In this document: positions 1 to 64,000 of the stretch, one piece after another | Layout of the letters: every line of letters begins with the position of its first letter | Numbering within the stretch: position 1 is the first letter of the stretch | IMG/VR virus record: IMGVR_UViG_3300028571_000011 | DNA: 64,000 nt | Direction: 5' to 3' (one strand) | DNA from: a virus | Lineage: Duplodnaviria > Heunggongvirae > Uroviricota > Caudoviricetes | Position numbers and translations under genes: made by a program | Notes under the pieces: generated by a model | What the model was told of the DNA's origin: nothing | The model's database searches: none | What the model saw: only the letters and a program-made list of their open reading frames with translations

Positions 1-1320
1 TTGGGCAGTAACTTCGAAGAAGAAGTTCCGATGCTTCGCGACGTATGCACATCGACGATCCGGTTTGTCTCTGGGTGGAAAATTGATGTTAATTCGCTCC
101 TGAATGCAACCGACATGGCACCACTCAACCTTGCTGACTTCTTCAGGCTCTTCGACTTGCCAGTACCAACTGAGTACCAGAATGAGCGGATGTGTTACGT
201 CTTGGGAGTCGATGGGGCCATTGGTAGCCCAGACGTCATGGTTTCTTTCCAGACGGAGAGTGGCCCGATTCCTCGGTACGGAAAAGGTGCGCCTTCCTTC
301 CCCAAGGTGGGAGACCACGTCTCCTGCCATGAGCGACCTTTCATGGGGAAGACATTCACGATCAAGGCTATCGAGCGCGATGGTCACCGCCTTGTGTGCA
401 ACGACGGAGAGGATGACGAGGATGACGTCCTTGATGTCCTTGATTGCAGCCTGATCGGTCGAGCCATGGAGCAAGCCTCCCCAGTGAAGCCAGCTGAGTA
501 CGCCAGCACTTGGTCTGCTGATTGGAGCAAGACCCCTCAGGTAGGGGATAAGGTCACCGAAGATGGCAACGACGAACTCTTCCAAGTGTCCAGCATCATT
601 GGTCACATCCTTGTGTGCAAATCGAATCGGTTCATGGATGATGACACATACAGGCTTGAGCCTGCCAAGTGCCGCCTCATCACCCGGCTGGGCTTTGTTC
701 CTGTGCCCGAGAAGAAAGCAGAACCAGTGAATCCAGCTGAGTATGGGGCTGTACTGTCTGAAGAATGGAGCAGGGTTCCAAAGGTAGGTGATAGGGTCAT
801 CGAAAAGATCGTCAAGGACGGAGACCCAGAATCGTTCAAAGCGGAATCCTTCAAGGTTGACAGCATCGAGAACAATGGCCACAAACTCGTGTGCAAATCG
901 AATCGGTTCATGGATGAGAATCACTACTGGCTTGGTACTTCCAAATGCACGCTCATTGGTTGTGAACGTCCTTATGTCCCAGCCATGAAGAAGGTGTTCC
1001 TCGTTGTCAGCCAGAAGCGGCGTGACGTTGGAAGCCCAACTCCCGTTGACGATGAGACCATTGGTTTCTTCGACAACGAAGAAGAAGCCAAGACCACCTG
1101 CACGAGTTTCGTCAGGACGGATCGAAATCCGCGGTATCCGATTGCGTACCCCAAGTTCCTCGGCCCAGATGACCGGCTGTACGAGCTTTCTACTTGTCAG
1201 CTTCCGAAGGGTATGATCACGTTCGGGCCAATCGAGAACGAAGGCTCAATCCGCGCTGCGGCACTGGCCAAACTCACAGACAAAGAGAAGAAAGTCCTTG
1301 GACTGGTGGAGAAGAAATGA
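1..1320 (+). CDS. repeat-containing protein, 5' end truncated by window (three ~80-aa tandem repeats: PAEY..WS..VGD.V.E...F.V.SI..H.LVCKSNRFMD)
   Basis: 439-aa ORF running from the window edge; internal tandem repeats are visible in the translation. Confidence 0.55.
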   Translation: MGSNFEEEVPMLRDVCTSTIRFVSGWKIDVNSLLNATDMAPLNLADFFRLFDLPVPTEYQNERMCYVLGVDGAIGSPDVMVSFQTESGPIPRYGKGAPSFPKVGDHVSCHERPFMGKTFTIKAIERDGHRLVCNDGEDDEDDVLDVLDCSLIGRAMEQASPVKPAEYASTWSADWSKTPQVGDKVTEDGNDELFQVSSIIGHILVCKSNRFMDDDTYRLEPAKCRLITRLGFVPVPEKKAEPVNPAEYGAVLSEEWSRVPKVGDRVIEKIVKDGDPESFKAESFKVDSIENNGHKLVCKSNRFMDENHYWLGTSKCTLIGCERPYVPAMKKVFLVVSQKRRDVGSPTPVDDETIGFFDNEEEAKTTCTSFVRTDRNPRYPIAYPKFLGPDDRLYELSTCQLPKGMITFGPIENEGSIRAAALAKLTDKEKKVLGLVEKK

Positions 1321-1763
1321 CGACAGAGTTCCGTAGGAAGATTGCTGGTCGTGATGTCGAGTCGATGACTCGATCAGACTTGGCTGAATTCAAGTTGGAG
1401 TTGGAGGCACAGCTTTCCCACCGCAAGTCTCTGCTGCTGCTTGGTGCGACAGCTGACGAGAAGGACGAGTACGAGTCTTGGCGGAACTCTGTCGTCTGCA
1501 TCATCAAGAACATCGACAAGGAGATGGTCAGGCGTCGTGGCATTTCTGTAGCGCAGAAACTGGCCGACCCCACAGCTGTTGAGACAACCAAGTCTCGAAC
1601 AGCCATTGCTCATCTGGCAATGATGATCATGGCTCAAGACAACGAATTCATGGAAGACTTCACACCACGTGAGCTTGAAGCAGCAGCCAGTAGTGCTATC
1701 TTCACAGCTACGATCTGCCACACAGAAGTGTGGCAAGTCCTCGACAAGGAGAAGAAACAGTGA
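1317..1763 (+). CDS. hypothetical protein
   Basis: ATG at 1317 overlaps the upstream stop (ATGA); 148 aa. Confidence 0.5.
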   Translation: MTTEFRRKIAGRDVESMTRSDLAEFKLELEAQLSHRKSLLLLGATADEKDEYESWRNSVVCIIKNIDKEMVRRRGISVAQKLADPTAVETTKSRTAIAHLAMMIMAQDNEFMEDFTPRELEAAASSAIFTATICHTEVWQVLDKEKKQ

Positions 1764-1814
1764 GTATCATCGACACCATCAAAGGAGCGTTCATGTCCAG
1801 CGAACGGACAGCGA

Positions 1815-2174
1815 GTGGTGCGCCAATGCCACTCGCCTTGTGACAAGAAGATCTTCAAGAAGGGGGTCACGGTGGCTGCTGTCTATGGGGCCAGTGAAGA
1901 CATCGAAGCTTGGGTGGCCGAACTTCGGCTGAAGACTGGGCTGCCTACGGACTGGCATTACGCTGGTGGTCGCGGTCAAGTCCTGATGCTCCTCAAGAAG
2001 GAGAAGGACCTCGTCAAGGTGAGGGAGGCAATGCCACAGATGCCTCGTGACGAGCGTACCAACTCGGACAAGATTGACGCCATGATGTCTCGTGGTCAGA
2101 GCGCGAGCTACGATGGCTGCCGAGTCACCGTCATGCGTGACTACTCAGCGTCACTCACAATAGAGGCCCTGTAA
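1815..2174 (+). CDS. hypothetical protein; possible toxin partner of the downstream MqsA-like gene
   Basis: GTG-start ORF of 119 aa; its stop overlaps the next start (TAATG). Confidence 0.35.
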   Translation: MVRQCHSPCDKKIFKKGVTVAAVYGASEDIEAWVAELRLKTGLPTDWHYAGGRGQVLMLLKKEKDLVKVREAMPQMPRDERTNSDKIDAMMSRGQSASYDGCRVTVMRDYSASLTIEAL

Positions 2175-2572
2175 TGAATTGTCCAGTCTGTGCCAGTGCG
2201 AATCTCACTACAGTAGTACAAGAGATCGATGTCAGTTGCCAATGCGGACCATTGGTCTCGTACAAGGGTGAGTTCGTAACGTGCCACAACTGCGGTGAAG
2301 TTGGTGACTTCTTTGGCCGTAATGACGCCGACATTGACGAGGCAATCCACAAATCAGAGACCATGCTGGTGAAGATCATTCTCGATGACCTTAAGAGTCG
2401 AGGAATCCATCCTCCAAGCTTTGAGAGAGCGTTGAGGCTTCGTCAGCGCAGCACGCAGATGTGGCTTGCTGGCAATCACACGCCGTCAGACCTCGCCCTG
2501 CTGCGAATGATCTGGTTCCGGCCAGAGCTATTGATACTGTCCGACAACGACTACTACGAGGCGTCGACATGA
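2174..2572 (+). CDS. MqsA-like antitoxin / XRE-family regulator (N-terminal CxxC..CxxC zinc ribbon + C-terminal HTH)
   Basis: 132 aa; CPVC...CHNCGE followed by an HTH ending RMIWFRPELL, same layout as E. coli MqsA (131 aa). Confidence 0.6.
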   Translation: MNCPVCASANLTTVVQEIDVSCQCGPLVSYKGEFVTCHNCGEVGDFFGRNDADIDEAIHKSETMLVKIILDDLKSRGIHPPSFERALRLRQRSTQMWLAGNHTPSDLALLRMIWFRPELLILSDNDYYEAST

Positions 2573-2778
2573 CATTCATTATGAAAAGCTCGAAAGAGCT
2601 TGAAGCCGAACTTGAGAAGCAGCGGAAGGAGGACAAGGCTGAGACCTTGCGCCTCAAGGCCCTGTGGGACAAGGAGTTGCGATTGGCATTACGTACCTTC
2701 GGTCTTGAGTTGCTTCAACTGATCTTCTTGCCTCCACTGATGTGGACTCATGAAAACCGTAGACCCAGAAGCCATTGA
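2569..2778 (+). CDS. small coiled-coil protein
   Basis: ATGA overlap with the upstream stop; charged heptad-like sequence. Confidence 0.4.
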   Translation: MTFIMKSSKELEAELEKQRKEDKAETLRLKALWDKELRLALRTFGLELLQLIFLPPLMWTHENRRPRSH

Positions 2779-2977
2779 TAGACTGCTGCGCGAAGAACTC
2801 GCCAAGCCTGAATCATTGAGACGACTTGGCGAATTCATGTCTATGGAGATTTCTGAGAGAATGGGGCGAGTCCCGAATGGTACTGCTCAAAGACTTCTGG
2901 GCACCGACTGGGAAGAGATCGAAGAGGCTCGGGGGATCGCCAACTCGGCCCTTGCTGAACAACAGGACAAGTCATGA
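2750..2977 (+). CDS. hypothetical protein
   Basis: ORF of 75 aa, tightly packed. Confidence 0.35.
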   Translation: MKTVDPEAIDRLLREELAKPESLRRLGEFMSMEISERMGRVPNGTAQRLLGTDWEEIEEARGIANSALAEQQDKS

Positions 2978-3402
2978 CGGACGTTCACACGGAGCACTGC
3001 TGTGCTCGGCATGGTTGCAAATACTCGTCTGAGGACTGCACAGTCACAACCGGCAAGGCTGCTCAGTCGTACCCTTGCGAGTACTGCACGTCGTGGAACT
3101 CAGGTTGGCCCACCAAGGCGGGACTGTACTGGTTCCTTGGCAACCTTCGACCGCATGATGATTCGCCACGACTCGAAGTCGTGAAGGCGTTCGAGCTACT
3201 CGGTCAAATGAAATTCGTGCTTGGTACTCTGTTCCTCGACTCGTCGATGCCCTCGACTTGGCTGTGGCTGCCACTCGCGACGCCGGATATGCCCTACAAC
3301 CTCTCCGCTGACGACCTGAAACATATGCGTGGTGCGGGGGCCTTCCTTGACAACGAACACATGAGGGGCCATGACTGGCGCATGAAGGACGAAGACTGGT
3401 GA
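2974..3402 (+). CDS. hypothetical Cys/His-rich protein
   Basis: ORF of 142 aa; ATGA overlap. Confidence 0.5.
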   Translation: MTDVHTEHCCARHGCKYSSEDCTVTTGKAAQSYPCEYCTSWNSGWPTKAGLYWFLGNLRPHDDSPRLEVVKAFELLGQMKFVLGTLFLDSSMPSTWLWLPLATPDMPYNLSADDLKHMRGAGAFLDNEHMRGHDWRMKDEDW

Positions 3403-3469
3403 CTGACGTTTGACAAACGAGTCGCGTGCGTCATAGTTGACGCTTGAGTAACTATCAAGCGAGGCAACT

Positions 3470-3814
3470 TTGATTCGTCTTTGGAAGGCCCAGATCGGAA
3501 AAGAAGTAACATACGTTGCCACGGTACTCGTGGTAGCTGAGGATGAAGAGCAAGCGTTGAAGCTTGCCAAGGCACTGGACGCTGAGGACTACAACGACCC
3601 GGACGAAGACAGTTGGGCTAATGTACCTGTTGTCGTCGAGACAGAAGATGACATACCAGAAGAATACATATACGAAGGTAGCAACGAAGTCGACGCTGTA
3701 CCGGAAGGTTTCCGGGGTGACAAGCTCGTATCCTTCTACCTGAAGGACCCAGAACAGATTGCCATCGACCTACACAACGCAGAGATGATGAAGAGACAGG
3801 GCGTACTACTATGA
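3470..3814 (+). CDS. acidic hypothetical protein
   Basis: TTG start; 114 aa; very acidic. Confidence 0.45.
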   Translation: MIRLWKAQIGKEVTYVATVLVVAEDEEQALKLAKALDAEDYNDPDEDSWANVPVVVETEDDIPEEYIYEGSNEVDAVPEGFRGDKLVSFYLKDPEQIAIDLHNAEMMKRQGVLL

Positions 3815-4182
3815 CAATCAGCTACAACGCAGACCTCCTCCAGTGGAATGGTACAGGCTCCGAAGACAACGCGATCACGATGAAGCGGCGCTTCGGTGGT
3901 CACCACGATGATGCTGGCGAGTCTTCTCCCACCGAGTGGGAGATTTACGTCGAGAGCGACGACGACGCAGCATCGGCCATCAAAGATCTTCCACGCGACT
4001 TCAAACGCGTGTTGCACTCAGGTAACACCGGCAAGCACTGGGCACGTCAGTGGTTGTTCCTCCCAGTCGATACGACACAGAAGGAAGCTCTGCACATCCT
4101 TGCTCTCATTGAGGGCAAAGAGCCCCGGCGTCTCCTCTACGCGCTGAAGGCACTCGAAGTTGCCATCACGAAGGAAGATTGA
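3811..4182 (+). CDS. hypothetical protein
   Basis: ATGA overlap; 123 aa. Confidence 0.5.
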   Translation: MTISYNADLLQWNGTGSEDNAITMKRRFGGHHDDAGESSPTEWEIYVESDDDAASAIKDLPRDFKRVLHSGNTGKHWARQWLFLPVDTTQKEALHILALIEGKEPRRLLYALKALEVAITKED

Positions 4183-4186
4183 GAGC

Positions 4187-4408
4187 ATGAAGCGACGAGA
4201 CTTCCTTCGAGGGCTGGCAGTTGCTGTGGCTGCTGTTTCCATCGGAAGCAGCACAGCTGTGGCTGCGCCAAAGCCGTGGGCAGACTGCTCCAGCTTTGAA
4301 AGACAATGCGAGACGACCTGTGCCAACAAATCATGTTGTCTCAAAACAGGTATATCCTCAAAGGATATGGTTGAGGCGGTGAAAAGTATGAAAGGGTTGA
4401 CTGCATGA
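4187..4408 (+). CDS. small secreted Cys-rich protein with a twin-arginine (Tat) signal peptide
   Basis: MKRRDFLRGLAVAVAAVSIGSSTAVAAP signal, then 6 Cys within 25 aa. Confidence 0.5.
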   Translation: MKRRDFLRGLAVAVAAVSIGSSTAVAAPKPWADCSSFERQCETTCANKSCCLKTGISSKDMVEAVKSMKGLTA

Positions 4409-4878
4409 AAGAAGTAACTGGAGACCTGATTACCCTCGCCAAGTCTGGCGAGTTCGATGTGATCGCACATGGTTGTAACTGCTTCTGCACCATGGGTGCA
4501 GGCATTGCTCGTCAGATTGCAAGGGAGTTCCCAGCAGCCAAGGACGTCGATGGCCGAACAGCCATTGGTGCCAAAGAGAAGCTCGGAACCGTCAGCTACG
4601 CCGAGTGGCGTCAGCCAGCTGGCTTCGGCTCCTTCAGTGTGGTCATCGCAAACTGCTACACGCAGTTCCGGTACGGCGGTGATGGTGACCTCGTTGACTA
4701 CGGTGCCGTGGAACGCTGCATGGCCAATCTGGCGAGCTTCCACCGTGGGAGGCGCATTGGCCTTCCCCGAATCGGAGCGGGGCTGGCTGGGGGCGACTGG
4801 ACGCGAATCAAGGCCATCATCGAAGCCACCCTCGACCCCCACTGCAAAGTCACCATCGTGAACTGGGATAAGGCATGA
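4405..4878 (+). CDS. macro-domain protein, TARG1/OARD1-like ADP-ribose hydrolase
   Basis: DVIAHGCNCFCTMGAGIA and LPRIGAGLAGGDW motifs align with TARG1 SLAHCISEDCRMGAGIA / MPRIGCGLDRLQW. Confidence 0.8.
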   Translation: MKEVTGDLITLAKSGEFDVIAHGCNCFCTMGAGIARQIAREFPAAKDVDGRTAIGAKEKLGTVSYAEWRQPAGFGSFSVVIANCYTQFRYGGDGDLVDYGAVERCMANLASFHRGRRIGLPRIGAGLAGGDWTRIKAIIEATLDPHCKVTIVNWDKA

Positions 4879-5285
4879 CAGCTGCCATCCTAGTCAGTGA
4901 TGTAGAGCCGGGTTGCTTCACGTTCGTAGAGGACGATGAGGAAGTGTTTGCACTCGATGGTTGGGTTGCGAGCAGCAACTCTTCGGTGTTCCCGTTACTG
5001 CTCGGAGAGTGGAAGAAGCCTTTCCACAAGCATATAGGTGAAGAAAAGCATCTGTGGTCGGTGTACATGGACGGGGGCGACACCCAGCGAGTGCCGCTGG
5101 CCTCTGCTCACGACCTCTTGCTTGAGCAAGCCCGTGTCATCGGTGCCACACGAATCGCATACAGGCAGCGGTGGGAGGAATCTGTCATCGATCGTTATAC
5201 GCCGGAAGGCGTACATGAGACAGGCGTCTACATGGATACGATAGTTACGCTTGTGCGTAAGCGACAAGCAATAGTTTCTGGCTGA
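4875..5285 (+). CDS. hypothetical protein
   Basis: ORF of 136 aa; ATGA overlap. Confidence 0.5.
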   Translation: MTAAILVSDVEPGCFTFVEDDEEVFALDGWVASSNSSVFPLLLGEWKKPFHKHIGEEKHLWSVYMDGGDTQRVPLASAHDLLLEQARVIGATRIAYRQRWEESVIDRYTPEGVHETGVYMDTIVTLVRKRQAIVSG

Positions 5286-5307
5286 ACAATAACATATAGG
5301 ATATGAA

Positions 5308-5853
5308 ATGACACTGATCAAAACTGCCCCTCATCGCTACAGCAGGTACCCGGACTACGTCCAATTCGCAATCGTTGATGACCCAGAGAAGAAGGCTGGT
5401 TGGGACATCTTGGAGTTGTTCACTGGCGACATCATCGAGACATTGTCGTCTGAAGCCATTGGTGTGGCGCCAGCCTCGGCTTCGGCTGGCTACATTCAGA
5501 GTGCCCAAGTGATGTACGGTAACAGAAGCGTTGTAGTCAGGCGCACGCAGTTCCTGATGGGAAGGCTGGAGACTGACGTTGTCGCTGAGTATGCAGCGTT
5601 CAAAACCAGTGCTGGTGATACTCAGGCTGCTCTTAGAGGGGAGCTACGGTCCACACAAGCTCGTGCAACCACCATTGAAGAGAACCTCAAGTACAGGGAA
5701 GAAGACCTGAAGACTGTAAACGAACTGCTTAAGGAATCTCAGGCCAAGTCTGCAGACTTGGCAGAGCAGCTTCGTCGCATTCGAACAGTCCTCGGTGAAA
5801 AGGCTGTCAATGAGGCCATGCTCGCTTCATCGAAGATCGTAATCAGTGATTAA
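5308..5853 (+). CDS. hypothetical protein (C-terminal coiled coil)
   Basis: ORF of 181 aa. Confidence 0.5.
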   Translation: MTLIKTAPHRYSRYPDYVQFAIVDDPEKKAGWDILELFTGDIIETLSSEAIGVAPASASAGYIQSAQVMYGNRSVVVRRTQFLMGRLETDVVAEYAAFKTSAGDTQAALRGELRSTQARATTIEENLKYREEDLKTVNELLKESQAKSADLAEQLRRIRTVLGEKAVNEAMLASSKIVISD

Positions 5854-5868
5854 GGTACTGGGTTGACT

Positions 5869-6363
5869 ATGAAGATCATCAAGTTCGAAACTCGGCCCTA
5901 CTGTCTTGAGTGTATCAACAACAACTCAGACAACCCAGATAGCAACGAGAGGGAGGAGGACTGCACTCACGAGAAGCCAACCGTAAAGCACGTCATGCTG
6001 CTACCCGGTTGCTGTGCCCTTTCAACTCAGGCATTGTACCCACGAGCCAGCGTTCGAATTGGTTGGGATTCTGATGGGAATCCCGGCGGTACCAAGTACC
6101 CGTACTGGTCGTTGCCAATAGAAGAGATGCGCAACCCCATCTGGGGTCGTGGAAAGATCAGCTTCGGTGACTTCCTCAAAGAGGAAGAAGGGATCAAGCA
6201 CTGTCCGTTCTGTGGCACCAAGCTCCCAGCGATTGTGCTCGAAGATTCCCCACCCTCGCCAATCGGCGCGTACGACGACTGTGGCCACTGTGAATGCGGT
6301 TGGCCACGTTCCTATGGCAAGTGCCCTTGCTGGCCAACCATCGCCCTATACAAGACGGAGTGA
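5869..6363 (+). CDS. Cys-rich hypothetical protein (putative zinc-binding)
   Basis: ORF 5863..6363; first ATG at 5869; CPFCG...CGHCECGW. Confidence 0.5.
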   Translation: MKIIKFETRPYCLECINNNSDNPDSNEREEDCTHEKPTVKHVMLLPGCCALSTQALYPRASVRIGWDSDGNPGGTKYPYWSLPIEEMRNPIWGRGKISFGDFLKEEEGIKHCPFCGTKLPAIVLEDSPPSPIGAYDDCGHCECGWPRSYGKCPCWPTIALYKTE

Positions 6364-6365
6364 CC

Positions 6366-6602
6366 ATGACGACTGAGCTAACCGATTGCACATGTACTGA
6401 CCACGCGAAGGAATGCCTGAAGAAGGTCCAAAGCGGTGCCGTCACACAGAAAGGACGCTTCGGTTTTGACCTTGAAGGAAACCAACTTTGCACCGTTGAC
6501 TCGTTTGGGTTTCGCGGAAGCTTCGCAGGAGAATGCGAAGCTTGCTACAAGCGCCAAGTAGACGGTTACAACAAAGCAATGGCTGGTACCTTCGATGACT
6601 GA
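6366..6602 (+). CDS. hypothetical protein
   Basis: ATG at 6366 inside the listed ORF 6294..6602. Confidence 0.4.
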   Translation: MTTELTDCTCTDHAKECLKKVQSGAVTQKGRFGFDLEGNQLCTVDSFGFRGSFAGECEACYKRQVDGYNKAMAGTFDD

Positions 6603-6741
6603 AATCAGACCAACCTGTCCGACGTGCGGCAACGCTATCTGGCGAACAACTGGTTGTCGTCCATGCCAGCTTGCAGCTGGTCATGTCGACGTCGAGCCCC
6701 TCAGTCATCATGGCGACATCAGTACAATCGGTGTGAGGTAA
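6595..6741 (+). CDS. small zinc-ribbon protein (CPTCG...CRPC)
   Basis: 48-aa ORF below the track cutoff; ATGA overlap. Confidence 0.3.
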   Translation: MTEIRPTCPTCGNAIWRTTGCRPCQLAAGHVDVEPLSHHGDISTIGVR

Positions 6742-6749
6742 AGCAGTGC

Positions 6750-6778
6750 TTGACTTGTGCTGAGTGATCTGCTACAAG
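6750..6778 (+). promoter_or_regulatory. conserved promoter cassette: -35 TTGACT (6750-6755), -10 TACAAG
   Basis: member of a TTGACT-N16/17-TA..G.-10 family; AAAGCAGTGC upstream. Confidence 0.45.
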
Positions 6779-6784
6779 TTGCGT

Positions 6785-6997
6785 ATGCCGATCAAGCCAA
6801 AGAGTCACGCGCAGGACCAACGCAGCCTTACCCGAAAGGCTGGCAAGTTCACGGCCATGGACATCTGCCCATGCTGCAAGAAGCCTCGTGCTCTGGAGCC
6901 TGCCTACACCGTTTCTGACGGTGGTCGGGTCCGTGATGACTTCGAGTTCGCTGGTGGTTACGTCTGCCTCAAATGCATCGCCGCCAACGCCGCCTGA
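6785..6997 (+). CDS. hypothetical Cys-containing protein
   Basis: ATG 8 nt after the promoter -10; 70 aa. Confidence 0.45.
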   Translation: MPIKPKSHAQDQRSLTRKAGKFTAMDICPCCKKPRALEPAYTVSDGGRVRDDFEFAGGYVCLKCIAANAA

Positions 6998-7018
6998 ACA
7001 GAAACCCAAGGAGTCAAC

Positions 7019-7315
7019 GTGAAAGACCTTCAGCGTTTCAAGGCCCTGTGCAAGGACCCCCGGATCGATCAGGTCAGCGACGAGCGTGAGAGCGCCTCGT
7101 TCCGCAAGGAGGACAACGGAGATGGGATCTGGTTGTACCTGATGCCCGGATGGACTGATCCCACCACCGAGACGCACTGCGTGCACGAGAGCAAGCTCTC
7201 ACAGCTGATCTTCTCCATGAAGAACCTCGAAGTTTGCGAATGCAAGGAGTGCTTGCAGTCCATCGCAGACCGCGCAGCTGCGAAGGCACGAGCAGTCAAC
7301 AAGGCAGCCGCATGA
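7019..7315 (+). CDS. hypothetical protein
   Basis: GTG start with an AAGGAG RBS; 98 aa. Confidence 0.45.
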   Translation: MKDLQRFKALCKDPRIDQVSDERESASFRKEDNGDGIWLYLMPGWTDPTTETHCVHESKLSQLIFSMKNLEVCECKECLQSIADRAAAKARAVNKAAA

Positions 7316-7809
7316 AGAACATGCCGAAGCAAGGGCAGGTGGCCTACTCCTGCCCCGGCTGTGGCAGGAAGTGCACACGGCACGGGATGCAGATCCTTCC
7401 ACACGACTCCGATCCTACGATCGACGAGGAGTGCGCTTGGTCTAACCTGAGGATCCCCCATCCGCTGCAGTTCTCCGAATGGCACGTCGACATCCAGAGC
7501 AAGTTCACCCGCTGGAAAGCCCTGCAGAAAGAGGAAAGCCAGCTGAAGCGCCACTCGCCGAAGGCGAAGCACAGAGTGAACTACTGCTGTGGTAAGATCA
7601 CCTTCCACACCGAGAAGGCGGCACTCGAAGCTGCAGACGAAGCTGGTCGTGACTTCTACTGCCAGATGTTCACCTACCAGTGCAAGAACAAGAACTGGCA
7701 CATGACCAGCCAGTGGCAACACCCGATCACCCGGTCGCTGGTCACCACTTCTATCTCCAGCGGAAGCAAGATAAAGATGAAGCTGATGGGCAGCTTCACC
7801 AATCACTGA
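7312..7809 (+). CDS. hypothetical Cys-rich protein
   Basis: ATG at 7312 overlaps the upstream stop; part of ORF 7234..7809. Confidence 0.5.
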   Translation: MKNMPKQGQVAYSCPGCGRKCTRHGMQILPHDSDPTIDEECAWSNLRIPHPLQFSEWHVDIQSKFTRWKALQKEESQLKRHSPKAKHRVNYCCGKITFHTEKAALEAADEAGRDFYCQMFTYQCKNKNWHMTSQWQHPITRSLVTTSISSGSKIKMKLMGSFTNH

Positions 7810-7845
7810 GAGGAGACACGCAGGTCTACGAACCAAGATGCTGGA

Positions 7846-8157
7846 ATGATGGCGGTGGCGCCATCGATGGCTGTGCTAACTGCCACAGGAAGCACCACTG
7901 GGATGAGAAGCAGCGGACTAAGGAAGGATCACCTCCGTGAGAGATCAGTTGACAACACCTTACCAGCGCGCTATGTACTGGTTACCGAACGGAGGCTTGC
8001 TGTGCTAAACACCAATGACATTACAAACACGCCAACCACGTCGGGGTCCGCCCGGACCAATGAAACCGTGAGAATGAGCGAAGACGCCCGTATGCCAGCC
8101 AATGGCAAAGATACAGCCATCCGCGCAGCGAAGCGCGAGGTCCGTTCAGACAACTGA
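7846..8157 (+). CDS. hypothetical protein
   Basis: ORF of 103 aa, followed by a GC hairpin. Confidence 0.3.
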   Translation: MMAVAPSMAVLTATGSTTGMRSSGLRKDHLRERSVDNTLPARYVLVTERRLAVLNTNDITNTPTTSGSARTNETVRMSEDARMPANGKDTAIRAAKREVRSDN

Positions 8158-8170
8158 ATCATCTCTCGGA

Positions 8171-8222
8171 CCGGCTTCACATGAGCCCCCTCCACCGAGA
8201 ACAAAGGTGAGAGGGGGCTTAA
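8171..8222 (+). terminator. possible terminator hairpin (GCCCCCTC...GAGGGGGC + TTAAAGTTT)
   Basis: 9-bp GC stem after the last CDS and before the tRNA array. Confidence 0.35.
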
Positions 8223-8257
8223 AGTTTCGGTTGACAGATCAGTTCGTTTAGTGGTAT

Positions 8258-8333
8258 GGGTTGTAGGCCGAAGAGTGGAAGCGCTACCCTGTCGAGGTAG
8301 ACCAAGCGGGTTCAACTCCCGTGCAGCCCGCCA
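8258..8333 (+). tRNA. tRNA-Asp(GTC)
   Basis: acceptor GGGTTGT/GCAGCCC; anticodon stem CTACC/GGTAG; loop CTGTCGA; T-loop TTCAACT; CCA encoded. Confidence 0.6.
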
Positions 8334-8358
8334 GTTCTCTCGTTAGAAATCTGATTTT

Positions 8359-8434
8359 GGGGCCTTAGCTCATTTGGAAGAGCGCGACCTTTGCAAGGTT
8401 GAGGTGATGGGATCGTAGCCCATAGGCTCCACCA
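8359..8434 (+). tRNA. tRNA-Ala(TGC)
   Basis: GGGGCCT...AGGCTCC ACCA; anticodon loop TTTGCAA. Confidence 0.85.
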
Positions 8435-8612
8435 TGTCAGATTGTCCGTTTAGTTCTTTGAAAACCGAATAGAAAACACACTTTTCCGGAGTGAAACTCC
8501 TCCGGAGTGTAATTGAATGAATGTAGGCAATCCCCATCGCCTATGTCGTTCATAGCGAACGTGATATATTCATCACGGTATCGGTGGGGCCGTGTTCGCA
8601 ACCCACCACATT

Positions 8613-8689
8613 CGGAATGTGGCGCAGCTTGGTAGCGCACTAGACTGGGGGTCTAGGGGTCGCAGGTTCAAATCCTGTCATTCCGACCA
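8613..8689 (+). tRNA. tRNA-Pro(GGG)
   Basis: acceptor CGGAATG/CATTCCG; anticodon loop CTGGGGG; T-loop TTCAAAT; CCA. Confidence 0.7.
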
Positions 8690-8790
8690 TATGTGGCTGA
8701 GCTGTGGTACCGGTATTCCAACTACCGGGCAATAGTGGACGTTGTTTGTTCAGTCGGCTTCGCAGTGCCGTGTCCATACTGCTTTCTTTT

Positions 8791-8865
8791 CGGAGTGTGG
8801 GTCATAGGTTGACCACTTGTTTTGGGTACAAGATCAAGGGAGTTCGAGTCTCTCCACTCCGACCA
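8791..8865 (+). tRNA. tRNA-Pro(TGG)
   Basis: acceptor CGGAGTG/CACTCCG; anticodon stem CTTGT/ACAAG; loop TTTGGGT. Confidence 0.8.
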
Positions 8866-8959
8866 GTCTAGTCGAAGGTACCTGCCCCTATCACGGCAGG
8901 ATAAAGCAGCCCCACCACTCAACGGAGGGACAGTGTCATCTGCTGGCTCAGATGAATGT

Positions 8960-9036
8960 GCGCCCGTAGTCTAGTTGGATCAGGCACTTGATTACGAATC
9001 AAGATCACGCAAGTTCGAGTCTTGCCGGGCGCACCA
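8960..9036 (+). tRNA. tRNA-Arg(ACG)
   Basis: GCGCCCG/CGGGCGC; anticodon loop TTACGAA; T-loop TTCGAGT; CCA. Confidence 0.8.
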
Positions 9037-9053
9037 GTTAGGAAAGATTGAAT

Positions 9054-9116
9054 GAGCCGAACGCAACTGAGGGTTACCTTTTTTGGAAACAACCCCTCAA
9101 CCGCAATCCCTTGCTC
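9054..9116 (+). ncRNA. Y RNA-like element Y1 (Ro-binding-stem mimic: 5' GAGCCGAA / 3' CTTGCTC, internal hairpin)
   Basis: terminal helix GAGC/GCUC + bulged C + GA/UU as in Y RNAs; internal TGAGGG/CCCTCA stem; follows tRNA-Arg. Confidence 0.55.
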
Positions 9117-9127
9117 ATTTATATTGT

Positions 9128-9203
9128 GGATCGGTAGCTCAGTTGGTAGAGCACTCGCCTCTTAAGCGATAGGTCGAGGGTTCGAATCCCTCCCGGTCCA
9201 CCA
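9128..9203 (+). tRNA. tRNA-Lys(CTT)
   Basis: GGATCGG/CCGGTCC; anticodon loop CTCTTAA; T-loop TTCGAAT; CCA. Confidence 0.8.
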
Positions 9204-9328
9204 CAAGTGATTCTCATTTCAGGCAATGTCTAGAATGAGAATCACATCAGAGATAGAGAAACGACAACACGAAAGGAGAACGATATGATTTGGTACAAAC
9301 GCACCGACGCCAGAGGCTCTTCTCTCGC

Positions 9329-9401
9329 GGGTCGGTAGCTCAGCTGGTAGAGCATCGAGTTTTTACCTCGTAGGTCGAGGGTTCGAATCCCTCCCGGCCC
9401 C
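9329..9401 (+). tRNA. tRNA-Lys(TTT)
   Basis: GGGTCGG/CCGGCCC; anticodon loop TTTTTAC; no encoded CCA. Confidence 0.75.
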
Positions 9402-9418
9402 CTTCAAAGAGAAGACGA

Positions 9419-9697
9419 ATGACAGTGTACATCGTTGGCAGCGACGAATTCGAAGTGACAGAGTCTGAAGTGGAGGCCCTTGTGAAGGGCTTCGGCAACG
9501 GAGACGTCGCAGCCAACCACTGCTTCCTCCAAGAGAGGAACAGGAAGCTCACAGCACCAATGGTGACCAAAGGAGTGACCAAGGTGATTCTTCAGGCCGT
9601 AGCAGACGGCACAGCAGTCATTCTCGATACACAAGAGAAGTACCGAGATTGCTTGCTTGAGAAACAGAATGCGCTGAATGCGCCGTCATCGTCTTAG
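9419..9697 (+). CDS. hypothetical protein inside the tRNA array
   Basis: ORF of 92 aa; 3' end overlaps tRNA-Thr by about 16 nt. Confidence 0.4.
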   Translation: MTVYIVGSDEFEVTESEVEALVKGFGNGDVAANHCFLQERNRKLTAPMVTKGVTKVILQAVADGTAVILDTQEKYRDCLLEKQNALNAPSSS

Positions 9698-9756
9698 TGG
9701 AAGGACATCCCCTTGGTAAGGGGAAAACCCGAGTTCGATTCTCGGTGACGGCTCCA
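9682..9756 (+). tRNA. tRNA-Thr(GGT)
   Basis: GCCGTCA/TGACGGC; anticodon stem TCCCC/GGGGA; loop TTGGTAA; CCA. Confidence 0.75.
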
Positions 9757-9760
9757 CTCC

Positions 9761-9780
9761 GGTTCGTTCGTTCGTTCGTT
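9761..9780 (+). repeat. (GTTC)n microsatellite spacer
   Basis: GGTTCGTTCGTTCGTTCGTT between two tRNAs. Confidence 0.6.
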
Positions 9781-9783
9781 TGT

Positions 9784-9859
<76 letters not shown>

Positions 9860-9872
9860 TACAGTACCCCAA

Positions 9873-9948
9873 GTCGCTGTAGTTCAGTTGGTAGAATGGG
9901 TTCCTCATAAGGACACGGTCGGAAGTTCGAATCTTCCCAGCGGCACCA
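9873..9948 (+). tRNA. tRNA-Met(CAT) copy 1
   Basis: GTCGCTG/CAGCGGC; anticodon loop CTCATAA; T-loop TTCGAAT; CCA. Confidence 0.75.
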
Positions 9949-10010
9949 GAAAGAGATGGCAGCGGAAGTGAACCTACGTAAAATGTGAAACCGAACCCGC
10001 ACTCTGTCAT

Positions 10011-10703
10011 ATGAAGACAGAAGCACACCAAGAAGCTATTCGCCTGCGAAGAGACGAACGTAAGTCGTTCAATGAAATCACAGACCTACTGGGGGTCTCA
10101 AAAGGAACTTTGAGTGGTTGGTTGAAAGATTACCCTCTGTCTCCTGAAGAGTCAGCGGCTAGAAGGTCATCCGCAGGCCGGTTGCTAAATCAGCGACGCA
10201 GACAGAAGTTTGAAGAAGTGGGCTATCCATTCGATATTCCTCAAGTAACAAAAAATCCTCGTCAAACCATAAAGCGGGCACCGAAACAGGTTGGCGAGAT
10301 CAGTGAGGCGATTGTAGCCGCCCGTCTGATGAAACTTGGTTTCAACCTTCTCAAGCCGATAGGCGACAGCCTGCGATACGACTTGATGATTGATTTCGAA
10401 GACTCTTTCTACCGCGTTCAGGTTAAAACAGCTAGGGTCGAGAATGGTGTCATAGACTTCAGTACGGTATCTTCTCAGGCTCATCGTGGTAAGGGTAAGC
10501 AATCCTACAAAGGACAGATTGAATGGTTCGCAGCCTGTGTGCAAGAAACGGAAGAAGTGTACATGGTACACATTGACAACCCTATCGCTAAGGGGCAAGA
10601 AGTAACCCTCCGTATATCACGTTCCATGACGACACCAACGGCGGAAAATAGAATCGCTATTAAATACATCTTGAATGATGTATGGACTCCAATTAATCAT
10701 TGA
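10011..10703 (+). CDS. putative homing endonuclease: N-terminal HTH + C-terminal PD-(D/E)XK-like nuclease domain
   Basis: ITDLLGVSKGTLSGWL HTH; then GE.SE...YDLMID...RVQVKT motifs; sits in the tRNA array. Confidence 0.5.
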   Translation: MKTEAHQEAIRLRRDERKSFNEITDLLGVSKGTLSGWLKDYPLSPEESAARRSSAGRLLNQRRRQKFEEVGYPFDIPQVTKNPRQTIKRAPKQVGEISEAIVAARLMKLGFNLLKPIGDSLRYDLMIDFEDSFYRVQVKTARVENGVIDFSTVSSQAHRGKGKQSYKGQIEWFAACVQETEEVYMVHIDNPIAKGQEVTLRISRSMTTPTAENRIAIKYILNDVWTPINH

Positions 10704-10776
10704 CTGGTAGCTCAGCCGGTAGAGCAAATTCCTGTTAAGAATGAGGTCGTGGGATCGTAGCCCACCCAGTCAGCCA
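10701..10776 (+). tRNA. tRNA-Asn(GTT)
   Basis: TGACTGG/CCAGTCA; anticodon loop CTGTTAA; CCA. Confidence 0.8.
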
Positions 10777-10784
10777 CAACATAC

Positions 10785-10839
10785 GAGCCGAACGCGACTG
10801 AGGATTATTTTTGCACAAACCCTCAATCACAATCACTCG
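10785..10839 (+). ncRNA. Y RNA-like element Y2 (degenerate 3' strand)
   Basis: GAGCCGAACGCGACTGAGG...CCTCAATCACAATCACTCG; follows tRNA-Asn directly. Confidence 0.4.
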
Positions 10840-10851
10840 TTTGTTTACCTA

Positions 10852-10886
10852 AATGTCCTCAGCGCGTCTCCGTAGGGAGAAGGACA
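10852..10886 (+). repeat. hairpin element A: AATGTCCTCAGCGCGTC...GAAGGACAC (nested palindrome TCTCCGTAGGGAGA)
   Basis: second copy with the same flanks at 18358..18410. Confidence 0.5.
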
Positions 10887-10906
10887 CGTCCAGCAATGGA
10901 CCTCGC

Positions 10907-10982
10907 GGGCATGTACTCAACTGGTTAAGAGGTCACCCTGATAAGGTGATAGATGTAAGTTCGAATCTTGCCATGCCCACCA
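10907..10982 (+). tRNA. tRNA-Ile(GAT)
   Basis: GGGCATG/CATGCCC; anticodon stem TCACC/GGTGA; loop CTGATAA; CCA. Confidence 0.75.
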
Positions 10983-11083
10983 CTCCCTGCCCATTGGTTG
11001 CAGCAGAGTTAGTTCCTCTACGTGGTAGGGGGAAGTCTCTGGAAGGTTCTAAAAGACCGACAATGAATGTTACGGTAGCAAAC

Positions 11084-11164
11084 GTAGCTGAAGACCGGCG
11101 CCGGTCCAAACAGCTGAAGGATGTTATACGTCCCGTCAGGACTCTATACGTCCAGCTACCACCA
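11084..11164 (+). pseudogene. tRNA-like sequence with a non-canonical T-loop (possible tRNA pseudogene)
   Basis: acceptor GTAGCTG/CAGCTAC + CACCA; D-stem GACC/GGTC; no TTCGA T-loop. Confidence 0.3.
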
Positions 11165-11165
11165 T

Positions 11166-11248
11166 GCGGGCTTCGTCTAGCGGCCATGACACCTCTTTTA
11201 CACGGAGGCAAAAAAAGATCGGGGGTTCGAGTCCCTCAGCCCGTACCA
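11166..11248 (+). tRNA. tRNA-Val(TAC), unusual 12-nt variable loop
   Basis: GCGGGCT/AGCCCGT; anticodon stem CCTCT/GGAGG; loop TTTACAC; variable CAAAAAAAGATC; CCA. Confidence 0.5.
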
Positions 11249-11272
11249 TTCAGCTCAGAATGTCAGGTCCAC

Positions 11273-11349
11273 GCGCCAGTAGCTCAATTGGATGAGCAGC
11301 ACGCTTCGAACGTGCCGGTATGCAGGTTCGAGCCCTGTCTGGCGCACCA
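11273..11349 (+). tRNA. tRNA-Arg(TCG)
   Basis: GCGCCAG/CTGGCGC; anticodon stem GCACG/CGTGC; loop CTTCGAA; CCA. Confidence 0.8.
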
Positions 11350-11434
11350 CTCAACTCTTATCCTCGAAAGGAGGAAATGCCATGCAAGCAGAAGACGATG
11401 AAGAAATGACAACCGAATCAGCCGCTGATTGTAT

Positions 11435-11509
11435 GACCATATCCTCCAATGGTTAAGAGCAGCCCCTTTCAAGGGAAGAATCAGAGTTCGATCCTCTGTA
11501 TGGTCACCA
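11435..11509 (+). tRNA. tRNA-Glu(TTC)
   Basis: GACCATA/TATGGTC; loop CTTTCAA; T-arm CAGAG/CTCTG; weak anticodon stem. Confidence 0.55.
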
Positions 11510-11510
11510 C

Positions 11511-11585
11511 GTCCCTATCGTCTAGCGGTCAGGACACTTGCTTCTCAAGCAGGGAACGAGATTTCGATTATCTCTGGGGACACCA
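11511..11585 (+). tRNA. tRNA-Glu(CTC)
   Basis: GTCCCTA/TGGGGAC; anticodon stem CTTGC/GCAGG; loop TTCTCAA; CCA. Confidence 0.75.
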
Positions 11586-11600
11586 GCACAACATTTAAGT

Positions 11601-11726
11601 GAGCCGAAAAGATTGCGTTACCATTCCAAGGCGAAGGTCGTGAGGTTCAACTCCACACCAGCCGCTCCATCATGCGGCTGTAGCTCAGCGTAGAGCGTCG
11701 TAAACCCGCAATCTAGTTACTTGCTC
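11601..11726 (+). ncRNA. YrlA-like Y RNA candidate Y3: Ro-binding-stem flanks (GAGCCGAA...CTTGCTC) enclosing a circularly permuted tRNA-like domain
   Basis: T-loop-like GGTTCAACTCC + acceptor 3' CAGCCGC-TCCA come before acceptor 5' GCGGCTG + D-arm TAGCTCAGCGTAGAGC; about 260 nt upstream of rsr. Confidence 0.55.
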
Positions 11727-11747
11727 ACTTGCCTTTTTAGAGTTTCC

Positions 11748-11814
11748 GAGCCGAATCCCAATGGATTACCTTTCTGCCTATGGCTTAAAATCACCCATTG
11801 GGGATCACTTGCTC
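11748..11814 (+). ncRNA. Y RNA-like element Y4
   Basis: GAGCCGAATCCCAATGG...CCATTGGGGATCACTTGCTC; internal stem shows compensatory changes relative to Y1. Confidence 0.55.
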
Positions 11815-11826
11815 GGACCGTTCGTT

Positions 11827-11902
11827 GCCGACATAGCTCAGTTGGTAGAGCAATTGTTTCGTAAGCAGTAGGTCCTCGGTTCGAATCCGAGTGTCGGCTC
11901 CA
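11827..11902 (+). tRNA. tRNA-Thr(CGT)
   Basis: GCCGACA/TGTCGGC; anticodon loop TTCGTAA; CCA. Confidence 0.8.
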
Positions 11903-11950
11903 CAGTTTAAGCTTGCTACTTGTCTTTGTCCGTGGTAATAGGTCGGTTAA

Positions 11951-11975
11951 CTTGCTCACAGGTGTGAGCCGAAAG
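11951..11975 (+). promoter_or_regulatory. hairpin in the rsr 5' leader made of the two Ro-binding half-motifs in inverted order (CTTGCTCACA-GGTG-TGAGCCGAAAG)
   Basis: lies directly upstream of the rsr ATG; could fold into a Y-stem mimic. Confidence 0.4.
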
Positions 11976-11984
11976 AAGGAATAC

Positions 11985-13730
11985 ATGAACATGTCCAACT
12001 ACTCCAAGCACTTCAACTCCAACAAGACGCCGCAGAACGAGCCCATTCCGGGTCGTGACATGGTGCAGAACGCGGCGGGTGGCTTCAACTTCGCCGTTGA
12101 CGACTGGGCACGGCTCCGTCGTTTCCTGATCCTCGGTACCGAGGGTGGTTCCTTCCATCAGAAGGAACAGAAGCTGACGAAGGAGAACGCGCAGGCGGTC
12201 CTTCGCTGCATCAAGACCGATGGTCCACGTGCGGTCAAGGAGATCGTCACCATCTCGGTGGAGGGTCGTGCTCCGAAGAATGACCCTGCGATCTTCGCTC
12301 TGGCCATGGCGCTCAAGCTCGGTGACGAGGCAACTCGCCGCTTGGCTTCCGACGCTGTCCCTGACGTGTGCCGCATCGGCACCCATGTGTTCCAGCTTGC
12401 AGAGGCTGTGAAGGCGTTCGGTGGCTGGGGTCGTACGACCGCTCGTGCATTCGCCAACTGGTACAACAAGCAGACGCCGGACAAGCTGGCGCTCAACCTG
12501 CTGAAGTACCAGCAGCGTGACGGCTGGTCGCACAAGAACTTGCTGTCGAAGTCCCACGCAGGTGGTTCGGCTCCGACGAAGTCTCACGCTGCGATGTTCA
12601 GCTACGTCATGCGCAACGGTGACCTGTCTGCTCGCAAGGTGGAGCGCAAGGTCAAGGGTAAGGTTCTGTCGGTCGGTGACTACAGCGGTCACAGCCGTGC
12701 TGACCTCCCTCGCTTGATTGAGGGCTTCGAGAAGGTCCGTGAGGGCGGTCTCACGGAGAAGATGGTTGCGAAGCTCATTCGTGACTACGACCTTCCTCGT
12801 GAGGTGATCCCGACCCAGTTCTTGAACAGCAAGGACGTCTGGGATGCTCTGCTTCACGCTGGCAAGCTCGGCATGCCCATCGGTGCCCTTGTCCGCAACC
12901 TCAGCAAGATGACGACGATTGGTCTCATCGCTCCCTTGAGCGACGCCACGTCCTTCGTTGCCTCGAAGCTGGATAGCGAGGAAGCCATCAAGCATGGTCG
13001 CATGCATCCCCTGTCCATCCTGCTTGCGTCTCGTACGTATGCACAAGGACACGGCGAGAAGGGCTCGCTCCAGTGGAAGCCTGTTCCTCAGGTTCTCGAA
13101 GCTCTCGACAAGGCTTTCTACCATGGATTCAAGTCTGTGGAGCCCACTGGCCTGAAGCATCTGACCGCTGTGGACGTCTCGGGCTCGATGCACTCCAGCC
13201 GGGTAGCCGGTGGACTGGTAACGAGCGCTGAAGCAGCAGCAGCAGTGGCTCTGGTGACGGCGAACGTGGAAAAGAACCATCACATGGTTTGCTTCACGAA
13301 CGGCTCACAGGGTGCTGGCGAGTACAAGTTCGGCAATGGTGCTTCTCGCTGGAGCCAAGTGAACAGCGGCATCAGCCCCTTCGACATCAACCCGCGCATG
13401 CGGTTGTCGGAAGTGGCAGCGAAGACCCGGAACATGCCGTTCGGCGGCACGGACTGCGCTCTGCCGATGTTGTACGCCCTCAAGAACAAGATTGAGGTCG
13501 ACGTCTTCATGGTGCTGACCGACAACGAGACTTGGGCAAACCCAGAAGTCCACCCGTCACAGGCCCTCAAGCTGTACCGGCAGGAGATGCAGCGTCCCGC
13601 GAAGCTGGTTGTTTTGGCCTTCGAAGCTTCCAACAATACGATCGCTGACCCGAACGACAGCGGCATGATTGACATCGTCGGTCTGGATACGTCCACCCCC
13701 GATTTGATCTCTGCCTTCGTTCGTGCTTGA
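11985..13730 (+). CDS. rsr: Ro60/Rsr ortholog (TROVE domain + C-terminal vWA with DVSGSM MIDAS), Y RNA-binding protein
   Basis: PGRDMVQNAAGGFNF..RFLILGTEGGS.H at the N-terminus; vWA MIDAS at the C-terminus; ATG at 11985 within the listed ORF 11913..13730. Confidence 0.85.
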   Translation: MNMSNYSKHFNSNKTPQNEPIPGRDMVQNAAGGFNFAVDDWARLRRFLILGTEGGSFHQKEQKLTKENAQAVLRCIKTDGPRAVKEIVTISVEGRAPKNDPAIFALAMALKLGDEATRRLASDAVPDVCRIGTHVFQLAEAVKAFGGWGRTTARAFANWYNKQTPDKLALNLLKYQQRDGWSHKNLLSKSHAGGSAPTKSHAAMFSYVMRNGDLSARKVERKVKGKVLSVGDYSGHSRADLPRLIEGFEKVREGGLTEKMVAKLIRDYDLPREVIPTQFLNSKDVWDALLHAGKLGMPIGALVRNLSKMTTIGLIAPLSDATSFVASKLDSEEAIKHGRMHPLSILLASRTYAQGHGEKGSLQWKPVPQVLEALDKAFYHGFKSVEPTGLKHLTAVDVSGSMHSSRVAGGLVTSAEAAAAVALVTANVEKNHHMVCFTNGSQGAGEYKFGNGASRWSQVNSGISPFDINPRMRLSEVAAKTRNMPFGGTDCALPMLYALKNKIEVDVFMVLTDNETWANPEVHPSQALKLYRQEMQRPAKLVVLAFEASNNTIADPNDSGMIDIVGLDTSTPDLISAFVRA

Positions 13731-13735
13731 CTTCG

Positions 13736-13775
13736 CTGACAGGATCAGCTAAAACTGGTCCTGTCAGGTTTGCGT
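13736..13775 (+). terminator. hairpin after rsr (CTGACAGGA...TCCTGTCAG + GTTTGCG)
   Basis: 9-bp stem 6 nt after the stop; weak U tract. Confidence 0.4.
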
Positions 13776-13798
13776 GAAAACCGAATATGAAACACTTC

Positions 13799-13867
13799 GT
13801 GAGACGGTGCCGCCGTGCTTGTCACCAAGATTCGTCTTGGCAGACTGCTTGAATAACGGCACCGTCT
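13799..13867 (+). ncRNA. structured element: 12-bp perfect stem (GAGACGGTGCCG/CGGCACCGTCTC) with a nested hairpin
   Basis: perfect inverted repeat with an internal CCAAGA-TTCG-TCTTGG hairpin. Confidence 0.35.
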
Positions 13868-13879
13868 CCAGATTTTGGA

Positions 13880-14010
13880 GAGCCGAAGAAGAAACGTTAA
13901 CAAAACAGCATGTCCTTGGTTCGAACCCAAGCATTGTGAACGCAAGTTCCTTTGTAGCTCAGCTGGAAGAGCAGCCGTCCACAAAACACGTTTCCTCACA
14001 ACTTGTTCTC
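13880..14010 (+). ncRNA. Y RNA-like element Y5 with internal T-arm-like (CTTGG TTCGAAC CCAAG) and D-arm-like (TAGCTCAGCTGGAAGAGC) modules in permuted order
   Basis: flanks GAGCCGAAG ... CTTGTTCTC; T-arm comes before D-arm as in Y3. Confidence 0.45.
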
Positions 14011-14039
14011 CTTAGCTTTTGACGAACCGAAGATTTGTA

Positions 14040-14092
14040 GGTTATCTTTTTGGAAGGAGTGGTCGCTGGTTCGAGTCCAGCCCTCCCCACCA
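14040..14092 (+). ncRNA. orphan tRNA 3' half (T-arm GCTGG TTCGAGT CCAGC + acceptor CCTCCCC-A-CCA)
   Basis: no complementary 5' acceptor upstream; the GGGGAGG partner lies downstream of Y6. Confidence 0.45.
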
Positions 14093-14095
14093 TAC

Positions 14096-14159
14096 GAGCC
14101 GAACGCAACCGCTGGGTTACCCTTGAAATGTACCCCCCAGCATCCGCAATCCCTTGCTC
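14096..14159 (+). ncRNA. Y RNA-like element Y6 (between the permuted tRNA halves)
   Basis: GAGCCGAACGCAACCGCTGGG...CCCAGCATCCGCAATCCCTTGCTC; compensatory GCTGGG/CCCAGC stem. Confidence 0.55.
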
Positions 14160-14167
14160 GTTCCCTT

Positions 14168-14200
14168 GGGGAGGTAGCTCAGTTGGTAGAGCACTAAACG
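14168..14200 (+). ncRNA. orphan tRNA 5' half (acceptor GGGGAGG + D-arm TAGCTCAGTTGGTAGAGC)
   Basis: perfect 7/7 complement to the 3' half at 14082..14088; no downstream T-arm. Confidence 0.45.
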
Positions 14201-14235
14201 TCTACGGTCATACCTTGTTCGTCATTCTTTTCTGA

Positions 14236-14336
14236 ACGCCCTTAGCTCAGTGGTAGAGCGGCACCTCGACAAGGTGAAGGTCACTGGTTCAATCCCAGTA
14301 GGGCGGTCACTGGTTCAATCCCAGTAGGGCGTACCA
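14236..14336 (+). tRNA. tRNA-Val(GAC) carrying a 26-nt tandem duplication of the T-arm/acceptor 3' segment
   Basis: ACGCCCT...anticodon loop TCGACAA...; GTCACTGGTTCAATCCCAGTAGGGCG occurs twice; second copy ends ...AGGGCGT-A-CCA. Confidence 0.6.
14280..14331 (+). repeat. tandem duplication (2 x 26 nt) within tRNA-Val(GAC)
   Basis: exact direct repeat at 14280..14305 and 14306..14331. Confidence 0.8.
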
Positions 14337-14343
14337 GTTCGTT

Positions 14344-14415
14344 GCGCTCGTAGCTCAGCGGTAGAGCATTCGGCTCATAACCGACCGTGCGTGGGTTCAA
14401 ATCCCTCCGGGCGCC
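14344..14415 (+). tRNA. tRNA-Met(CAT) copy 2
   Basis: GCGCTCG/CGGGCGC; anticodon loop CTCATAA; T-loop TTCAAAT. Confidence 0.7.
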
Positions 14416-14437
14416 CATTTCAAGTTCTTCAGTTTGC

Positions 14438-14499
14438 GAGCCGAATACGACCGAGGGTTACTTACCATTCAAGACACCCCTCAACAGTGAAACTTGCTC
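14438..14499 (+). ncRNA. Y RNA-like element Y7, followed by a weak hairpin + T-run
   Basis: GAGCCGAATACGACCGAGGG...CCCCTCAACAGTGAAACTTGCTC; follows the tRNA directly. Confidence 0.55.
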
Positions 14500-14537
14500 G
14501 CATCTTTTCGTGCGGTTTTAACCTAGTGTAAATTCGT

Positions 14538-14611
14538 GCGGGTGTGGTATAGTGGCCGTGCCTTAGCCTTCCAAGCTAATGACACCAGTTCGAGTCTGGT
14601 CATCCGCTCCA
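14538..14611 (+). tRNA. tRNA-Gly(TCC)
   Basis: GCGGGTG/CATCCGC; anticodon stem TTAGC/GCTAA; loop CTTCCAA; CCA. Confidence 0.75.
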
Positions 14612-14846
14612 AAGATAGAGTTACAATGACAAAGTCAAACACAGACCGATACAAATGGTATCGGTCAAAGAAGAGGGTTCTGATAACCAGCTGGTTATTG
14701 GCAAATCCTTGTGTACCCACACGGGTATAGAACAAAGTACCAGCAAGGTTGCCGGTGCGGCCTCTGTAGAGAAGCCCAAAAACTTTACATGAGGAAAAGA
14801 AGAGAAGCAAAGGCTTCTGGGAATATCTAGTCAGTGTTCGTTGTAT

Positions 14847-15262
14847 GGGCTCAACCCGGTTTCGATTCGGGATGAAAAGCTAAGAAGTGCGTGTCGTGGT
14901 TGGCCGAAGGGCCACGTAAAAAATCGGTCAAAAACAATCAGCCAACGATAACATCGAAGGCGCTTCTTTCCGCATGGCTGCCTGAAAAGGTAGTCCTCGG
15001 TAAGAGGTGAGGGAACGGTTCTAGCGAACTTAGCTCCCCGTCGGGTCCAACAGAGAGCCTTCTGTAAAGGAACCCCGGCGTAAATCACTGAAGGCTAGGC
15101 GTTGATGGTGGTCGCGGCCATCAACGAGTAGAATCAAACAGCTGACCACCGAGTCTCGGACTCAACCTCATTGCCACGGTGGAGGTAAAAACTGCGGCTA
15201 CACACGTAGAGTTCTTCGTAATAGTCTTGAAGACGGGGGTTCGATTCCCCCTGAGTCCACCA
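14847..15262 (+). ncRNA. ssrA: tmRNA (SsrA); tag reading frame encodes (A)ANDNIEGASFRMAA
   Basis: 5' GGGCTCAACCCGGTTTCGATTCGGGAT tRNA-like end; 3' GACGGGGGTTCGATTCCCCCTGAGTCCACCA; tag ORF 14941..14985. Confidence 0.75.
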
Positions 15263-15466
15263 GAGCAGTTAGGCACCGCTGCAATCCACACGAAAGTGTG
15301 ATAGAGAGACCTACGATGCCCTGACAGGTGCAATGCTTGTCTGGTGGAGGTAACGATTCAGGTCGTTGCCCTGACCGTGATGGTAGTAGCGGGTTGCTTC
15401 AGGGTTATTGTCCAACCTTGGATTGACGCGGCGGGTAAAACTGCCCTACCAACCTTTCATTGCTCA

Positions 15467-15494
15467 TTGACTTCAGCGTAAGTTCTGGTATAAC
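15467..15494 (+). promoter_or_regulatory. sigma70-like promoter TTGACT-N16-TATAAC driving a near-leaderless ORF
   Basis: -10 ends 6 nt before the ATG at 15501. Confidence 0.5.
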
Positions 15495-15500
15495 TAGCAA

Positions 15501-15866
15501 ATGATCACTGCCACCATTCCTGCAGAAGCCATCCCGACCGACCGTCGGGTGTACCGTGCTCGCGGCCATGGTGCAGCAGGCATCGGCGATTACAACCGGC
15601 ACTACGCCAAGTACGTCTCAGAGCCGCTCTGGCTCAACAACTTCGACGAAGCCTTCGAGAAGCTTCGTGAGTCTCTGGCCAACTTCAGCATTGACCTGAC
15701 CAAAGAGTCCTTCAATGCAGAGATCAAGCGTGTCTTGAACTCGAAGAACCTCGATGCCTTCTGCAAGGTCGGTCGCGCTGGTTCTGGTTACAAGCTGGAG
15801 CGTCTTGGCAAGACTCGACTCTACACTTTTCTTTGTCCTCTTTTTGAGTACGATGAAGAACTGTGA
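15501..15866 (+). CDS. hypothetical protein
   Basis: ORF of 121 aa downstream of the promoter. Confidence 0.5.
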   Translation: MITATIPAEAIPTDRRVYRARGHGAAGIGDYNRHYAKYVSEPLWLNNFDEAFEKLRESLANFSIDLTKESFNAEIKRVLNSKNLDAFCKVGRAGSGYKLERLGKTRLYTFLCPLFEYDEEL

Positions 15867-15931
15867 ACATCTCATCGTCAGGCTCTGGTAGTCTGGCGCG
15901 ACCGGGCAGGCCCAGCGGTTCTGGGTTGTTT

Positions 15932-16006
15932 GCGGGTGTAGCTCAGTGGTAGAGCATCTCGTTGCCAACGAGAATGTCATGGGTTCGAATCCCATCATCC
16001 GCTCCA
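15932..16006 (+). tRNA. tRNA-Gly(GCC)
   Basis: GCGGGTG/CATCCGC; anticodon stem TCTCG/CGAGA; loop TTGCCAA; CCA. Confidence 0.85.
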
Positions 16007-16022
16007 TTTCAGATAGAAGACA

Positions 16023-16409
16023 ATGCCTCTTAAAGACCCAGTTGCGAGACGAGAGTACCAGCGAAACTACAGCAGAAATCGGCTGCATACCGACCCCATT
16101 GCAAAAGCAATGCACGCGCAACGAGTTAAGAAAAACAATAAGAAAGCAAGAGAAGCCATCCGGGCTTTGGTTGACGTCTTCAGAAAAGACGGTTGCCTGC
16201 TTTGCGGAGAAAGCGACGCGTGTTGTTTAGATGCCCACCACTTAGACCCGTCATCGAAAGATTTCAGTATAGGTGAGGCTGCGAGAAGGCTCCTTACCCT
16301 CAAAAAGGTAAGGGAGGAAATTACAAAGTGCGTCTGTGTCTGTAGAAATTGCCATGCTAAGATACATGCCGGTTCTCTAGTTATAGAAAGAAACCTTTGC
16401 GGGGTATAG
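16023..16409 (+). CDS. HNH homing endonuclease
   Basis: CLLCGE...CCLDAHHLDP...CRNCHAKIH HNH motifs. Confidence 0.75.
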   Translation: MPLKDPVARREYQRNYSRNRLHTDPIAKAMHAQRVKKNNKKAREAIRALVDVFRKDGCLLCGESDACCLDAHHLDPSSKDFSIGEAARRLLTLKKVREEITKCVCVCRNCHAKIHAGSLVIERNLCGV

Positions 16410-16471
16410 AAATGGTATCTTATGGGCCTCATAAGCCCAAGTTCTCCGTTCAAGTCGGAGTCCCGCATCCA
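16398..16471 (+). tRNA. tRNA-Met(CAT) copy 3 (initiator, elongator or tRNA-Ile2 cannot be told apart)
   Basis: TGCGGGG/TCCCGCA; anticodon stem TGGGC/GCCCA; loop CTCATAA; T-arm CTCCG TTCAAGT CGGAG; CCA. Confidence 0.65.
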
Positions 16472-16477
16472 TTCAAC

Positions 16478-16536
16478 GAGCCGAATACGACCGAGGGTTA
16501 CCTGCATAAACTACCCCTCAACTGTGAACCTTGCTC
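16478..16536 (+). ncRNA. Y RNA-like element Y8
   Basis: GAGCCGAATACGACCGAGGGTTACC...CCCCTCAACTGTGAACCTTGCTC; follows the tRNA. Confidence 0.55.
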
Positions 16537-16578
16537 GTTGTCCCTTTCTCAAATGACCAGTTTAAAGGTGAAGAAGTA

Positions 16579-16818
16579 ATGGCCACAAAGAAGGTCGCAC
16601 CAGACTTTGGCAAGTCAGTCACAGACGCCACAGCCCTCCTTCGCGCGAAGGGTTACAAAGCTGAAGCCATCGACCTCTCTGCTGCTGCAGACCTCCCACA
16701 GGAGGAACTGGTGCTTGGACTCATCGGCATCATGAACTCAATGGCAAGGCGAATCTCTGCCATCGAAGAGAATCAACTCGCAGTAGAGAGACTCGCCAGA
16801 CACGGCGGAAAGAAGTGA
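16579..16818 (+). CDS. hypothetical protein
   Basis: ATG with a GGTGAAGAAG RBS; part of ORF 16531..16818. Confidence 0.45.
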   Translation: MATKKVAPDFGKSVTDATALLRAKGYKAEAIDLSAAADLPQEELVLGLIGIMNSMARRISAIEENQLAVERLARHGGKK

Positions 16819-17237
16819 CGGTAGATTACTTCTCGAAGGCCGACTGGTCTGCGGTTAGCTCATGTGCTGGTTACCCAGCAGTCAAATGCCCTGAACACCC
16901 TAAGGCATGGTCTACAGGATGGATTCACGTGCATCGACTTGTGGCAGAGCACAAGCTGGGTCGCTTACTTACTGTAAGCGAAGTAGTTCACCATGTGAAT
17001 GGTATAAAGGATGACTACAGCTTCGACAACATTGAGGTAATGGAGGACAACAAAGCACACAGAAAGGAGCATGCTAAAAGCATGACAAGAGCCGCCGTAA
17101 TGGTTAAGTGTGCTTTTTGTTCTACTCTCTTTGAAAGAGAGAAAAGACAAACAGCCAAAGCTAAAGGTCAGAAAGCCGACTACTGCAACAGAACTTGTAG
17201 TGGAAGGGCAAACGGACCGAAAAGTAATCGGAAGTAG
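16815..17237 (+). CDS. HNH endonuclease
   Basis: HVHRLVAEHKLGR...VVHHVNGIKDD..N...H. Confidence 0.7.
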   Translation: MTVDYFSKADWSAVSSCAGYPAVKCPEHPKAWSTGWIHVHRLVAEHKLGRLLTVSEVVHHVNGIKDDYSFDNIEVMEDNKAHRKEHAKSMTRAAVMVKCAFCSTLFEREKRQTAKAKGQKADYCNRTCSGRANGPKSNRK

Positions 17238-17244
17238 ATAATGC

Positions 17245-17636
17245 GCCTCCGTATCGGCTCTGACTTCTAATCTGAGTACCGTAACTGGACTTATGCAGGT
17301 TCGAGTCCTGCCGGGGGCACCATCTACGACCACGACACTCATTGGGTGTAGAACGGCCAAATGGAACGAGTTCGACCCTCGTATAGTCCACCAGTGGGCT
17401 ATGGTAGCGGACCGAGCCGGGTTCGACTCCCGGTACATCCACCAATGTCAGTGCGCTCGTAGTTCAGCTGGACGATTAAACGCGATTGGGTCACTACGTC
17501 AACTCTTTCTGCACTCGCAGCTGCTCAGGTACACACCAGAAGACTACAGTTATCACGCGCCCGTATTCCCTCGGTTTCCTAAACCGTTGAAAGGATAGTT
17601 GGATACACACAAGTTCGAGTCTTGTCGGGCGCGCCA
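17245..17636 (+). pseudogene. cluster of about 4 degenerate tRNA-like units, each ending in a T-arm + acceptor + CCA (ends at 17322, 17393, 17444, 17636)
   Basis: canonical T-arms (GCAGG TTCGAGT CCTGC; ACGAG TTCGACC CTCGT; CCGGG TTCGACT CCCGG; ACAAG TTCGAGT CTTGT), but no canonical D/anticodon arms could be folded. Confidence 0.4.
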
Positions 17637-17771
17637 AGTTAGAGAAGCAATGTGGTGTGTTTTCTGTTCGGTTCGTAAACTATCTCTTGACTCTCAAGGA
17701 AGAATTCGTTAGAAGGGGTGTATGCAAGTTGACCTCGTCAAGGTGCATGCATTCTAAGGTAGAGGTACGTC

Positions 17772-18356
17772 ATGACCGCTCAAATTCTCGTCCTCAACAA
17801 GCAATGGGCTCCCGTCGGGATCGCTGACTTGGAGCGTGCAATGGGTCTGCTCTGCACTGGAGCAGCCAAGGCGTTGGACAAGGAACATCAGATGTACGAC
17901 TTCGCGTCGTGGTCTGAACTCCGTGCTGAGTATGGGGACGCCACCGTCTCGACGCCCAACAGGGTGATCAAGATTCCTACCATCTTGGTGCTTCAGGTCT
18001 ACGACCGTCTGCCGCACATGCGAGTTCGTTTCTCGCGCAATGCTGTCTACCTGCGTGACAACTTCACGTGTCAGTACTGCGCCAAGAAGTTCCCTCGTCA
18101 GTCACTGAACCTTGACCATGTCGAGCCTCGTTCTCGTGGCGGTCGCACCAGCTGGACCAACATCGTTTGTGCCTGCTACCCGTGCAACACCAAGAAGGGA
18201 GACAAGACGCCTGCTGAAGCCGGTATGCCTCTGCTCAAGAAGCCCGCCAAGCCTCGTGTCAGTGGTCTGAATCTCGGTCGTGCAACGCCAGCTGAGTGGC
18301 TGCCGTTCATCGACCCAGTGTCAGCTGCATACTGGAATTCGGAACTCGAAGAGTGA
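17772..18356 (+). CDS. HNH endonuclease (McrA-like)
   Basis: CQYC...LNLDHVEPRSRGG..N..CACYPCNTKK. Confidence 0.7.
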   Translation: MTAQILVLNKQWAPVGIADLERAMGLLCTGAAKALDKEHQMYDFASWSELRAEYGDATVSTPNRVIKIPTILVLQVYDRLPHMRVRFSRNAVYLRDNFTCQYCAKKFPRQSLNLDHVEPRSRGGRTSWTNIVCACYPCNTKKGDKTPAEAGMPLLKKPAKPRVSGLNLGRATPAEWLPFIDPVSAAYWNSELEE

Positions 18357-18357
18357 A

Positions 18358-18410
18358 TGTCCTCAGCGCGTCGATGTAGAAGCCGATAACGGCCAAGCAC
18401 GAAGGACACA
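18358..18410 (+). repeat. hairpin element B: AATGTCCTCAGCGCGTC...GAAGGACAC (second copy)
   Basis: same 17-nt 5' flank and 9-nt 3' flank as 10852..10886; different interior. Confidence 0.5.
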
Positions 18411-18435
18411 TCCGGTAACGGGTGACGTCGCCTTG

Positions 18436-18469
18436 GAACCCAGCCCACAAAGCTGGGTTCTGTCTTTTC
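18436..18469 (+). terminator. rho-independent terminator (GAACCCAGC-CCACAA-GCTGGGTTC + TGTCTTTTC)
   Basis: 9-bp stem + U-rich tail. Confidence 0.6.
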
Positions 18470-18483
18470 AGGAGTGAAAAGAA

Positions 18484-18514
18484 AGAGAGCCCCAACCGGG
18501 GCTCTCTTTCTTTA
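18484..18514. terminator. bidirectional rho-independent terminator (AGAGAGCCCC-AACC-GGGGCTCTCT, T-runs on both sides)
   Basis: perfect 10-bp stem; AAAAGAAA upstream and TTTCTTT downstream; separates + and - gene blocks. Confidence 0.75.
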
Positions 18515-18528
18515 GCTATCAGCTAAGT

Positions 18529-19089
18529 TCAGGCGTACACGAGCGTTAGCAACGAGGTTGCTCCGTTGTCGCCAACGACCTTCAGGAGTGCGGTCTCAGC
18601 GATGTCGTCAGCAATCGAAACCACGAAACCACCAGTTGCGTTGGTGGTCAACCAGCAGCGGGTGAAGTTGGTTGCGCCAGACGCAATGTTGAGCTTCTGC
18701 GTACCGGTGGACACGGTGACGGCACCCTTGCCAACGGTGGGGGTGATGACTTCGAGGTAGATCTCGGCAGCAGCCTCAACCGCAGCACCCGAGCCATTGA
18801 CAACCTGACCGGTGACAACGCGGGCGTTGGCGCCTTCAGCGGCAGCAGCCAGCGTGATGTCGCGAATCGAGGCCATGGGCATCGACTCGATGGTGTCAGG
18901 CACGCTGGGGTCGGCAGCGACGGTCAACGCAATGGCACGAGCCGTCACAGCCGCCAGAAGAGCAGGGTCCTGAGCCTGAGCATCGGTGAGGCTCAGGGTC
19001 ACAGAACGACCAGCGCGAAGCACACGAGAGACTGGAGCAGGAACAGCGAAGCTGCCCGAGGTGATGTTCTGAACGGTAACTAGGGGCAT
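18529..19089 (-). CDS. paralog C of a 3-member family with a shared N-terminal domain (MPLVTVQN.TS.SFAVP.PV.RVLRAG.S), beta-rich C-terminus
   Basis: 186 aa; N-terminal ~70 aa conserved with 19551..20627 and 21245..22135. Confidence 0.6.
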   Translation of the reverse strand: MPLVTVQNITSGSFAVPAPVSRVLRAGRSVTLSLTDAQAQDPALLAAVTARAIALTVAADPSVPDTIESMPMASIRDITLAAAAEGANARVVTGQVVNGSGAAVEAAAEIYLEVITPTVGKGAVTVSTGTQKLNIASGATNFTRCWLTTNATGGFVVSIADDIAETALLKVVGDNGATSLLTLVYA

Positions 19090-19119
19090 GACTACCTCCG
19101 AAGATGGGACGCTGACGGC

Positions 19120-19554
19120 TTACTCTCCAGTATGGTCGGTCTCGCTTGTTTTTTTGCTATCAATGCAGTCAAGAACCTTCTCAACGAGGTAGGGATCCCA
19201 ACCACATTCTTCTTCGTGCACTGGGCAAGTGTAGGAGTAGTCCTCAGCAATCATCTGCTTCCAGTGAGCCTGTTCATGGGCAATGGAGTTCCCAACTGGG
19301 ACTCGGTTGTGTGATGCCATTCGTCCGGGTGCGAGTGCTGAGCCGACGCCAAGTGTGCAGGAGTCAACATCTCGAAGACACATTCTGGTTGTGTCCTCAA
19401 CGCAGTACACAGTCATCCTGTTCACGACGTCTACCAGTTCAGGAGTCACCTGAACTGCACACGCCATGGCCAGCTTGATGTCATCCTTGTTGCAGTTGGG
19501 ATGCTTAGAGCAAGCAGATACCAACACTATAGCAATGACAGTAGCAAGCCTCAT
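19120..19554 (-). CDS. putative lipoprotein (signal MRLATVIAIVLVSAC)
   Basis: lipobox LVSAC; start overlaps the upstream stop (ATGA) on the minus strand. Confidence 0.55.
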   Translation of the reverse strand: MRLATVIAIVLVSACSKHPNCNKDDIKLAMACAVQVTPELVDVVNRMTVYCVEDTTRMCLRDVDSCTLGVGSALAPGRMASHNRVPVGNSIAHEQAHWKQMIAEDYSYTCPVHEEECGWDPYLVEKVLDCIDSKKTSETDHTGE

Positions 19555-20627
19555 GGCAGGAAGAACTTCCGAGCAGCCTGCTTCATATCAGTGACGGTGA
19601 TGATTGTTCCGTGCACAACGAACTTGACGGCTGCAATGAGACCAGTGGTAGTTGCGTCCCCGCCTGCCATGCCATCAACAGAGAACCCAGTGTTCGCCAC
19701 TGTTGACGTGATGGGAATGTTACCAGCAGCTGCGGCAGCAGTGACACTGTTCTGCAGTGCCACTGTATTGTTTGCTCCATCAAATACCTGATTAGCATAC
19801 ACAGAAAGCGTTGCAGATGCTGCCGCAACGGACGCTGCCAGTGCGGTGGCTACCTCTGCACTGGTGTCCAAGCTTGTGATGATGACACGTCGCGTTGTTC
19901 CAGTTTCAACAACTGACGCATTCTTGTCGAAGACAAAATCAACAGCGGGGTGAACGCTATCCTGAATGGTAATCTTTTCACCCTGACTGATAAGGCTACC
20001 AGCAACACAAGTGACGAGACCTACGGCGGGGATAACTACTTCTGTCCCTAGGTACTGACCTGACCCATTGACCGTGATCCCACCTCCTCCGTAAACAACA
20101 GTGGCAGAGATGTCTGCACCATTAATAGATGATTCTACAGTCGTAGTGCTCTCTGTCGCATTGCCGTCATTGTCCACTGAGATGACACCTCTGTACCTCA
20201 TGTAGGACGTGTCCGAGTCCGGATACTCGTTAATGAGCCCGGCCCTAGGTACTATGTTAAGATGCCCGGTCACTGTCAGGTCAACGATTGCCTGCGTATT
20301 GGGTTTCACAACCCTTTCGAAGATTACCTTCGTGTAGTCGAAGTCATTGATACCAGTACCGGGCACAAGAGACTCGATCTCTTCTGCTGGGATTGATGAC
20401 ACCACAAAGATGTCTTCTTTGGTCACACCGTCTTCAGTTGTAGAAAAATCGACAACATGTACCAGCGATATCAAACCAGAAGCCTCAGCACGCCTCAGGC
20501 TGGCATCTCCAAGCTGAGCCTCCGTCAACTCGACTTCACAAGAACCACCGGCACGAAGAACTCGTGCAACTGGAGGAGGTACAGCGAAGCTGGATGCTGT
20601 GAGGTTTTGGACTCGGATGAGTGACAT
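19551..20627 (-). CDS. paralog B of the shared-N-terminus family; Gly/Thr/Ala/Val-rich fibrous-looking C-terminus
   Basis: ORF 19551..20804; conserved MSLIRVQNLTASSFAVPPPVARVLRAG begins at the ATG at 20627. Confidence 0.55.
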   Translation of the reverse strand: MSLIRVQNLTASSFAVPPPVARVLRAGGSCEVELTEAQLGDASLRRAEASGLISLVHVVDFSTTEDGVTKEDIFVVSSIPAEEIESLVPGTGINDFDYTKVIFERVVKPNTQAIVDLTVTGHLNIVPRAGLINEYPDSDTSYMRYRGVISVDNDGNATESTTTVESSINGADISATVVYGGGGITVNGSGQYLGTEVVIPAVGLVTCVAGSLISQGEKITIQDSVHPAVDFVFDKNASVVETGTTRRVIITSLDTSAEVATALAASVAAASATLSVYANQVFDGANNTVALQNSVTAAAAAGNIPITSTVANTGFSVDGMAGGDATTTGLIAAVKFVVHGTIITVTDMKQAARKFFLP

Positions 20628-20641
20628 GGTGAACTCCGTGA

Positions 20642-21223
20642 CTACACAGTCAGTATGCCAACCGTGTTGTACGACCCGTAGGCGGACTCCACTTCCTGAG
20701 GCAAAGTACCGAGTGCTTTGAGAGGTATCAGCCTCGACGGGCAAAGTGTGTGCACAGCACTGTGCGGCCACCTCCCATACCTTCTGGCTCCTTCCCATGC
20801 CCACAGGTAGGCGTTCGCTTTCCTGATATAGTCAGGAAAGTCTAGGTCGACTTTGAACAGCTTGCACAGCTTGATGGCATGCTTCTCAGCATCGTGCTCA
20901 CAGCGCTGGATGTAGTTGATTGCGTTGTTGAGGATCTTCGTGTTGACGGCCTTGTTGTTCTCCAACCAACCATCAGCAATGGCCCAAGCATTACCGTCTG
21001 AGAATCGTCCATCGATCAGCTGCTCAACATGGCCAAGCTCATGAGCCAAGACACCACACCAGTCTGACCGGCCAATGGCAACTATCATTCGACGACTTTG
21101 CTCATCAAACTGACCAATGTTTCCATCGCCAGTCTCTGTAGTCGGAGTGAGTACAAGCTCACCACTGACAACAGCCAGCCGATCCATGGCATAGGTTACG
21201 AGTCGACTCTCAGCTGGTGTCAT
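20642..21223 (-). CDS. putative Zn metallopeptidase (HELGH motif, ImmA/IrrE-like)
   Basis: VLAHELGHVEQL HExxH motif; 193 aa. Confidence 0.5.
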   Translation of the reverse strand: MTPAESRLVTYAMDRLAVVSGELVLTPTTETGDGNIGQFDEQSRRMIVAIGRSDWCGVLAHELGHVEQLIDGRFSDGNAWAIADGWLENNKAVNTKILNNAINYIQRCEHDAEKHAIKLCKLFKVDLDFPDYIRKANAYLWAWEGARRYGRWPHSAVHTLCPSRLIPLKALGTLPQEVESAYGSYNTVGILTV

Positions 21224-21244
21224 GGTCGCCTTCGTTTCCGGACG

Positions 21245-22135
21245 TTATACTCGGTTGATCACCTTGGTCATTGAGATGTAGTCGATAAACAGATTCCTCT
21301 GAAGAGTGCCTGCGGTCTTGATGATTTGCCAGTACGGACCGAACCTGACCGTGGCTTCATCCTTAACGACGTCAGATAGGTCAACATCCCATACTGGTAC
21401 ATCGTCGAATAGGATTGTGCATCTATTGCCATCCTTATCGATGGCAAACCTGATTCGAATCCAAGCACCAGCAACAACTGGGATGGTTGTTATCTGTTGA
21501 ATGGTCGAGCCGCCGAAGGCGCGCTCAGCAACCCAGAACGAAGGTGAGATGCTTGTATCTAGCAGAAGGCCAACCCCGATGGTCGGTGCTCCGTTTGCAG
21601 CGGTCTGATTCCCCATACCAAGCTTGACTGTGAAGTTTTCATCAACAGTCGGTAGTGTGGTGGAGAGCCTCGTACGCATCTCCGTTGAGAGGGCACCGAA
21701 ACCCAATGAGACCGACGCCATCCCCTGCCTGTAGAGGGCAGCAGAGGCATTGGTGGTGACTGCCATACCGATGACACCAGCTGCACCAGCGAGCACCGTG
21801 CTTGCGGTGACTGCTGCTACCACTGCACCACCAAGGCCAGCTGCTGTCCAGTTAGATTGACCCGGAAAGGAATCACAGAGGAAGTCGTCCTCAAGCCTGA
21901 CCACATTCGTCAGTGAATCGAAGGTGGGGACCTCTAGTACGTCAGGCACGCCGGGGTCTGCAGCTACAGTCACCGAGATGATACCCTTCATCACTGCATC
22001 CGCGAATGCGTTGCTCTCCAGCTGAGAATACGTCAAACTCATCTGAATGGACCTCTTAGGTCCAAGGATCCGGTCAACTGGGCTTGGAACAGTTACCTTC
22101 GACGAGAGCAAGTTTTGGATTGTAACTAGTGGCAT
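21245..22135 (-). CDS. paralog A of the shared-N-terminus family
   Basis: MPLVTIQNLLSSKVTVPSPVDRILGPKRS conserved with paralogs B and C; 296 aa. Confidence 0.6.
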   Translation of the reverse strand: MPLVTIQNLLSSKVTVPSPVDRILGPKRSIQMSLTYSQLESNAFADAVMKGIISVTVAADPGVPDVLEVPTFDSLTNVVRLEDDFLCDSFPGQSNWTAAGLGGAVVAAVTASTVLAGAAGVIGMAVTTNASAALYRQGMASVSLGFGALSTEMRTRLSTTLPTVDENFTVKLGMGNQTAANGAPTIGVGLLLDTSISPSFWVAERAFGGSTIQQITTIPVVAGAWIRIRFAIDKDGNRCTILFDDVPVWDVDLSDVVKDEATVRFGPYWQIIKTAGTLQRNLFIDYISMTKVINRV

Positions 22136-23044
22136 TCAAGACTCCTCAGATTGACGCTTCGACTCATCCATCTCAACCAGCATCGGGTCTTTGCGCTTTC
22201 TCAGCTCAGCAATAATGTCCTTAGCAGTCGAGACAACTTTAGCGTATACTGGATACAGGCGAGCAGAGAGCTTCTTCTGGTTCTCTGGAGAAAGAACGTG
22301 CCAGAATTTGTAGTGACCTCTCCAATTACTGAGGAAGTTTTTGAATGACTGATCCTTAAGGTCCAGTAATTTCCAAACAGCCCAGTCATGCTTGTCAGAG
22401 CCAGCTTTATCTGGGCCTGTATCATGCTCGATGTCCGCGACGGTCTTGTCGAACTCGATCTTGTCTAGGTACTCGACAACGGCCTGATGGAAGTAAGCAT
22501 TAGTTTCGATGGGGTGATTGACGTAGGTCTTGATACCCTTCTCTTTCTTCTCATCATTTGTCGGGTAAGACTTGATGGCATCTTCCATACTGAATCGTTC
22601 GCTATCTAGGTAGTGAACAAGCTCATGGATGAATGAAGAGCGGACAGCTTTGTCCTTAAGAACGTCGAGAGCCTTCAGCTTAACATTGTATGTTTGCTCA
22701 AATATAGAGCTTACATCCGCCACCACGATGGATGTATCCTTGGGACGGAAGAAGGTTTCCTCACCCTCGTGAGCAACCAGAGTCAGCTTCTTCAGGACAG
22801 GGTCGTCGGTCAGTTTCATCAACGGTAGGCGAGCACCTTGGTCCACGGTCACCTGAACGTACTGTGCAACACCTGACTTCAATATGCGCTGAATCTCGTT
22901 GTAGAGCCTGACGGCCTCGCGGCGGAACTCTTCATCCTTCGCCCGAGCTTCAAGCTCAGCGGCGGCTGTGAGCAACGTGTGAGCCACGTGGATGTAGTCC
23001 AGACTGTCCATGGTACAGGATGCACCAAAAAGAGAAGCGGCCAC
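22136..23044 (-). CDS. hypothetical protein with a HExxH motif (IHELVHYLD), possible metallopeptidase
   Basis: 302 aa; GTG start with an AGGAGA RBS; alternative ATG at 23011. Confidence 0.45.
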   Translation of the reverse strand: MAASLFGASCTMDSLDYIHVAHTLLTAAAELEARAKDEEFRREAVRLYNEIQRILKSGVAQYVQVTVDQGARLPLMKLTDDPVLKKLTLVAHEGEETFFRPKDTSIVVADVSSIFEQTYNVKLKALDVLKDKAVRSSFIHELVHYLDSERFSMEDAIKSYPTNDEKKEKGIKTYVNHPIETNAYFHQAVVEYLDKIEFDKTVADIEHDTGPDKAGSDKHDWAVWKLLDLKDQSFKNFLSNWRGHYKFWHVLSPENQKKLSARLYPVYAKVVSTAKDIIAELRKRKDPMLVEMDESKRQSEES

Positions 23045-23085
23045 TAGGACCGCTTCTCCTCAACCACTTTTCAGTGAAAGCCAGA

Positions 23086-25473
23086 TCAAATCGTGACCTT
23101 CGCTTCCTTCATGTCGACCTTGCAGGAGAAAGACTGACCACCAAAGGTCAGGTCGAGGCTGTTGTCGTCGAGGCTGGGGAACTCTTTGAACCATGAGTTG
23201 CCAACTACGACAGCGAACAAGCTCTGCGCCTTCTGGAAGATCAAGTCACGGACCTTGTTCTTCTGTGCGGTAGCTTCCTTCTCAAGGATGACCAGAGCTT
23301 CCTCATCGGTCTTGCCGCTGATGAGGTTGTCCGTCTTCGTGACGAAGGGAGCCATGATACCAACACTGGCCGTCAGTGCCTTGCCTGCAGCCATCTTGGT
23401 CTTGACGTCCTTCAGCGTTGGGAGCGCCGACAAGCCCGACAGAGACACAGCCATCTCCTTGGACATGTAGAAGTCCGTGGCCTCGGCCTGAACAGACTTG
23501 GGAGCGAAGCCGCTGTACTCCGTGAAGCCAGCCGCCTTCAACCAAGCAGCACCGTCGTCACCATAGAGACTGGCGAAGCCCTCGCTCTTCTTGCCCTCAG
23601 GCTTCTTCTCCTTGATGTAGGAGTTGAAGACCTTCTGTGCCGCCTTCGCCTTCGTCAGGTCGTACTCAGCAGTGAACAACTCCTTTGCCGAGTTGCTCTT
23701 GACCATCAGAGCGTTGATGACAGGAAGCTTGCTCATGTTGATGAGCACTTCGTCAGGCTGGAATTTGCCAGCGACGAGCTTGCCCTTCGCAGTGAACACG
23801 CCAGCTTCAAGCTTGCCTTCCTTGACGAGGCTGGTCAGCTTGTCGATCGTTGCAGCCGACAGGATGGTTGGCAGCACTTCGACGTTGACGAGACCATCCT
23901 TCACAACTGCATAGTTGCGGAAGATGAAGGTATCCATCTCGGAAGGCACTGCTGCAGGCTTGTCCTTCCTGTCCGACAAGTCGACCTTGCCTTCTTTGCG
24001 GACAAGAATGGACACGTTGGGGCGCTCTTCATTGTACGTCAGGTTTGCTACAGGGTAACCAGCTGCAGCCTTGGCGGTGTCTTCGACGAAGGCCAAAGCT
24101 CCGGGCTTGTTGGCGATGGCGTCAATCTGAGCAGTGATCTTCTTGACCTCAGCAAGGTCACGAAGGCCAGCGAGCTTCTCGGTCAGAAGCTCAATCTGGT
24201 CCTGTTCATCGGACGTCAGGATCGTGTTGCTGTCGACACGGCTGCGGCCAATCTTGTTGTACTGGAACGCCTCGTGGTTCAGCAGCACACGGTTGTCGTC
24301 ATCCGAAGCCAGAAGCTTCAACATGTCAAGCACAGTGAACGCGTCGTCAGCAGGCACACGGCTGGAGTCCCAACCCTTGGCCCAACGACCCTGACCGAAG
24401 GCAGCCTTCTTCGTCGAGTCCATGAACTCGGAGTACGCCTGCTTGCCGAAGCAGTTTGTGAACTGCTCAATCATCGCAACGTCACCAGATGCCTTGAGCA
24501 GCGGCCTGACAATCTCAGGCTTCATACGCGTCACGAACAACGACGTAGCTGCGTAGACGGCAGCTACAAGCTCGTTGTTGAGCACGTGGCCACCGTTGGC
24601 AGCGGTACGAGTGCAGAACTCAGCGTAGCTCGCTTCACCATCCGCCAGCACCTCAAGACCAACCTTCGCTGGCGTGAGGAACCAAATGGTACCCGTGTCC
24701 TCTGGGACAGAGATCTTGCCCGCATCGATGGCGAATGTATTGATGCTTCCGTTGTCAACGGTGAACGCGATGCCACCGATGAAGTCAGCATTGGGGAGCT
24801 TCACTTCGAGCTTCTTCGACCCCATCGGACGACGAGCAAGAGCAGCCTCGATGTTCGCAGCATAGGACTGGAAGTCTTTGGAGTGAACAACGGAACCACC
24901 AGCCTTCTCAGCCATCTTCGTCAGAAGAGGACGGTTGGCGTAGTAGCCGTACTCGACGAAGACGACGCTGGAGACCACAGCACCGGCCTTGGCCGAAGCA
25001 GCGAGGATGTCAGCCTCGGACCAGCAGTTGTCACCACCGTCTGTCATGAACGCCAGATTCATTGCCATGTTGGCGTTGGCCTTCGACAAACGACCAACGA
25101 TGTTGGCAACTTCGTCAAGGGGCTCTTTGAAAGCCGTCATGCCGACAGGCCGCAACCAACGGTCGATCTTCTCGTTGACGGTCTTGAGGTCGGCGAGGGT
25201 TCCGATCTTCTCACCTTCCATCAAGGTACCGAACTGAGTGCGGCCAGAGAACCACACGATGGTGACTGTGTCGTTCTCCTTCACAGAGGACTTGAGCTTG
25301 CTCTTCAGGTGCTCACGTACCTTGACTAGCTCACCGGACATTGAACCAGAGACGTCAACCACCAAGATGTGGTTGCAGTCCTTCTCGGTCTGCACAATGG
25401 TGGCAGACACTCCTTTGTCGATTGTGTGGTTCGCGATGTATAGGTTGTTGTTGATTTTGTACGAGGTATTCAC
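23086..25473 (-). CDS. large vWA-domain protein (N-terminal von Willebrand A domain, ~550-aa C-terminal region of unknown function)
   Basis: MIDAS DVSGSMSG and FMTDGGDN; GTG start at 25473 with an AGGAGA RBS (ORF 23086..25683). Confidence 0.65.
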   Translation of the reverse strand: MNTSYKINNNLYIANHTIDKGVSATIVQTEKDCNHILVVDVSGSMSGELVKVREHLKSKLKSSVKENDTVTIVWFSGRTQFGTLMEGEKIGTLADLKTVNEKIDRWLRPVGMTAFKEPLDEVANIVGRLSKANANMAMNLAFMTDGGDNCWSEADILAASAKAGAVVSSVVFVEYGYYANRPLLTKMAEKAGGSVVHSKDFQSYAANIEAALARRPMGSKKLEVKLPNADFIGGIAFTVDNGSINTFAIDAGKISVPEDTGTIWFLTPAKVGLEVLADGEASYAEFCTRTAANGGHVLNNELVAAVYAATSLFVTRMKPEIVRPLLKASGDVAMIEQFTNCFGKQAYSEFMDSTKKAAFGQGRWAKGWDSSRVPADDAFTVLDMLKLLASDDDNRVLLNHEAFQYNKIGRSRVDSNTILTSDEQDQIELLTEKLAGLRDLAEVKKITAQIDAIANKPGALAFVEDTAKAAAGYPVANLTYNEERPNVSILVRKEGKVDLSDRKDKPAAVPSEMDTFIFRNYAVVKDGLVNVEVLPTILSAATIDKLTSLVKEGKLEAGVFTAKGKLVAGKFQPDEVLINMSKLPVINALMVKSNSAKELFTAEYDLTKAKAAQKVFNSYIKEKKPEGKKSEGFASLYGDDGAAWLKAAGFTEYSGFAPKSVQAEATDFYMSKEMAVSLSGLSALPTLKDVKTKMAAGKALTASVGIMAPFVTKTDNLISGKTDEEALVILEKEATAQKNKVRDLIFQKAQSLFAVVVGNSWFKEFPSLDDNSLDLTFGGQSFSCKVDMKEAKVTI

Positions 25474-25555
25474 GTTATCTCCTAGGTGCCGTTTTTGGCA
25501 TTCAGAGAATAACACAGCACGTTGCCGTCTGCCACCGTTGATTGCACCCTGAGCT

Positions 25556-27004
25556 ATGACCACCATCCGAGCCAATGCTAAGAAGCGTATTGATTTCTCT
25601 CTGCCGAAGATGGTGCAGAATGAAGACGCCTTCCTATGGATTGTGATTAACGCCTTGGGTCTTGAGCGCATTTGTAATTTCAATCTTGGTAGCTCTACAT
25701 GGACGCTAAAGGCGGGGGGTCAGGACAAAGCCGTCACGGTCGATAATCTCCTTGAAGGTCTTAAGAACGAGCTATCGGCCAACTCGATTATTGACCCATA
25801 CATCCCTTGGCTTGCAACCAGACTCAACAAAGGTAGTTACCTACCGAGGCTGCTGTTCGGTGACCTCGCAAGAAAGTTCAGGTCCATCTGCATTTGGGCT
25901 AAGGAAACCAAGACTGACTTGAACAAGCTGAGCTTGGAAGAGACTCTAGAGCAGTCGAAGGATTACACCACCAATGCAGCCCGTAAGGGCAAGGAAGACT
26001 CTGACGCCAATCCAGTGGTGTACACCTTTGCCAATGGTCATAAGGTAGTTGAACTCAAGACGGAAGAAGCCCTCAAACGTGAGGGCGATGTCATGAAGCA
26101 CTGCGTGGGCAACTACTGTGATGCAGTAAAAGTAGGTGAGTCAGTCATCTACTCACTAAGAACTCCTGATAACAAACCACTGGTCACGATAGAATACAAC
26201 ACTGAGGACGAAGCAATCAAGCAGGTATTTGGTCCTGCAAATGCAGACCCGGTACCTGAAGCAAAAGTTCTGACGTTGGAGTTTCTGAAGAAGAAGTTTC
26301 CAAAGGATATCGAGTTCATCTTTAAGATGGGTGGCACCGTTGGTGACACCGACATCGATGTGTCTAATGTGGAATCCTTGCCGAGAAAGACGAGGCAGGC
26401 ACTCGCGAGGTCGCGCCAGACACCGGCTCCGTTGCTGGAGAAACTGGCTAGCGACCAAGACATTGTAGTGAGGCTACGCGTAGCCTCCAACAGTGGGGCA
26501 CCACCTGCATTGCTTGAGAAGCTGTCTCTCAGCGACGACTACGACGCGGACACGAGAGAAGCAGTAGCAGACAACACAAGCTGCCCTGTGCCTGTGCTTG
26601 AAAGACTAGCGAAAGACCCGGACTACGAAGTCAGAAGAGCAGTCGCCAGAAACCACACCACGCCTGACTCCATTTTGGAAGACTTGACCGACGACGAGCA
26701 TAAGCTCGTGCGAGTCACGATTGCAAGGAACAACGCCAAGGCTCTTCCAGATTCTATACTGGAGAAGTTAGCGCGAGACGACAACTCATTTGTCCGTATC
26801 GGTGTAGCCGAGAGGCGTGGAACACCGAAGCATATCTTGACTATGCTGGAACAAGATACCGACACGATGGTCAGCTTCGCCGCCGACCGTGGCCTGCAGC
26901 GAATCTCCGACAACGAGAGTGAGAAGCTGACCGCCTCTCACCGGATGGAGATTGCATTGTCACTGCGGGCTGCAGCGAATGCCCTCAGTGCAGCCAAGCG
27001 GTGA
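25556..27004 (+). CDS. protein with an N-terminal HCVGNYC domain and C-terminal leucine-rich-repeat-variant (LRV/HEAT-like) repeats
   Basis: MKHCVGNYCDAVKVGESVIYSLRTPDNKPLV shared with 38354..40645; repeats ..LLEKLA.D.D..VR..VA.N. Confidence 0.6.
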   Translation: MTTIRANAKKRIDFSLPKMVQNEDAFLWIVINALGLERICNFNLGSSTWTLKAGGQDKAVTVDNLLEGLKNELSANSIIDPYIPWLATRLNKGSYLPRLLFGDLARKFRSICIWAKETKTDLNKLSLEETLEQSKDYTTNAARKGKEDSDANPVVYTFANGHKVVELKTEEALKREGDVMKHCVGNYCDAVKVGESVIYSLRTPDNKPLVTIEYNTEDEAIKQVFGPANADPVPEAKVLTLEFLKKKFPKDIEFIFKMGGTVGDTDIDVSNVESLPRKTRQALARSRQTPAPLLEKLASDQDIVVRLRVASNSGAPPALLEKLSLSDDYDADTREAVADNTSCPVPVLERLAKDPDYEVRRAVARNHTTPDSILEDLTDDEHKLVRVTIARNNAKALPDSILEKLARDDNSFVRIGVAERRGTPKHILTMLEQDTDTMVSFAADRGLQRISDNESEKLTASHRMEIALSLRAAANALSAAKR

Positions 27005-27238
27005 CTTACATAACAAGCAGCCTGATCTGGATCTGAAGATCAGACTTGCGTCTGAATGGGGGTCGGGCTACATACGTTCTGTAGCCAGCCACTCAGGCAG
27101 CACACAGGACTTCCCAATGACCACCACGACTCGTAACCAGTGCCAGCAGCAACGCCAATCTCAGGGCGTGACGCAGCACTTTACGTGCTCGTGGCGACTC
27201 TCCTTCGAGCATCAACAGCATTGTTGCTGAGATCTTGA

Positions 27239-27309
27239 AGGAGGGGTACAGGGTACGGATTGGTCTCCAAAACCGATCTTGAAGGGTTCGAGTCCCCTTC
27301 CTCCTGCCA
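27239..27309 (+). tRNA. tRNA-Trp(CCA), short D-arm
   Basis: AGGAGGG/TCCTCCT; anticodon stem TTGGT/ACCGA; loop CTCCAAA; T-loop TTCGAGT; CCA. Confidence 0.45.
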
Positions 27310-27378
27310 CAAAGCGTCACGCCCCAAACCAAAATGGGCGTTTAGCTTACCTCAAAACAAAGCTGACCGCCCCTTCGC

Positions 27379-27453
27379 TGGGGTGTCGTTTAACTGGTAG
27401 GACAATGGACTTTGATTCCATTTATCTGGGTTCAACCCCCAGCGCCCCGTCCA
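27379..27453 (+). tRNA. tRNA-Gln(TTG)
   Basis: TGGGGTG/CGCCCCG; anticodon stem ATGGA/TCCAT; loop CTTTGAT; CCA. Confidence 0.7.
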
Positions 27454-27493
27454 CTTGTTTTCAAAACCGAATAGATAGTTGTTTAGTGCACGG

Positions 27494-27569
27494 TGTGGTG
27501 TAGCTCAATTGGTAGAGCGTCAGATTCTGATTCTGAATGTCGTAGGTTCGATCCCTGCCACCACAACCA
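27494..27569 (+). tRNA. tRNA-Gln(CTG)
   Basis: TGTGGTG/CACCACA; anticodon stem TCAGA/TCTGA; loop TTCTGAT; CCA. Confidence 0.8.
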
Positions 27570-27594
27570 AAGCAAGCTAGGCGATATGGAATGT

Positions 27595-27670
27595 GGTAGC
27601 CGTGGCAGAGAGGTTATGCACTGGATTGTGGATCCGGGCTACGCCCGTTCGAATCGGGTCGGCTACACCA
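27595..27670 (+). tRNA. tRNA-His(GTG) with an encoded G-1
   Basis: G+GTAGCCG/CGGCTAC; anticodon stem CTGGA/TCCGG; loop TTGTGGA; CCA. Confidence 0.7.
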
Positions 27671-27727
27671 AACTCGTCGAGGCACTAAACATTGGTCAAT
27701 GTGCCTCTTCCTATGTCACCCTGATAC

Positions 27728-28486
27728 ATGAAGCCGAACATGCGCTCCGACAACCGATATACAAAAGAGATTCTTGAAGAATCAGTGAAGAGAAATGAGA
27801 CATGGGCAGGTGTCATTCGTGACCTGAAAGGAACCGGCAGCCACGGCGGTGGTCTACATGCGCATCTGAGGGGCAGAGCGGAGGCTATGGGTATTGACTA
27901 TAGTCACTTCAAGGGGCGTAGCTGGAGTAGGGGGACACCAAGTCCAAAGCGGGTCGGAGCAGAGGATATTCTTAAAAGGCAGCATGGCGAGCGCTTGAAG
28001 CCTCCCGCTACACACTACCTGAGAAAATCCTTACTGGAGATTGGTGTACCACATCGATGTTCACTTGAAGGCTGTCCAGTGGGAACAACGTGGAACAGTA
28101 AAGAGTTGGTGTTGCAGGTCGATCACATCAACGGTGATAAGTTTGATTGTCGGGCAGAAAATCTGCGGTTCATTTGCCCAAACTGCCACTCTCAAACCTC
28201 GAACTGGGGTATAAAGAATAGCAAAGGCTACAACATCGAACCGACTATCTGCCAAGGGTGCAGCCGAGAAACGAAAGAAAGAGGGTCGACACGATGTGCG
28301 TCGTGTGCTCAGAAGGAGGCCAGCAAGACAAGAGCAGCAAATCAAGAACGAATTAGCTGGCCTTCAATCGAACAGTTACAGAGTATGATGACTACCATGT
28401 CGATGGTGGCGATTTCAAAGCAACTCGGCTGTTCAGACAACGCTGTCAGGAAGTTTATGAAGAAGAAAGGCGCATGGGTAAAGTAA
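27728..28486 (+). CDS. HNH endonuclease
   Basis: LQVDHINGDKFDCRAENLRFICPNCHSQ. Confidence 0.65.
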   Translation: MKPNMRSDNRYTKEILEESVKRNETWAGVIRDLKGTGSHGGGLHAHLRGRAEAMGIDYSHFKGRSWSRGTPSPKRVGAEDILKRQHGERLKPPATHYLRKSLLEIGVPHRCSLEGCPVGTTWNSKELVLQVDHINGDKFDCRAENLRFICPNCHSQTSNWGIKNSKGYNIEPTICQGCSRETKERGSTRCASCAQKEASKTRAANQERISWPSIEQLQSMMTTMSMVAISKQLGCSDNAVRKFMKKKGAWVK

Positions 28487-28501
28487 GGTCATGGACTCGT
28501 A

Positions 28502-28576
28502 GACTCGGTAGCTGAGATGGATTAGCGCCATGCTGAAAACATGGTTAGGCAGGTTCGATACCTGTCCGAGTCACCA
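28502..28576 (+). tRNA. tRNA-Phe(GAA)
   Basis: GACTCGG/CCGAGTC; anticodon stem CCATG/CATGG; loop CTGAAAA; CCA. Confidence 0.85.
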
Positions 28577-28669
28577 CACCACGCTGAGATATCTCAGCAT
28601 AGTGCTTCCGTAGAAACTTTCTAATAGCATTGTCAGACACACCTTCGAAAGTTACGTAAGTTACCACTT

Positions 28670-28743
28670 GTCGTCGTACCAAAGAGGCTATGGAACGGTC
28701 TGCAAAACCGAATACGCTGGTTCAAATCCAGTCGACGACTCCA
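28670..28743 (+). tRNA. tRNA-Cys(GCA)
   Basis: GTCGTCG/CGACGAC; anticodon loop CTGCAAA; T-arm GCTGG TTCAAAT CCAGT; CCA. Confidence 0.7.
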
Positions 28744-28762
28744 CTCAAAGAGAAGCTCCCAT

Positions 28763-30130
28763 ATGGGAGCTTCTCGCTTTTGTGATGGCACTCTTACGGG
28801 CGAGGTCACAATGTCATCAAGACCAACAGTATCAGCCATCGATGGGAACGCACTTAAAGAATGGTGCGAATCCGAAGCAAGCTACTCTGTCCTGAATGAA
28901 ACAGAGTCAGCTGACGGAACGTGGATGGCAGGTGGCTGCTCCGTACTTGCTTTGGCCCTCAAGAAGCTGGTGCCAGCGGGCGACGTAGTAGGTATCAACA
29001 ACCAGAACGGTGACACGCAGCACGTCGGCCTCCAGATCGGTGGCGATGTCTTCGATGCTGAGGGTGCACATAGCATCCAATCATGGCTGACAGATTGGCT
29101 TGACTACGAGATGCTTGATCCGTCAGGTCATGAGGTTGTCCTCTGGAAAGACATTACCCTACCGGGTCCCGCCTCAAAAGCTGATGTGAGCTTGGTTGCT
29201 GACGCATTGAGAACAACCTTATCGTCATCAACAGTATCAGCTATGTCACAGAAGCACTTTGAAACTCCAGCGTTCAAGGCATGGTTCCGCAATTCCAAAG
29301 TAGTTGACGAGAAAGGGAAACCGCTCGTTGTGTTTCATGGAACCAACGATGGTGGCTTCACCATCTTCGACAAGCGGCAGATCAAGAAGGGGGAGTACGG
29401 CTTCTTCTTCACCGACGACGACCGCATGGCCTCCACATACAGCAAGTCCAGTGAAGACGCTCTCCCAGAGGACTACACCTCAGTTGAGGAGTTCATTGAG
29501 GAGGATGGTAAGAATGGTAGCTCTTACGATGTTGGTGTGAAGTACTACGCCGTCGCCGACAAGGAGGAGCAGGAAGGTAGTCATGACCACATCAGCTACT
29601 ACAAGTCGATCTATGACCTGAAGGATGACTGGGACATTGACCCCAACAACGAGGAGTTGGACACTGGCAAGGTCTACCTGCTTCAGACCCACGGCAAGAC
29701 TGTCGGCACATTCGACAGCGCCAACAAAGAGGACATGGGCAAGCTACTGGAGTTGCTGAACAAGGACCTGCGCAAGCGGCCTCTGAAGACGGAGGGCGGC
29801 ATGTACAGCGTGTACCTCCGAATGGAGAACCCCTACGAGGTGGACGCCGAGAACTCATCTTGGGATGAGATTCAGCTGATGGAAGAAGATGAAGACGGTA
29901 ACAAGGTTCGAGGGCCTTACGTGTCAACACGAGACATCGTCCGTGAAGCTCTGGACATGGATTGCGATGGTGCCATCATCCGCAACGTCTACGACAATGG
30001 CCCCCATGGGTCTGGGGGCCATCTAGCTGACGTGTATGTCGTGTTCGATGCGAAGCAGATCAAGTCCGTCAGGAACAAGGGATCCTACGACGACAAGCAC
30101 GAAGACATCCGGGCGTCACAACGTCAGTGA
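28763..30130 (+). CDS. hypothetical protein (455 aa; start uncertain, possible ATG at 28811)
   Basis: long ORF directly after tRNA-Cys. Confidence 0.5.
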   Translation: MGASRFCDGTLTGEVTMSSRPTVSAIDGNALKEWCESEASYSVLNETESADGTWMAGGCSVLALALKKLVPAGDVVGINNQNGDTQHVGLQIGGDVFDAEGAHSIQSWLTDWLDYEMLDPSGHEVVLWKDITLPGPASKADVSLVADALRTTLSSSTVSAMSQKHFETPAFKAWFRNSKVVDEKGKPLVVFHGTNDGGFTIFDKRQIKKGEYGFFFTDDDRMASTYSKSSEDALPEDYTSVEEFIEEDGKNGSSYDVGVKYYAVADKEEQEGSHDHISYYKSIYDLKDDWDIDPNNEELDTGKVYLLQTHGKTVGTFDSANKEDMGKLLELLNKDLRKRPLKTEGGMYSVYLRMENPYEVDAENSSWDEIQLMEEDEDGNKVRGPYVSTRDIVREALDMDCDGAIIRNVYDNGPHGSGGHLADVYVVFDAKQIKSVRNKGSYDDKHEDIRASQRQ

Positions 30131-30432
30131 AACCCGACGCGAAGCTCCCAACCACTGGGGAGGTCGATGATGTCGACTTCGTTGCATCCGAAGGCAGTAC
30201 AGCTCTCGGCCCAGAACGGGCAGCGGTAGTCTGGTGGGAAGATGGCAATCCACTCCATGTCATCCTGTGATGACAAGCTCCACGACTTCATGCAGGCAGG
30301 CACCTTCGAGGAGTGCCATACAGTAGCAGACTCAATCGAGTAGCCACCATTGCGGATGAACTCGTCCACTGCCTTCAACGCGTATTGCCGAAGCTCGGCT
30401 TCATGTGTCTCATCAGTTCCATCAGTCACAGC
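30124..30432 (-). CDS. hypothetical Cys-containing small protein (start uncertain)
   Basis: C-terminal part MKSWSL...CPFWAESCTAFGC with an AAGGTG RBS before the ATG at 30290. Confidence 0.3.
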   Translation of the reverse strand, partial: AVTDGTDETHEAELRQYALKAVDEFIRNGGYSIESATVWHSSKVPACMKSWSLSSQDDMEWIAIFPPDYRCPFWAESCTAFGCNEVDIIDLPSGWELRVGFH

Positions 30433-30859
30433 CACCACCTCCACCGCTGTCACAACTACCACCGCTGTCGCACGACGATGACGAACTTGAATCGCTGCTG
30501 GAGTCGCACGACGAGTTTGAGTTATACGACGGCGACGCGTCAGCAAACATCATCGCTGCCCAAGTAGTCGTATCAACTGACGTGTCCACAGTCGGCGATG
30601 ACGATGGGTACGACGTTGGACGCTCGTGATGAATGTCAGTGCTACGATGACCAGTGCTACGAGTTCCAGAGGAGCTAGCCATCAGGAGGCGCTTCCCGAT
30701 GTTCGCCTCGAACATCAACTTCGTTCGGTCTTTGGCACGCTCAAGCTCTCGCTTGGCTTGGTCTCGCTTGTCAAACCACTCGTAGACTGTCGGTCCAAAC
30801 AGGACCACAGCGAGGAAGGCAGCCACAAGCACGTAGAAGAGAATCTCACCAGCTGTCAT
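30422..30859 (-). CDS. membrane-anchored protein with a Ser/Cys/Gly/Asp-rich low-complexity C-terminal tail
   Basis: N-terminal TM helix ILFYVLVAAFLAVVLF; tail SSCDSSSDSSSSSSCDSGGSCDSGGGGGCD. Confidence 0.45.
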   Translation of the reverse strand: MTAGEILFYVLVAAFLAVVLFGPTVYEWFDKRDQAKRELERAKDRTKLMFEANIGKRLLMASSSGTRSTGHRSTDIHHERPTSYPSSSPTVDTSVDTTTWAAMMFADASPSYNSNSSCDSSSDSSSSSSCDSGGSCDSGGGGGCD

Positions 30860-31491
30860 TCTTTCACCTCAATAACCTTGAACTTCTTCGACTTGGCCTT
30901 TTTGACCATGTCGGCTGTACCAGCACCACCGGGAAAAGCAATCACAAAATCGCGCTCTGGATTCATCATGGCCAGCATCTGGCTGTTGCGGATGGGACCA
31001 GCGGCCTTGCCATCCTTGTTCCAGTCTGCGGGACAAGCGATCACCGTCAAGCCAACGTCGGTTGCCCACTCGTCAGCAAGCGAGTCAGCACCACGAGCAT
31101 TGCCGTGAATGATGACAGCGCCTTGAGGAACATGAGTGTCCAAGATGCGATCAGCTAGTGCACGGTCGTCGAAGTCTCTGCCGCCACATACTAGAACTCG
31201 GATGCTGCCAGCCTGAATTGGCGCTGGAAAGTACTTGTCGAGCACGTTGCTGATACGCTTCGCCACAAGGTCCAAGTCAGTCTGCTTGGAGTTGAGGGAT
31301 GACAGCGTCTTCATCATACAAGCGTATAGGTCAGGTGCAGCTGCAATCATCCGGGCGTTCGCGTTCCTCTCCACTGAATGGACGTCAGTGGACAAGGTGC
31401 AGATATCACCCGGCCTGCCAGCTGGCATCACCGATACAGCAATACCATTGTCTGAGAATACGGTCCAAGGACCAACTGTATGTTGACTCAT
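30856..31491 (-). CDS. SLOG/LOG-like Rossmann-fold protein (DUF2493/DprA-like C-terminal domain)
   Basis: VLVCGGRDF and FPGGAGTADMV motifs resemble the LOG/SLOG family GGGxG...PGGxGT. Confidence 0.5.
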   Translation of the reverse strand: MSQHTVGPWTVFSDNGIAVSVMPAGRPGDICTLSTDVHSVERNANARMIAAAPDLYACMMKTLSSLNSKQTDLDLVAKRISNVLDKYFPAPIQAGSIRVLVCGGRDFDDRALADRILDTHVPQGAVIIHGNARGADSLADEWATDVGLTVIACPADWNKDGKAAGPIRNSQMLAMMNPERDFVIAFPGGAGTADMVKKAKSKKFKVIEVKE

Positions 31492-32036
31492 TTCTTGACT
31501 CCCGCTTTTAGCAGTTCAGCGATGCCCAACATGCTTGCGGCATGGGCTCGCAAAGCGTGCTCATCTTGGTCGGCCTCCGACAGGTGCTGGCTGACTTGCT
31601 CCAAGCAGCGCAAAGCAGCCTTGGCAACTGCGTAGTATGAAGTATCATTTGCTTGGAATGGGGATGATGCCATCTCAACTGTTGAAGGCGCAATCAATGA
31701 GTTCACAGCCCTCACGAACATGACGTTAAAGATGTGGCTGCGGTCAGCTTCATTCATGCGCATGACGATGCGGTTGGCCTCAGTGAGGAGTGCACATGCC
31801 TCATTCAGACGTTGGAATGCCGTGTTCTCCATCTCTGCAGGAGTTGCACCACCAATCACTTTCACTGACGCAACTCCTGCGACTGGGTCTTTCTTGGGAG
31901 GCGGTGGCGGTGGTAGTCTCATTTGGATATCCTTCTGGAAGTCTTTCCTGAATCGTTCTCGAACGGCTTCACGGTGGAAGTCAGGCGTTTCTCGGGTTTC
32001 ACGAGCACTACGCTGGTGTTGGAATTCAAACGTCAT
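31488..32036 (-). CDS. hypothetical protein (poly-Pro linker)
   Basis: 182 aa; overlaps the next minus-strand gene by 4 nt. Confidence 0.45.
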   Translation of the reverse strand: MTFEFQHQRSARETRETPDFHREAVRERFRKDFQKDIQMRLPPPPPPKKDPVAGVASVKVIGGATPAEMENTAFQRLNEACALLTEANRIVMRMNEADRSHIFNVMFVRAVNSLIAPSTVEMASSPFQANDTSYYAVAKAALRCLEQVSQHLSEADQDEHALRAHAASMLGIAELLKAGVKK

Positions 32037-32094
32037 GGCTTCTCAATGCCACGGCGTGACCACACAGTCAATCAGGCTTGCAGTCAATCAGTGC

Positions 32095-32123
32095 TTGACT
32101 TGTTTTGATCTGTGTGCTAAGAG
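32095..32123 (+). promoter_or_regulatory. conserved promoter cassette: -35 TTGACT, -10 TAAGAG (TGC-extended)
   Basis: GTGCTTGACTTGTTTTGATCTGTGTGCTAAGAGT; ATG at 32131. Confidence 0.5.
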
Positions 32124-32130
32124 TAACTGC

Positions 32131-32391
32131 ATGAAGTGCGTGCACTGCGGTTCGCCAGAAGAGATCATCGTCGAGACTGTTCGACACAACGGTACGCCGT
32201 TCGACAACAGCAGCTTCTGTTGCCAGCAGGCTCAGGCTGATGCCGAGAAGGAAGATGAGGCTGACCCGTACGATGACCCGGCGTACCAGAACCGAATGAT
32301 CGCCTTCGCCAAGGCGCTTGGGATGATCGATAGTGATGACACCGGCCCCGGCGACCTGCCCAACAGCCTGAACCCTTTCGACGAAGGTTGA
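32131..32391 (+). CDS. small Cys-containing protein
   Basis: ATG 8 nt after the -10; 86 aa. Confidence 0.45.
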   Translation: MKCVHCGSPEEIIVETVRHNGTPFDNSSFCCQQAQADAEKEDEADPYDDPAYQNRMIAFAKALGMIDSDDTGPGDLPNSLNPFDEG

Positions 32392-32654
32392 CCATGACCA
32401 ACAAACTCTGCTATCTCTGTGGTAAAAGGCTGTCCACCACAAGTGACGGTGTATTACGAGCACACAAATTCAGGGCGGTACTTCCCAAAGCGCTCGGTGG
32501 GGTCTCCGTTCGACGCCCCGGTTCTGGCCAACCTTCAGGTTGGCAGGGCAAGGACGATGAGCCGCCGTTCTGCCCAGATTGCAACGGGACAGGCGAAGAC
32601 GATTTCGGACCCTGTTTGAGTTGCAGTCAACGAGCACAGAAAGCATCAACATGA
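32388..32654 (+). CDS. small zinc-ribbon-like protein
   Basis: CYLCGK...CPDCNGTGE...CLSC. Confidence 0.4.
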   Translation: MTMTNKLCYLCGKRLSTTSDGVLRAHKFRAVLPKALGGVSVRRPGSGQPSGWQGKDDEPPFCPDCNGTGEDDFGPCLSCSQRAQKAST

Positions 32655-32959
32655 CAACGACAACGACGATGGCGGACGAGACGTTGCGACAGCTTGGTGG
32701 TGCGAACCGCCTGCGTGCGATGATTGGCCTGTCTGCGTGCTACCACGACAACGGTGGCCGGACGCTGATCCTCAAGTTCCCAAACAAGCGTGGCGCCAAC
32801 AACGCACGCATCACAGTGGCGGCTGACGACACCTACACGGTCGAGTTGACCCGTGTGCGTGGCACGACCGTCAAGACGACACTGACCGAAGCTGGTGTCT
32901 ACAACGATCGCCTTCGCGGTGTCCTTGAACAAGGCACCGGCCTTGCTTGGGCTCTGTAG
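32651..32959 (+). CDS. hypothetical protein
   Basis: ATG at 32651 inside ORF 32579..32959. Confidence 0.45.
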   Translation: MTTTTTMADETLRQLGGANRLRAMIGLSACYHDNGGRTLILKFPNKRGANNARITVAADDTYTVELTRVRGTTVKTTLTEAGVYNDRLRGVLEQGTGLAWAL

Positions 32960-33149
32960 TTGGGAGGTGCTGAATGATGGACGACAAACTGGACAGACAT
33001 CCCCGACGGGATGTCTGAAGACCTGATGTGTGAGGTCTGCCACAAGCACGTGGGACTCGGTCGCACTGCGACTACCACATCTGCAGCAGCGAACACTGCT
33101 TCGATGTGGCAGTAGACAACGTCGCTTCGCGTCGTGAGTAAAGAGAAGC

Positions 33150-33177
33150 TTGACTTCTTCGTGTGATCTGATAATGT
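33150..33177 (+). promoter_or_regulatory. conserved promoter cassette: -35 TTGACT, -10 TAATGT
   Basis: AGCTTGACTTCTTCGTGTGATCTGATAATGT. Confidence 0.5.
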
Positions 33178-33196
33178 CTTTTCAAGGAGAAACCTC

Positions 33197-33430
33197 ATGA
33201 ATTCAACTCAATTCTTCCGAAGCCAAGTCGAACTCGCCACGGCTTCCGACAATGACCGTCTTGCACTGACGCTGGGCAAACCGACGACGGCAGAAGCCAT
33301 CAGGTCGATGCCGCAGCTTGCCCAGCGTCAGGATTCCCTGACTGATCAGTTGCGGACTCTCATCGATGCTGCCAACAAGCTCGGCTGCTACGACGCCGCT
33401 GACTTCATCTCGTCCCGCCTTCGCTCCTGA
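33197..33430 (+). CDS. hypothetical protein
   Basis: 77 aa; GGAGAAACC RBS. Confidence 0.45.
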   Translation: MNSTQFFRSQVELATASDNDRLALTLGKPTTAEAIRSMPQLAQRQDSLTDQLRTLIDAANKLGCYDAADFISSRLRS

Positions 33431-33437
33431 GGTCAAC

Positions 33438-33656
33438 ATGCCTGTCGAGTACCTCGATGGTGAGGCGAATGCCAAGCTGATCGCAGCTGCACCTGCCCTG
33501 TTCGAGTCCATCGACGTCCAAGCTCTCCAGTGGTTCTATGATCGTCTGGTCCACGTCCATAAGGAGAACGCGGGCTACGACTACATGCTCAAGTTCAAAG
33601 GGATCATCGACCGGCAGACTGCAGCGCTTGCAGCCGCCAGCGTAGACGATCCTTAA
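33438..33656 (+). CDS. hypothetical protein
   Basis: ATG at 33438 inside ORF 33366..33656. Confidence 0.4.
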   Translation: MPVEYLDGEANAKLIAAAPALFESIDVQALQWFYDRLVHVHKENAGYDYMLKFKGIIDRQTAALAAASVDDP

Positions 33657-33664
33657 AGCTACGC

Positions 33665-33692
33665 TTGACTTCTTCCAGTGTTCTGGTATAAG
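33665..33692 (+). promoter_or_regulatory. conserved promoter cassette: -35 TTGACT, extended -10 TGGTATAAG
   Basis: CGCTTGACTTCTTCCAGTGTTCTGGTATAAG. Confidence 0.5.
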
Positions 33693-33724
33693 AAGTTCAA
33701 CAACCCCCTGCTCTGGAGTAACGA

Positions 33725-33997
33725 ATGAAGACGACGAACAAGGCTCAGATCGAACAGAACAAGAAGCGCATCGTTGAGCTTGTGCAGACCATGGCCACGT
33801 CGATCGTGGAGAGCGAAGAGAAGCGCGTTGGTCACTTCGGGTCTGGTGGTCGTGGCATGTCTTTCTTCCTCAGCGTCTACACGGCTGACGCTGGCAAGTT
33901 CCGCATGTACGCCAACGGCGCCAACGAGACGGAGCTTGACGCTGCCTTCAAGGCCCGCCTGCCGGGGTACCTCTACATGGAATCCGCCCTCGACTGA
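33725..33997 (+). CDS. hypothetical protein
   Basis: 90 aa; GGAG RBS. Confidence 0.45.
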   Translation: MKTTNKAQIEQNKKRIVELVQTMATSIVESEEKRVGHFGSGGRGMSFFLSVYTADAGKFRMYANGANETELDAAFKARLPGYLYMESALD

Positions 33998-34009
33998 AAG
34001 GACTTCAAA

Positions 34010-34282
34010 GTGAAGATGACATTCAAAATGCACGGTCGGCGTAGTGGCGCTCTTGGCATCTGCTACACCATTGGCAACTTCGATGGTGAAGGAACCGACC
34101 TCAACACCTGCAGAGAATCTGCCATGCTCGAAGCCTACAAGGCTGGCTGGGAACACCTGACCACACAGTACGTCAGCACGGAAGGCGAGGACCGCCTTCC
34201 CCCGCCTCCAGTGAAGGTTCCAGTCGCACAACTTGGCATCCCCATTGTTGTGTTCGAAGCAGAGATGACGGTGAAGAAATGA
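34010..34282 (+). CDS. hypothetical protein
   Basis: 90 aa. Confidence 0.4.
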   Translation: MKMTFKMHGRRSGALGICYTIGNFDGEGTDLNTCRESAMLEAYKAGWEHLTTQYVSTEGEDRLPPPPVKVPVAQLGIPIVVFEAEMTVKK

Positions 34283-34839
34283 CCGCAGTTGATGTGTTCC
34301 TTTCTCTCGCCATGGCCTACTCTGCAGTCGTCACGATTGGGACAAGGGAAGTCCTCAAGCGGAACAAAGATCTGGTCGACAAGCTGGATGAACAAAGGCT
34401 GCACAGTAGTAGCCTTGAACTCAGGCTTGAGGGTTCGAAACAACTCGGCAACCGATTGCTTGCCGCCAACGACGAGCTTGCTACCTCTCTGGTGACAGAC
34501 GATGTCATCACCAAATACCTGCAGAAGAACCCGGACGCGATCAGCCAGCAGAAGATTGAGGAGGTACTCCGCACCAATGGGGTAGCTCACAACTGGCGGG
34601 AAGCTGGCAACCGGGTCATTCCAGTCATCTCCAAGGAGGCTGGTCGGAATGTGACTCGGAAGTACAAGCTCCGCACTGATGTGTGCCGCACGTGCCGAAC
34701 GGAGCGCCAGTACTTCATCGATGGTGGTCATGACAGCATCACGCACATGGAGGGTTTCTACCTCGCTGGTGCCAAACTGACGACTGGTCATTTGCCTCGC
34801 TGCTCTGTTCTTCCGAGCACTCTTCAATACGGACGGTGA
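34279..34839 (+). CDS. hypothetical protein
   Basis: 186 aa; ATGA overlap. Confidence 0.5.
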   Translation: MTAVDVFLSLAMAYSAVVTIGTREVLKRNKDLVDKLDEQRLHSSSLELRLEGSKQLGNRLLAANDELATSLVTDDVITKYLQKNPDAISQQKIEEVLRTNGVAHNWREAGNRVIPVISKEAGRNVTRKYKLRTDVCRTCRTERQYFIDGGHDSITHMEGFYLAGAKLTTGHLPRCSVLPSTLQYGR

Positions 34840-34840
34840 T

Positions 34841-35230
34841 ATGAGAGTGCTTGCTGTTGATGACGACCCTGACCTGCTGAAGCTCATCAGCATCCTGTTG
34901 AGTGCTCGTGGTCATGCCGTTGAGACCAGAACCAGCGGCTTTGGAGTCGTCAACATCTTGGCCGGTCGTGATGGTCCCCAGCCACAGGTCTGCATTCTCG
35001 ACAACTTCATGCCTGAAATCAGTGGACTGGCAATCCTGAGCTTGATAGTAGCTACGCCGTCAGCCTGCAACATTCCGATCATCTTCCACTCAGCACAAGC
35101 GTCCCTCCGAGAAGAAGTCCTGAACTCAGGACACAAGAACATCCTGTTCCTTCTCAAGAGCCGCATGTCCACGCTGGCCAGTATCGTGAGCTACTACAAC
35201 GAGACCGGCCACTTCCCCACCGAACAGTAA
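34841..35230 (+). CDS. stand-alone response-regulator receiver (REC/CheY-like) domain protein
   Basis: MRVLAVDDDPDLLKLI...VCILDNFMPEISGLAIL; no output domain. Confidence 0.6.
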   Translation: MRVLAVDDDPDLLKLISILLSARGHAVETRTSGFGVVNILAGRDGPQPQVCILDNFMPEISGLAILSLIVATPSACNIPIIFHSAQASLREEVLNSGHKNILFLLKSRMSTLASIVSYYNETGHFPTEQ

Positions 35231-35238
35231 AGCTATGC

Positions 35239-35266
35239 TTGACTTATCTGTGTGATCTGATAAGGT
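35239..35266 (+). promoter_or_regulatory. conserved promoter cassette: -35 TTGACT, -10 TAAGGT (TGA-extended)
   Basis: AAAGCTATGCTTGACTTATCTGTGTGATCTGATAAGGTA. Confidence 0.55.
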
Positions 35267-35272
35267 AGCCAT

Positions 35273-35428
35273 ATGAAAATGACGACCGAAGAGAAGGCAG
35301 CTGCGATGACTCTCTCGACGGCGCGGGACATCCTGTCGACCATCGACAAGGGTTGGAGTCCGTCGCAGATTGCTCGCGCAAAGACCGTCGCCAACATGTG
35401 GGCAAAGCGTCGATCGGCCAAGAAGTAA
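35273..35428 (+). CDS. small basic protein (51 aa)
   Basis: ATG 7 nt after the -10, near-leaderless; below the ORF-track cutoff. Confidence 0.4.
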   Translation: MKMTTEEKAAAMTLSTARDILSTIDKGWSPSQIARAKTVANMWAKRRSAKK

Positions 35429-35440
35429 CTGGAGGTCTCA

Positions 35441-35767
35441 ATGGTTACGGTGCAAGTTCTTCCTGAAAGTCTCGAAGGTCTCACGAGGTCCATTCTCGCG
35501 GCTGGGGTTGAGAACGTCTTGTTCATGGTCCCCATGCGTCCTCGGCGGTCAGCAGTGTTCGGTTTGTTCCGCTACACGTCGAGCGAAGACCCTGAGGTCA
35601 CGGTGCCTGCCCGCATCACCGAAGAGCGATACAAGATCGCCGACAACTACAAGATCCAAGTTGAGGCCACGTGGGAACTCTTCGGTCGAGAGAGCTTCTA
35701 CATCTCCGACCTCCAGTCGATGATTCGTGACGGTCGCATTCAGATGTTCATCAAAACCTCGGTCTGA
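35441..35767 (+). CDS. hypothetical protein
   Basis: 108 aa; GGAGG RBS. Confidence 0.5.
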   Translation: MVTVQVLPESLEGLTRSILAAGVENVLFMVPMRPRRSAVFGLFRYTSSEDPEVTVPARITEERYKIADNYKIQVEATWELFGRESFYISDLQSMIRDGRIQMFIKTSV

Positions 35768-35794
35768 AAACGTCAGCTACAGTACGGAGCTACC

Positions 35795-36103
35795 ATGCGT
35801 GAACGCAAGACCACCTCTCTTCAAAGCCTCGTCGACGAAGTCAACGAACGCAATCGGAACTCCACCTGTGCCCCCGCCACCCGCAATGGCTGGAGCGACG
35901 TTCTGGAGTGGACGCTGATGCGGGCCAACGCCTATAAAGGCTTTCGCTACCTGCGGAAGCACGAGGTCCCCGAAGGGGAGAAGCCCGGTATCAATGACCT
36001 TGAATATGGCATTGATTACCCCGGTCTCTTGGGCATCAGCGATGAGGACCACGAGAAGATGTTCGCCAACACCGACGAGTCCCGTCGCCACTACTTCATC
36101 TGA
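35795..36103 (+). CDS. hypothetical protein
   Basis: 102 aa. Confidence 0.5.
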   Translation: MRERKTTSLQSLVDEVNERNRNSTCAPATRNGWSDVLEWTLMRANAYKGFRYLRKHEVPEGEKPGINDLEYGIDYPGLLGISDEDHEKMFANTDESRRHYFI

Positions 36104-36114
36104 GAGATGACCAA

Positions 36115-36450
36115 ATGCAGTACCCAATCAAGATCGATACTCACAATGGAAACGTGACAGGGGACGCCAGCCTTCTGAACTGGGTTCACGTTGTCATTGG
36201 TTCAATCAACCAAGGTGGTGCACCCGGTATCATGGCAGCCAGAGCCATCAACGCCATGGTCATCGGTGGCTGGATTCCTCCTGCATTGCAGGATGATCAA
36301 ACGAGCAACGCCATCGACGACGCCGCTGTCGAAGTTGCAGACCTGATGCTGCGGTCCATGAGTTGCTCTGACGAGGAAATTGCTGGCATCCGTGCCATGA
36401 CGGTTGAAGCAATCCAACGCTACAAAGCGTTGAAAGAAGGTGAGCGATGA
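36115..36450 (+). CDS. hypothetical protein
   Basis: 111 aa. Confidence 0.5.
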   Translation: MQYPIKIDTHNGNVTGDASLLNWVHVVIGSINQGGAPGIMAARAINAMVIGGWIPPALQDDQTSNAIDDAAVEVADLMLRSMSCSDEEIAGIRAMTVEAIQRYKALKEGER

Positions 36451-36821
36451 GCACTCCCAACGACGTTGACAGCCTGTTCGTCATCTCAGTCACGCGAGAT
36501 GACGGACGTCAGTTCTTCATGTGCCAAGACGACAACGGTCCGTGGTTCTCCACCGGCCTGAGCAAAGCTGCCTTCTTCAAGTCGGAAGACGAAGCGAAGG
36601 AGGACTTCGCTACTGAGTTGAGGCGTGGAGTCATGCACAGTGCGGCTGGCTGCTGGAATGACCAACCAGTCCGGAAGACCAACGTCTCTCTTCACCGTGT
36701 GCAACTGACCACCGTGGAAAGCGTTGACACGACGGTCAGCATTGATGTAGGAACAGCGAGGAAAACTGTCACTGTGACCGACGACGGCGAGCCGTTCCGA
36801 GGCTTCAACTTCGATCACTGA
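36447..36821 (+). CDS. hypothetical protein
   Basis: 124 aa; ATGA overlap. Confidence 0.5.
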   Translation: MSTPNDVDSLFVISVTRDDGRQFFMCQDDNGPWFSTGLSKAAFFKSEDEAKEDFATELRRGVMHSAAGCWNDQPVRKTNVSLHRVQLTTVESVDTTVSIDVGTARKTVTVTDDGEPFRGFNFDH

Positions 36822-36833
36822 ACTGGGGATGGG

Positions 36834-37064
36834 ATGACCGACAACGACAGTCCGAAGTTGCACGATGCCGGTTACGGTGTGGGCTGGGTCATCTCGGGTG
36901 GCCTCGATACATACGAGGAAGAGGATCCGCACTACGGTCACAAAGTGATGAGGACATCCTGCTGGCAACGAGTACGATGTCACAGCTGCGGTGTTGACTT
37001 CTACAGACTTGAACCACACGACGCCGCGAACTGCACCAAGAAGCCAGTGGACGACACGGAGTAA
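36834..37064 (+). CDS. hypothetical protein
   Basis: 76 aa. Confidence 0.45.
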   Translation: MTDNDSPKLHDAGYGVGWVISGGLDTYEEEDPHYGHKVMRTSCWQRVRCHSCGVDFYRLEPHDAANCTKKPVDDTE

Positions 37065-37067
37065 GCA

Positions 37068-37334
37068 ATGATGAAGATCGTCAAGAAGAGCCACACAGAC
37101 CACGGACTCACCGTACGACAGATGGCTCACCTGATCTTCCGTTTCCAGAAGCGGGATGGCTTCTTCATCGAGACGTTCGAGTTGCCAGAGCACCTTGGAA
37201 CAGTCCCAGCTGAGTTGTACGGGCCGTCAGCTGGTGATCCTCCTGTGAGACAGACGTTGTCTACGTCCGCCGTGGTGGTCGCGACGTCCGTAGCCGCACC
37301 GTTGACCGTCCAGTCCGCCAAACGCGCACGGTGA
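37068..37334 (+). CDS. hypothetical protein
   Basis: 88 aa. Confidence 0.45.
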   Translation: MMKIVKKSHTDHGLTVRQMAHLIFRFQKRDGFFIETFELPEHLGTVPAELYGPSAGDPPVRQTLSTSAVVVATSVAAPLTVQSAKRAR

Positions 37335-37516
37335 CTGTCATCGCTGGCCCAATCGACGATGAACCCTGTGCCCTCTATACGGTCTACGGTGGTCTGCAGG
37401 CCCCACGTGAACCAGAGGACATCAGCATTGACGATGTCGGAGAACTCATGGCATCACGACTCTTCTGGAAGCAGCACGCCTTGTGCTCGAAACCAGACGA
37501 TAGGAAATCACGATGA
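37331..37516 (+). CDS. hypothetical protein
   Basis: 61 aa; overlapping stop/start. Confidence 0.35.
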   Translation: MTVIAGPIDDEPCALYTVYGGLQAPREPEDISIDDVGELMASRLFWKQHALCSKPDDRKSR

Positions 37517-37746
37517 CACAAGAACTCATTGCCAAAGCCGTCAATGACATTGACGAAGCATTCAAGTCCCTGAACGAACAGCGCGTCATCAGCCACAAGC
37601 TCCTCATTGCCTGCCTCACCGGCAACAGCGAGGCGTCGACCATCGCTTGGCAGGACTCGATGAACATCGAGATGAAGATAGAAACCATCTACGACATGTG
37701 TCTCGTCAACCTCCACAACTGCTGCTCGAAGCCTGAGGACGAATGA
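37513..37746 (+). CDS. hypothetical protein
   Basis: 77 aa. Confidence 0.45.
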   Translation: MTQELIAKAVNDIDEAFKSLNEQRVISHKLLIACLTGNSEASTIAWQDSMNIEMKIETIYDMCLVNLHNCCSKPEDE

Positions 37747-38030
37747 ACCAGCAGTGGCCCACTGCCCCGGTCAGCAAGGACACACGTGATTGTTTTGGTC
37801 ACGTGTGTCACGAGGTTAACTCAGCGCTTGCAATGCTAAAAAACGGTGTACCGGTGTCTTGGCACACCCTTGAAAAGAAGCTCGCTGTTGCGACCTCCGA
37901 TGAGGAGCGTCTGGCTGCATACAAGCAGTTCGCCCATAGTGTCACGAAACTGAACTTTGCTTCCATTGAACAGCTGAAAAGCCTATCAAATTGGTCAGCT
38001 GATATCTACTTGAACAGGGAACCAAAATGA
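37743..38030 (+). CDS. hypothetical protein
   Basis: 95 aa. Confidence 0.45.
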   Translation: MNQQWPTAPVSKDTRDCFGHVCHEVNSALAMLKNGVPVSWHTLEKKLAVATSDEERLAAYKQFAHSVTKLNFASIEQLKSLSNWSADIYLNREPK

Positions 38031-38329
38031 ACAAAGTATCTGCGAAGGAAGTGGCTGACTTCATCCGTGAGAATGGGCATGAGTTCATGCCCATCAAAAC
38101 CAACAACGACAAGATGCGGAAGTGCTGCGCTTCCAACTTGGCGAGAGCCATCGAGATGCACTTCGCATGGCCGCATGGTCGTCTGGTGTCACCACATCCG
38201 TCTATGGACTCGGCTGTGCTTCAGAACGCCCGAGACCAAGGCCATCCTGACTTCATGGACGCAGCCGGGAACGTAGTGACCACCAGCAGTGGAGGCTACT
38301 GCGTCGAAGTTGGGGTGAGAGCACTCTAG
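38027..38329 (+). CDS. hypothetical protein
   Basis: 100 aa. Confidence 0.45.
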   Translation: MNKVSAKEVADFIRENGHEFMPIKTNNDKMRKCCASNLARAIEMHFAWPHGRLVSPHPSMDSAVLQNARDQGHPDFMDAAGNVVTTSSGGYCVEVGVRAL

Positions 38330-38353
38330 TGGAGACTCCACAGAGGCCAGAAC

Positions 38354-40645
38354 ATGAAGCTCGAAGAAGCCACGTCGAAAGAACAAGTCGCTCAAGCCCT
38401 AGCTGACGGCGACGAAGAGCTTCGCGATAGCGTTGATACCTACTTGGAGGAGGTACGGAACTCCTTCATGAGATCCGATGCTCGGTATGGTGAAGAAGAA
38501 GAGCCATCAGAGGTTACGTACCTCTTTGACGACGACAAGTTCGTAGACAAGGTGATTGTCGAAAGCAAGAGCACGAGCTTCGACCTGTCTCGTGTTCCGC
38601 GCGACAACGTAGTCAGAGAACTGCAGACAGAGCTTTCCTCAAGTACCTCGGTCCATGAGCGGAGGACCTCCTTCAAAGGGTATGGTCCATTCGCCATTAG
38701 CTCAGGCGATCGAGATAGCCCGTCACTGGAATGGAACTACCCACTACCACGGAATAGGTCCTACTTCTTCAGCGACGACCACTTTGACGTTGATGGTTTG
38801 AGACTGAATCATCTGGTTCCAGATGACCTAGTCAAGAGTTTCTGGAAAGATATCGCGACAGACATTGACTCTAGCAATCAAATCGAATGGGGGGATGATA
38901 CTGCTCTGGACCAGAACACAGGCTACGGGCCTGATGAGCCTCACTACTTTGGTCCTTTCTCGGAAGAGAAATGGATTGAATTCTGCCGGGACATCATCAG
39001 GCAGCACATTAATACGCTGGTTGAGTCTGATCCCACGGGCGCTTACACCCTGTTCCTGAACTCGGCACGGTCGGAGACTGGCACTGATACTCCAAGCGGC
39101 GAGCTACTGGCGAAGGCAAAGAAGGTTGCAGAGGACGAAGGTGACGACTTTCCCACTGAGGATATCCTAGACTACGTAGTCAAGTACTTCGAAGCTGATG
39201 ACAGAGACGAGCGAGTTGCCGTCGTTGCTGAGCTTGACCGGAAGCTCATCACTACCTATGAACCAGAGAAGATCGTCACTCTGTACCTTGAAGCAGTTGA
39301 GGACCTTCTGAACCGACGTGACGCGACCGTTGAAGGTATCCTGCGTAAAGGTGAGCGAGGCCAAACTGAACTCCAAATATGGGAAGAGTTGATGGCTGCG
39401 AAGTTCCGTGACAGAGATGAACTCAGAGAGACAGCCGAAGGTTGGTTCGAAGACTGGGAGGGGAGAAGTATCCCAGACGTGAGTGGTCTCGGTCGTGACA
39501 TCGTCAACGTCATCGAACGGTACATCTTCTCGAAAGATCCAGAGAAGGCTATCAACACGTTCATTGATCAGGTGGCAGCAGTCATTCAGACCAACGTCCA
39601 GCTGGGCCAAGAAGGAGCAGACGTCGTCAGGAAGGCTCTTAGAGACGGCAAGTCTTTCAGCAAAGACGACGTGAACAGAATGGCATTCGACTGGGGCGGT
39701 GGCTTCAATAAGGGTTCCACTAAGGAAACCCTCGAAGACTTCGTCTACACGAATACAGCAGCTGGCGAACCTATCGTTGCGAAGTTCATTGAAGACATCA
39801 TCGCTGTCTTGAGCAGCAAGGATTCAGCTGGACCGGAGGGTGCTGCCATTGTCCGCAAGGCAATTGAGGAGAAGCACTTCAGCAAGAAGAACATCTTCAA
39901 GATGGCCCTACGCTGGAGGAGAGGGAAGGGCCAGCATGAGATCAAAGACGAGCTTGAGGACTACGCTCTCGCCATTCTCGACGGCGGTGATGGCATTAAA
40001 GAATCCAATGTGCTTGAGACAATCACAGTGGACGAGTTGAAGAAGCTCGGTATCACCAGTGGTCCTCTCTTCGAGGAAGCTCCTCTGACGCTCGTGAACC
40101 TACCAGCGAAGGACCTCGCTGAGGAAGGCCGACGCATGCGCCATTGCGTTGGCGATGCCCCCAGCTATGCTCGTGAGGTCAGGAACAAGACCAAAGAAAT
40201 CTGGTCACTCCGCACACGGAACAACAAACCAATCTTCACACTGGACATCGACACAAACCTCCACAAGAACAAGAAGCTACCAGCTGACGATACTCCAGAG
40301 CTTTCTGCCAAGAAGGAGCACAAGCGTGCCGAGTTCGTCAAGCAGCTGAAGGGCAAAGCCAATCGCACTCCGGGTCTGGACCGGGCCTACGACACGAAGG
40401 TTACCAAACCAGATGAAGTGGTGCTGTGGAAGTACTTGCTGAAGAAGCTCCACATTGCGCCTGACCAAGTGCATGACTTCACGGCCTGCAACCTGCCGAT
40501 GCCATCAGGTGCACCACAGGTTCAAGCTTCCTTGTCGCAGCAGGTGTCGTTGAGCTTGAGCTTCATTGCTGACCGGCTGAGTTCGTTCGCACCGCGTCAA
40601 CTTGTTGCCGCCCTCGATGAAGCTGCCGAGTTGCTAGCCGAGTAA
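38354..40645 (+). CDS. large protein (763 aa) with a C-terminal HCVGD...SLRT.NNKP domain shared with 25556..27004
   Basis: RRMRHCVGDAPSYAREVRNKTKEIWSLRTRNNKPIFTLDI near the C-terminus; acidic N-terminal region. Confidence 0.6.
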   Translation: MKLEEATSKEQVAQALADGDEELRDSVDTYLEEVRNSFMRSDARYGEEEEPSEVTYLFDDDKFVDKVIVESKSTSFDLSRVPRDNVVRELQTELSSSTSVHERRTSFKGYGPFAISSGDRDSPSLEWNYPLPRNRSYFFSDDHFDVDGLRLNHLVPDDLVKSFWKDIATDIDSSNQIEWGDDTALDQNTGYGPDEPHYFGPFSEEKWIEFCRDIIRQHINTLVESDPTGAYTLFLNSARSETGTDTPSGELLAKAKKVAEDEGDDFPTEDILDYVVKYFEADDRDERVAVVAELDRKLITTYEPEKIVTLYLEAVEDLLNRRDATVEGILRKGERGQTELQIWEELMAAKFRDRDELRETAEGWFEDWEGRSIPDVSGLGRDIVNVIERYIFSKDPEKAINTFIDQVAAVIQTNVQLGQEGADVVRKALRDGKSFSKDDVNRMAFDWGGGFNKGSTKETLEDFVYTNTAAGEPIVAKFIEDIIAVLSSKDSAGPEGAAIVRKAIEEKHFSKKNIFKMALRWRRGKGQHEIKDELEDYALAILDGGDGIKESNVLETITVDELKKLGITSGPLFEEAPLTLVNLPAKDLAEEGRRMRHCVGDAPSYAREVRNKTKEIWSLRTRNNKPIFTLDIDTNLHKNKKLPADDTPELSAKKEHKRAEFVKQLKGKANRTPGLDRAYDTKVTKPDEVVLWKYLLKKLHIAPDQVHDFTACNLPMPSGAPQVQASLSQQVSLSLSFIADRLSSFAPRQLVAALDEAAELLAE

Positions 40646-40653
40646 ACCAGCGC

Positions 40654-40682
40654 TTGACTTAAGCGACGGGACATGCTAGTGA
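40654..40682 (+). promoter_or_regulatory. conserved promoter cassette: -35 TTGACT, -10 TAGTGA
   Basis: CGCTTGACTTAAGCGACGGGACATGCTAGTGA. Confidence 0.4.
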
Positions 40683-40749
40683 TCTCTCATGAGCATGTTC
40701 AAATGTCGATTGCAACGAGGACATCAGCAAAACTCTGTGTGATCAGATC

Positions 40750-41037
40750 ATGAACGGCCAGCCGTGCAATGCGGAGTTCGTGTTCATGAACTCGGTCAAC
40801 GAGACCAACTGCGACGAGGTTGGAGAGATTCCACCGCACATCCTCAAGACGCTGGTGGTGGCTCCGCGCGAGTGGAGCAAGTGCGCTCACTGTGATTGCT
40901 CGAAGGTCATCAACGACACCCGCTACCGGATTCCAGAAGACCACGAGTTGGACAAGCTTCGGCACGTCTTCATCGACCCAGACTTGGTCTCGTATGCGGA
41001 CGTGAAGGAATACGTCGCGAAACGCTTCAAGAGGTAA
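40750..41037 (+). CDS. hypothetical Cys-containing protein
   Basis: 95 aa. Confidence 0.45.
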   Translation: MNGQPCNAEFVFMNSVNETNCDEVGEIPPHILKTLVVAPREWSKCAHCDCSKVINDTRYRIPEDHELDKLRHVFIDPDLVSYADVKEYVAKRFKR

Positions 41038-41177
41038 CGCAATGGCACGAGCAACGTCAGGCACCCCCATCCTCAGCTTCAGTGGTCCCGGATTTTGGAT
41101 TTCAATGTTGTTGTTGATTTTCCTGCCAGAATCTGCTATCAGGATGATCGCTGCTCTCATGAAGAAGGACGAACCAG

Positions 41178-41531
41178 ATGACGATCACCCGTAAGTTCTT
41201 CTGGGTACCTGTGCGTGACGGCTACAAGACCATCACGATTGACTTCCCCTTCTCGGAGCCAACGTCCGTTGCGACTGTCCTGAGCCACAACCAGTTCAAC
41301 ACCGATACTGGTGAACACATCCGTCATGTGAACACCTACGACAAGGACGTCGAGCCGATTCTGCATGACATGTTGATGCACCACGTGAACGTCTTTCTGG
41401 AAGACAGGGTCCACGACTGGTCCATCCATGGTCGTCGCCTGAGCTACGGCAGCCGGGTGTCCAACGGCGGTCACTGGATTGTGGCCATCTGGGACGACAA
41501 CGACAAGTTTCACCCTCGAACCTTCAAGTAG
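41178..41531 (+). CDS. hypothetical protein
   Basis: 117 aa. Confidence 0.5.
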   Translation: MTITRKFFWVPVRDGYKTITIDFPFSEPTSVATVLSHNQFNTDTGEHIRHVNTYDKDVEPILHDMLMHHVNVFLEDRVHDWSIHGRRLSYGSRVSNGGHWIVAIWDDNDKFHPRTFK

Positions 41532-41545
41532 AAAGTAGCACAACC

Positions 41546-42049
41546 ATGAACCAGACGCCTGTTCTTTACGCCTGCCCCCGCTGTACCTCAACCACGATTA
41601 CGGCAAGTCAGTGCCGTGGCTGTGGTCGAGAAGATGGCATCAATCGTGTGCCGCTGTTCGCCGCAGCATCTGATGTGAAGCCCACGCCGCCACCAGTTGC
41701 ACTGCCGAGTTGGTTCCGGCCAGTGACTGGGTTCTCATTCGCCGACAGTGCTGGTGACCACTACATCGTCGTTGGTGTTGGTCGGTTCATGACCACTGAA
41801 ACGATTGGGAACGTGCACTTCAATGGGGAGCTGGCTTCAATCACGAATCCCGCCACCGGTCCTCGTGGACTCGTTGCGGTCATGTGCTACCGTGGTGACT
41901 TCACGCTCATCGAACTTGGTGACAAGGATGCAGAGTTCTGGGCTGACTGCAGCCCAGTTGAAGACAAGGGCGGTTTGATCCTTGTCCTTGAGGACAACCC
42001 CAGCCGAGCGTCGAAGCAGACTTGGTCCATTGGTGTCAGCAACGGCTGA
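41546..42049 (+). CDS. hypothetical protein (N-terminal zinc ribbon CPRC..CRGC)
   Basis: 167 aa. Confidence 0.5.
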   Translation: MNQTPVLYACPRCTSTTITASQCRGCGREDGINRVPLFAAASDVKPTPPPVALPSWFRPVTGFSFADSAGDHYIVVGVGRFMTTETIGNVHFNGELASITNPATGPRGLVAVMCYRGDFTLIELGDKDAEFWADCSPVEDKGGLILVLEDNPSRASKQTWSIGVSNG

Positions 42050-42072
42050 CCGTAACTGAAAGTAGGAAACAA

Positions 42073-42279
42073 ATGGCAACTCCAAAGCAGCCCAAGCAGA
42101 AGCTCAAGAGCTTCCGAATCATCTTCTCGCACCCTCGTCCATACGACTGTGTGGAAGCTGCGATGTTCTCATGCTTGAATGACAATGTTACCTTCTTCGA
42201 TGAAGACTACCGGCCCATCAAAGCATACACTTCAAAGGCTGGCGTGTCTTCCGTTGAAGAAGAAGAAGTGAATACCTGA
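42073..42279 (+). CDS. hypothetical protein
   Basis: ATG at 42073 inside ORF 42022..42279. Confidence 0.45.
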   Translation: MATPKQPKQKLKSFRIIFSHPRPYDCVEAAMFSCLNDNVTFFDEDYRPIKAYTSKAGVSSVEEEEVNT

Positions 42280-42533
42280 TGTCTTGCACGAGATGCGGCA
42301 AGACCACCAGTCGAAGCATCAGTCTTGCTTTGGACACTGGTGAAGCCACGATTGCAGTGTGTGCTTCATGCAAGGCCGCATCCATTTGGGGCTTCAAGCA
42401 GGCTAAGCTGCAGTTCAAGGCAATGCTTGCTGACGGCATGTCTAGGGAAGAAGCCGACAAGAAAATGAGGGATATACTGTGGCAGTTTATCCCAAAGGAA
42501 TTGAAGAATGAAAGTACGACGCAACTGCCGTAA
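42279..42533 (+). CDS. hypothetical protein (CxxC..CxxC)
   Basis: 84 aa. Confidence 0.45.
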   Translation: MSCTRCGKTTSRSISLALDTGEATIAVCASCKAASIWGFKQAKLQFKAMLADGMSREEADKKMRDILWQFIPKELKNESTTQLP

Positions 42534-42747
42534 GATCGAAGTCAATGGCAAGACTTTCCAGTACCTCATTGGCCGGTCCGCTGTCGTCATCTACGATGAC
42601 ACCGACAAGCGACACTACGCTCGGGTGGACGAGGTCAAGGGTCTGAGTCCCGACATCATTGAACGGGGCCGGTACAAAAAGACCAGTGACGGAATGGTCA
42701 CACCCAAGAACGTGGCGCACTGGATTGGTAACTGTCTCACAAAGTAG
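42508..42747 (+). CDS. hypothetical protein
   Basis: 79 aa. Confidence 0.4.
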   Translation: MKVRRNCRKIEVNGKTFQYLIGRSAVVIYDDTDKRHYARVDEVKGLSPDIIERGRYKKTSDGMVTPKNVAHWIGNCLTK

Positions 42748-42758
42748 GGAGAATCAGT

Positions 42759-43025
42759 ATGGCTGAAACGATACGCGCTGGGACTCGCATCCGAGACTTC
42801 CAGCCTGACAACACCGACAAGGAACTCTACATCGACGTTGGCTTCATGGGAGGAAGAGGGGCTATCACGGTTTCTTCTCTCCTGAACAAGATTCGGGAGA
42901 AGTGGCCTGATGCCAACCTCGATGAAGTCACCATCACAGCTGAGCATATCCACACGAGATGCTTGACTTACGATCTCTACAGCCACAGCGACTACGACGA
43001 CTTTCTTCTCATCGAGCGGCCATGA
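42759..43025 (+). CDS. hypothetical protein
   Basis: 88 aa. Confidence 0.45.
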   Translation: MAETIRAGTRIRDFQPDNTDKELYIDVGFMGGRGAITVSSLLNKIREKWPDANLDEVTITAEHIHTRCLTYDLYSHSDYDDFLLIERP

Positions 43026-43498
43026 CACACAAGACCAGAACTGTGTTCTGTACCTGCTCGTACGAGGACAGCGAAGAAATGACGGTACACGCCGCCCTAT
43101 GCGCAATCAAAGTCACCAACAAAGAAGATGGCGACTTGTCATTCATCGAGCAGATGTGTCACGCCTTGGACCTGCCAATCAGTGCCACACCTGAAGACTG
43201 CATCAACCGTGCGTTGAAGCGTTCCGCTGCACTAGTCATGGCGAATGCCACGGCAAAACGTCGAGGCGATCACCTCGACCAGTGGATCAGTGCAGCGACG
43301 TCAAACGCCCAGTTCGGTCGGGTGTGCAACGAGGTAACACCAGACCGTCTTCGTGAGGACATTGACAAAGCCGTTGACGCCATTCAGAAACGTCAAGCTG
43401 AAACCTTTGAACTTGAGCATCAAGTTCGGATGCTGACGCTGGACCTGCAGAACCTCAAGTCACGCATTCGTGCGCTGAACGACCACGCGAAAGATTGA
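43023..43498 (+). CDS. hypothetical protein
   Basis: ATG at 43023 inside ORF 42959..43498. Confidence 0.5.
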
Positions 43499-43508
43499 AG
43501 GAGTCATT

Positions 43509-43730
43509 TTGACAAAGATCCTCGACCCGGAAACTCGAAAAGACCAGATGAAGAGTAGGAGCAACAAGCAGGAGAAGCTCCGTCGCATCAAGGAATGCCT
43601 CGATGCTGGCAAGTCCGACATGGCAACTGCCTTGGTCGTTGGCTGCTCGTGGATCGAAGTCAAGGCCATCCGGTCTGGTACTGACATCCACCGCCTCAAA
43701 GGCACGGACCAGTTCCGTGGGATTGGGTGA
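43509..43730 (+). CDS. hypothetical protein
   Basis: TTG start with an AAGGAG RBS. Confidence 0.4.
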   Translation: MTKILDPETRKDQMKSRSNKQEKLRRIKECLDAGKSDMATALVVGCSWIEVKAIRSGTDIHRLKGTDQFRGIG

Positions 43731-43990
43731 GTATGGCACTCATTGCTGTTGGTAGCACGGTCACTGTTTGGTTCGGCGATGATCCGTTGTCCAAGCTCCA
43801 CGGTGTGGTCATGCGTGTCATTGTTCCCGATGACGCACTACGCGTGAGGGTCACCTCACTCGGTACTCTCGATCCAGCCTACAGTTGGATCGTGGGTGAA
43901 GAGTTCGACATGTGGCGGCTCAAGCGATTGAGCGACGCCAAGTATGATGATTACTTCTGGTCACCGGTCGGTGAGGAATTGGAACCATGA
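43727..43990 (+). CDS. hypothetical protein
   Basis: 87 aa. Confidence 0.45.
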   Translation: MSMALIAVGSTVTVWFGDDPLSKLHGVVMRVIVPDDALRVRVTSLGTLDPAYSWIVGEEFDMWRLKRLSDAKYDDYFWSPVGEELEP

Positions 43991-44457
43991 TGTTCACAGC
44001 TGATCAATTCGTAGCTCATCTCGTCGGGGACTACGTACTTCAAAGCGATTGGCAAGCCAACGAGAAAACGAAGAAGAGTGTGGCAGCGCTAGCCCATGCG
44101 CTGACGTACACGCTCCCCTTCCTCTTCATCACGCAGAGCCCAGTTGCTCTAGCGGTCATCTGCTCCACGCACTTCGTCATCGACCGCTGGCGGCTGGCCC
44201 GGTTTGTCGTCTACGCAAAGAACTTCCTCAGCCCTCGTGTCACCAGCAACACGACATTGGTTGAGAAGCAGGGCGTCTACGAGAAGTACATGGACACTCA
44301 GGTGACGTCAGACAAGTGGTGGCACCCGTGGGCCGAATGTGTGGGCACCGGCTACCACAAAGATCGACCACCTTGGTTGGCTGTGTGGCTGCTCATTATC
44401 GCTGACAACACGCTTCATATCGTGATCAATGGCCTTGCGATCAAGTTCCTCAACTGA
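43987..44457 (+). CDS. hypothetical membrane protein
   Basis: 156 aa with hydrophobic segments. Confidence 0.5.
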   Translation: MMFTADQFVAHLVGDYVLQSDWQANEKTKKSVAALAHALTYTLPFLFITQSPVALAVICSTHFVIDRWRLARFVVYAKNFLSPRVTSNTTLVEKQGVYEKYMDTQVTSDKWWHPWAECVGTGYHKDRPPWLAVWLLIIADNTLHIVINGLAIKFLN

Positions 44458-44488
44458 CCTCAACTGATCGCTTGCAGTAAAGCAGTGC

Positions 44489-44516
44489 TTGACTTGTTTG
44501 TGTGATCTGATAAGGT
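44489..44516 (+). promoter_or_regulatory. conserved promoter cassette: -35 TTGACT, -10 TAAGGT (TGA-extended)
   Basis: TAAAGCAGTGCTTGACTTGTTTGTGTGATCTGATAAGGTA; ATG at 44523. Confidence 0.55.
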
Positions 44517-44522
44517 ACTCGT

Positions 44523-44846
44523 ATGACGAACTCACAAACCATGCTGCTGACGACGGTCGTTGACCAGCGCCTCATCGAACTGCGCCTGAGCCTCAGTGAC
44601 GCGAAGCGCTACCTCGAAGCCGCCAGTGAGGCTGCCCAGACGACCATCAAGGACAACGAGCGTCAGGCAGCCTTCGATCATCTCGAAGCGATGCGCTGGA
44701 AGTTCCATGACGCCAGAGTCAAGCTCGAACGGTACGAAGCCGAGAAGTGCCAGCGTCAAGTCCCACTCGTGAGGGTCACCGCCGATCAGGGCTGGGATGA
44801 CTCAATCCATGACTGGTGCTGCGGTGAGGTCAGCTGTGACTGGTAA
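44523..44846 (+). CDS. hypothetical protein
   Basis: 107 aa, 7 nt after the -10. Confidence 0.5.
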   Translation: MTNSQTMLLTTVVDQRLIELRLSLSDAKRYLEAASEAAQTTIKDNERQAAFDHLEAMRWKFHDARVKLERYEAEKCQRQVPLVRVTADQGWDDSIHDWCCGEVSCDW

Positions 44847-45186
44847 GATCGATCTTCAACCTTGTGCTGACTGTGGGCAGTTGTGTCGCGAGATCGACAG
44901 CCCACAATCCGAACACTCAGCTTCATGCCCCCACTGGAAGGAACACGACAAGATGACGAAGCGCCTGAACAAGCACACTGTGAGCTACAACATCCTCGAC
45001 AACGGTGACGTCGACATCTCCTTCGTGAATATCACGACTGGTGCGACGAAGAAGTACCGGCTGGAACCAGCCGACGACTCCTCCACCGTCTCACTCCTGA
45101 TCCGTGACGCCGAGGGCACTGGGCTCGCCAGCGCCCAAGACCTTGCCCCGATGGTTGACGACTCAGCATGGCAAGCAAAGCCATGA
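44809..45186 (+). CDS. hypothetical protein
   Basis: ORF 44797..45186; first ATG at 44809. Confidence 0.4.
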   Translation: MTGAAVRSAVTGKIDLQPCADCGQLCREIDSPQSEHSASCPHWKEHDKMTKRLNKHTVSYNILDNGDVDISFVNITTGATKKYRLEPADDSSTVSLLIRDAEGTGLASAQDLAPMVDDSAWQAKP

Positions 45187-45464
45187 GCGAAGCAGTCATC
45201 TGCGCAGGATGCAAGCGCTCATTTCGCACCCGTCAAGGACTTGGAGTTCACTGGGACCACGAGAGGCGCAAGCCAGACGGTGGCTGTGTGGGACCAATCG
45301 AGCCGACGTGTGTTCCTGCTGACGTTGACGCCATCACAGCAGCAGTTCGTGCTGCTGACCTCGCCTTCGAAAGCTCTGGTGGTTCCAGCCGCCACTACGT
45401 TCGTGAATGCCTGATCCCCCACCTTGAAGCGGCTGGACTTGTCATTGTCAAGTCGGGTAACTGA
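45168..45464 (+). CDS. hypothetical protein
   Basis: 98 aa. Confidence 0.45.
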   Translation: MASKAMSEAVICAGCKRSFRTRQGLGVHWDHERRKPDGGCVGPIEPTCVPADVDAITAAVRAADLAFESSGGSSRHYVRECLIPHLEAAGLVIVKSGN

Positions 45465-45475
45465 CGGAGAGATAC

Positions 45476-45943
45476 GTGATCGAAACGCTGATTCAGCATC
45501 TGGAGCGACAGACCATCGACAACATGCGCAAGTGTGGGCTTGAGGTGACAGCCATTACGAGGCTGATCGTGATGCCTCGCTCTCAGCAGGTGATGGGCCT
45601 CGACGAGGACCTGATGCGACTGGTGGCTGATGCTGTGGTCGTCGACCCGTCCAAGTCTGGGAAGATGACAAAGGAGGAGCGCAAGCTTCACGGGCGAACC
45701 TACTCCCTGAGAGAGGGTGAGGTTGTGTGGGCTGTGTGCTCTGGGAAGGGGCACACCACTGGTCGCGTGCATAAGAAAGGCTTCCAGCCATTCATCTCCA
45801 GAGAAGACGCTTGCGCTTACGCCGGGTTCAAAGCCGGGTCTGGAGTCCATCTGGCCACGAATTGGTATCAGCTGCCGACACGTGACCCATTGGTGTCGCT
45901 GCCCCTTCACTGGTCAGTCGTGCAGTATGATCTCGTGCAGTAA
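45476..45943 (+). CDS. hypothetical protein
   Basis: GTG start with a GGAGAG RBS. Confidence 0.45.
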   Translation: MIETLIQHLERQTIDNMRKCGLEVTAITRLIVMPRSQQVMGLDEDLMRLVADAVVVDPSKSGKMTKEERKLHGRTYSLREGEVVWAVCSGKGHTTGRVHKKGFQPFISREDACAYAGFKAGSGVHLATNWYQLPTRDPLVSLPLHWSVVQYDLVQ

Positions 45944-45951
45944 AGCATAGC

Positions 45952-45979
45952 TTGACTTATCTGTGTGATCTGATAAGCT
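45952..45979 (+). promoter_or_regulatory. conserved promoter cassette: -35 TTGACT, -10 TAAGCT
   Basis: TAAAGCATAGCTTGACTTATCTGTGTGATCTGATAAGCT. Confidence 0.5.
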
Positions 45980-46001
45980 GTCTTCAACACGGAGCCACCA
46001 A

Positions 46002-46100
46002 ATGCCCAAGATGAACGCCGAACAAGTCAACGCCGCCTTCGCCACTCTCCAGCGTGCTTGTGCCGCCCTCAGCACGGTGAAGTTCAACAAGGTACGCTGA
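46002..46100 (+). CDS. small protein (32 aa)
   Basis: ATG after the promoter; below the ORF-track cutoff. Confidence 0.3.
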   Translation: MPKMNAEQVNAAFATLQRACAALSTVKFNKVR

Positions 46101-46205
46101 GCCCGGTATGCGTGCGACGATCACGCATGTTGACTGGGACACCAAGGGCACGAAGACCTCAAGGAGGACTCAAAGCTCCGTGAGTTATGTGTCAGCCTTG
46201 GTCTC

Positions 46206-46448
46206 ATGACCACTGGTGTGTGCGTCGCACCTCTGCTTTGGATCGAAGGTCTCAGCGTCGAGAGCCTGCTCACACTGGCAGCAGCTGTTTCAGTCCTGTG
46301 TGGTTCGGGCTTCATCGGCCTCAGACGTGCTGTCGTTGCTATCGGGCCACCAGTCAAGGTCGACATGGTCAGCGTCCACTCGGAGTCTGGCGCTCCAGTC
46401 CGAGTTCCTCTTCTTGAGAAAGAAAACACCAATGCCACTGCTGGTTGA
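46206..46448 (+). CDS. small hydrophobic membrane protein
   Basis: 80 aa, mostly hydrophobic. Confidence 0.3.
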   Translation: MTTGVCVAPLLWIEGLSVESLLTLAAAVSVLCGSGFIGLRRAVVAIGPPVKVDMVSVHSESGAPVRVPLLEKENTNATAG

Positions 46449-46743
46449 GATCGATTCTGAGGCTGAACTGCGGCTGCTTGAGGCTGAGGGAGTGATCCAA
46501 TCACTTCAGGAACGTGTCAGCTTCGCAGAGAAGAAGCTGGATGAAGCGACAGCGAAGCTGGCTTTGGAGACGGCTGCCACTGCGGCAACCATCGCCAAGG
46601 TCAAGGAGAAGACGAAGCGGGCTGGTCAGATGCAGGGCGAGCTTCGTTTGCTCCTGAAGGATTCCCTCAAGGTCTTGACCGAAGACCGGCACCCAACAGT
46701 GATTGCGCTTCGCGAACGAATCCAGACCGCGCTTGACAAGTAA
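46430..46743 (+). CDS. coiled-coil protein
   Basis: ATG at 46430 inside ORF 46216..46743. Confidence 0.45.
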
Positions 46744-46765
46744 CCACATTCCAATAGGAGTTCAC

Positions 46766-47197
46766 ATGCCGAAGCGTAAGAACGAAGACGAAAACCAACT
46801 GTCGACGCCGAAGAAGGAGGACACGCTCAAAGCCAAAGTGGCCTACTTCATCCAGAGGTATGGTGACGACGTCATCAGCATCGAAGACGCTGTCCGTACG
46901 CCGATCCTTCTTGCCAACCAGATCGGTGGTGCAATCAGGACCAATGCTATCTCGTTGGGCATCGCGACTGCTGCCATGCATTCGCACTACCCTCCGAAGG
47001 AAGCAATGGAGGACTCCCATGAATTCAGGAATGAACTCAGCTTCCTTCAGGACCTCCTGAACCGCTGCGTCGGCTCGCACTTCGACAACATGGTCAGGGA
47101 TGCTGACCGAGCCAGCGCCAACGTCCTCAGTGCATTTCTGGCAGGCACGGACCACAATGTCGGAACGCACAATGCCGGAACCGGTCTCGACGAATAA
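46766..47197 (+). CDS. hypothetical protein
   Basis: CCAATAGGAG RBS, the same RBS block as at 47226 and 49327. Confidence 0.5.
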   Translation: MPKRKNEDENQLSTPKKEDTLKAKVAYFIQRYGDDVISIEDAVRTPILLANQIGGAIRTNAISLGIATAAMHSHYPPKEAMEDSHEFRNELSFLQDLLNRCVGSHFDNMVRDADRASANVLSAFLAGTDHNVGTHNAGTGLDE

Positions 47198-47238
47198 CAG
47201 CCAGCAGTAAGTAACAACCACAACAATAGGAGTACAAA

Positions 47239-48210
47239 ATGGCCAAAGCCAAGACGACCCAGACCGAACTCGACATCGAAGTCAGCAATGAGAAAATCAA
47301 GGCGAAGACAGTCAAGCAGCTGCAGAACGTCATCGCTGCGCTGAAGAAGGTCGGTATCCCAGCCTCCTTCCGGACGGTGCCAGTGTCTGGTGATAGCCAG
47401 ATCGAGCTTCAACTCGACAGTGCTCGGCACAAGGCCGAGTTGATTGCCCGCTTCCACGAAGTGGGCGAGTCGCTCAGTGGAAAGACTCCGAAGGTGGAGC
47501 CTCTGACGACAGAGGACATCCGTGTCGTGAGTTCGGACAATAAGTTCCGGCAGGTGATCATCCGTTTGGAAGGTGCAGCCCGTACCGTCGTTCGTGACGT
47601 GACGGAGGGTGTTGACTCTGTTGACCACAAGCCAAAACGAAACTCCCTGACCCGCAAGTTCCCTGTCACGCTCCCAGTCGGTACGAGCTACAACGTCAAG
47701 CTCCTGAAGACCGTTCCCAACGTTCCCGGCACCTACTACAAGCACACGCAGCACTACCGGGTCACCGCGTCTGTGCCTGCGGCGACGACGTACTTCCTCG
47801 TTGGCTACGACGAGAGGCATCTCTTCATCTCGATGCTGCCGAAGCCGGTGAAAACCGTGCAGCAGGCGCACCGCGCGCTCCTTCCGAAGGAACTCCAGAA
47901 CAAGAAGAAGGGCAGCTACTTCCGACAGGGTGAATTCTTCTTCATCCCCGTCACGAAGGCAGAGATCGAGATCATCATCAAGGAAAACAAGGAAGGTGGT
48001 AACGCTAACGCTGATGGTGCTCGTGGTCTGACTGGCTCTGACCCAGATGTCGCAGAAGGTGACCACTTCGCATCGGTGACGGTGGTTCACAAGAACATCG
48101 AGTACGTCTCAGGCTGCGTCAGCAATGATCGACACACGTTGTTCCTGAACGGCTGGTACCGCTGCATCCACAACATGGAGATCATCAGCGGAAACGACAG
48201 CTGGGACTGA
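47239..48210 (+). CDS. hypothetical protein (323 aa)
   Basis: ACAATAGGAG RBS. Confidence 0.55.
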   Translation: MAKAKTTQTELDIEVSNEKIKAKTVKQLQNVIAALKKVGIPASFRTVPVSGDSQIELQLDSARHKAELIARFHEVGESLSGKTPKVEPLTTEDIRVVSSDNKFRQVIIRLEGAARTVVRDVTEGVDSVDHKPKRNSLTRKFPVTLPVGTSYNVKLLKTVPNVPGTYYKHTQHYRVTASVPAATTYFLVGYDERHLFISMLPKPVKTVQQAHRALLPKELQNKKKGSYFRQGEFFFIPVTKAEIEIIIKENKEGGNANADGARGLTGSDPDVAEGDHFASVTVVHKNIEYVSGCVSNDRHTLFLNGWYRCIHNMEIISGNDSWD

Positions 48211-48224
48211 TCGTCAACAACAGC

Positions 48225-48252
48225 TTGACTTCTCGGCCAATAGTGCTAAGAG
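48225..48252 (+). promoter_or_regulatory. conserved promoter cassette: -35 TTGACT, -10 TAAGAG
   Basis: CAGCTTGACTTCTCGGCCAATAGTGCTAAGAGT; ATG at 48259. Confidence 0.5.
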
Positions 48253-48258
48253 TCTTGC

Positions 48259-48687
48259 ATGACGATTCATCTGCCCACCACGATCAAAGGCACGCTGAAG
48301 ACGTACTGCGGCTCTGCCGCTGATCAGGACCAGATCACGACAAGCCTCGAAGCTTACAACTGCGAGGCTTGTCGCAAGGAGAGTGACCTGATTGACTCCA
48401 TCCTTGACGACACCATGGCTCTTGTTGATGGCGTGTTCACCATGCACACCGACAAGGAAGTGGTCTTCATGCTGATGGATGTCATCTACATGAACCGACA
48501 ACCCGACCGCTTCAGTGGTGATGGCTTCAATCCGGGTCCGGGTCCGATGACAGGGACCTTTGCCATCTGGGACAACGCCATCGGCGACTGTTCGATCCAA
48601 GTGAGCTTCTCACCGCCTGACGAGGGAAGCATCCGTGTCACGAATGCTTTTCGCTACAAGCTCCCACCGAAGGCGTCGAGTGTCTAA
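48259..48687 (+). CDS. hypothetical protein
   Basis: 142 aa. Confidence 0.5.
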   Translation: MTIHLPTTIKGTLKTYCGSAADQDQITTSLEAYNCEACRKESDLIDSILDDTMALVDGVFTMHTDKEVVFMLMDVIYMNRQPDRFSGDGFNPGPGPMTGTFAIWDNAIGDCSIQVSFSPPDEGSIRVTNAFRYKLPPKASSV

Positions 48688-48819
48688 GTTCAACTTCTCC
48701 TTCTTCGTGCTGCTGGTCATCTGGTCTGTGGTCAATCTCTTTGTCCCTTTTCCGCCAGTAACCAACTTTGGGGTAGTGGTCTTGTTTGCACTCACCCTTG
48801 CTCTCGACGGGGATAAATA

Positions 48820-49314
48820 ATGCCGTACTTTGGACAGACCACCTTCGCTGAGATCGTTTCCTCCTACAAGGGAGGTACGCTTCTACGCGTCGAGATGTTC
48901 GATGGCCTGCGGTCAATCTCGCACGAAGTCGACGACTTGGCTGTTGAGATTGAATCGATCAGGGAAGAGATGACCATTCCCCGAACTGCTGAACACTCGG
49001 AAGAGCCACTGGTGCTGGCTCTTCTTCGAGATACCCTGCAAGTTGCATGGGCAGCGGTTGAAGGAGGTCATCCACTTGATACTCGCCACCACCGGATGAA
49101 TTTCATCAAGCTGCTGGCGAAGACTGCGCTACCAGTAATGAGTGTCTGGAAACACATCGGCACAGGTGGCATCTACGCCATTCAGGTACCATTCTCGTAC
49201 AACGAGGCTGACATGAAGCCAGTTGTCGTCTACCGTTCTCTTGCGGATTCCTTCGTCAGGCCGCTCATCGACTTCATCAGTGCCACACCTCGCTACACAC
49301 GTATCATCATCTGA
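48820..49314 (+). CDS. hypothetical protein
   Basis: 164 aa. Confidence 0.5.
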   Translation: MPYFGQTTFAEIVSSYKGGTLLRVEMFDGLRSISHEVDDLAVEIESIREEMTIPRTAEHSEEPLVLALLRDTLQVAWAAVEGGHPLDTRHHRMNFIKLLAKTALPVMSVWKHIGTGGIYAIQVPFSYNEADMKPVVVYRSLADSFVRPLIDFISATPRYTRIII

Positions 49315-49341
49315 ACCTGAATCCATCCAATAGGAGTTCCC

Positions 49342-49551
49342 ATGCCATTCACGTTGACCAAGACCGTCCGCCGACCAACACGCATCACCGACCTCTGCGA
49401 TATCAAGCAGACACGCTACTCGACTGAGTACGAAGCGCTATGCTTCGCTGAGTGTGAACGCGACGACGACTATGTCGTCACGCTCACCAATGACGAGAGC
49501 CGAGACTGCAGCCAGTCGTTGGGCAACGTACCTCTGAGATCGCGGGGCTGA
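49342..49551 (+). CDS. hypothetical protein
   Basis: CCAATAGGAG RBS; 69 aa. Confidence 0.45.
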   Translation: MPFTLTKTVRRPTRITDLCDIKQTRYSTEYEALCFAECERDDDYVVTLTNDESRDCSQSLGNVPLRSRG

Positions 49552-49580
49552 TCAACAGCGACAGCGATGGCTTCCGGAGT

Positions 49581-50279
49581 TTGTTCACTCGGTCAGCAGA
49601 GAAGATCGAAATTGAAGTCCCGGTCGCTGACCCGACCAGCCTCCCACCGGAGATGACTGTTGACCTGCTGCGGCGGCACGTCCCGATTGACATCGACGCA
49701 TTCATCCCGAGTTTCACGACCGACACCCAAAGGTCGAAGGAAGCAATGGCAGCTTCCTTCTTGGACGCCGTCAAGAGCTACTACAACTACGGCACGTACT
49801 GCTGTGGCATCCGGTCCATCGAGATCCTCGGAACGAATGAGGACTGGACATTCCTCGCCGAGGTGTCTGACTCCGTCAGGAAGGTTCTGACGTCGGTGCA
49901 CAACAAGCACGAGACTCGATTGGATGAGTGGTTGTCGAAGCTGTCAGAACGCGCCGTGCTTCTCCGTGAAGCCCGCAATGGTGGAGACTCCTCCTTCCTG
50001 AAGGACATCTTCTCGTCCAAGCGTTGCGGGAGCGGGAGTGACGAGACCATCACTGGCTGGTTCGTGAGTGAGTTCTTCTTCAAGACTCACGATGGAGAGA
50101 TGGGAAAGAACGTCCCAGCTTCCCTCGCGATTGTTCCATACAAGAATCTGGAGACCGGCAGGAATTTCACGGCTGTGCATGGTCTCTTCGACACGAGGGT
50201 CATTGGTGATGGCCTTGACAAGGTCATCGTTCCGCAGTTCAACAGCATGGTGTTCGAGCACAACAAGGTGAAAGCATGA
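49581..50279 (+). CDS. hypothetical protein
   Basis: TTG start with a GGAG RBS; 232 aa. Confidence 0.45.
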   Translation: MFTRSAEKIEIEVPVADPTSLPPEMTVDLLRRHVPIDIDAFIPSFTTDTQRSKEAMAASFLDAVKSYYNYGTYCCGIRSIEILGTNEDWTFLAEVSDSVRKVLTSVHNKHETRLDEWLSKLSERAVLLREARNGGDSSFLKDIFSSKRCGSGSDETITGWFVSEFFFKTHDGEMGKNVPASLAIVPYKNLETGRNFTAVHGLFDTRVIGDGLDKVIVPQFNSMVFEHNKVKA

Positions 50280-50611
50280 AAGTCAAAGGTACCGAGACCA
50301 CCTCCCGCCGTGTGGAAATCGACGTCGACATCATCGACGCTGCCAAGCTTGTAGCGAACGCTCTGCTGAGTAGCTACGGTGCAGACAAGGGAGAAGAGCT
50401 TTCTTTGAGTTGCTTCGTGTCATGCAACACTGATCACGTTGGAGCCATCGCATACGACGTGGAGCACAGTGCTGGTTCACACAGCTACACCACGGAAGTC
50501 GTGGCTGTTGCCCAGCCGACGAAGGAGCAGCTTGACGCTCTTGACCTTGCGAAGCTGTTTGTGTCGAGGGTTCGTGATGGGGTGTCCCGTTCGAATGGTG
50601 CACTGAAGTGA
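50276..50611 (+). CDS. hypothetical protein
   Basis: 111 aa. Confidence 0.45.
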   Translation: MKVKGTETTSRRVEIDVDIIDAAKLVANALLSSYGADKGEELSLSCFVSCNTDHVGAIAYDVEHSAGSHSYTTEVVAVAQPTKEQLDALDLAKLFVSRVRDGVSRSNGALK

Positions 50612-50853
50612 AGACACTGAAGAACAAACGCAAGGCAACTCGCGCCTTCAGGAAGGCAGACCGGGCGTCCTACATCTGGGGGTTGCCGCCGCCGTTTAGT
50701 ACTGACACCTCGTACATGCGAGAAGGTATCGACAGGGAGAAACCACGCTGCATCCAGCAGGAGCGTGCCCGACGGCATTGGACCCGACGTGCTATCAAAG
50801 GCGCAGTCAATGGCAGCAGCCATGGCTTCACTGTCACTCGGACTTCGAAATGA
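50608..50853 (+). CDS. hypothetical basic protein
   Basis: GTG start overlapping the upstream stop. Confidence 0.35.
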   Translation: MKTLKNKRKATRAFRKADRASYIWGLPPPFSTDTSYMREGIDREKPRCIQQERARRHWTRRAIKGAVNGSSHGFTVTRTSK

Positions 50854-51338
50854 ACACACTAAGTAAAGCACTTAGCGGAGCCATCATTGAAGGAGATTAC
50901 AGATATCTCCTGTGGCGCTACATTAATGAAGAGGCATCTGGGACGGCTCTTTTTGTCATGTTGAATCCGTCAACCGCTGATCAGAACGTCGACGACGCCA
51001 CCATCCGCCGCTGCATCTCCTTCACTCGAAGCTGGGGGCTGGCGCAGTTGGAGGTTGTCAATCTGTTTGGTCTCAGGTCGACAGACCCGAAGGCCCTACT
51101 GATCTCAGACGACCCAGTTGGACCACGCAATTTCGAGTACATCGAACACGCAGTGCAGAACGCAAGCAAGATTGTTCTTGCTTGGGGTACTCATGGTACA
51201 CTGCACAATCGTGACAAGGATTTCCTTCGGGAGTTCAACGAGTACAGCGACAAGTTCGAGTGCCTTGGCAAGACCATGAATGGCCACCCCAAACACCCGC
51301 TGTACATCGCAGCCGCTCAACCACTCATGAAGTTCTAG
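50853..51338 (+). CDS. DUF1643-family protein
   Basis: LFVMLNPSTAD..DDATIRRC..F...WG......VNLFGLRSTDP matches the DUF1643 signature. Confidence 0.5.
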   Translation, partial: NTLSKALSGAIIEGDYRYLLWRYINEEASGTALFVMLNPSTADQNVDDATIRRCISFTRSWGLAQLEVVNLFGLRSTDPKALLISDDPVGPRNFEYIEHAVQNASKIVLAWGTHGTLHNRDKDFLREFNEYSDKFECLGKTMNGHPKHPLYIAAAQPLMKF

Positions 51339-51356
51339 CTATGAGCCGGAGGCCGA

Positions 51357-51689
51357 ATGAACAGCGAGCAGCGCCAGAAGCAAGTCACGTTTTTCTACGA
51401 GAGGCTGATGAGCCTACACGGCGTTGTCGCGGTCGACAGCCCCGAATACCGTAAGGCTAGGCGGGACTTGGAGATTGCGTGTGCTGTTGTCGTGAACCCC
51501 CATGACGAGGAACGCATGCACACTGAGCGCCGAGAGGCCCATGCCGCTGAGCTACGTCGCCTACGCAGCATGGACGACGATGATAACTACTACTGGCCAC
51601 GTCGGGCGCATCCTCCACAGGCATCTGATTCCGGTAAGCATGAGCACGAGTCAGTGCGGCTAATCGCTAAGTGTCGGTACTTTCACTGA
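51357..51689 (+). CDS. hypothetical protein
   Basis: 110 aa. Confidence 0.45.
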   Translation: MNSEQRQKQVTFFYERLMSLHGVVAVDSPEYRKARRDLEIACAVVVNPHDEERMHTERREAHAAELRRLRSMDDDDNYYWPRRAHPPQASDSGKHEHESVRLIAKCRYFH

Positions 51690-51709
51690 AGGGGCACGTA
51701 AAGCAGAGC

Positions 51710-51738
51710 TTGACATGCGATGAGTGATCTGGTAAGAG
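51710..51738 (+). promoter_or_regulatory. conserved promoter cassette: -35 TTGACA (consensus), -10 TAAGAG
   Basis: TAAAGCAGAGCTTGACATGCGATGAGTGATCTGGTAAGAGT. Confidence 0.55.
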
Positions 51739-51744
51739 TAAGTG

Positions 51745-51978
51745 ATGAACACGAACACCAAGCTCGTCGCTGCCAAGTACCGCGCCCACATCAACAACGA
51801 TGGTTGGGGTGTCTACATGTTCTGCTTTGACTACGACACGAACAGCTTCGAGAAGTCGGGCAGCTGTGTCAGCCGCTTCAAGATGACGGCTGAGAAGGCA
51901 GCGGCTTCCGCTGCGGCTTTTCAGGCGAAGGAAGACAAGTCCGTGGCGAAGGAAAACAAGCGTCTCGGGTTCAACTGA
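51745..51978 (+). CDS. hypothetical protein
   Basis: 77 aa, 7 nt after the -10. Confidence 0.45.
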   Translation: MNTNTKLVAAKYRAHINNDGWGVYMFCFDYDTNSFEKSGSCVSRFKMTAEKAAASAAAFQAKEDKSVAKENKRLGFN

Positions 51979-51979
51979 A

Positions 51980-52228
51980 ATGAAGCACCTTCTTGCTTTC
52001 CGATCCAACTTCACGCAGAACTTCCCCAACCCGGCTCCTCCGGGTCATGGCCAGACGTACTGCCGGATCAACCTCCCGATTGGTGAACTCGTCAATGAGG
52101 ACGAATGCATCATGCGTGACTTGCCTGTCGAGTACGACTGCCCAGACTGCAAAAAGGCAGTCGACGAAGGTACGGCGCACGTCGAAGCCTGCTTCGCCCT
52201 CGATCGAGCCCGCTACCCAAGATCCTGA
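51980..52228 (+). CDS. hypothetical Cys-containing protein
   Basis: 82 aa. Confidence 0.4.
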   Translation: MKHLLAFRSNFTQNFPNPAPPGHGQTYCRINLPIGELVNEDECIMRDLPVEYDCPDCKKAVDEGTAHVEACFALDRARYPRS

Positions 52229-52477
52229 ATGGAGCTTCTCATGACCGCTAGCTACATCAATGTCAGAGTTGAACCCGGTGAGCTTGTGTGCGAGAGCGGC
52301 AAGACTTACCCCAGCCACACGTGCATCGGAACCATCCAGCTTGCACCACCCCACAAGATCAACCGCTGGACGCCCTGTGGCTACGTGCCGCGTGGTTACC
52401 CGAAGGCAGCAGACAAGATGTTGGTTGTTGCGCGTGAGAAGCTGATTGCCGACTTGTCCAAAGGAGTTTCACCATGA
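52229..52477 (+). CDS. hypothetical protein
   Basis: 82 aa. Confidence 0.45.
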   Translation: MELLMTASYINVRVEPGELVCESGKTYPSHTCIGTIQLAPPHKINRWTPCGYVPRGYPKAADKMLVVAREKLIADLSKGVSP

Positions 52478-52737
52478 GCATGGTTGACGGTATCAAAGTG
52501 AAGTCGCTGAACATGTTCGAGGCTGCAGAGGGCAACCGAGTTCGGTTGACCATGTACGTCGACTTCAAGCACACGGACAAGCTGAACTTCGAAAGCTCCG
52601 CGACCTTCACGAAGGTCATGCCAGCGAACATCTTCACCGACATGGTGAAGGAAGACCCGGACTGGAAACAGAGTCAGACCAAGTCTGGCGGCTGGACCAT
52701 GCTGACGAATGCATTCAACCGAGAAATCGGCAGCTGA
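52474..52737 (+). CDS. hypothetical protein
   Basis: 87 aa. Confidence 0.45.
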   Translation: MSMVDGIKVKSLNMFEAAEGNRVRLTMYVDFKHTDKLNFESSATFTKVMPANIFTDMVKEDPDWKQSQTKSGGWTMLTNAFNREIGS

Positions 52738-52985
52738 TGGAGATTCCCATGTCGGCTGTCCAGAAAAACCGTGACCCAATCTTGGATGTCATGATGATCC
52801 TCATGATCTTCTCCACCATGGTCTTCTTCATTGTTGCCGTGTCACTCGTGACAGCCACAGCAATCGTTGACCTCCAGCGGCAACACCAGCAGCAATCCTG
52901 CAAACCATGCTCTTGCACACCAGCTGAAGCTGTTGAAGCCACCGAAGTGGACCTCGTTCCTGTCGAAGTTGTTCCTTTTCCATAA
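52737..52985 (+). CDS. small membrane protein
   Basis: hydrophobic core ILDVMMILMIFSTMVFFIVAVSLV. Confidence 0.4.
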   Translation: MEIPMSAVQKNRDPILDVMMILMIFSTMVFFIVAVSLVTATAIVDLQRQHQQQSCKPCSCTPAEAVEATEVDLVPVEVVPFP

Positions 52986-52993
52986 AGCAGTGC

Positions 52994-53022
52994 TTGACTA
53001 CCGACGAACGATCTGATAGGAG
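52994..53022 (+). promoter_or_regulatory. conserved promoter cassette: -35 TTGACT, -10 TAGGAG-like
   Basis: TAAAGCAGTGCTTGACTACCGACGAACGATCTGATAGGAG; ATG at 53029. Confidence 0.45.
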
Positions 53023-53028
53023 TATCTG

Positions 53029-54489
53029 ATGACTTTTCCAATCTCTCCCACTCTTCGTGTCATGCTGGAAGCTATCGTCGCTTCTGGTGGTCGTCCTGCC
53101 ATCATCGGCGGCTCCGTTCGTGACTGGGTCTTGGGTCTGGAGCCCAAGGACATCGACGTCGAGGTCTACGGCTTGGACGTGGCTGACTTGGAACTCGCCC
53201 TGTCGAAGTTCAAGGTTGACGCTGTCGGTCGTGCCTTCGGTGTCTTCAAGGTGACCATCGAAGGTGAGACGTTTGACGTTTCGCTTCCTCGTCGCGAGTC
53301 CAAGGAAGGCCATGGCCACCGTGGCTTCATGGTGTCCTCTGACCCGACGATGACTCCCGAAGAGGCTGCTCTTCGACGTGACTTCACGGTCAACACTCTT
53401 GGCTGGGACTTCATCGACGGCAAGCTGATGGACTTCCACGGCGGCATGGCTGACATCAAGGCCAAGGTTCTGCGTCACACCAGCCCAGCTTTCGCTGAGG
53501 ATCCTCTTCGTGTGCTGCGTGGCTGTCAGTTCGCTGGTCGCTTCGGCTTCACCATGGACGGAGACACCATCGACATGTGCCTCAGCCTCACTGAGGAGCT
53601 TCGTACGCTCCCTGTAGAGCGGCTGTGGACTGAGTGGGTCAAGCTCCTGACGAAGAGCCCCAAGCCCTCTGTGGGCCTGACAGCGCTGGTTGAGACCGGT
53701 GCCATCGAGGTCTTCCCCGAAGTGAAGGCGCTGCTGTACGTTCCTCAGGAGCCTGAGTGGCATCCAGAAGGTCAGGACCACCCGTTGGGCAGTCTCTGGG
53801 TGCACAACTGCATGGTCACGGACATGGCTGTTCGTGTGCTGGACGATGATGGTGTCACTGACGCTGAGGAGCGTTTGATCATCATCCTCGGTGCCTTCTG
53901 TCACGACTTCGGCAAGCCTGCCACGACTGTGTTCGAGCGGGATCGCTGGCGGTCTTTGGCCCATGAGGAAGCCGGTGAAGCTCCGACTCGAAGCTTCCTG
54001 ACCCGGATTGGTGCGCCGCACCACATCATCGAGGCAGTTGTGCCTCTGGTGATGCAGCACCTCAAGCCTTTCCACTTGGCTCGTGACAAGGCTAGCAGTG
54101 GTTCTGTCCGTCGCTTGGCGCTGAAGGTTCCTCTGGAGCGTCTGTGTCGTGTGGGTCGTGCTGACTTCTTGGGTCGGACCACTCCTGACGCTCTGGCCAT
54201 CACGGACAGCCGTGAGGTTGAGGAGACGAAGTGGCTTCTGGAACGGGCAATCGAACTTGCGGTTCGTGACTCTGCTCCTCAGCCTCTCGTCATGGGTCGT
54301 CATCTGATCGATGCTGGCATGAAGCCGAGCCGAGAGTTCGGCGAGGTCCTCAAACGAGCGTTCGAGTACCAGCTGGACGGCTTCATCTTCGACGAGGAGT
54401 CGGCCCTTCGCTTCGTGAAGGAGAAGGTTGTGGTGACGGATGATGGCCATGGGCAGGTTGTGGATGGCTGGACCGGTACTTGCGGCTGA
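53029..54489 (+). CDS. cca: CCA-adding tRNA nucleotidyltransferase with a C-terminal HD domain
   Basis: IIGGSVRDWVLGLEPKDIDVEV polymerase-beta head; RRDFTVNTL; HD motif FCHDFGKP. Confidence 0.85.
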   Translation: MTFPISPTLRVMLEAIVASGGRPAIIGGSVRDWVLGLEPKDIDVEVYGLDVADLELALSKFKVDAVGRAFGVFKVTIEGETFDVSLPRRESKEGHGHRGFMVSSDPTMTPEEAALRRDFTVNTLGWDFIDGKLMDFHGGMADIKAKVLRHTSPAFAEDPLRVLRGCQFAGRFGFTMDGDTIDMCLSLTEELRTLPVERLWTEWVKLLTKSPKPSVGLTALVETGAIEVFPEVKALLYVPQEPEWHPEGQDHPLGSLWVHNCMVTDMAVRVLDDDGVTDAEERLIIILGAFCHDFGKPATTVFERDRWRSLAHEEAGEAPTRSFLTRIGAPHHIIEAVVPLVMQHLKPFHLARDKASSGSVRRLALKVPLERLCRVGRADFLGRTTPDALAITDSREVEETKWLLERAIELAVRDSAPQPLVMGRHLIDAGMKPSREFGEVLKRAFEYQLDGFIFDEESALRFVKEKVVVTDDGHGQVVDGWTGTCG

Positions 54490-54513
54490 GAGCAATGAGA
54501 GCGACGGTGACGA

Positions 54514-54882
54514 ATGACATGCGGAACACATTCAACTTGTTACAAGTGCCGTAAGCCGGATGACTCCTGCTCGTGCAATGACGTCAAGCCAGTGGTCAAA
54601 CCCACTGTGAAGTGGGTTGCCAGTGACGAAGGCATCGACACCGAGGATGGTGAGACTGTCCTCTGTCACCAGTACGACTGGACGACAGGTGAAACGACGA
54701 TGTTCTACAGCAAGCGGTTTAAGCCTGTCTTGCTCGCTGTTCCTGAGTTGCTGGAAGCTCTGCAGGGATGTGTCGCCGAGCTTGAGCAGCTGGACAAGTG
54801 CTACGCAACCCGCCTCGACGAAGAAGGCAGCGCCCGTCTTGCCAAAGCACAAGCCGCCATCGCAAAGGCCACCAAGCTGTGA
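54514..54882 (+). CDS. hypothetical protein
   Basis: 122 aa. Confidence 0.5.
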   Translation: MTCGTHSTCYKCRKPDDSCSCNDVKPVVKPTVKWVASDEGIDTEDGETVLCHQYDWTTGETTMFYSKRFKPVLLAVPELLEALQGCVAELEQLDKCYATRLDEEGSARLAKAQAAIAKATKL

Positions 54883-54936
54883 CGAGACCTCAGTACGAGA
54901 GTCAGGACGATAGGAAAGAGGAAAGCAAGATTGCGC

Positions 54937-55331
54937 GGGTGATTGCTGCTTCAGCAAACTGCTACGCCGTCAAACTGCCGATTTCCTATCGTCTTGACTA
55001 CGCTTTTCACGACAGCACAAACGACGCCCAGATACGGTTCTGGGCTGAAGTGAAGCGGCGGCACAACAACCACGATGCCTACCCGACCTACATGGTCTCG
55101 TTGGCGAAGTGGATGGCAGCTGCCGAGATGAATCGAATCACCAGCAAGCGAGTGCTGTTCGGCATCAAGTACGACGACGGCGTCTACCTGCTGAAGGTGA
55201 CAGAGAAGTCATTGCTCGACATGAGACCATTCCTGACCTATGCCATGGGTGGCAGAACCGACCGTGGTGACGCTGCCGACATCGAGCCTGTGGTCCACAT
55301 CCCGATGACCTATTTCGAGTATCTGGAGTAG
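54937..55331 (+). CDS. hypothetical protein (start uncertain, GTG)
   Basis: part of ORF 54798..55331; GGAAAGAGGAAAG upstream. Confidence 0.35.
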
Positions 55332-55332
55332 A

Positions 55333-55863
55333 ATGAACAACATCGACGACGAGGCCACCATTGCCATTGCGAAAGAAGTTCGCGGCCTGAGAGCACTGCT
55401 TGAGATCTGGAGTGACCGTGCTGCAGAGGTGGAGCAGATTTCCATTCCACACGTCAGGCGTGAAGAGACTCGCAAGTCCCTTGCTGAAGCAGTGGCGAAG
55501 AAGGTTGCGAATTGCAAGCACTTCGTGGTCAACGAAGAGTCTTGGGGTGGCGAGGACACACTCGGCAATTCGGCGCATGACCGAGAGACCACAGAGGTCA
55601 CCTGCCTTCTCTGCAAGCAGAAGCTTCTCACATCGAAGAGTGAGCGTGATGCCAAGTACCGCAAGAGGACGTGGCATATTCTGCCAGCGTATGCTGGCAC
55701 CGGTGAGGACTTCAATCCTTTCTACGGTCGACGAATGTATTTCCCCGGTTCTATCCGAAAAGATGAACGCGCCGCAATCGTCAGACGTATCAGGAACACC
55801 GACTGGGAAACGACAGAACAACTCGTATGGGCAATCAAAGAAGCTAAAGGCTCAGTCCTTTAG
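55333..55863 (+). CDS. hypothetical protein
   Basis: 176 aa. Confidence 0.5.
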   Translation: MNNIDDEATIAIAKEVRGLRALLEIWSDRAAEVEQISIPHVRREETRKSLAEAVAKKVANCKHFVVNEESWGGEDTLGNSAHDRETTEVTCLLCKQKLLTSKSERDAKYRKRTWHILPAYAGTGEDFNPFYGRRMYFPGSIRKDERAAIVRRIRNTDWETTEQLVWAIKEAKGSVL

Positions 55864-55915
55864 CTTAGGAGTAAGGTGTTCGGCGAAGGTTGGTCGAAGA
55901 AGGCAATCTGATCTG

Positions 55916-56194
55916 ATGGCGAAGAAGCGTGGCGATCTACTTTCTGACATCAAGCAATCCAAAGATGCACTCATCGCATCAGAACGGCGCGGCAGAAAAG
56001 CTGTTCAACGCCTGAGGGGCATCGAGAAGATCTTCGAGACGCTCATACCCAAGATGAGAAACTGGTCAGACCTCCCTGTGGCTGACGAGAGCATTGCTCG
56101 ATGTCTGACAACTGGTGAATGTCGAAGGATCATCAAGGCCCTTGAAGCACCAGAGTCAGACGCCGAGCCCACAGAAGATAAAGCTTCTGCTTGA
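55916..56194 (+). CDS. hypothetical protein
   Basis: ATG inside ORF 55400..56194, downstream of the previous CDS. Confidence 0.35.
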   Translation: MAKKRGDLLSDIKQSKDALIASERRGRKAVQRLRGIEKIFETLIPKMRNWSDLPVADESIARCLTTGECRRIIKALEAPESDAEPTEDKASA

Positions 56195-56224
56195 CCTGAA
56201 GGCAGTAGCCAGTAAAGGACAGCT

Positions 56225-56425
56225 ATGTCGCGTATTTATGTGATCGATGTTCCATGCTCGGAGTGCAGGGTCGGTACGGGTGAGCAATGTGTGAGGTCGA
56301 ATGGTCGACCGTTCTCCCGTGTGACGGGCATGACCGACCGACCGTACCAGTACCACCAGCCGCGCCGACTTCTCTACAACACCGTCAAAGCTCAAGTGCT
56401 CCTCGGCCTGACCGCTTCTGCATAG
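56225..56425 (+). CDS. small zinc-ribbon-like protein
   Basis: CSEC...GEQC. Confidence 0.4.
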   Translation: MSRIYVIDVPCSECRVGTGEQCVRSNGRPFSRVTGMTDRPYQYHQPRRLLYNTVKAQVLLGLTASA

Positions 56426-56431
56426 TATCAC

Positions 56432-56459
56432 TTGACTTGTAGGCCACAACTGATAAGGT
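56432..56459 (+). promoter_or_regulatory. conserved promoter cassette: -35 TTGACT, -10 TAAGGT (TGA-extended)
   Basis: CACTTGACTTGTAGGCCACAACTGATAAGGT; ATG at 56467. Confidence 0.55.
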
Positions 56460-56466
56460 TCAACGC

Positions 56467-56661
56467 ATGAGCACGGACCAAAAGATGAAGATTGCGGGAC
56501 TTCGGAAGCGCTGGCAGGAAGCTGAGAGGAAGGCTGATGAAGCTCAGCTTCGCGCTGACCAAGCTGTCGGTCTCGCAGAGAGCTTGTCTATCGAGGCAAC
56601 CACCCTGCTTGAAGAGTATGAAGAAGCCTGTGCCGAAGCCACGGAAGAGGAGGACGAATGA
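56467..56661 (+). CDS. small coiled-coil protein
   Basis: 64 aa. Confidence 0.45.
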   Translation: MSTDQKMKIAGLRKRWQEAERKADEAQLRADQAVGLAESLSIEATTLLEEYEEACAEATEEEDE

Positions 56662-56909
56662 ACAGCGCTGAGCAGACCTACGTCATCCCCATCGTTGATG
56701 CTTACGACCTCGGTGGCCCCATCGGCTACCTGAATGGCAACGTCGTTGCTGACGAGACCATCGTCGCGAAGGACGAAGCTGGCCAGTCCTACCGCATCAA
56801 GGTTCGGTTCTCTGGCGTTACGGAGAAGGCTGTCATCGAGCAGATCGACACCTACGTTCGTCAGATTCGACGAGTTGGTTCCATCGACCCCACTCGGTGG
56901 TCAGTCTGA
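56658..56909 (+). CDS. hypothetical protein
   Basis: 83 aa. Confidence 0.45.
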   Translation: MNSAEQTYVIPIVDAYDLGGPIGYLNGNVVADETIVAKDEAGQSYRIKVRFSGVTEKAVIEQIDTYVRQIRRVGSIDPTRWSV

Positions 56910-56912
56910 TGA

Positions 56913-57206
56913 ATGGCTGGTGAATTCAAAGTTGTGCCGTATGTGTTCACGTCAGTGCCTGTCATTGTACTGAACACGGCTACTGTCGAACAGATTGCTT
57001 TCCTCAAGAGGGCAATCCTCAGCTTTGATTCATCAGACATTTTCTACACGCAGAGGCAGATTTGTGACCCCGCCATCGCCGCCATCTCTGAAGATTATGT
57101 CCTGATCAACTTCTACTCAGACTTCCCTGAAGCTGAGTTGTATGTCGAGTGGCTGAACTCGGTCTACGACCAGACTCTCCTCGATCTTGGCTTCCACCCC
57201 GGTTGA
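56913..57206 (+). CDS. hypothetical protein
   Basis: 97 aa. Confidence 0.45.
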   Translation: MAGEFKVVPYVFTSVPVIVLNTATVEQIAFLKRAILSFDSSDIFYTQRQICDPAIAAISEDYVLINFYSDFPEAELYVEWLNSVYDQTLLDLGFHPG

Positions 57207-57261
57207 CCGATTCCAATCATACCCTGTTGCTTGGAATACCAAACGCAACTACAAGTAGGCC

Positions 57262-57669
57262 ATGAAACCGTTTCCATTCCATCTCACTCGCCGCCAGTCT
57301 CTCTGGTCTTTTGCTGCCATCGTCGCCATCGATCTGTTCTGGTTTCGTGCTGCGTTGCCGCTCCTGATGTCCAGTGCATCGAACGTCGGCGTCGTGTTTG
57401 GCGTACTGACCAGCGTGGCTCTCATTGTCCTGCACATCGACGTCATCTGGTCGTTCATCGACCCGGCTGCTGACAACGAGTACATCTACACGTGTCACTT
57501 CTGTGACTCGAACAAGTTCGCTCGGAGCGACAAGTACGACAACGGCGTCCCCGATGACTGGACCGTGTTCCAGCATGGTCGCAGCCGTCGCATCGTGGCC
57601 TGTGGCGAATCAGGCTGCCGTGTAGCCATCGCCAAATCCATGGCAGAAACCCTCACCTTTCACCCGTGA
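57262..57669 (+). CDS. membrane protein
   Basis: two predicted TM segments at the N-terminus. Confidence 0.5.
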   Translation: MKPFPFHLTRRQSLWSFAAIVAIDLFWFRAALPLLMSSASNVGVVFGVLTSVALIVLHIDVIWSFIDPAADNEYIYTCHFCDSNKFARSDKYDNGVPDDWTVFQHGRSRRIVACGESGCRVAIAKSMAETLTFHP

Positions 57670-57704
57670 CAGTAACGAAGCTTCGGCTTCAAAAGGAAAA
57701 GCAG

Positions 57705-58560
57705 ATGAACACAAAGTTTATTCTACCGTTCGTGTTGGCAGCGTTCGCGTTGTCTGGTTGTGATTGTCACAGACGTTCGTGCTGGCAACGTCGGTGTACT
57801 GGTCAACACCATGGGTGCTGGCAAGGGCGAGATCAAGAAGGTCGGCGTTGGTCGGTACTTCCTCGGCGTTGGCGAAGACATCTTCATCTTCCCCACGTTC
57901 AAGCAGACCGCAACGTGGACCAAGAGCCTCACTGAAGGCAATCCAGTCGATGAGTCTCTCTCGTTCCAGACCAAGGAGGGGATGCCAATCAATGTCGACG
58001 TCGGTATCACCTACCACTTGGAAGAGGACAAGGTGGTTGACCTGTTCCGCAGCTATCGTCGTGGTGCTGATGAGATCACCCACATCTTCCTGCGAAATCA
58101 CATCCGCGATGCCATGGTCCGCACTGCTGCTCCGCTGAGCATCGAGCAGGTCAGCACTGGTCGGTCAGCCTTCATGGATACCGTCAAGGAGCTTGTCACA
58201 GAGAAGGTGGCCCCGCTTGGTATCGTGATTGAGGATATCTATCTGGTGAATGACTTCCGCTACCCTGAACTGGTGCGCAAAGCCATCGACGATAAGAACG
58301 CTGCCATCCAGCGTGCACAGCAACGTGAGAACGAGCTTCGTGAGACGGAAGCTGAGAGCAAGAAGGTCGCTGCTCAGGCTCGTGGCAAGGCCGAAGCCAT
58401 CCTCGCTGAAGCTGAAGCACAGTCCAAGGCCAACGAACTCCTGAGCAAGAGCATCACCCAGCAGCTGATTGAGATCAAGAAGATCGAAAAATGGGACGGA
58501 AAACTCTCTCAAGTATCTGGTTCCTCAACTCCAATGATTGACATGCGCATCGAGAAGTGA
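57705..58560 (+). pseudogene. SPFH/band-7 (prohibitin/HflC-like) gene whose lipoprotein signal peptide (57705..57761, frame 0) is out of frame with the SPFH body (57760..58560, frame +1): a frameshift or sequencing indel
   Basis: MNTKFILPFVLAAFALSGC lipobox in one frame; VIVTDVRAGNVGVLVNTMGAGKGEIKK SPFH body starts 1 nt out of frame. Confidence 0.5.
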
Positions 58561-58757
58561 AAACGTCTTGGGATGCTGTGGCTCCTGAGTAAGAATCTTT
58601 ATAGAGAGAAGGGCTACGATGCCCTTCTCTCTTCAATTCAGCGGCTGGGAATCAAGTACCAAGTCGTCACGCCTGTGCCTTTCGCTGATGATATCTACGC
58701 CGCTGATGTTGGGAGGCTCGTAGCCTCGATTGCTGATTACCTTGAAGGAGAGCAGAG

Positions 58758-59084
58758 ATGACATTGAAGTACATGCCAGTTGAAGAGTTCTTGCGTCTTG
58801 GTTACCTGCAGGAGTTGAATCGTCAGTTCCTCCACCCACTTGGTCTGGCCATCATCGTCAACATCGACGACGACGGCACTCACACGTTGGGCGCAATCTG
58901 GGATTGCCGCGAAGACCCTGAGGGCATCTATTTCAATGAAGGAGTTCTCAACAAGGAGAAAGCTTCCTTCATCGAAAAGGAGTTTCTGGTCAGGTGGGGG
59001 ACTCGTGCTGCTGCACTTGGCTTTGCCATTCAGCCCGTACCAACCCCAGCCATCGAGCCTGAACCAGAGGTTGACAAGATCTGA
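58758..59084 (+). CDS. hypothetical protein
   Basis: 108 aa. Confidence 0.45.
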   Translation: MTLKYMPVEEFLRLGYLQELNRQFLHPLGLAIIVNIDDDGTHTLGAIWDCREDPEGIYFNEGVLNKEKASFIEKEFLVRWGTRAAALGFAIQPVPTPAIEPEPEVDKI

Positions 59085-59106
59085 CTATAAAGCGAGCTTA
59101 CGCGTT

Positions 59107-60135
59107 ATGACACCAGTAACACGTAAGCTCGCTTCAATCGTTTCCATCTTGTCTGTGGAGCCGGTCCCCAACGCTGACCGCTTGGAGAAGATCGGTAGTC
59201 TCGGCTACCAAGTCGTTTCAGAGAAGGGGCGATGGTCTGTCGGAGACATGGCTGTCTACTTCGAGGCCGACTCTGTGCTGCCGGACATCGACGCCCTTCG
59301 CTGGGTCTGGACCCCGAAGGACACGCCACCAGACGTCAAGGTGCCTCGTCCAGCGGACCAGCGTCTCCGTGCCGTCCGTCTTCGCGGTTGCCTCTCCATG
59401 GGCATCTTGCTGAAGTTGCCAGAGCTTGGACTTGATCCGAAGGACTTCAAGACTGGTGACGATGTCACGAGCTTGCTTGGAGTCACCCAATTTGAGGAAG
59501 ACTCCTCGGATGAAGCCTTCCGTGCGCCATTCCCGTCCTTCGTGTCGAGGACCAGCGAGATGCGCGCTCAGAGCCTCCCAGACGTCCTGAAGGAGTTGGC
59601 TGGCAAGGCTTGGGTGGCCACGCTCAAGATCGACGGGCAGAGCCTCACAGCTTATCTAGATGCTGGTGATCTTCACGTCACTGGTCGGAAGCATTCGATC
59701 CTTGAGTCCGATGTGCCGCACTGGCGAGTGGCCCGGAAGTACAAGCTGCAGGATGTCCTGAGAGAAAACCCTCACCTCGTGATCCAAGGTGAAGTCGCAG
59801 GCCCCGGCATCTTGGGCAACAAGCTCGAACTCAAGGAGCACGACTTCTTCGTGTACAACATCCACCACAAGCAGGAGGACCGACTGTTCCTTGATGCTGA
59901 GATGCGCGAGTTCTGTGCTGACCATGGGCTGAAGGCTGTACCGAAGGTTGCTGAAGGTGTCGAGTTCTCCAAGACGATGGATGAGCTTCAGGAGCTTTCA
60001 GCTGGCAAGTACGAAGGTACCAACCGGAATCGGGAAGGCATCGTTGTGCGGCCTCGTGATGAATTGATCCGATCAGACACCGTCGGCAAGTGGCTGTCCT
60101 TCAAGATGATCAACAACTCTTCCCTCGTGAAGTGA
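59107..60135 (+). CDS. ATP-dependent RNA ligase (covalent nucleotidyltransferase superfamily)
   Basis: motif I TLKIDGQS (KxDG); motif IV-like EGIVVRP; motif V-like KWLSFK; ATG at 59107 inside ORF 58840..60135. Confidence 0.65.
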   Translation: MTPVTRKLASIVSILSVEPVPNADRLEKIGSLGYQVVSEKGRWSVGDMAVYFEADSVLPDIDALRWVWTPKDTPPDVKVPRPADQRLRAVRLRGCLSMGILLKLPELGLDPKDFKTGDDVTSLLGVTQFEEDSSDEAFRAPFPSFVSRTSEMRAQSLPDVLKELAGKAWVATLKIDGQSLTAYLDAGDLHVTGRKHSILESDVPHWRVARKYKLQDVLRENPHLVIQGEVAGPGILGNKLELKEHDFFVYNIHHKQEDRLFLDAEMREFCADHGLKAVPKVAEGVEFSKTMDELQELSAGKYEGTNRNREGIVVRPRDELIRSDTVGKWLSFKMINNSSLVK

Positions 60136-60141
60136 GTAACT

Positions 60142-61170
60142 ATGACCAAAGAAATTGATGCTGAACAGATGGTTGCCGAGCTTCGACTTGCTGCTGAGCA
60201 GGTTATGACTCATTGTCTCCAAAACACGACATGGGCGTTTGAGGCTCGACAAGCAGTAAGTGGGCTGCAAGCAGCCCTAGACAAGTCTGCTCCCATCGCC
60301 GGTCGGTGGTGTCTGGCGAGCGAGCGGGATGAGGCGGTGCGCGAACGTGACGACGCCCAAGCGTGCTTCCAAAAGGCTTGGACGGTGGCGACCGAGGCCA
60401 ACACCCGCGCTGATGTGTCTGACGCCGCTGCACGCGCACTTGGTGTCGACTTCGATCGTGTGCTGCGCGAGTGCAGCGCCGCCACCGCCCGCGCTGAGAG
60501 GGCTGACGTGATCTGTGTCGATCAGTACAAAGAGTACAGCAACGCAAAGGAGCGCTGGCGAGTCGAGTTTGCGGCAATGTTTGAGCGGATGAGTAAGGCA
60601 TCAGACCGTGTTGCCATCTGGCGACAACACTGTACCTGCGGCACGAGCCACGGCCAGCCAAAAGCATACACGGTAGACCAGCTTCGTAGTGCTTTCGCTG
60701 AAGCCTGCTTGTCCCCTGAAACGCCGTTCTTCAAAGAGTGGCCTGCCATTGCCGCTGCCGTTGAACGTGCACTGGCGAGCGAAAACAAGCGAAAGGAGAT
60801 GGTCGCTGAGGTGTGGGGCGTTGAGATGCGCAACGGCGGATGGTTGGGCCTCGGTGCGGCACTGACCGGGTCAGGCTCGTCAGTCGACATCGTCAAGGCA
60901 CACCGCTTCTCGACAAAGGAGGAGGCTGAGAAGGTGGCGAGTGAATTCTCCTTTGCTGGCGGGATGGCAAAGCGTATCGACGGCGAAGCTGTTGTCAGAA
61001 TCGATGAACTCGCCAAAGAGCGCGATATCGCAAACGCAAACGCTGTTGCATGGGAGGCACGTGCTGAGAAAGCGGAGGCGGTTGTTGAGAGGTGGCGCGA
61101 CGAAGCCGTGATGCGCGAACGCAAGGTGGACGAGTTGACCATCCGCGCCGTCGCCGCCGAGCGCACATAA
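60142..61170 (+). CDS. Ala/Arg-rich hypothetical protein (compositional outlier, higher GC)
   Basis: 342 aa; GC visibly higher than its neighbours. Confidence 0.45.
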   Translation: MTKEIDAEQMVAELRLAAEQVMTHCLQNTTWAFEARQAVSGLQAALDKSAPIAGRWCLASERDEAVRERDDAQACFQKAWTVATEANTRADVSDAAARALGVDFDRVLRECSAATARAERADVICVDQYKEYSNAKERWRVEFAAMFERMSKASDRVAIWRQHCTCGTSHGQPKAYTVDQLRSAFAEACLSPETPFFKEWPAIAAAVERALASENKRKEMVAEVWGVEMRNGGWLGLGAALTGSGSSVDIVKAHRFSTKEEAEKVASEFSFAGGMAKRIDGEAVVRIDELAKERDIANANAVAWEARAEKAEAVVERWRDEAVMRERKVDELTIRAVAAERT

Positions 61171-61237
61171 AAGGCGATCCGTCGCCTCGCTGTGACCTTC
61201 ACTGTGACACATGTGCGGAGAAGGCTGAGGAGAAATC

Positions 61238-62104
61238 ATGAACACTGCCGTCGTCATCTACCACAAAGACTGCCCAGATGGGCTCACAGCCGCCGTTGCG
61301 GCATGGCTGAAGCTGAAGGACACCGCTGTCTATATCCCGAGGCACTACAACGAGCCACGCGACGACGACGCCTACAGGGGCAAGGACGTCTACGTCTTGG
61401 ACTTCTCATTCTCGTTGGAAGCGACACGACGGGTCGATGAAGTGGCCAAGAGCCTGACCATCCTCGACCACCACAAGACGGCTTTCGACAACCTGAATGG
61501 CACGAAGTACGCGGAGCGCCTTCGCATGGATCAGTCCGGCGCGCGTCTGGCGTGGGAGTTCTTCCATCCCGGCATCCCGTGCCCCAACATCGTCGACTAC
61601 GTCGAGGACAACGATTTGTGGCGGCACAAGCTCCCGCACTGGGAAGAGGTGAAGGTTGCTGGAGAGATGGTGTCCCTCAAAGACCCGGACGCAATCAACC
61701 GGTGGGCGGCTTTCGCTGACCGGTTGGCCAACGACTTCAACGGCGTTGTCGTGCAGGGCACAGCCATCGTCGAGTACCGCAACATCCTCATCCAGCGCAT
61801 GTGCAATGAACCCGGCTTCGCGCTCTTGGCAGGCCACAAGGTTCCCTGCGTCAACACCGGAAGCTGGCAGTCCGAGGTCGGCAACCTCCTGAGCAAGGAG
61901 CATCCGTTCGCGATCATCTGGCGCGCGGACAAGGAGGGGCGCTTCCTCTACTCCCTGCGCTCCGACAACACCCGGCACGAAGCCGTTGACGTCTCTGAGG
62001 TGGCCAAACTCTTCGGCGGCGGCGGGCACAAGAATGCAGCTGGCTTCACCAGCAATGCACCGCCCATGATGGTGAAACCAGACTCGGTCATGGTGCGTTC
62101 GTAA
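61238..62104 (+). CDS. DHH/DHHA1 phosphoesterase (NrnA-like nanoRNase / pAp phosphatase)
   Basis: DHH motif LDHHKT; Asp-rich N-terminal motifs; DHHA1 GGGGHKNAAGF. Confidence 0.8.
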   Translation: MNTAVVIYHKDCPDGLTAAVAAWLKLKDTAVYIPRHYNEPRDDDAYRGKDVYVLDFSFSLEATRRVDEVAKSLTILDHHKTAFDNLNGTKYAERLRMDQSGARLAWEFFHPGIPCPNIVDYVEDNDLWRHKLPHWEEVKVAGEMVSLKDPDAINRWAAFADRLANDFNGVVVQGTAIVEYRNILIQRMCNEPGFALLAGHKVPCVNTGSWQSEVGNLLSKEHPFAIIWRADKEGRFLYSLRSDNTRHEAVDVSEVAKLFGGGGHKNAAGFTSNAPPMMVKPDSVMVRS

Positions 62105-62112
62105 AGAATAGC

Positions 62113-62141
62113 TTGACTCTGGGCCGCATGCGTGCTAGCTA
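62113..62141 (+). promoter_or_regulatory. conserved promoter cassette: -35 TTGACT, -10 TAGCTA
   Basis: TAAAGAATAGCTTGACTCTGGGCCGCATGCGTGCTAGCTATGT. Confidence 0.45.
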
Positions 62142-62148
62142 TGTACTC

Positions 62149-62352
62149 ATGCGGCCCACTCAAGCTGATCTGGACAAACTGTTTGCAGAAAAGGAAGAGG
62201 CCGAACGTGCTGCCTTCTCTGCTGACCAAGCAGCGGGCACGGCCGAAGAAACAACAGCACGGTATGAAGTGAAGGCTAAGGCAGCACGGGAGGCTTACAA
62301 GAAAGCCTTCTCCTTCTTCCATAGGAAGGACTTCAAGCAGGACTCCAAATGA
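62149..62352 (+). CDS. hypothetical protein
   Basis: ATG 7 nt after the -10, inside ORF 62113..62352. Confidence 0.4.
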   Translation: MRPTQADLDKLFAEKEEAERAAFSADQAAGTAEETTARYEVKAKAAREAYKKAFSFFHRKDFKQDSK

Positions 62353-62813
62353 CGCCTTCCGCCTACATCCAACAGGTCAAAGACCACCGACGACGAATGT
62401 CGGCGCTTGGCCAAGCCTACGCCAACAAGTATTGGCTGTATGCAGCAGCTGCAACCAGAACCGCCTGCACTGTGCATGACATCGAGAAGTGGTTGTTCCT
62501 TCCACTGCTGTACGCTTTCCATGGTGGAAGAGGCAATCGGAAGACCGCTCGCTTCATTTACGACGTCATGAATGTAGCTGGTGCAGTCGTCTCTGCTGTC
62601 GTTCTCATCCGTTACCCAGCAGAGGACCGTGCTCAAGCTCGTAAGATGGAGCGGGTCTTCGACTGTCTTGATCGAAGTCTTGACCCAGTCGCCCGGACCG
62701 AACTAGGCGACAAAGAAGATCCGCCTCCTTTGTCGAAGTTCCTTTCAGAAATCGACCTTGTGATTGCACAGTCGTGGGTGGAACAATGGAAGCAGATGTT
62801 CGCAGCGAAATGA
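62349..62813 (+). CDS. hypothetical protein
   Basis: 154 aa. Confidence 0.45.
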   Translation: MTPSAYIQQVKDHRRRMSALGQAYANKYWLYAAAATRTACTVHDIEKWLFLPLLYAFHGGRGNRKTARFIYDVMNVAGAVVSAVVLIRYPAEDRAQARKMERVFDCLDRSLDPVARTELGDKEDPPPLSKFLSEIDLVIAQSWVEQWKQMFAAK

Positions 62814-63205
62814 GCTATGTAGCATATCAACGACACGCCTCTTTCGTCTGGTGGCGAAAGTGGACGCTGGCGGAATGGGCGGATCGCCCGAAGTCACCCG
62901 GTCAACGTAACCGCAGGGAATGCCGTCGGCGGCGGAAAGCCGATCACCACCGAACCCAAGAAAGGCAAGAAGAAATGACGTCGCCAACCTTCAGTACCGT
63001 GATCCTTCGGCAGCTTGTTGCTCAGGAGTTGAAGACTCATCCGAGTCTTCGTCGCGGGCAAGCCCACTGGAATGTCGCACACGGTTTGTGGCCACATCTG
63101 ACCGAGTCGTTCCGTGGAACGAACGTTGACCCGTTCTACAATGACAGCCGCGTTGGTGACTTCGTCGTTGCCTTGTACGAGAAAGCTTCAAGCGTCGAAA
63201 CCTGA
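62786..63205 (+). CDS. hypothetical basic protein
   Basis: ATG at 62786 inside ORF 62774..63205. Confidence 0.4.
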   Translation: MEADVRSEMSYVAYQRHASFVWWRKWTLAEWADRPKSPGQRNRRECRRRRKADHHRTQERQEEMTSPTFSTVILRQLVAQELKTHPSLRRGQAHWNVAHGLWPHLTESFRGTNVDPFYNDSRVGDFVVALYEKASSVET

Positions 63206-63215
63206 AACCTGATCT

Positions 63216-63530
63216 ATGACGGACACGTTCCGTGGTCGCTTTGCTGAGGCTGGTTTCTCACCCATTCGGATGGTGCAGATCCCAAACGAGTACTGGCCAG
63301 AACCCTACGTGCTTGAACGGCTCAGCACGCCGTGGTTCGAGGTCACCGCCGACATCGGTTGCAGCGGTGACCGCGTTCGCTCGGTGCAGGCGCTTCGCAC
63401 GTTGTTCCCCGGTACGACCGTGGCTCATGCTCTCAAGGTTGTCGATGGTCTGACTGCGTTCGTCTTACACGAGCTTGTTTGTCAAGCTCGGTTCCACCAC
63501 CCCTTTCTGGGCAGGGCGGCAACCGGGTGA
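63216..63530 (+). CDS. hypothetical protein
   Basis: 104 aa. Confidence 0.45.
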   Translation: MTDTFRGRFAEAGFSPIRMVQIPNEYWPEPYVLERLSTPWFEVTADIGCSGDRVRSVQALRTLFPGTTVAHALKVVDGLTAFVLHELVCQARFHHPFLGRAATG

Positions 63531-63600
63531 TGACTGGCTGATCAAACGCAACTGGTTGACCATGACTGCCGTCTGACCTCTTTTCTTCTTGGAGATATCA

Positions 63601-63875
63601 ATGACCCAGACCACTGCCGACATGACCATCACCATGGTCATCCGTGGAAACAGCCGTCTCTTCATGGTGGCGCGCAACATACGTTCAAGGTCGGTTGGCG
63701 CAAAAACGTCATCGAACTCGACTGGAGTAAGACAGACCTCACCCGCACTGCTGAGTCCTTGTTCCCTGACGAGAACGTCACCAAAAAGGACAGGATGATC
63801 CACTGCTGGTCTGTCGACGATCTGACCCGCTACCTCAAGGTCATCCGCAACGCCGCTGGTCTGTCGACAAAGTAA
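63601..63875 (+). pseudogene. gene with an apparent -1 frameshift: strong RBS + ATG at 63601 (frame A) continues as a protein-like reading frame (frame C) to the TAA at 63873..63875
   Basis: GGAGA RBS 6 nt before the ATG; frame C reads ...KVGWRKNVIELDWSKTDLTRTAESLFPDENVTKKDRMIHCWSVDDLTRYLKVIRNAAGLSTK without its own start. Confidence 0.3.
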
Positions 63876-64000
63876 AGGATTTGAACGCCGAGAAAGCAAC
63901 AAGCGTGCTGCAAGGCACGAAGAGTTGATGCGGACTCTGGCCGAAGACAGCGACTTGTACGCTGAAGAGTGCGAGATCCAACGTCGAGTCACTGGTCTGG

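What the first reader, a model, noticed from the sequence alone, without database searches (positions are those of the whole stretch)
4405..4878. TARG1/OARD1-like macro domain, candidate counter-defence ADP-ribose hydrolase
The motifs HGCNCFCTMGAGIA and LPRIGAGLAGGDW align closely with the catalytic regions of TARG1 (HCISEDCRMGAGIA; MPRIGCGLDRLQW) and with DarG-type macro domains. A phage-encoded hydrolase of this kind could reverse ADP-ribosylation of DNA or protein by host DarT-like or other ART-based defences.
Basis: partly seen in the sequence, partly recalled or inferred. Interest (0 to 1): 0.6.

Follow-up and report, generated by a model that had tools for sequence, protein, structure and literature searches.

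The report
Phage macrodomain, T4 Tk.4/AdfM type
This gene in a large uncultured phage encodes a common stand-alone macrodomain enzyme that most likely strips ADP-ribose off phage DNA to undo a bacterial DarT-type defence; phage T4 has a relative with this role, so the gene is a new member of a known family.

Summary
The ORF at 4405..4878 (+) is real. It encodes 157 aa, both quoted motifs are present, and it is under purifying selection (dN/dS 0.13). It is a macrodomain: AlphaFold2 pLDDT is 88.6, and the best fold matches are TARG1, DarG, BT1257, Poa1p and SCO6735.

The TARG1 catalytic pair is missing. Gln87 sits where TARG1 K84 and DarG K80 sit, and Ala128 sits where TARG1 D125 sits. This is not a dead enzyme. 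Streptomyces SCO6735 has the same Gln (Gln85), needs it for activity, and hydrolyses thymidine-linked ADP-ribose on DNA. Asn25 is kept in 151 of 151 and Gln87 in 150 of 151 diverse family members.

The protein is 36% identical over its full length to T4 Tk.4 (E 5e-29). A 2025 preprint named Tk.4 AdfM because deleting it makes T4 sensitive to DarTG2. PhiKZ gp104, also called AdfM, is a more distant Lys-type relative.

The family is very large: 2832 phage records, at least 536 bacterial species genomes and 6355 clusters at 50% identity.

The window also encodes a phage ART-PolyVal ADP-ribosyltransferase, which leaves a writer/eraser rival open. This is a new member of a known kind and of low interest.

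The parts
4405..4878 (+). Complete ORF (157 aa plus stop) encoding a single-domain macrodomain protein of the Gln type (SCO6735/BT1257/T4 Tk.4-like)
   Evidence: ORF listing and sequence; phrog_335 5.6e-54; PDB sequence and profile hits; AF2 pLDDT 88.6; Foldseek; dN/dS 0.13
4468..4509 (+). Motif HGCNCFCTMGAGIA (aa 22-35): first ADP-ribose-binding loop. It contains Asn25, the equivalent of the conserved active-site Asn (SCO6735 Asn27, DarG Asn22)
   Evidence: Alignments. N25 in 151/151, G33 in 150/151 and H22 in 140/151 sequences (query plus 150 cluster representatives). Role of the Asn from PMC9411070 and PMC13309987
4651..4665 (+). Motif NCYTQ (aa 83-87). Gln87 occupies the position of the catalytic Lys of TARG1 (K84), DarG (K80) and PhiKZ AdfM (K78), and matches Gln85 of SCO6735 and the Gln of BT1257 and T4 Tk.4
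   Evidence: HMM alignments to DarG, BT1257 and SCO6735; MAFFT alignment A2. N83 in 150/151, Y85 in 151/151 and Q87 in 150/151. Gln85 is essential in SCO6735 (PMC9411070)
4762..4800 (+). Motif LPRIGAGLAGGDW (aa 120-132): second, Gly-rich phosphate-binding loop. Ala128 is at the position of TARG1 Asp125
   Evidence: P121 in 151/151, G124 in 149/151, G126 in 147/151, G130 in 148/151; position 128 is A in 120 and G in 28

Best explanation
The gene encodes a catalytically competent, stand-alone macrodomain ADP-ribosyl glycohydrolase of the Gln type. This is the SCO6735/BT1257 subclass of the ALC1/TARG1-like class and the same subfamily as phage T4 Tk.4 (AdfM).

Proposed mechanism: the two Gly-rich loops (aa 30-35 and 121-130) hold the ADP-ribose diphosphate. 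Asn25 and Gln87 position the distal ribose and a water network. As proposed for SCO6735, an activated water rather than a Lys nucleophile cleaves the N-glycosidic bond between ADP-ribose and thymine N3 in single-stranded DNA.

Proposed role: during infection the enzyme erases the ADP-ribose that a host DarT2-type toxin puts on phage DNA, so replication can go on. It acts as an orphan antitoxin that works on the product of the toxin rather than on the toxin itself.

Shown here: the ORF, the fold, class membership, the residue equivalences, their near-invariance, purifying selection, the phage context and homology to Tk.4. Inferred: hydrolase activity, DNA-thymidine specificity and the anti-DarTG2 role in this phage.
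For: The macro fold is predicted with high confidence. Structural matches are to TARG1, DarG, BT1257, Poa1p and SCO6735. By sequence profile the closest solved proteins are BT1257 (3.7e-18) and SCO6735 (5.4e-15), ahead of DarG and TARG1.

Gln87 aligns with SCO6735 Gln85 and Asn25 with its Asn27. Both residues are functionally required in SCO6735, which hydrolyses DarT-made ADPr-thymidine and rescues cells from DarT (PMC9411070; PMC12879935). N25, N83, Y85 and Q87 are invariant or nearly so across 150 representatives that are no more than about 50% identical to one another.

T4 Tk.4 is a full-length homologue (36% identity, E 5e-29, same three motifs). It is the single T4 gene needed for growth on a DarTG2 host. 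A second phage macrodomain, PhiKZ gp104/AdfM, removes DarT2 ADP-ribose from DNA in vitro.

All three proteins fall in phrog_335. The weak best hits in NCBIfam and PADLOC are both DarG. dN/dS is 0.13.
Against: No experiment exists on this protein, and the host and its defence repertoire are unknown. The evidence for T4 Tk.4 is genetic only and comes from a preprint. Identity to Tk.4 is only 36% and to SCO6735 about 28%.

SCO6735 also hydrolyses protein-linked ADP-ribose, so DNA specificity cannot be read from the sequence. The DNA-contacting Lys34 of SCO6735 is Ala here (alignment), although Lys89 aligns with Arg89.

The same window encodes the phage's own ADP-ribosyltransferase (ART-PolyVal, 28763..30130), a possible alternative partner. 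Bacterial homologues are not linked to DarT and have no conserved neighbour, so the family as a whole is not dedicated to DarT.
Confidence: 0.6

Rival explanations
1. The macrodomain is the eraser for the phage's own ADP-ribosylation system. It reverses or limits protein (or nucleic-acid) mono-ADP-ribosylation made by the phage ART-PolyVal enzyme encoded about 24 kb downstream. That would give temporal control or protect phage proteins from self-modification, rather than countering a host toxin.
For: ART-PolyVal domain at 28763..30130 (+), E 7.6e-25, above the Pfam cut-off. A SLOG/YAcAr protein lies next to it at 30856..31491. SCO6735 also de-ADP-ribosylates proteins. T4, which has Tk.4, also carries ARTs (Alt, ModA, ModB; established knowledge). 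ARTs and macrodomains are both enriched in large myoviruses (PMC9503650).
Against: The two genes are 24 kb apart and not in one operon. In T4, tk.4 was non-essential without DarTG2 and was the single hit with it. The Glu/Asp-ester chemistry of TARG1 uses the Lys/Asp pair that is absent here. I did not test whether the two genes co-occur across phages.
Confidence: 0.15
2. It is a small-molecule ADP-ribose-derivative hydrolase. It could be the 'phosphatase' of the database annotations (ADP-ribose-1''-phosphate phosphatase, Poa1p-like) clearing by-products of RNA repair, an O-acetyl-ADP-ribose deacetylase, or an enzyme that destroys ADPr-derived immune signals such as those of Thoeris.
For: GenBank and PHROG label the family 'phosphatase', and the T4 note reads 'A1pp phosphatase motif'. 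Poa1p is among the fold matches with the highest TM-scores (TMq 0.69-0.72). The window is rich in RNA functions: 27 tRNAs, a tmRNA, Ro60/TROVE and an RNA ligase. One bacterial homologue (56% identity) sits beside Thoeris genes and a SIR2 NADase.
Against: The sequence match to Poa1p covers only the N-terminal half (profile positions 17-81). No Tpt1/KptA, the enzyme that would generate Appr>p, turned up among about 50 ORFs scanned. The 'phosphatase' label is a legacy domain name, not a tested function. The macro-SIR2 pairing was 1 of 81 loci. The closest characterised relatives act on ADPr-DNA.
Confidence: 0.12
3. It counters ADP-ribosylation of RNA (for example CmdT-type mRNA modification, or ADPr-capped RNA ends) rather than of DNA.
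For: TARG1-class macrodomains remove ADP-ribose from phosphorylated nucleic-acid ends (established knowledge). The RNA-centred gene neighbourhood fits.
Against: There is no specific evidence. No homologue has been shown to act this way. The genetic and biochemical precedents are for thymidine-ADPr in DNA.
Confidence: 0.06
4. It is a non-catalytic ADP-ribose reader or sponge, because the catalytic Lys and Asp of TARG1 are missing.
For: K84 is replaced by Q87 and D125 by A128.
Against: The same substitutions occur in SCO6735, which is highly active and needs the Gln. Near-invariance of N25, N83, Y85 and Q87 over deep divergence is typical of an active site.
Confidence: 0.04

Closest known systems
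Phage T4 Tk.4 (NP_049723; named AdfM in bioRxiv 10.1101/2025.11.20.689424)
   Same: It is phage-encoded, single-domain and of similar size (155 aa against 157). Identity is 36% end to end (E 5e-29). The motifs match: HGCNCF-TMG-G-A, N-YTQF and PRIGAG---G-W. It has the same Gln at the catalytic-Lys position and belongs to the same PHROG (phrog_335).
   Different: It comes from a different phage lineage with no shared synteny: T4 has tk.4 between tk.3 and vs, whereas here the gene lies between unknown small ORFs upstream of a tRNA array. The loop after the Gln is shorter in Tk.4. The anti-DarTG2 role is shown genetically for Tk.4 only.
Streptomyces coelicolor SCO6735 (PDB 5E3B) and Bacteroides BT1257 (PDB 2FG1/2AFC)
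   Same: These are the closest solved structures by sequence. They are Gln-type: they have Gln85 and Asn27 equivalents and the PRIG-GLAGG-W loop, and they lack the TARG1 Lys and Asp. SCO6735 hydrolyses ADPr-thymidine DNA.
   Different: They are chromosomal bacterial proteins; SCO6735 is DNA-damage inducible. Identity is about 26-28%. Their first loop reads GGWGKG (with a DNA-contacting Lys34) where this protein reads TMGAGIA. SCO6735 has a slightly longer mobile loop.
DarG2 antitoxin macrodomain (T. aquaticus 5M31/5M3E, M. tuberculosis 5M3I)
   Same: Same fold and class. The active-site Asn is conserved. The weak best hits in NCBIfam and PADLOC are both DarG.
   Different: DarG has a catalytic Lys80 (Gln here), a C-terminal DarT-binding domain (absent here) and an adjacent darT gene (absent here). 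The NCBIfam DarG score is 28 bits against a 250-bit cut-off.
Chimallivirus AdfM (PhiKZ gp104; PMC13309987)
   Same: It is a phage-encoded stand-alone macrodomain in phrog_335. It has been shown to remove DarT2 ADP-ribose from DNA.
   Different: Identity is only 20% (E 3e-4). It is Lys-type (PTKDNW, K78) and is imported into a phage nucleus. I looked for no chimallin or other nucleus marker, and none appeared among the ORFs scanned.
Human TARG1/OARD1 (PDB 4J5Q/4J5S)
   Same: It is the top Foldseek match (E 1.8e-8, TM about 0.66-0.73).
   Different: Neither member of the catalytic pair Lys84/Asp125 is conserved (Gln87, Ala128). TARG1 has Ser35 where this protein has Asn25. Identity is about 22-26%.

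Membership tests
Macrodomain superfamily (Pfam PF01661) | Three-layer alpha/beta/alpha macro fold | tested here: met
   AF2 mean pLDDT 88.6, pTM 0.86. There are 210 PDB matches at E<=1e-3, and the listed best matches are almost all macrodomains.
Macrodomain superfamily (Pfam PF01661) | Score above Pfam's gathering threshold | tested here: inconclusive
   20.8 bits against a cut-off of 22 for the single sequence. Most close homologues carry a precomputed PF01661 hit.
Macrodomain superfamily (Pfam PF01661) | Two Gly-rich ADP-ribose/phosphate-binding loops | tested here: met
   The loops are TMGAGIA (aa 29-35) and PRIGAGLAGG (aa 121-130). G33, P121, G124, G126 and G130 are kept in 147-151 of 151 sequences.
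TARG1/OARD1 | Catalytic Lys84 | tested here: not met
   Gln87 is at this position.
TARG1/OARD1 | Catalytic Asp125 | tested here: not met
   Ala128 is at this position. Across the family it is Ala or Gly.
DarG2 antitoxin | Catalytic Lys80 in the PTKKHW motif | tested here: not met
   The profile alignment puts 'naytQf' against 'nfpTKk'.
DarG2 antitoxin | C-terminal DarT-binding domain and full-length model score | tested here: not met
   The protein is a 157-aa single domain. The NCBIfam DarG equivalog scores 28.3 bits against a 250-bit cut-off.
DarG2 antitoxin | Adjacent darT toxin gene | tested here: not met
   The flanking ORFs have no ART or other Pfam match. The only ART found is ART-PolyVal, 24 kb away.
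SCO6735/BT1257-type (Gln-type) ALC1-like macrodomain | Gln at the catalytic-Lys position (SCO6735 Gln85) | tested here: met
   Q87, kept in 150/151 sequences.
SCO6735/BT1257-type (Gln-type) ALC1-like macrodomain | Conserved active-site Asn (Asn27) and loop Gly (Gly128) | tested here: met
   N25 is kept in 151/151. The glycines of the GAGLAGG loop are conserved.
SCO6735/BT1257-type (Gln-type) ALC1-like macrodomain | Closest solved relatives by sequence | tested here: met
   BT1257 3.7e-18 and SCO6735 5.4e-15 rank ahead of DarG, TARG1 and Poa1p.
SCO6735/BT1257-type (Gln-type) ALC1-like macrodomain | Hydrolysis of thymidine-linked ADP-ribose on ssDNA | not testable with these tools
   Needs a biochemical assay.
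Phage AdfM, T4 Tk.4 type | Full-length homology to Tk.4 with shared motifs | tested here: met
   36% identity over 155 aa, E 5e-29. Same PHROG.
Phage AdfM, T4 Tk.4 type | Encoded by a phage | tested here: met
   The window has a 27-tRNA array and a tmRNA, HNH and PD-(D/E)XK endonuclease genes, phage-family proteins such as phrog_2426, and 33% identity to proteins of Klebsiella and Salmonella myoviruses of about 157 kb. No bacterial housekeeping gene was seen.
Phage AdfM, T4 Tk.4 type | Protects the phage against DarTG2 | not testable with these tools
   Needs plaque assays. The host is unknown.
Poa1p-type ADP-ribose-1''-phosphate phosphatase | Full-length sequence relationship and a pathway partner (Tpt1/KptA) that generates the substrate | tested here: not met
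   Only profile positions 17-81 align to Poa1p. No Tpt1/KptA turned up among about 50 window ORFs scanned with Pfam. ORFs shorter than about 120 aa were mostly not scanned.

The most novel reading that the evidence does not exclude
The Gln-type phage macrodomain may not be (only) an anti-DarT2 enzyme. It could work with the phage's own ART-PolyVal transferase and the neighbouring SLOG protein as a phage-encoded ADP-ribose writer/eraser/reader circuit. Alternatively, it could destroy ADPr-derived immune messengers. One 56%-identical bacterial homologue is translationally coupled to a defence-type SIR2 NADase next to a Thoeris system, which hints that the family can pair with NAD-consuming effectors other than DarT.
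Probability: 0.12. Interest if true: 0.6.

Novelty: new member of a known kind. Interest (0 to 1): 0.2.

Why it matters
If the inference holds, this uncultured large phage carries an AdfM-type orphan antitoxin. That would imply its unknown host, or hosts in its environment, use DarT2-like DNA ADP-ribosylation as a defence. It would also extend the Gln-type (SCO6735-like) chemistry to phage counter-defence well outside T4-like phages. In practical terms it corrects the legacy 'phosphatase' annotation that thousands of phage records carry. It does not open a new question: phage macrodomains are common, and their anti-DarTG2 role has been reported for T4 Tk.4 and PhiKZ gp104.

Tried and rejected
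1. Exact-sequence contig look-ups for three large window proteins found nothing, probably because the called genes use other start codons. I annotated the window with five Pfam batches instead.

2. I looked for a conserved partner gene around 81 homologues, 80 from bacterial species genomes plus the metagenome contig L008. ORFs within 3.5 kb were clustered by BLASTP. The largest neighbour cluster is in only 8 of 81 loci and is not an ART. The macro-SIR2 pair seen in L008 did not recur. A fixed toxin-antitoxin pairing for this subfamily is therefore rejected.

3. A TARG1-type Lys/Asp mechanism and a DarG-type Lys mechanism are both rejected by alignment.

4. Membership of the chimallivirus AdfM type is rejected: 20% identity, and that type has Lys.

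5. The 'phosphatase'/RNA-repair reading found no Tpt1/KptA or NADAR among the ORFs scanned, and only a partial Poa1p alignment.

6. The promoter/terminator scan of 1500..8500 gave counts no higher than shuffled sequence. Rfam found only tRNAs and the tmRNA, with no regulatory RNA near the gene.

7. Megablast of the first 12 kb against phage genomes matched only tRNA genes, so no close cultured relative exists.

8. One paper search failed on a two-character term.

Full report
**Observation.** The window holds an ATG-to-TGA ORF at exactly 4405..4878 on the + strand, encoding 157 aa. The two quoted motifs are there: HGCNCFCTMGAGIA at aa 22-35 and LPRIGAGLAGGDW at aa 120-132. The start codon overlaps the stop of a 73-aa upstream ORF (ATGA) and the stop overlaps the start of a 136-aa downstream ORF. 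The gene therefore sits in a dense co-directional string of small genes. The identical protein is encoded on five metagenome contigs. A 92%-identical copy lies in the same gene order in a related contig. Between these two copies there are 28 synonymous and 14 non-synonymous differences, giving dN/dS 0.13. This is a real gene under selection.

**What it is.**
- Against Pfam, the single sequence hits Macro (PF01661) at 20.8 bits, just below the 22-bit cut-off.
- It matches phrog_335 ('phosphatase') at 5.6e-54.
- A profile of 43 homologues finds, among PDB chains: BT1257 (3.7e-18), SCO6735 (5.4e-15), M. tuberculosis DarG (2e-10), T. aquaticus DarG (1.1e-8), TARG1 (3.7e-8) and Poa1p (3.7e-7, N-terminal half only).
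- An AlphaFold2 model has mean pLDDT 88.6 and pTM 0.86.
- Foldseek returns TARG1, DarG, BT1257, Poa1p and SCO6735 at probability 1.00 with TM about 0.63-0.72.
- Among viral models it returns many phage macrodomains, including 'tk.4' of Acinetobacter phage 133.
- NCBIfam and PADLOC give only weak DarG hits (28 and 27 bits; the NCBIfam cut-off is 250).

The protein is a single-domain macrodomain of the ALC1/TARG1-like class.

**Active site.** I aligned the window protein with T4 Tk.4, BT1257, SCO6735, TARG1, two DarG macrodomains and PhiKZ gp104. The HMM alignments agree with this alignment.
- Gln87 occupies the position of TARG1 Lys84, DarG Lys80 and PhiKZ Lys78.
- Ala128 occupies the position of TARG1 Asp125.
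- Asn25 occupies the position of the conserved active-site Asn (SCO6735 Asn27, DarG Asn22), where TARG1 has Ser.

However, BT1257, SCO6735 and T4 Tk.4 have the same Gln. For SCO6735, published work shows three things: Gln85 is essential; the enzyme lacks the TARG1 and DarG catalytic residues; and it nevertheless removes DarT-made ADP-ribose from thymidine more efficiently than DarG or TARG1 and rescues cells from DarT (PMC9411070; independently PMC12879935). In 150 representatives of clusters at 50% identity plus the query, N25 is kept in 151/151, N83 in 150/151, Y85 in 151/151 and Q87 in 150/151, and the loop glycines in 147-150 of 151. That pattern fits an active site, not a decayed one.

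**Relatives with known roles.** T4 Tk.4, fetched from NC_000866, is 36% identical over the full length (E 5e-29) and has the same three motifs. A 2025 preprint found tk.4 to be the single T4 gene depleted on a DarTG2-expressing host. A clean knockout sensitised T4, and the authors named the gene adfM (10.1101/2025.11.20.689424). Independently, the chimallivirus macrodomain PhiKZ gp104 was also named AdfM. It removes DarT2 ADP-ribose from DNA in vitro and protects the phage (PMC13309987). That protein is Lys-type and only 20% identical to the window protein. All three fall in phrog_335.

**How common it is.**
- tblastn finds the family in 2832 of 50,697 phage records, usually annotated 'phosphatase' after the old A1pp domain name.
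- The protein database holds 3957 clusters at 90% identity with E<=1e-5.
- The exhaustive search finds 6355 clusters at 50% identity with E<=1e-3.
- At least 536 bacterial species genomes encode a relative, at 45-55% identity among the 80 kept.
- A published survey found macrodomains in 56% of jumbo phages and 41% of myoviruses (PMC9503650).

**Context.**
- The window carries 27 tRNA genes and a tmRNA.
- It also carries homing-type HNH and PD-(D/E)XK endonucleases, a Ro60/TROVE protein, an RNA ligase, a DHHA1 protein and an SPFH protein, among many ORFs without matches.
- An 861-aa vWA protein is 33% identical to proteins of Klebsiella and Salmonella myoviruses of about 157 kb.
- Megablast finds no close cultured relative. 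This is an uncultured large phage with an unknown host.
- Relevant to function, the window encodes its own ADP-ribosyltransferase (ART-PolyVal, 28763..30130, E 7.6e-25) and an adjacent SLOG/YAcAr protein (30856..31491).
- No DarT, NADAR or Tpt1/KptA was found among about 50 ORFs scanned.

**Bacterial homologues.** Around 81 homologue loci, 80 from bacterial species genomes plus L008, I found no conserved neighbour. The largest neighbour cluster is in 8 loci and is not an ART. One metagenomic homologue (P0011, 56% identity) overlaps by 4 bp a 462-aa SIR2 protein that matches defence-type SIR2 models (PADLOC Aga_SIR2, 2.7e-41). It lies next to Thoeris ThsA-Macro/ThsB-TIR genes. This pairing did not recur.

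**Interpretation.** The best-supported reading (confidence about 0.6) is an AdfM-like, SCO6735-type DNA de-ADP-ribosylase that undoes DarT2-type modification of phage DNA. Shown here are the fold, class, residue equivalences, conservation, selection, phage origin and homology to Tk.4. Inferred are the activity, the substrate and the role in this phage. The rivals are:
- an eraser for the phage's own ART (0.15);
- a small-molecule ADPr-derivative hydrolase, which includes the legacy 'phosphatase' reading (0.12);
- an RNA-ADPr hydrolase (0.06);
- a non-catalytic binder (0.04).

**Verdict.** This is a new member of a known and very common kind, so interest is low (0.2).

Noticed in passing
window 28763..30130 (+): A 455-aa ORF with an ART-PolyVal ADP-ribosyltransferase domain (E 7.6e-25) and a weak YunG-like N-terminal match. 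It has few and only partial relatives in sequenced phages (9 records, at most 39% coverage). It is a phage-encoded ADP-ribose 'writer' in the same window as the macrodomain 'eraser'.
   Followed up: partly
window 30856..31491 (-): A 211-aa ORF with a YAcAr/YspA-type SLOG domain (E 8.5e-17; phrog_289). This domain class is predicted to bind nucleotide- or ADPr-derived ligands. It lies next to the ART gene.
   Followed up: no
window 8258..28743 (+): Large tRNA array: ARAGORN finds 27 tRNAs and Rfam adds weak candidates at 8258..8330 and 17245..17319. HNH (27728..28486, 17772..18356) and PD-(D/E)XK (10011..10703) endonuclease genes are interspersed. A full-length tmRNA lies at 14847..15262 (Rfam 137 bits; tag peptide GQKQSANDNIEGASFRMAA).
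   Followed up: partly
window 11985..13730 (+): A 581-aa Ro60 orthologue (TROVE 3.3e-38 plus Ro60 vWA 5.2e-55) embedded in the tRNA region. No Y-RNA-like family reached the Rfam gathering score, so a partner RNA, if any, is unrecognised.
   Followed up: partly
window 4187..4408 (+): A 73-aa Cys-rich ORF directly upstream of the macrodomain gene and overlapping it (ATGA). It has a twin-arginine (TAT) signal peptide (MKRRDFLRGLAVAVAAVSIGSSTAVAAP; Pfam TAT_signal 1.5e-4, just under the cut-off). It is conserved in the related contig L007 (9777..10004). A phage-encoded protein predicted to be exported, of unknown function.
   Followed up: no
window 58936..60135 (+) and 61238..62104 (+): An RNA ligase (PF09414, 4.8e-23) with a PHA02142 OB-fold, followed by a DHHA1-domain protein. 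With Ro60, the tRNAs and the tmRNA, this gives the window an RNA repair/quality-control theme.
   Followed up: no
window 50850..51338 (+), 49653..50279 (+), 43987..44457 (+): ORFs with strong matches to domains of unknown function: DUF1643 (8.9e-45), DUF4419 (1e-17) and DUF3307 (8.2e-9).
   Followed up: no
L008 6001..7841 (metagenome contig ERZ25039459 contig_87918): A bacterial homologue of the macrodomain (P0011, 56% identity) overlaps by 4 bp a 462-aa SIR2 protein (PADLOC Aga_SIR2, 2.7e-41). It lies immediately after ThsA-Macro/ThsB-TIR Thoeris genes in a defence island. This may be a macro-SIR2 two-gene module, but it did not recur in the other 80 loci examined.
   Followed up: partly
window 23086..25671 (-): An 861-aa vWA-domain protein matching phrog_2426 at 1.3e-165. 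It is 33% identical to hypothetical proteins of Klebsiella and Salmonella myoviruses of about 157 kb, which is the best clue found to the phage's distant relatives.
   Followed up: partly

Follow-up and report, generated by a model that had tools for sequence, protein, structure and literature searches.

The window, by which we mean the whole stretch of 64,000 nucleotides analysed here, is part of a genome of about 136 kb and, judged from its sequence, comes from a large metagenomic phage whose cultured relatives are only distant. It has a GC content of 54%, encodes 27 tRNAs and a tmRNA, and contains Ro-like and CCA-adding genes as well as an ADP-ribosyltransferase gene (28763-30130). Megablast against a cultured-phage collection returned no close relatives, and the tmRNA had no match there; the top protein match to cultured phages (Vi1-like and Rhizobium phages) is at 33% identity. 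The closest cultured relatives, all distant, have Gram-negative hosts. The nearest bacterial homologues of the CCA enzyme are about 60% identical and carry proteobacterial labels (Rubrivivax or Deltaproteobacteria MAGs). Hints to the host are limited to these labels and to the bin of one related contig. That contig was binned with a Bacteriovoracaceae MAG and is probably mis-binned.

A short promoter-like cassette recurs on the + strand of the window. Every site is a gap between co-directional genes; the cassette takes up the whole intergenic gap, usually with the upstream stop codon inside it, and precedes runs of small genes that point the same way and have no known function. The minus-strand gene blocks lack the motif. 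The 13 sites listed in the preliminary description are all real, with TTGACT or TTGACA at exactly the position given in 13/13, but its figure of about 13 was too low: four more members (13727, 15467, 46733 and 56191) bring the total to about 17. The additions at 13727 and 15467 are firm, those at 46733 and 56191, which lack the extended -10 TGn, are weaker, and 17687 is a possible further site. The element at 15467 had been set apart as a separate leaderless promoter; it is indeed of the leaderless type (ATG gap 6), but it is a firm member of the same family.

In the cassette at 6737..6787, an upstream arm GGTAAAGCA is followed by the -35 hexamer TTGACT (6750-6755), TGc and the -10 hexamer TACAAG (6773-6778; 29.7 bits in the weight matrix described below), and an ATG at 6785, after a gap of 6 nt, opens a 70-aa ORF that runs to 6997. 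The arm of 32082..32133, AGTCAATCA, is complementary to TGCTTGACT at 8/9 positions; here the -35 is at 32095, the -10 is TAAGAG (32118-32123) and the ATG at 32131 (gap 7) opens an 86-aa ORF. At 35226..35275, AGTAAAGCT, an arm containing the TAA of a CheY-like gene, precedes TTGACT-16-TGaTAAGGT and the ATG at 35273 (gap 6) of a 51-aa ORF (32.5 bits). The cassette at 44476..44525 reads AGTAAAGCA-G-TGCTTGACT, with -10 TAAGGT, an ATG at 44523 (gap 6) and a 107-aa ORF (32.5 bits), and is kept in the uncultured relative L003 at 8158; likewise, 48212..48261 (arm CGTCAACAA, with GTCAA; -10 TAAGAG; ATG 48259, gap 6; 142-aa ORF) is kept in L003 at 10975. Further copies lie at 51697..51747 (TTGACA-17-TGgTAAGAG; ATG 51745, gap 6; 77-aa ORF), at 52981..53031 (TTGACT-17-TGaTAGGAG; ATG 53029, gap 6), where the gene opened is that of the CCA-adding enzyme (486 aa), and at 56419..56469 (TTGACT-16-TGaTAAGGT; ATG 56467, gap 7; 64-aa ORF). 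At 62100..62151, CGTAAAGAA, an arm with the TAA of a DHH phosphoesterase gene, precedes TTGACT-17-TGcTAGCTA and an ATG at 62149 (gap 7; 67-aa ORF); this copy scores only 13.8 bits. The cassette at 40641..40691 (-10 TAGTGA; ATG 40689, gap 6) is followed only by a 17-codon remnant, since the window lacks about 260 bp that L003 has after this ATG; the L003 orthologue heads a 70-aa gene.

Three cassettes are followed by a leader with a ribosome site: 33137..33177 (-10 TAATGT; leader of 19 nt with AAGGAG; ATG 33197), 33652..33692 (-10 TATAAG; leader of 32 nt with GGAG; ATG 33725; TAA of the upstream ORF in the arm) and 45939..45979 (-10 TAAGCT, then gtcttcaac; leader of 22 nt with GGAG; ATG 46002). 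The -10 and leader start of the last of these are similar to promoters of the distant phage L010. The leadered member at 13714..13755 (-35 TTGACT, 13727-13732; -10 TAAAAC, 13750-13755; 27.7 bits) lacks both TGn and the arm; the TGA of the Ro-like gene lies inside its -35, and YrlA-like RNAs, a tRNA block and the tmRNA lie downstream. Also without an upstream arm is 15467..15503 (TTGACT-16-TGgTATAAC; ATG 15501; 121-aa ORF; 20.4 bits). The member at 46733..46768 (GCTTGACA-16-TAGGAG; ATG 46766, gap 5; 19.5 bits) is ambiguous, having neither TGn nor arm, and 56178..56227 (TTGACC-16-TAAAGG; ATG 56225, gap 6; 66-aa ORF; 19.4 bits) has the upstream gene's TGA inside its -35. Neither of the two has TGn, and they could be ordinary ribosome sites that a -35 precedes by chance. 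TAGGAG, the hexamer at 46733, also serves as the ordinary ribosome site of the genes at 47239 and 49342. The possible weak member at 17674..17715 (GTAAAC-N7-TTGACT-17-TAGAAG, without TGn) falls below the matrix threshold and lies upstream of an HNH endonuclease gene (17772-18356).

The core elements described earlier are borne out. TTGAC is present in 17/17 sites (sixth base T in 14, A in two, C in one), the spacing to the -10 is 16 bp in nine sites and 17 bp in eight, and TGn occurs in 14/17, being absent at 13727, 46733 and 56191. T-12 and A-11 are found in 17/17, while positions -10 to -7 of the hexamer vary (TACAAG, TAGTGA, TAGCTA, TATAAC); the -10 hexamers agree with TATAAT at only 3/6 positions. 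T-7 is present in only 5/17; in 10/12 of the remainder the next position is T, giving T at -7 or -6 in 15/17, a compensating pattern (Fisher P = 0.03). A generic scanner of the E. coli type misses all cassettes. Conservation extends beyond the standard sigma-70 contacts, to GC (-37/-36), the arm (-47 to -43) and GATCTG (positions -19 to -14). The upstream TAAAGCA block had been said often to contain the previous stop codon, and the TAA of TAAAGC does close a long open frame in seven cassettes; at 13727 and 56191, however, the stop is the TGA inside TTGACT.

Such an arrangement is not expected by chance: the + strand holds 14 matches to TTGACN-N13/14-TGnTA and the - strand 0, whereas first-order Markov simulations average 0.31 matches and never exceed 3. 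We also scanned both strands with a two-block weight matrix and compared the scores with 20 shuffles. Members score 19-32 bits, except for the 13.8 bits of 62113, the best shuffle score is 15.9 bits, and the scan of both strands found no additional site. An independent repeat finder retrieved the cassettes as families D5, D6 and D8, with lengths of 35-52 nt.

The motif is also conserved where its surroundings have changed. In L003 (85-89% DNA identity), the -35, TGn, the -10 and its distance to the ATG are all unchanged, while the spacers differ: in three orthologous cassettes 0/66 motif positions are substituted vs 11/82 others (P = 0.001). In L020, whose CCA enzyme is 73% identical, the promoter-N7-ATG junction is kept together with the first 26 CCA codons, the hexamer of this orthologue being TAAGCT. 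The exact cassette pattern had 0 matches in IMG/VR, a vWA-like protein query found no relatives there, and GTAAAGCNNNGCTTGACT gave 66 single matches in IMG/VR, about the chance rate, with the rest of the promoter absent from all; a metagenome pattern scan yielded two short contigs, and a scan of L001 and L002 found no cassette-like promoter in either.

An ATG lies 5-7 nt past the hexamer in 13/17 cassettes and at the possible site 17687; the background probability of an ATG at this distance is 0.05 (binomial P = 3e-14). The 7-10 nt proposed in the preliminary description did not hold: the distance is 6 nt at 10 sites, 7 nt at three and 5 nt at one. Because the hexamer ends so close to the ATG, the first transcribed base should be the A of the start codon in these 13 cassettes, giving a leaderless mRNA. 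The earlier prediction of short or leaderless mRNAs is thereby sharpened, with 13/17 sites predicted to be strictly leaderless and the rest, at 13727, 33150, 33665 and 45952, to give leaders of 19-32 nt, 3/4 with a GGAG ribosome site. The start codons themselves appear sound: (i) an independent gene call chose the same ATGs for all seven leaderless-type cassettes in its range, (ii) the ORFs opened are 51-486 aa long, with the exception of the remnant at 40654, and (iii) the N-termini align from M1 with L003. The start codon is ATG in 13/13, vs ATG 37, GTG 5 and TTG 2 in other genes, a difference that alone is not significant, and a pyrimidine stands at -1 in 10/13 leaderless-type sites vs 20/44 other genes. 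A ribosome-site-like -10 hexamer is found in 9/13 sites next to an ATG vs 0/4 leadered ones (P = 0.03), which would fit a dual use of the hexamer as promoter and ribosome site; we regard this idea as weak because the test is a small-sample one and TAAG also starts the -10 of leadered promoters in distant phages.

In most cassettes the TAAAGCA block and the -35 together make up an inverted repeat, GT(A/C)AA-N7-TTGAC, with the block as its left arm; related phages carry the repeat as GTCAA-N6-TTGAC. Complementarity between arm and -35 averages 5.2/9 positions vs 2.2 at 190 other TTGAC sites, and GT[CA]AA-N5-8-TTGAC occurs 12 times vs 0.4 expected; among the relatives it occurs six times in L020, three in L003, once in L016 and twice in L021. 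The inverted copy sits one helical turn upstream and is kept in the relatives despite altered inner sequence and spacing. Phage operators that overlap a -35 include dimeric repressor sites with half-sites of about 5 bp one helical turn apart. The interrupted palindrome GT(A/C)AA-N6/7-TTGAC, 17-19 bp long and with the -35 as its right half, resembles them, but differs in that one half-site is a consensus -35 and that the window holds no cognate protein that we could find. The inverted copy just upstream of the -35 is most simply read as a putative binding site of a dimeric protein that would control the class, although the symmetry might instead serve the polymerase itself, one half-site being a consensus -35. 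A divergent promoter from the inverted -35 was discarded, the bottom strand having no -10-like element at 16-18 nt in 11/11 cassettes. A search of the window ORFs for a DNA-binding regulator fitting the inverted repeat found none; the only sigma-70-region-4-like match, at 10011-10703, is the N-terminus of a PD-(D/E)XK homing endonuclease, and a response-regulator match at 34841-35230 is a receiver domain alone. A literature search on GTCAA/TTGAC inverted repeats in phage promoters found nothing relevant.

We thus propose, with a probability of roughly 0.7, that the about 17 copies form one class of strong -35/TGn/-10 promoters, read by the host primary (sigma-70-type) RNA polymerase holoenzyme, mostly leaderless and presumably early. 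The tests made at the sequence level, apart from that for T-7 of the hexamer, agree with the sigma-70-type phage promoter class with short or no leaders first suggested. Motif, statistics, geometry and conservation are observed; that the class is early and depends on host sigma-70 is what we infer, as are the start site, the translation mode and the part played by the inverted repeat. In this large lytic phage the promoters would drive the small genes of the rightward arrays, the genes for tRNA repair and one block of RNA genes. This downstream gene content and the lack of the motif in minus-strand gene blocks indirectly suggest an early, pre-replicative class. The 13 leaderless mRNAs would be bound by ribosomes via their 5'-terminal AUG, and the other four cassettes would yield the leadered transcripts. 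No terminators lie between cassettes, and the same genes are therefore probably also internal cistrons of longer transcripts; on such read-through RNAs the G-rich hexamers TAAGGT, TAGGAG and TAAAGG may double as ribosome sites.

One of the closest known parallels is that of the T4 early promoters, which combine a UP element with -35, TGn and -10, and are read by the unmodified host sigma-70 holoenzyme (PMC2988021). As in T4, there are many copies in the presumed early region of a large lytic phage, the three core elements occur together, extra positions are conserved beyond the host consensus, and the phage encodes an ADP-ribosyltransferase, as T4 does with Alt. The sequences differ, the -35 being TTGACT here and GTTTAC in T4 and the -10 being TAAG-like vs TATAAT, and an inverted -35 copy takes the place of T4's A/T-rich UP element. 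T4 early transcripts have 5' leaders, unlike those predicted for most copies here. As a marker of a T4-like programme, the T4 late promoter TATAAATA had 0 matches.

Alternatively, the cassettes could form a middle class that depends on a phage factor binding the inverted repeat or a TGCTT motif, and not on unaided host holoenzyme, like the sigma appropriation by MotA/AsiA in T4, where middle promoters replace the -35 by a MotA box, TGCTTtA, with its centre at -30 (PMC2988021). Conserved positions outside the sigma-70 contacts (-37/-36, -47 to -43, -19 to -14), a -10 that is weak by E. coli standards and the likeness of TGCTTGA to the MotA box core TGCTT (PMC2988021) would all fit such a class. 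We nevertheless consider it unlikely: the cassettes have a consensus -35 at 16-17 nt spacing, which T4 middle promoters lack, TGCTTGA spans -38 to -32 and is thus centred near -35 rather than -30, L020 keeps GTCAA/TTGAC but not TGCTT, and the search of the window ORFs gave no HTH regulator, whether MotA-like, AsiA-like or other.

Short repeated regulatory cassettes that contain an early promoter and are dispersed between small, variable genes also recall PeSL, the mobile early promoter plus stem-loop of T4-type phages (PMC2839356, PMC4122927), and the cassettes could accordingly be recombination modules that mainly drive gain and loss of small genes, promoter activity being secondary. Besides the many near-identical copies of 40-50 nt amid small genes of unknown function, one L003 indel begins 14 nt past a cassette ATG, and L020 has the 5' end of the CCA gene in triplicate, with one copy joined to the promoter. 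The cassettes are not PeSL elements, however, because they have no hairpin or terminator: no stem-loop or terminator adjoins them, terminator-like sites are not enriched, and the upstream 60-mers fold at about background energy (-14.3 kcal/mol). Nor is there a clear tie to indel boundaries, a cassette lying at just 1/7 real synteny breaks with L003, the single relative compared, and we hold this explanation to be quite improbable. An eighth apparent break, a 1.4-kb insertion at cassette 45952, is a run of N in an L003 scaffold gap. That the "-10" is a ribosome-binding site, the block being a translation signal and TTGACT having another role or none, is very improbable: TAAGGT, TAGGAG and TAAAGG do pair with the anti-Shine-Dalgarno like other genes' sites (-4 to -6.8 kcal/mol) and lie 5-7 nt from the ATG, but in four members 19-32 nt lie between the block and the ATG, and three of these have a GGAG of their own, the L020 orthologue has TAAGCT, and what stays constant is TTGAC, a spacing of 16-17 nt, TGn (in 14/17) and TA, whereas the ribosome-site-like positions -10 to -7 vary.

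Under the proposed promoter class, precedents exist for its leaderless messages. In Deinococcus-Thermus, leaderless mRNAs arise where a -10 element adjoins the ORF (PMC12340547), lambda cI is leaderless from PRM (PMC10491246), and most middle and late mRNAs of phiYS40 have no leader (PMC3594737); the mapped transcripts of phiKZ and AR9 are not leaderless (PMC8244752, PMC5312081). The cassettes share with leaderless systems a -10 that ends a fixed few nt before the AUG, a transcript with no room for a ribosome site and the use of AUG only. Unlike in those systems, this geometry is combined here with a strong -35 and TGn, in a presumed early class of a phage distantly related to T4-like and Vi1-like phages. 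One might go further and view palindromic -35 operator, -10 abutting the AUG and dual-use hexamer as one architecture of the clade (the window, L003, L020, L021 and L016), although we consider this rather doubtful. GTCAA-N6/7-TTGAC would then be the operator through which a dimeric factor switches the early class as a whole, the intergenic gap would be reduced to the promoter alone, and the hexamer, a -10 on DNA and a ribosome site on read-through RNA, would provide two translation modes per gene. Along with the tRNAs, tmRNA and CCA enzyme that the phage itself encodes, this could be part of a takeover favouring leaderless phage messages, as has been proposed for phiYS40. If the leaderless class itself is confirmed, the phage would offer a natural system to study how, during infection, translation of one gene is balanced between the leaderless and the ribosome-site-led mode.

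The basic finding is ordinary; a whole class set for leaderless mRNAs and the inverted -35 copy are less so. Large phages routinely carry early promoters in many copies. The conserved inverted copy points to a regulator, or to a mode of RNA polymerase engagement, not yet known. The motif also marks exactly where a dozen genes without known function start, and supplies a search pattern for this uncultured clade, in which L021 carries another leaderless-type promoter.

Seventeen promoter cassettes, each named here by the first base of its -35, lie on the plus strand of the window, at 6750, 13727, 15467, 32095, 33150, 33665, 35239, 40654, 44489, 45952, 46733, 48225, 51710, 52994, 56191, 56432 and 62113; a possible weak site is found at 17687. 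The preliminary description had listed 13 cassettes, and TTGACT or TTGACA is indeed present at every one of those positions. The family is real and highly non-random: a scan of the window for TTGACN-N13/14-TGnTA returned 14 matches on the plus strand and none on the minus strand (Markov simulations, mean 0.31, maximum 3), and a repeat finder independently yielded the cassettes as families D5, D6 and D8. With a two-block weight matrix, 16 members scored 19-32 bits and 62113 scored 13.8 bits, the ceiling in 20 shuffled sequences being 15.9 bits, and the same matrix found no further sites on either strand of the window. The least certain members are 46733 and 56191, which are devoid of TGn; TAGGAG, the hexamer of 46733, also serves genes 47239 and 49342 as a simple ribosome site.

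The cassette consensus reads gTAAAGCa..GC-TTGACT-T...(16-17 nt, end often gaTCTG)-TAagnn-t.....ATG, where TTGAC, T-12 and A-11 are constant across all cassettes and GC occupies -37/-36 in 15/17. T-7 is present in just five of the 17, but 10 of the 12 others have a T one position further on, a compensating pattern (Fisher P = 0.03) that has the look of a -10 element under constraint, not of a ribosome site. The -10 hexamers match just 3/6 positions of the E. coli consensus, and a generic E. coli-type promoter scanner detected none of the cassettes. In extended -10 promoters, TGn makes up for a weak -10, and by analogy it presumably compensates for the poor hexamers here. A perfect 9-bp inverted repeat, CTGACAGGA...TCCTGTCAG (13735-13743 / 13759-13767), flanks the -10 of promoter 13727 and could be an operator particular to that promoter.

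Counted from the last -10 base, the next ATG lies 6 nt away in 10 sites, 7 nt in three and 5 nt in one, where the background chance of an ATG at 5-7 nt is 0.05 (binomial P = 3e-14). The short or leaderless mRNAs proposed in the preliminary description thus fit the geometry, except that the gap is 5-7 nt instead of 7-10 nt and that four cassettes (13727, 33150, 33665 and 45952) have leaders of 19-32 nt. Three of these four carry their own GGAG or AAGGAG site, so that the promoter block can be separated from the start of translation. Bacterial polymerases mostly initiate 7 nt past the -10 hexamer, which places the predicted +1 of the leaderless-type cassettes at the A of the ATG (among them 6785, 15501, 32131, 35273, 44523, 48259, 51745, 53029, 56225, 56467 and 62149, all on the plus strand). 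The start codon is ATG in all 13 leaderless-type genes, whose ORFs span 51-486 aa; an independent gene caller picked the same ATG for the seven cassettes in the part of the window that it covered, and alignments to the proteins of L003, a relative, run from the first methionine. A pyrimidine precedes the ATG in 10/13 of these genes vs 20/44 other genes (P = 0.06), which is only suggestive but fits the preference of transcription starts for pyrimidine-purine. Predicted transcripts show weak folding in their first 60 nt (mean about -9.8 kcal/mol, n = 17, vs -14.3 for the background). Packing is tight: as had been noted, the upstream block often holds the previous stop codon, the TAA of TAAAGC ending a long open frame in seven cassettes, while the TGA within TTGACT is the stop of the upstream gene at 13727 (the Ro-like gene) and 56191. 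In leaderless-type cassettes, the promoter fills essentially all the sequence from the upstream stop to the next ATG.

In the most likely mechanism, the host primary-sigma holoenzyme would bind the -35, TGn and -10 and start at the A of the AUG, and this 5'-terminal AUG would be bound directly by ribosomes, as is established for mRNAs that have no leader (PMC12340547, PMC10491246). The stretches between cassettes show no enrichment of terminator-like sites, which makes it probable that upstream transcripts read through them. On such RNA the cassette genes would be internal cistrons about 45 nt past the previous stop, and the G-rich hexamers TAAGGT, TAGGAG and TAAAGG could serve as ribosome sites: their anti-Shine-Dalgarno pairing is about equal to that of the sites of other genes, and a ribosome-site-like hexamer occurs in 9/13 cassettes beside an ATG vs 0/4 leadered ones (P = 0.03). 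Given that TAAG also opens the -10 of leadered promoters in two distant phages (L010 and L013), and that the orthologue of the TAGGAG hexamer in the relative L020 is TAAGCT, it is just possible that the hexamer doubles as -10 and ribosome site. From gene content and the absence of the motif in the minus-strand blocks (18.5-25.7 kb and 30.1-32.0 kb), we infer that the cassettes form an early class.

A second feature is an inverted copy of the -35. The upstream arm and the -35 form the palindrome AGTAAAGCAGTGCTTGACT (arm core GTAAA), and AGTAAAGCA-G-TGCTTGACT is palindromic over 19 bp, apart from a single mismatch. Over the 17 sites, the arm is complementary to the -35 at a mean of 5.2/9 positions, vs 2.2 at 190 other TTGAC sites of the window, and shifting the axis lowers the value to 0.7-3.3. 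In cassettes 32095 and 48225, GTCAA replaces TAAAGC, restoring a perfect complement of TTGAC. The window has 12 copies of GT[CA]AA-N5-8-TTGAC (0.4 expected), and the pattern is also found in the relatives L003 (three), L020 (six), L016 (one) and L021 (two), five of the six in L020 being GTCAA-N6-TTGAC at its sigma-70-like promoters; it was absent from the distant phages L010, L011, L013, L014 and L015. We infer that the inverted repeat is a protein site, a putative operator that overlaps the -35 and would be bound by a dimeric factor; a search among the window genes gave no candidate regulator. Back-to-back promoters were dropped because the bottom strand of the cassettes has no -10-like element, and an RNA hairpin appeared, on inspection of the sequence, too weak to matter. 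Just 5' of cassette 32095, AGTCAATCAG occurs twice, 16 nt apart (32066-32091), in the divergent gap beside a minus-strand gene starting at 32036; the bottom strand there reads TTGACT-N17-CATTGA-N6-ATG, which may represent a divergent leaderless promoter, though a weak one.

L003 (DNA identity 85-89%, proteins about 75% identical) keeps all three comparable cassettes, with no substitution at 66 positions of the arm core, -35, TG, -10 and ATG vs 11/82 elsewhere (P = 0.001). Motif statistics, anatomy, ATG spacing and this conservation together support the earlier reading of a sigma70-type phage promoter class with short or no leaders. About 260 bp of L003 (window 40689-40786 vs L003 4725-5047) are missing from the window, leaving a 17-codon remnant behind promoter 40654 and shortening the next gene (83-95 aa vs 128 aa in L003). 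In L020, whose CCA enzyme is 73% identical to that of the window, a promoter, GCGCTTGACA-N17-TAAGCT-N7-ATG, still adjoins the opening 26 codons of the CCA gene, even though a tRNA and other insertions have split the gene in that genome; a full copy lies 1 kb downstream. The 5' end of this gene is in triplicate at L020 8967-11488 (26 codons at 9003, 48 codons at 9479, full at 10073), and a tRNA gene (9072-9145) is inserted behind the first copy. L021 has another leaderless-type promoter at 1382, whose ATG agrees with the gene call. In the more distant L010, L013 and L015, sigma-70-like promoters recur as well, but each phage has its own kind, leaders measure about 20-30 nt and ribosome sites are strong. 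Promoter repeats of the early type are thus a general feature of these phages, whereas the leaderless setting and palindromic -35 mark one clade. The cassette of L015 (a phage of GC 46%), TTGACTgctcaat...TAYGATgcgtgtgt, recurs at 3108, 4190, 5478, 6713, 9943 and 14423, with long leaders and strong ribosome sites.

The cassettes would work like T4 early promoters, which unite all promoter elements (PMC2988021), but their element sequences differ, an inverted -35 stands where T4 has an A/T-rich UP element, and most would lack a leader. The same leaderless geometry is known from Deinococcus-Thermus (PMC12340547), from lambda cI and from middle and late phiYS40 genes (PMC3594737). Large phages do not generally show it, since the transcript maps of phiKZ and AR9 contain no leaderless phage mRNAs (PMC8244752, PMC5312081). 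T4 middle promoters were rejected because a true -35 is present and TGCTTGA would have to sit about 5 bp further downstream to serve as a MotA box. PeSL elements (PMC2839356, PMC4122927) were rejected because the cassettes have no stem-loop; of the seven synteny breaks vs L003, the one relative compared, just one is located at a cassette.

The window (GC about 54%, 49-60% across 2-kb windows) encodes 27 tRNAs, a one-piece tmRNA (14847-15262), a Ro/TROVE-like protein (11913-13730), a CCA-adding enzyme (53029-54489), RNA ligase, SPFH, DHH phosphoesterase and ADP-ribosyltransferase domain proteins, and long arrays of small genes without known family. A search of 50,697 cultured phage records found no near match; an 865-aa vWA-like protein shares just 33% identity with its counterparts in Vi1-like (Ackermannviridae) and Rhizobium phages. 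Metagenomic contigs, the longest of 136 kb, carry the same sequence. This gene content, the distant cultured relatives and the contigs identify an uncultured large lytic phage; L020 has a T4 rIIB-like gene. The ADP-ribosyltransferase domain protein (ART-PolyVal, E = 8e-25, 28763-30130) is reminiscent of Alt of T4, an enzyme that modifies RNA polymerase and raises the activity of early promoters. A weak Macro-domain match (E = 4e-4, under Pfam's cut-off) lies at 4405-4878. PcfJ-like domains occur in two large proteins (25556-27004, also with LRV/HEAT repeats, and 38354-40645) that have relatives in L003, L020 and L021. A CheY-like single-domain receiver (E = 2e-12, 34841-35230) lies directly 5' of cassette 35239 and has a 188-aa relative in L021. 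The first long ORF (1-1320) contains an 84-nt direct repeat of 76% identity (597-680 and 873-956).

Beside the Ro-like gene, two matches to the Y RNA-like family YrlA (13891-13997 and 14058-14195) score 20.8 bits and 35 bits (E = 6e-6), below the gathering score of 69. The second forms a tRNA-like unit in permuted order, its T arm and CCTCCCC-ACCA 3' end (14062-14092) coming before the matching GGGGAGG 5' end and D arm (14168-14195). These features suggest that the phage carries a module of Ro and Y RNA, with promoter 13727 as its probable driver. Four endonuclease genes, one PD-(D/E)XK with an N-terminal HTH and three HNH, lie in or beside the tRNA arrays (10011-10703, 16815-17237, 17772-18356 and 27728-28486), a location suggestive of homing endonucleases. 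At 17292-17322 and 17606-17636, two pieces resemble tRNA 3' halves and were left uncalled by ARAGORN. Between tRNA genes, a spacer unit made of a 33-nt block, GAGCCGAAYRCGACYGAGGGTTACYT, then a 27-nt block, CCCCTCAACCGCAATCCCTTGCTCATT, is repeated at 9047-9119, 10778-10845, 14100-14162, 14431-14463 and 16471-16503.
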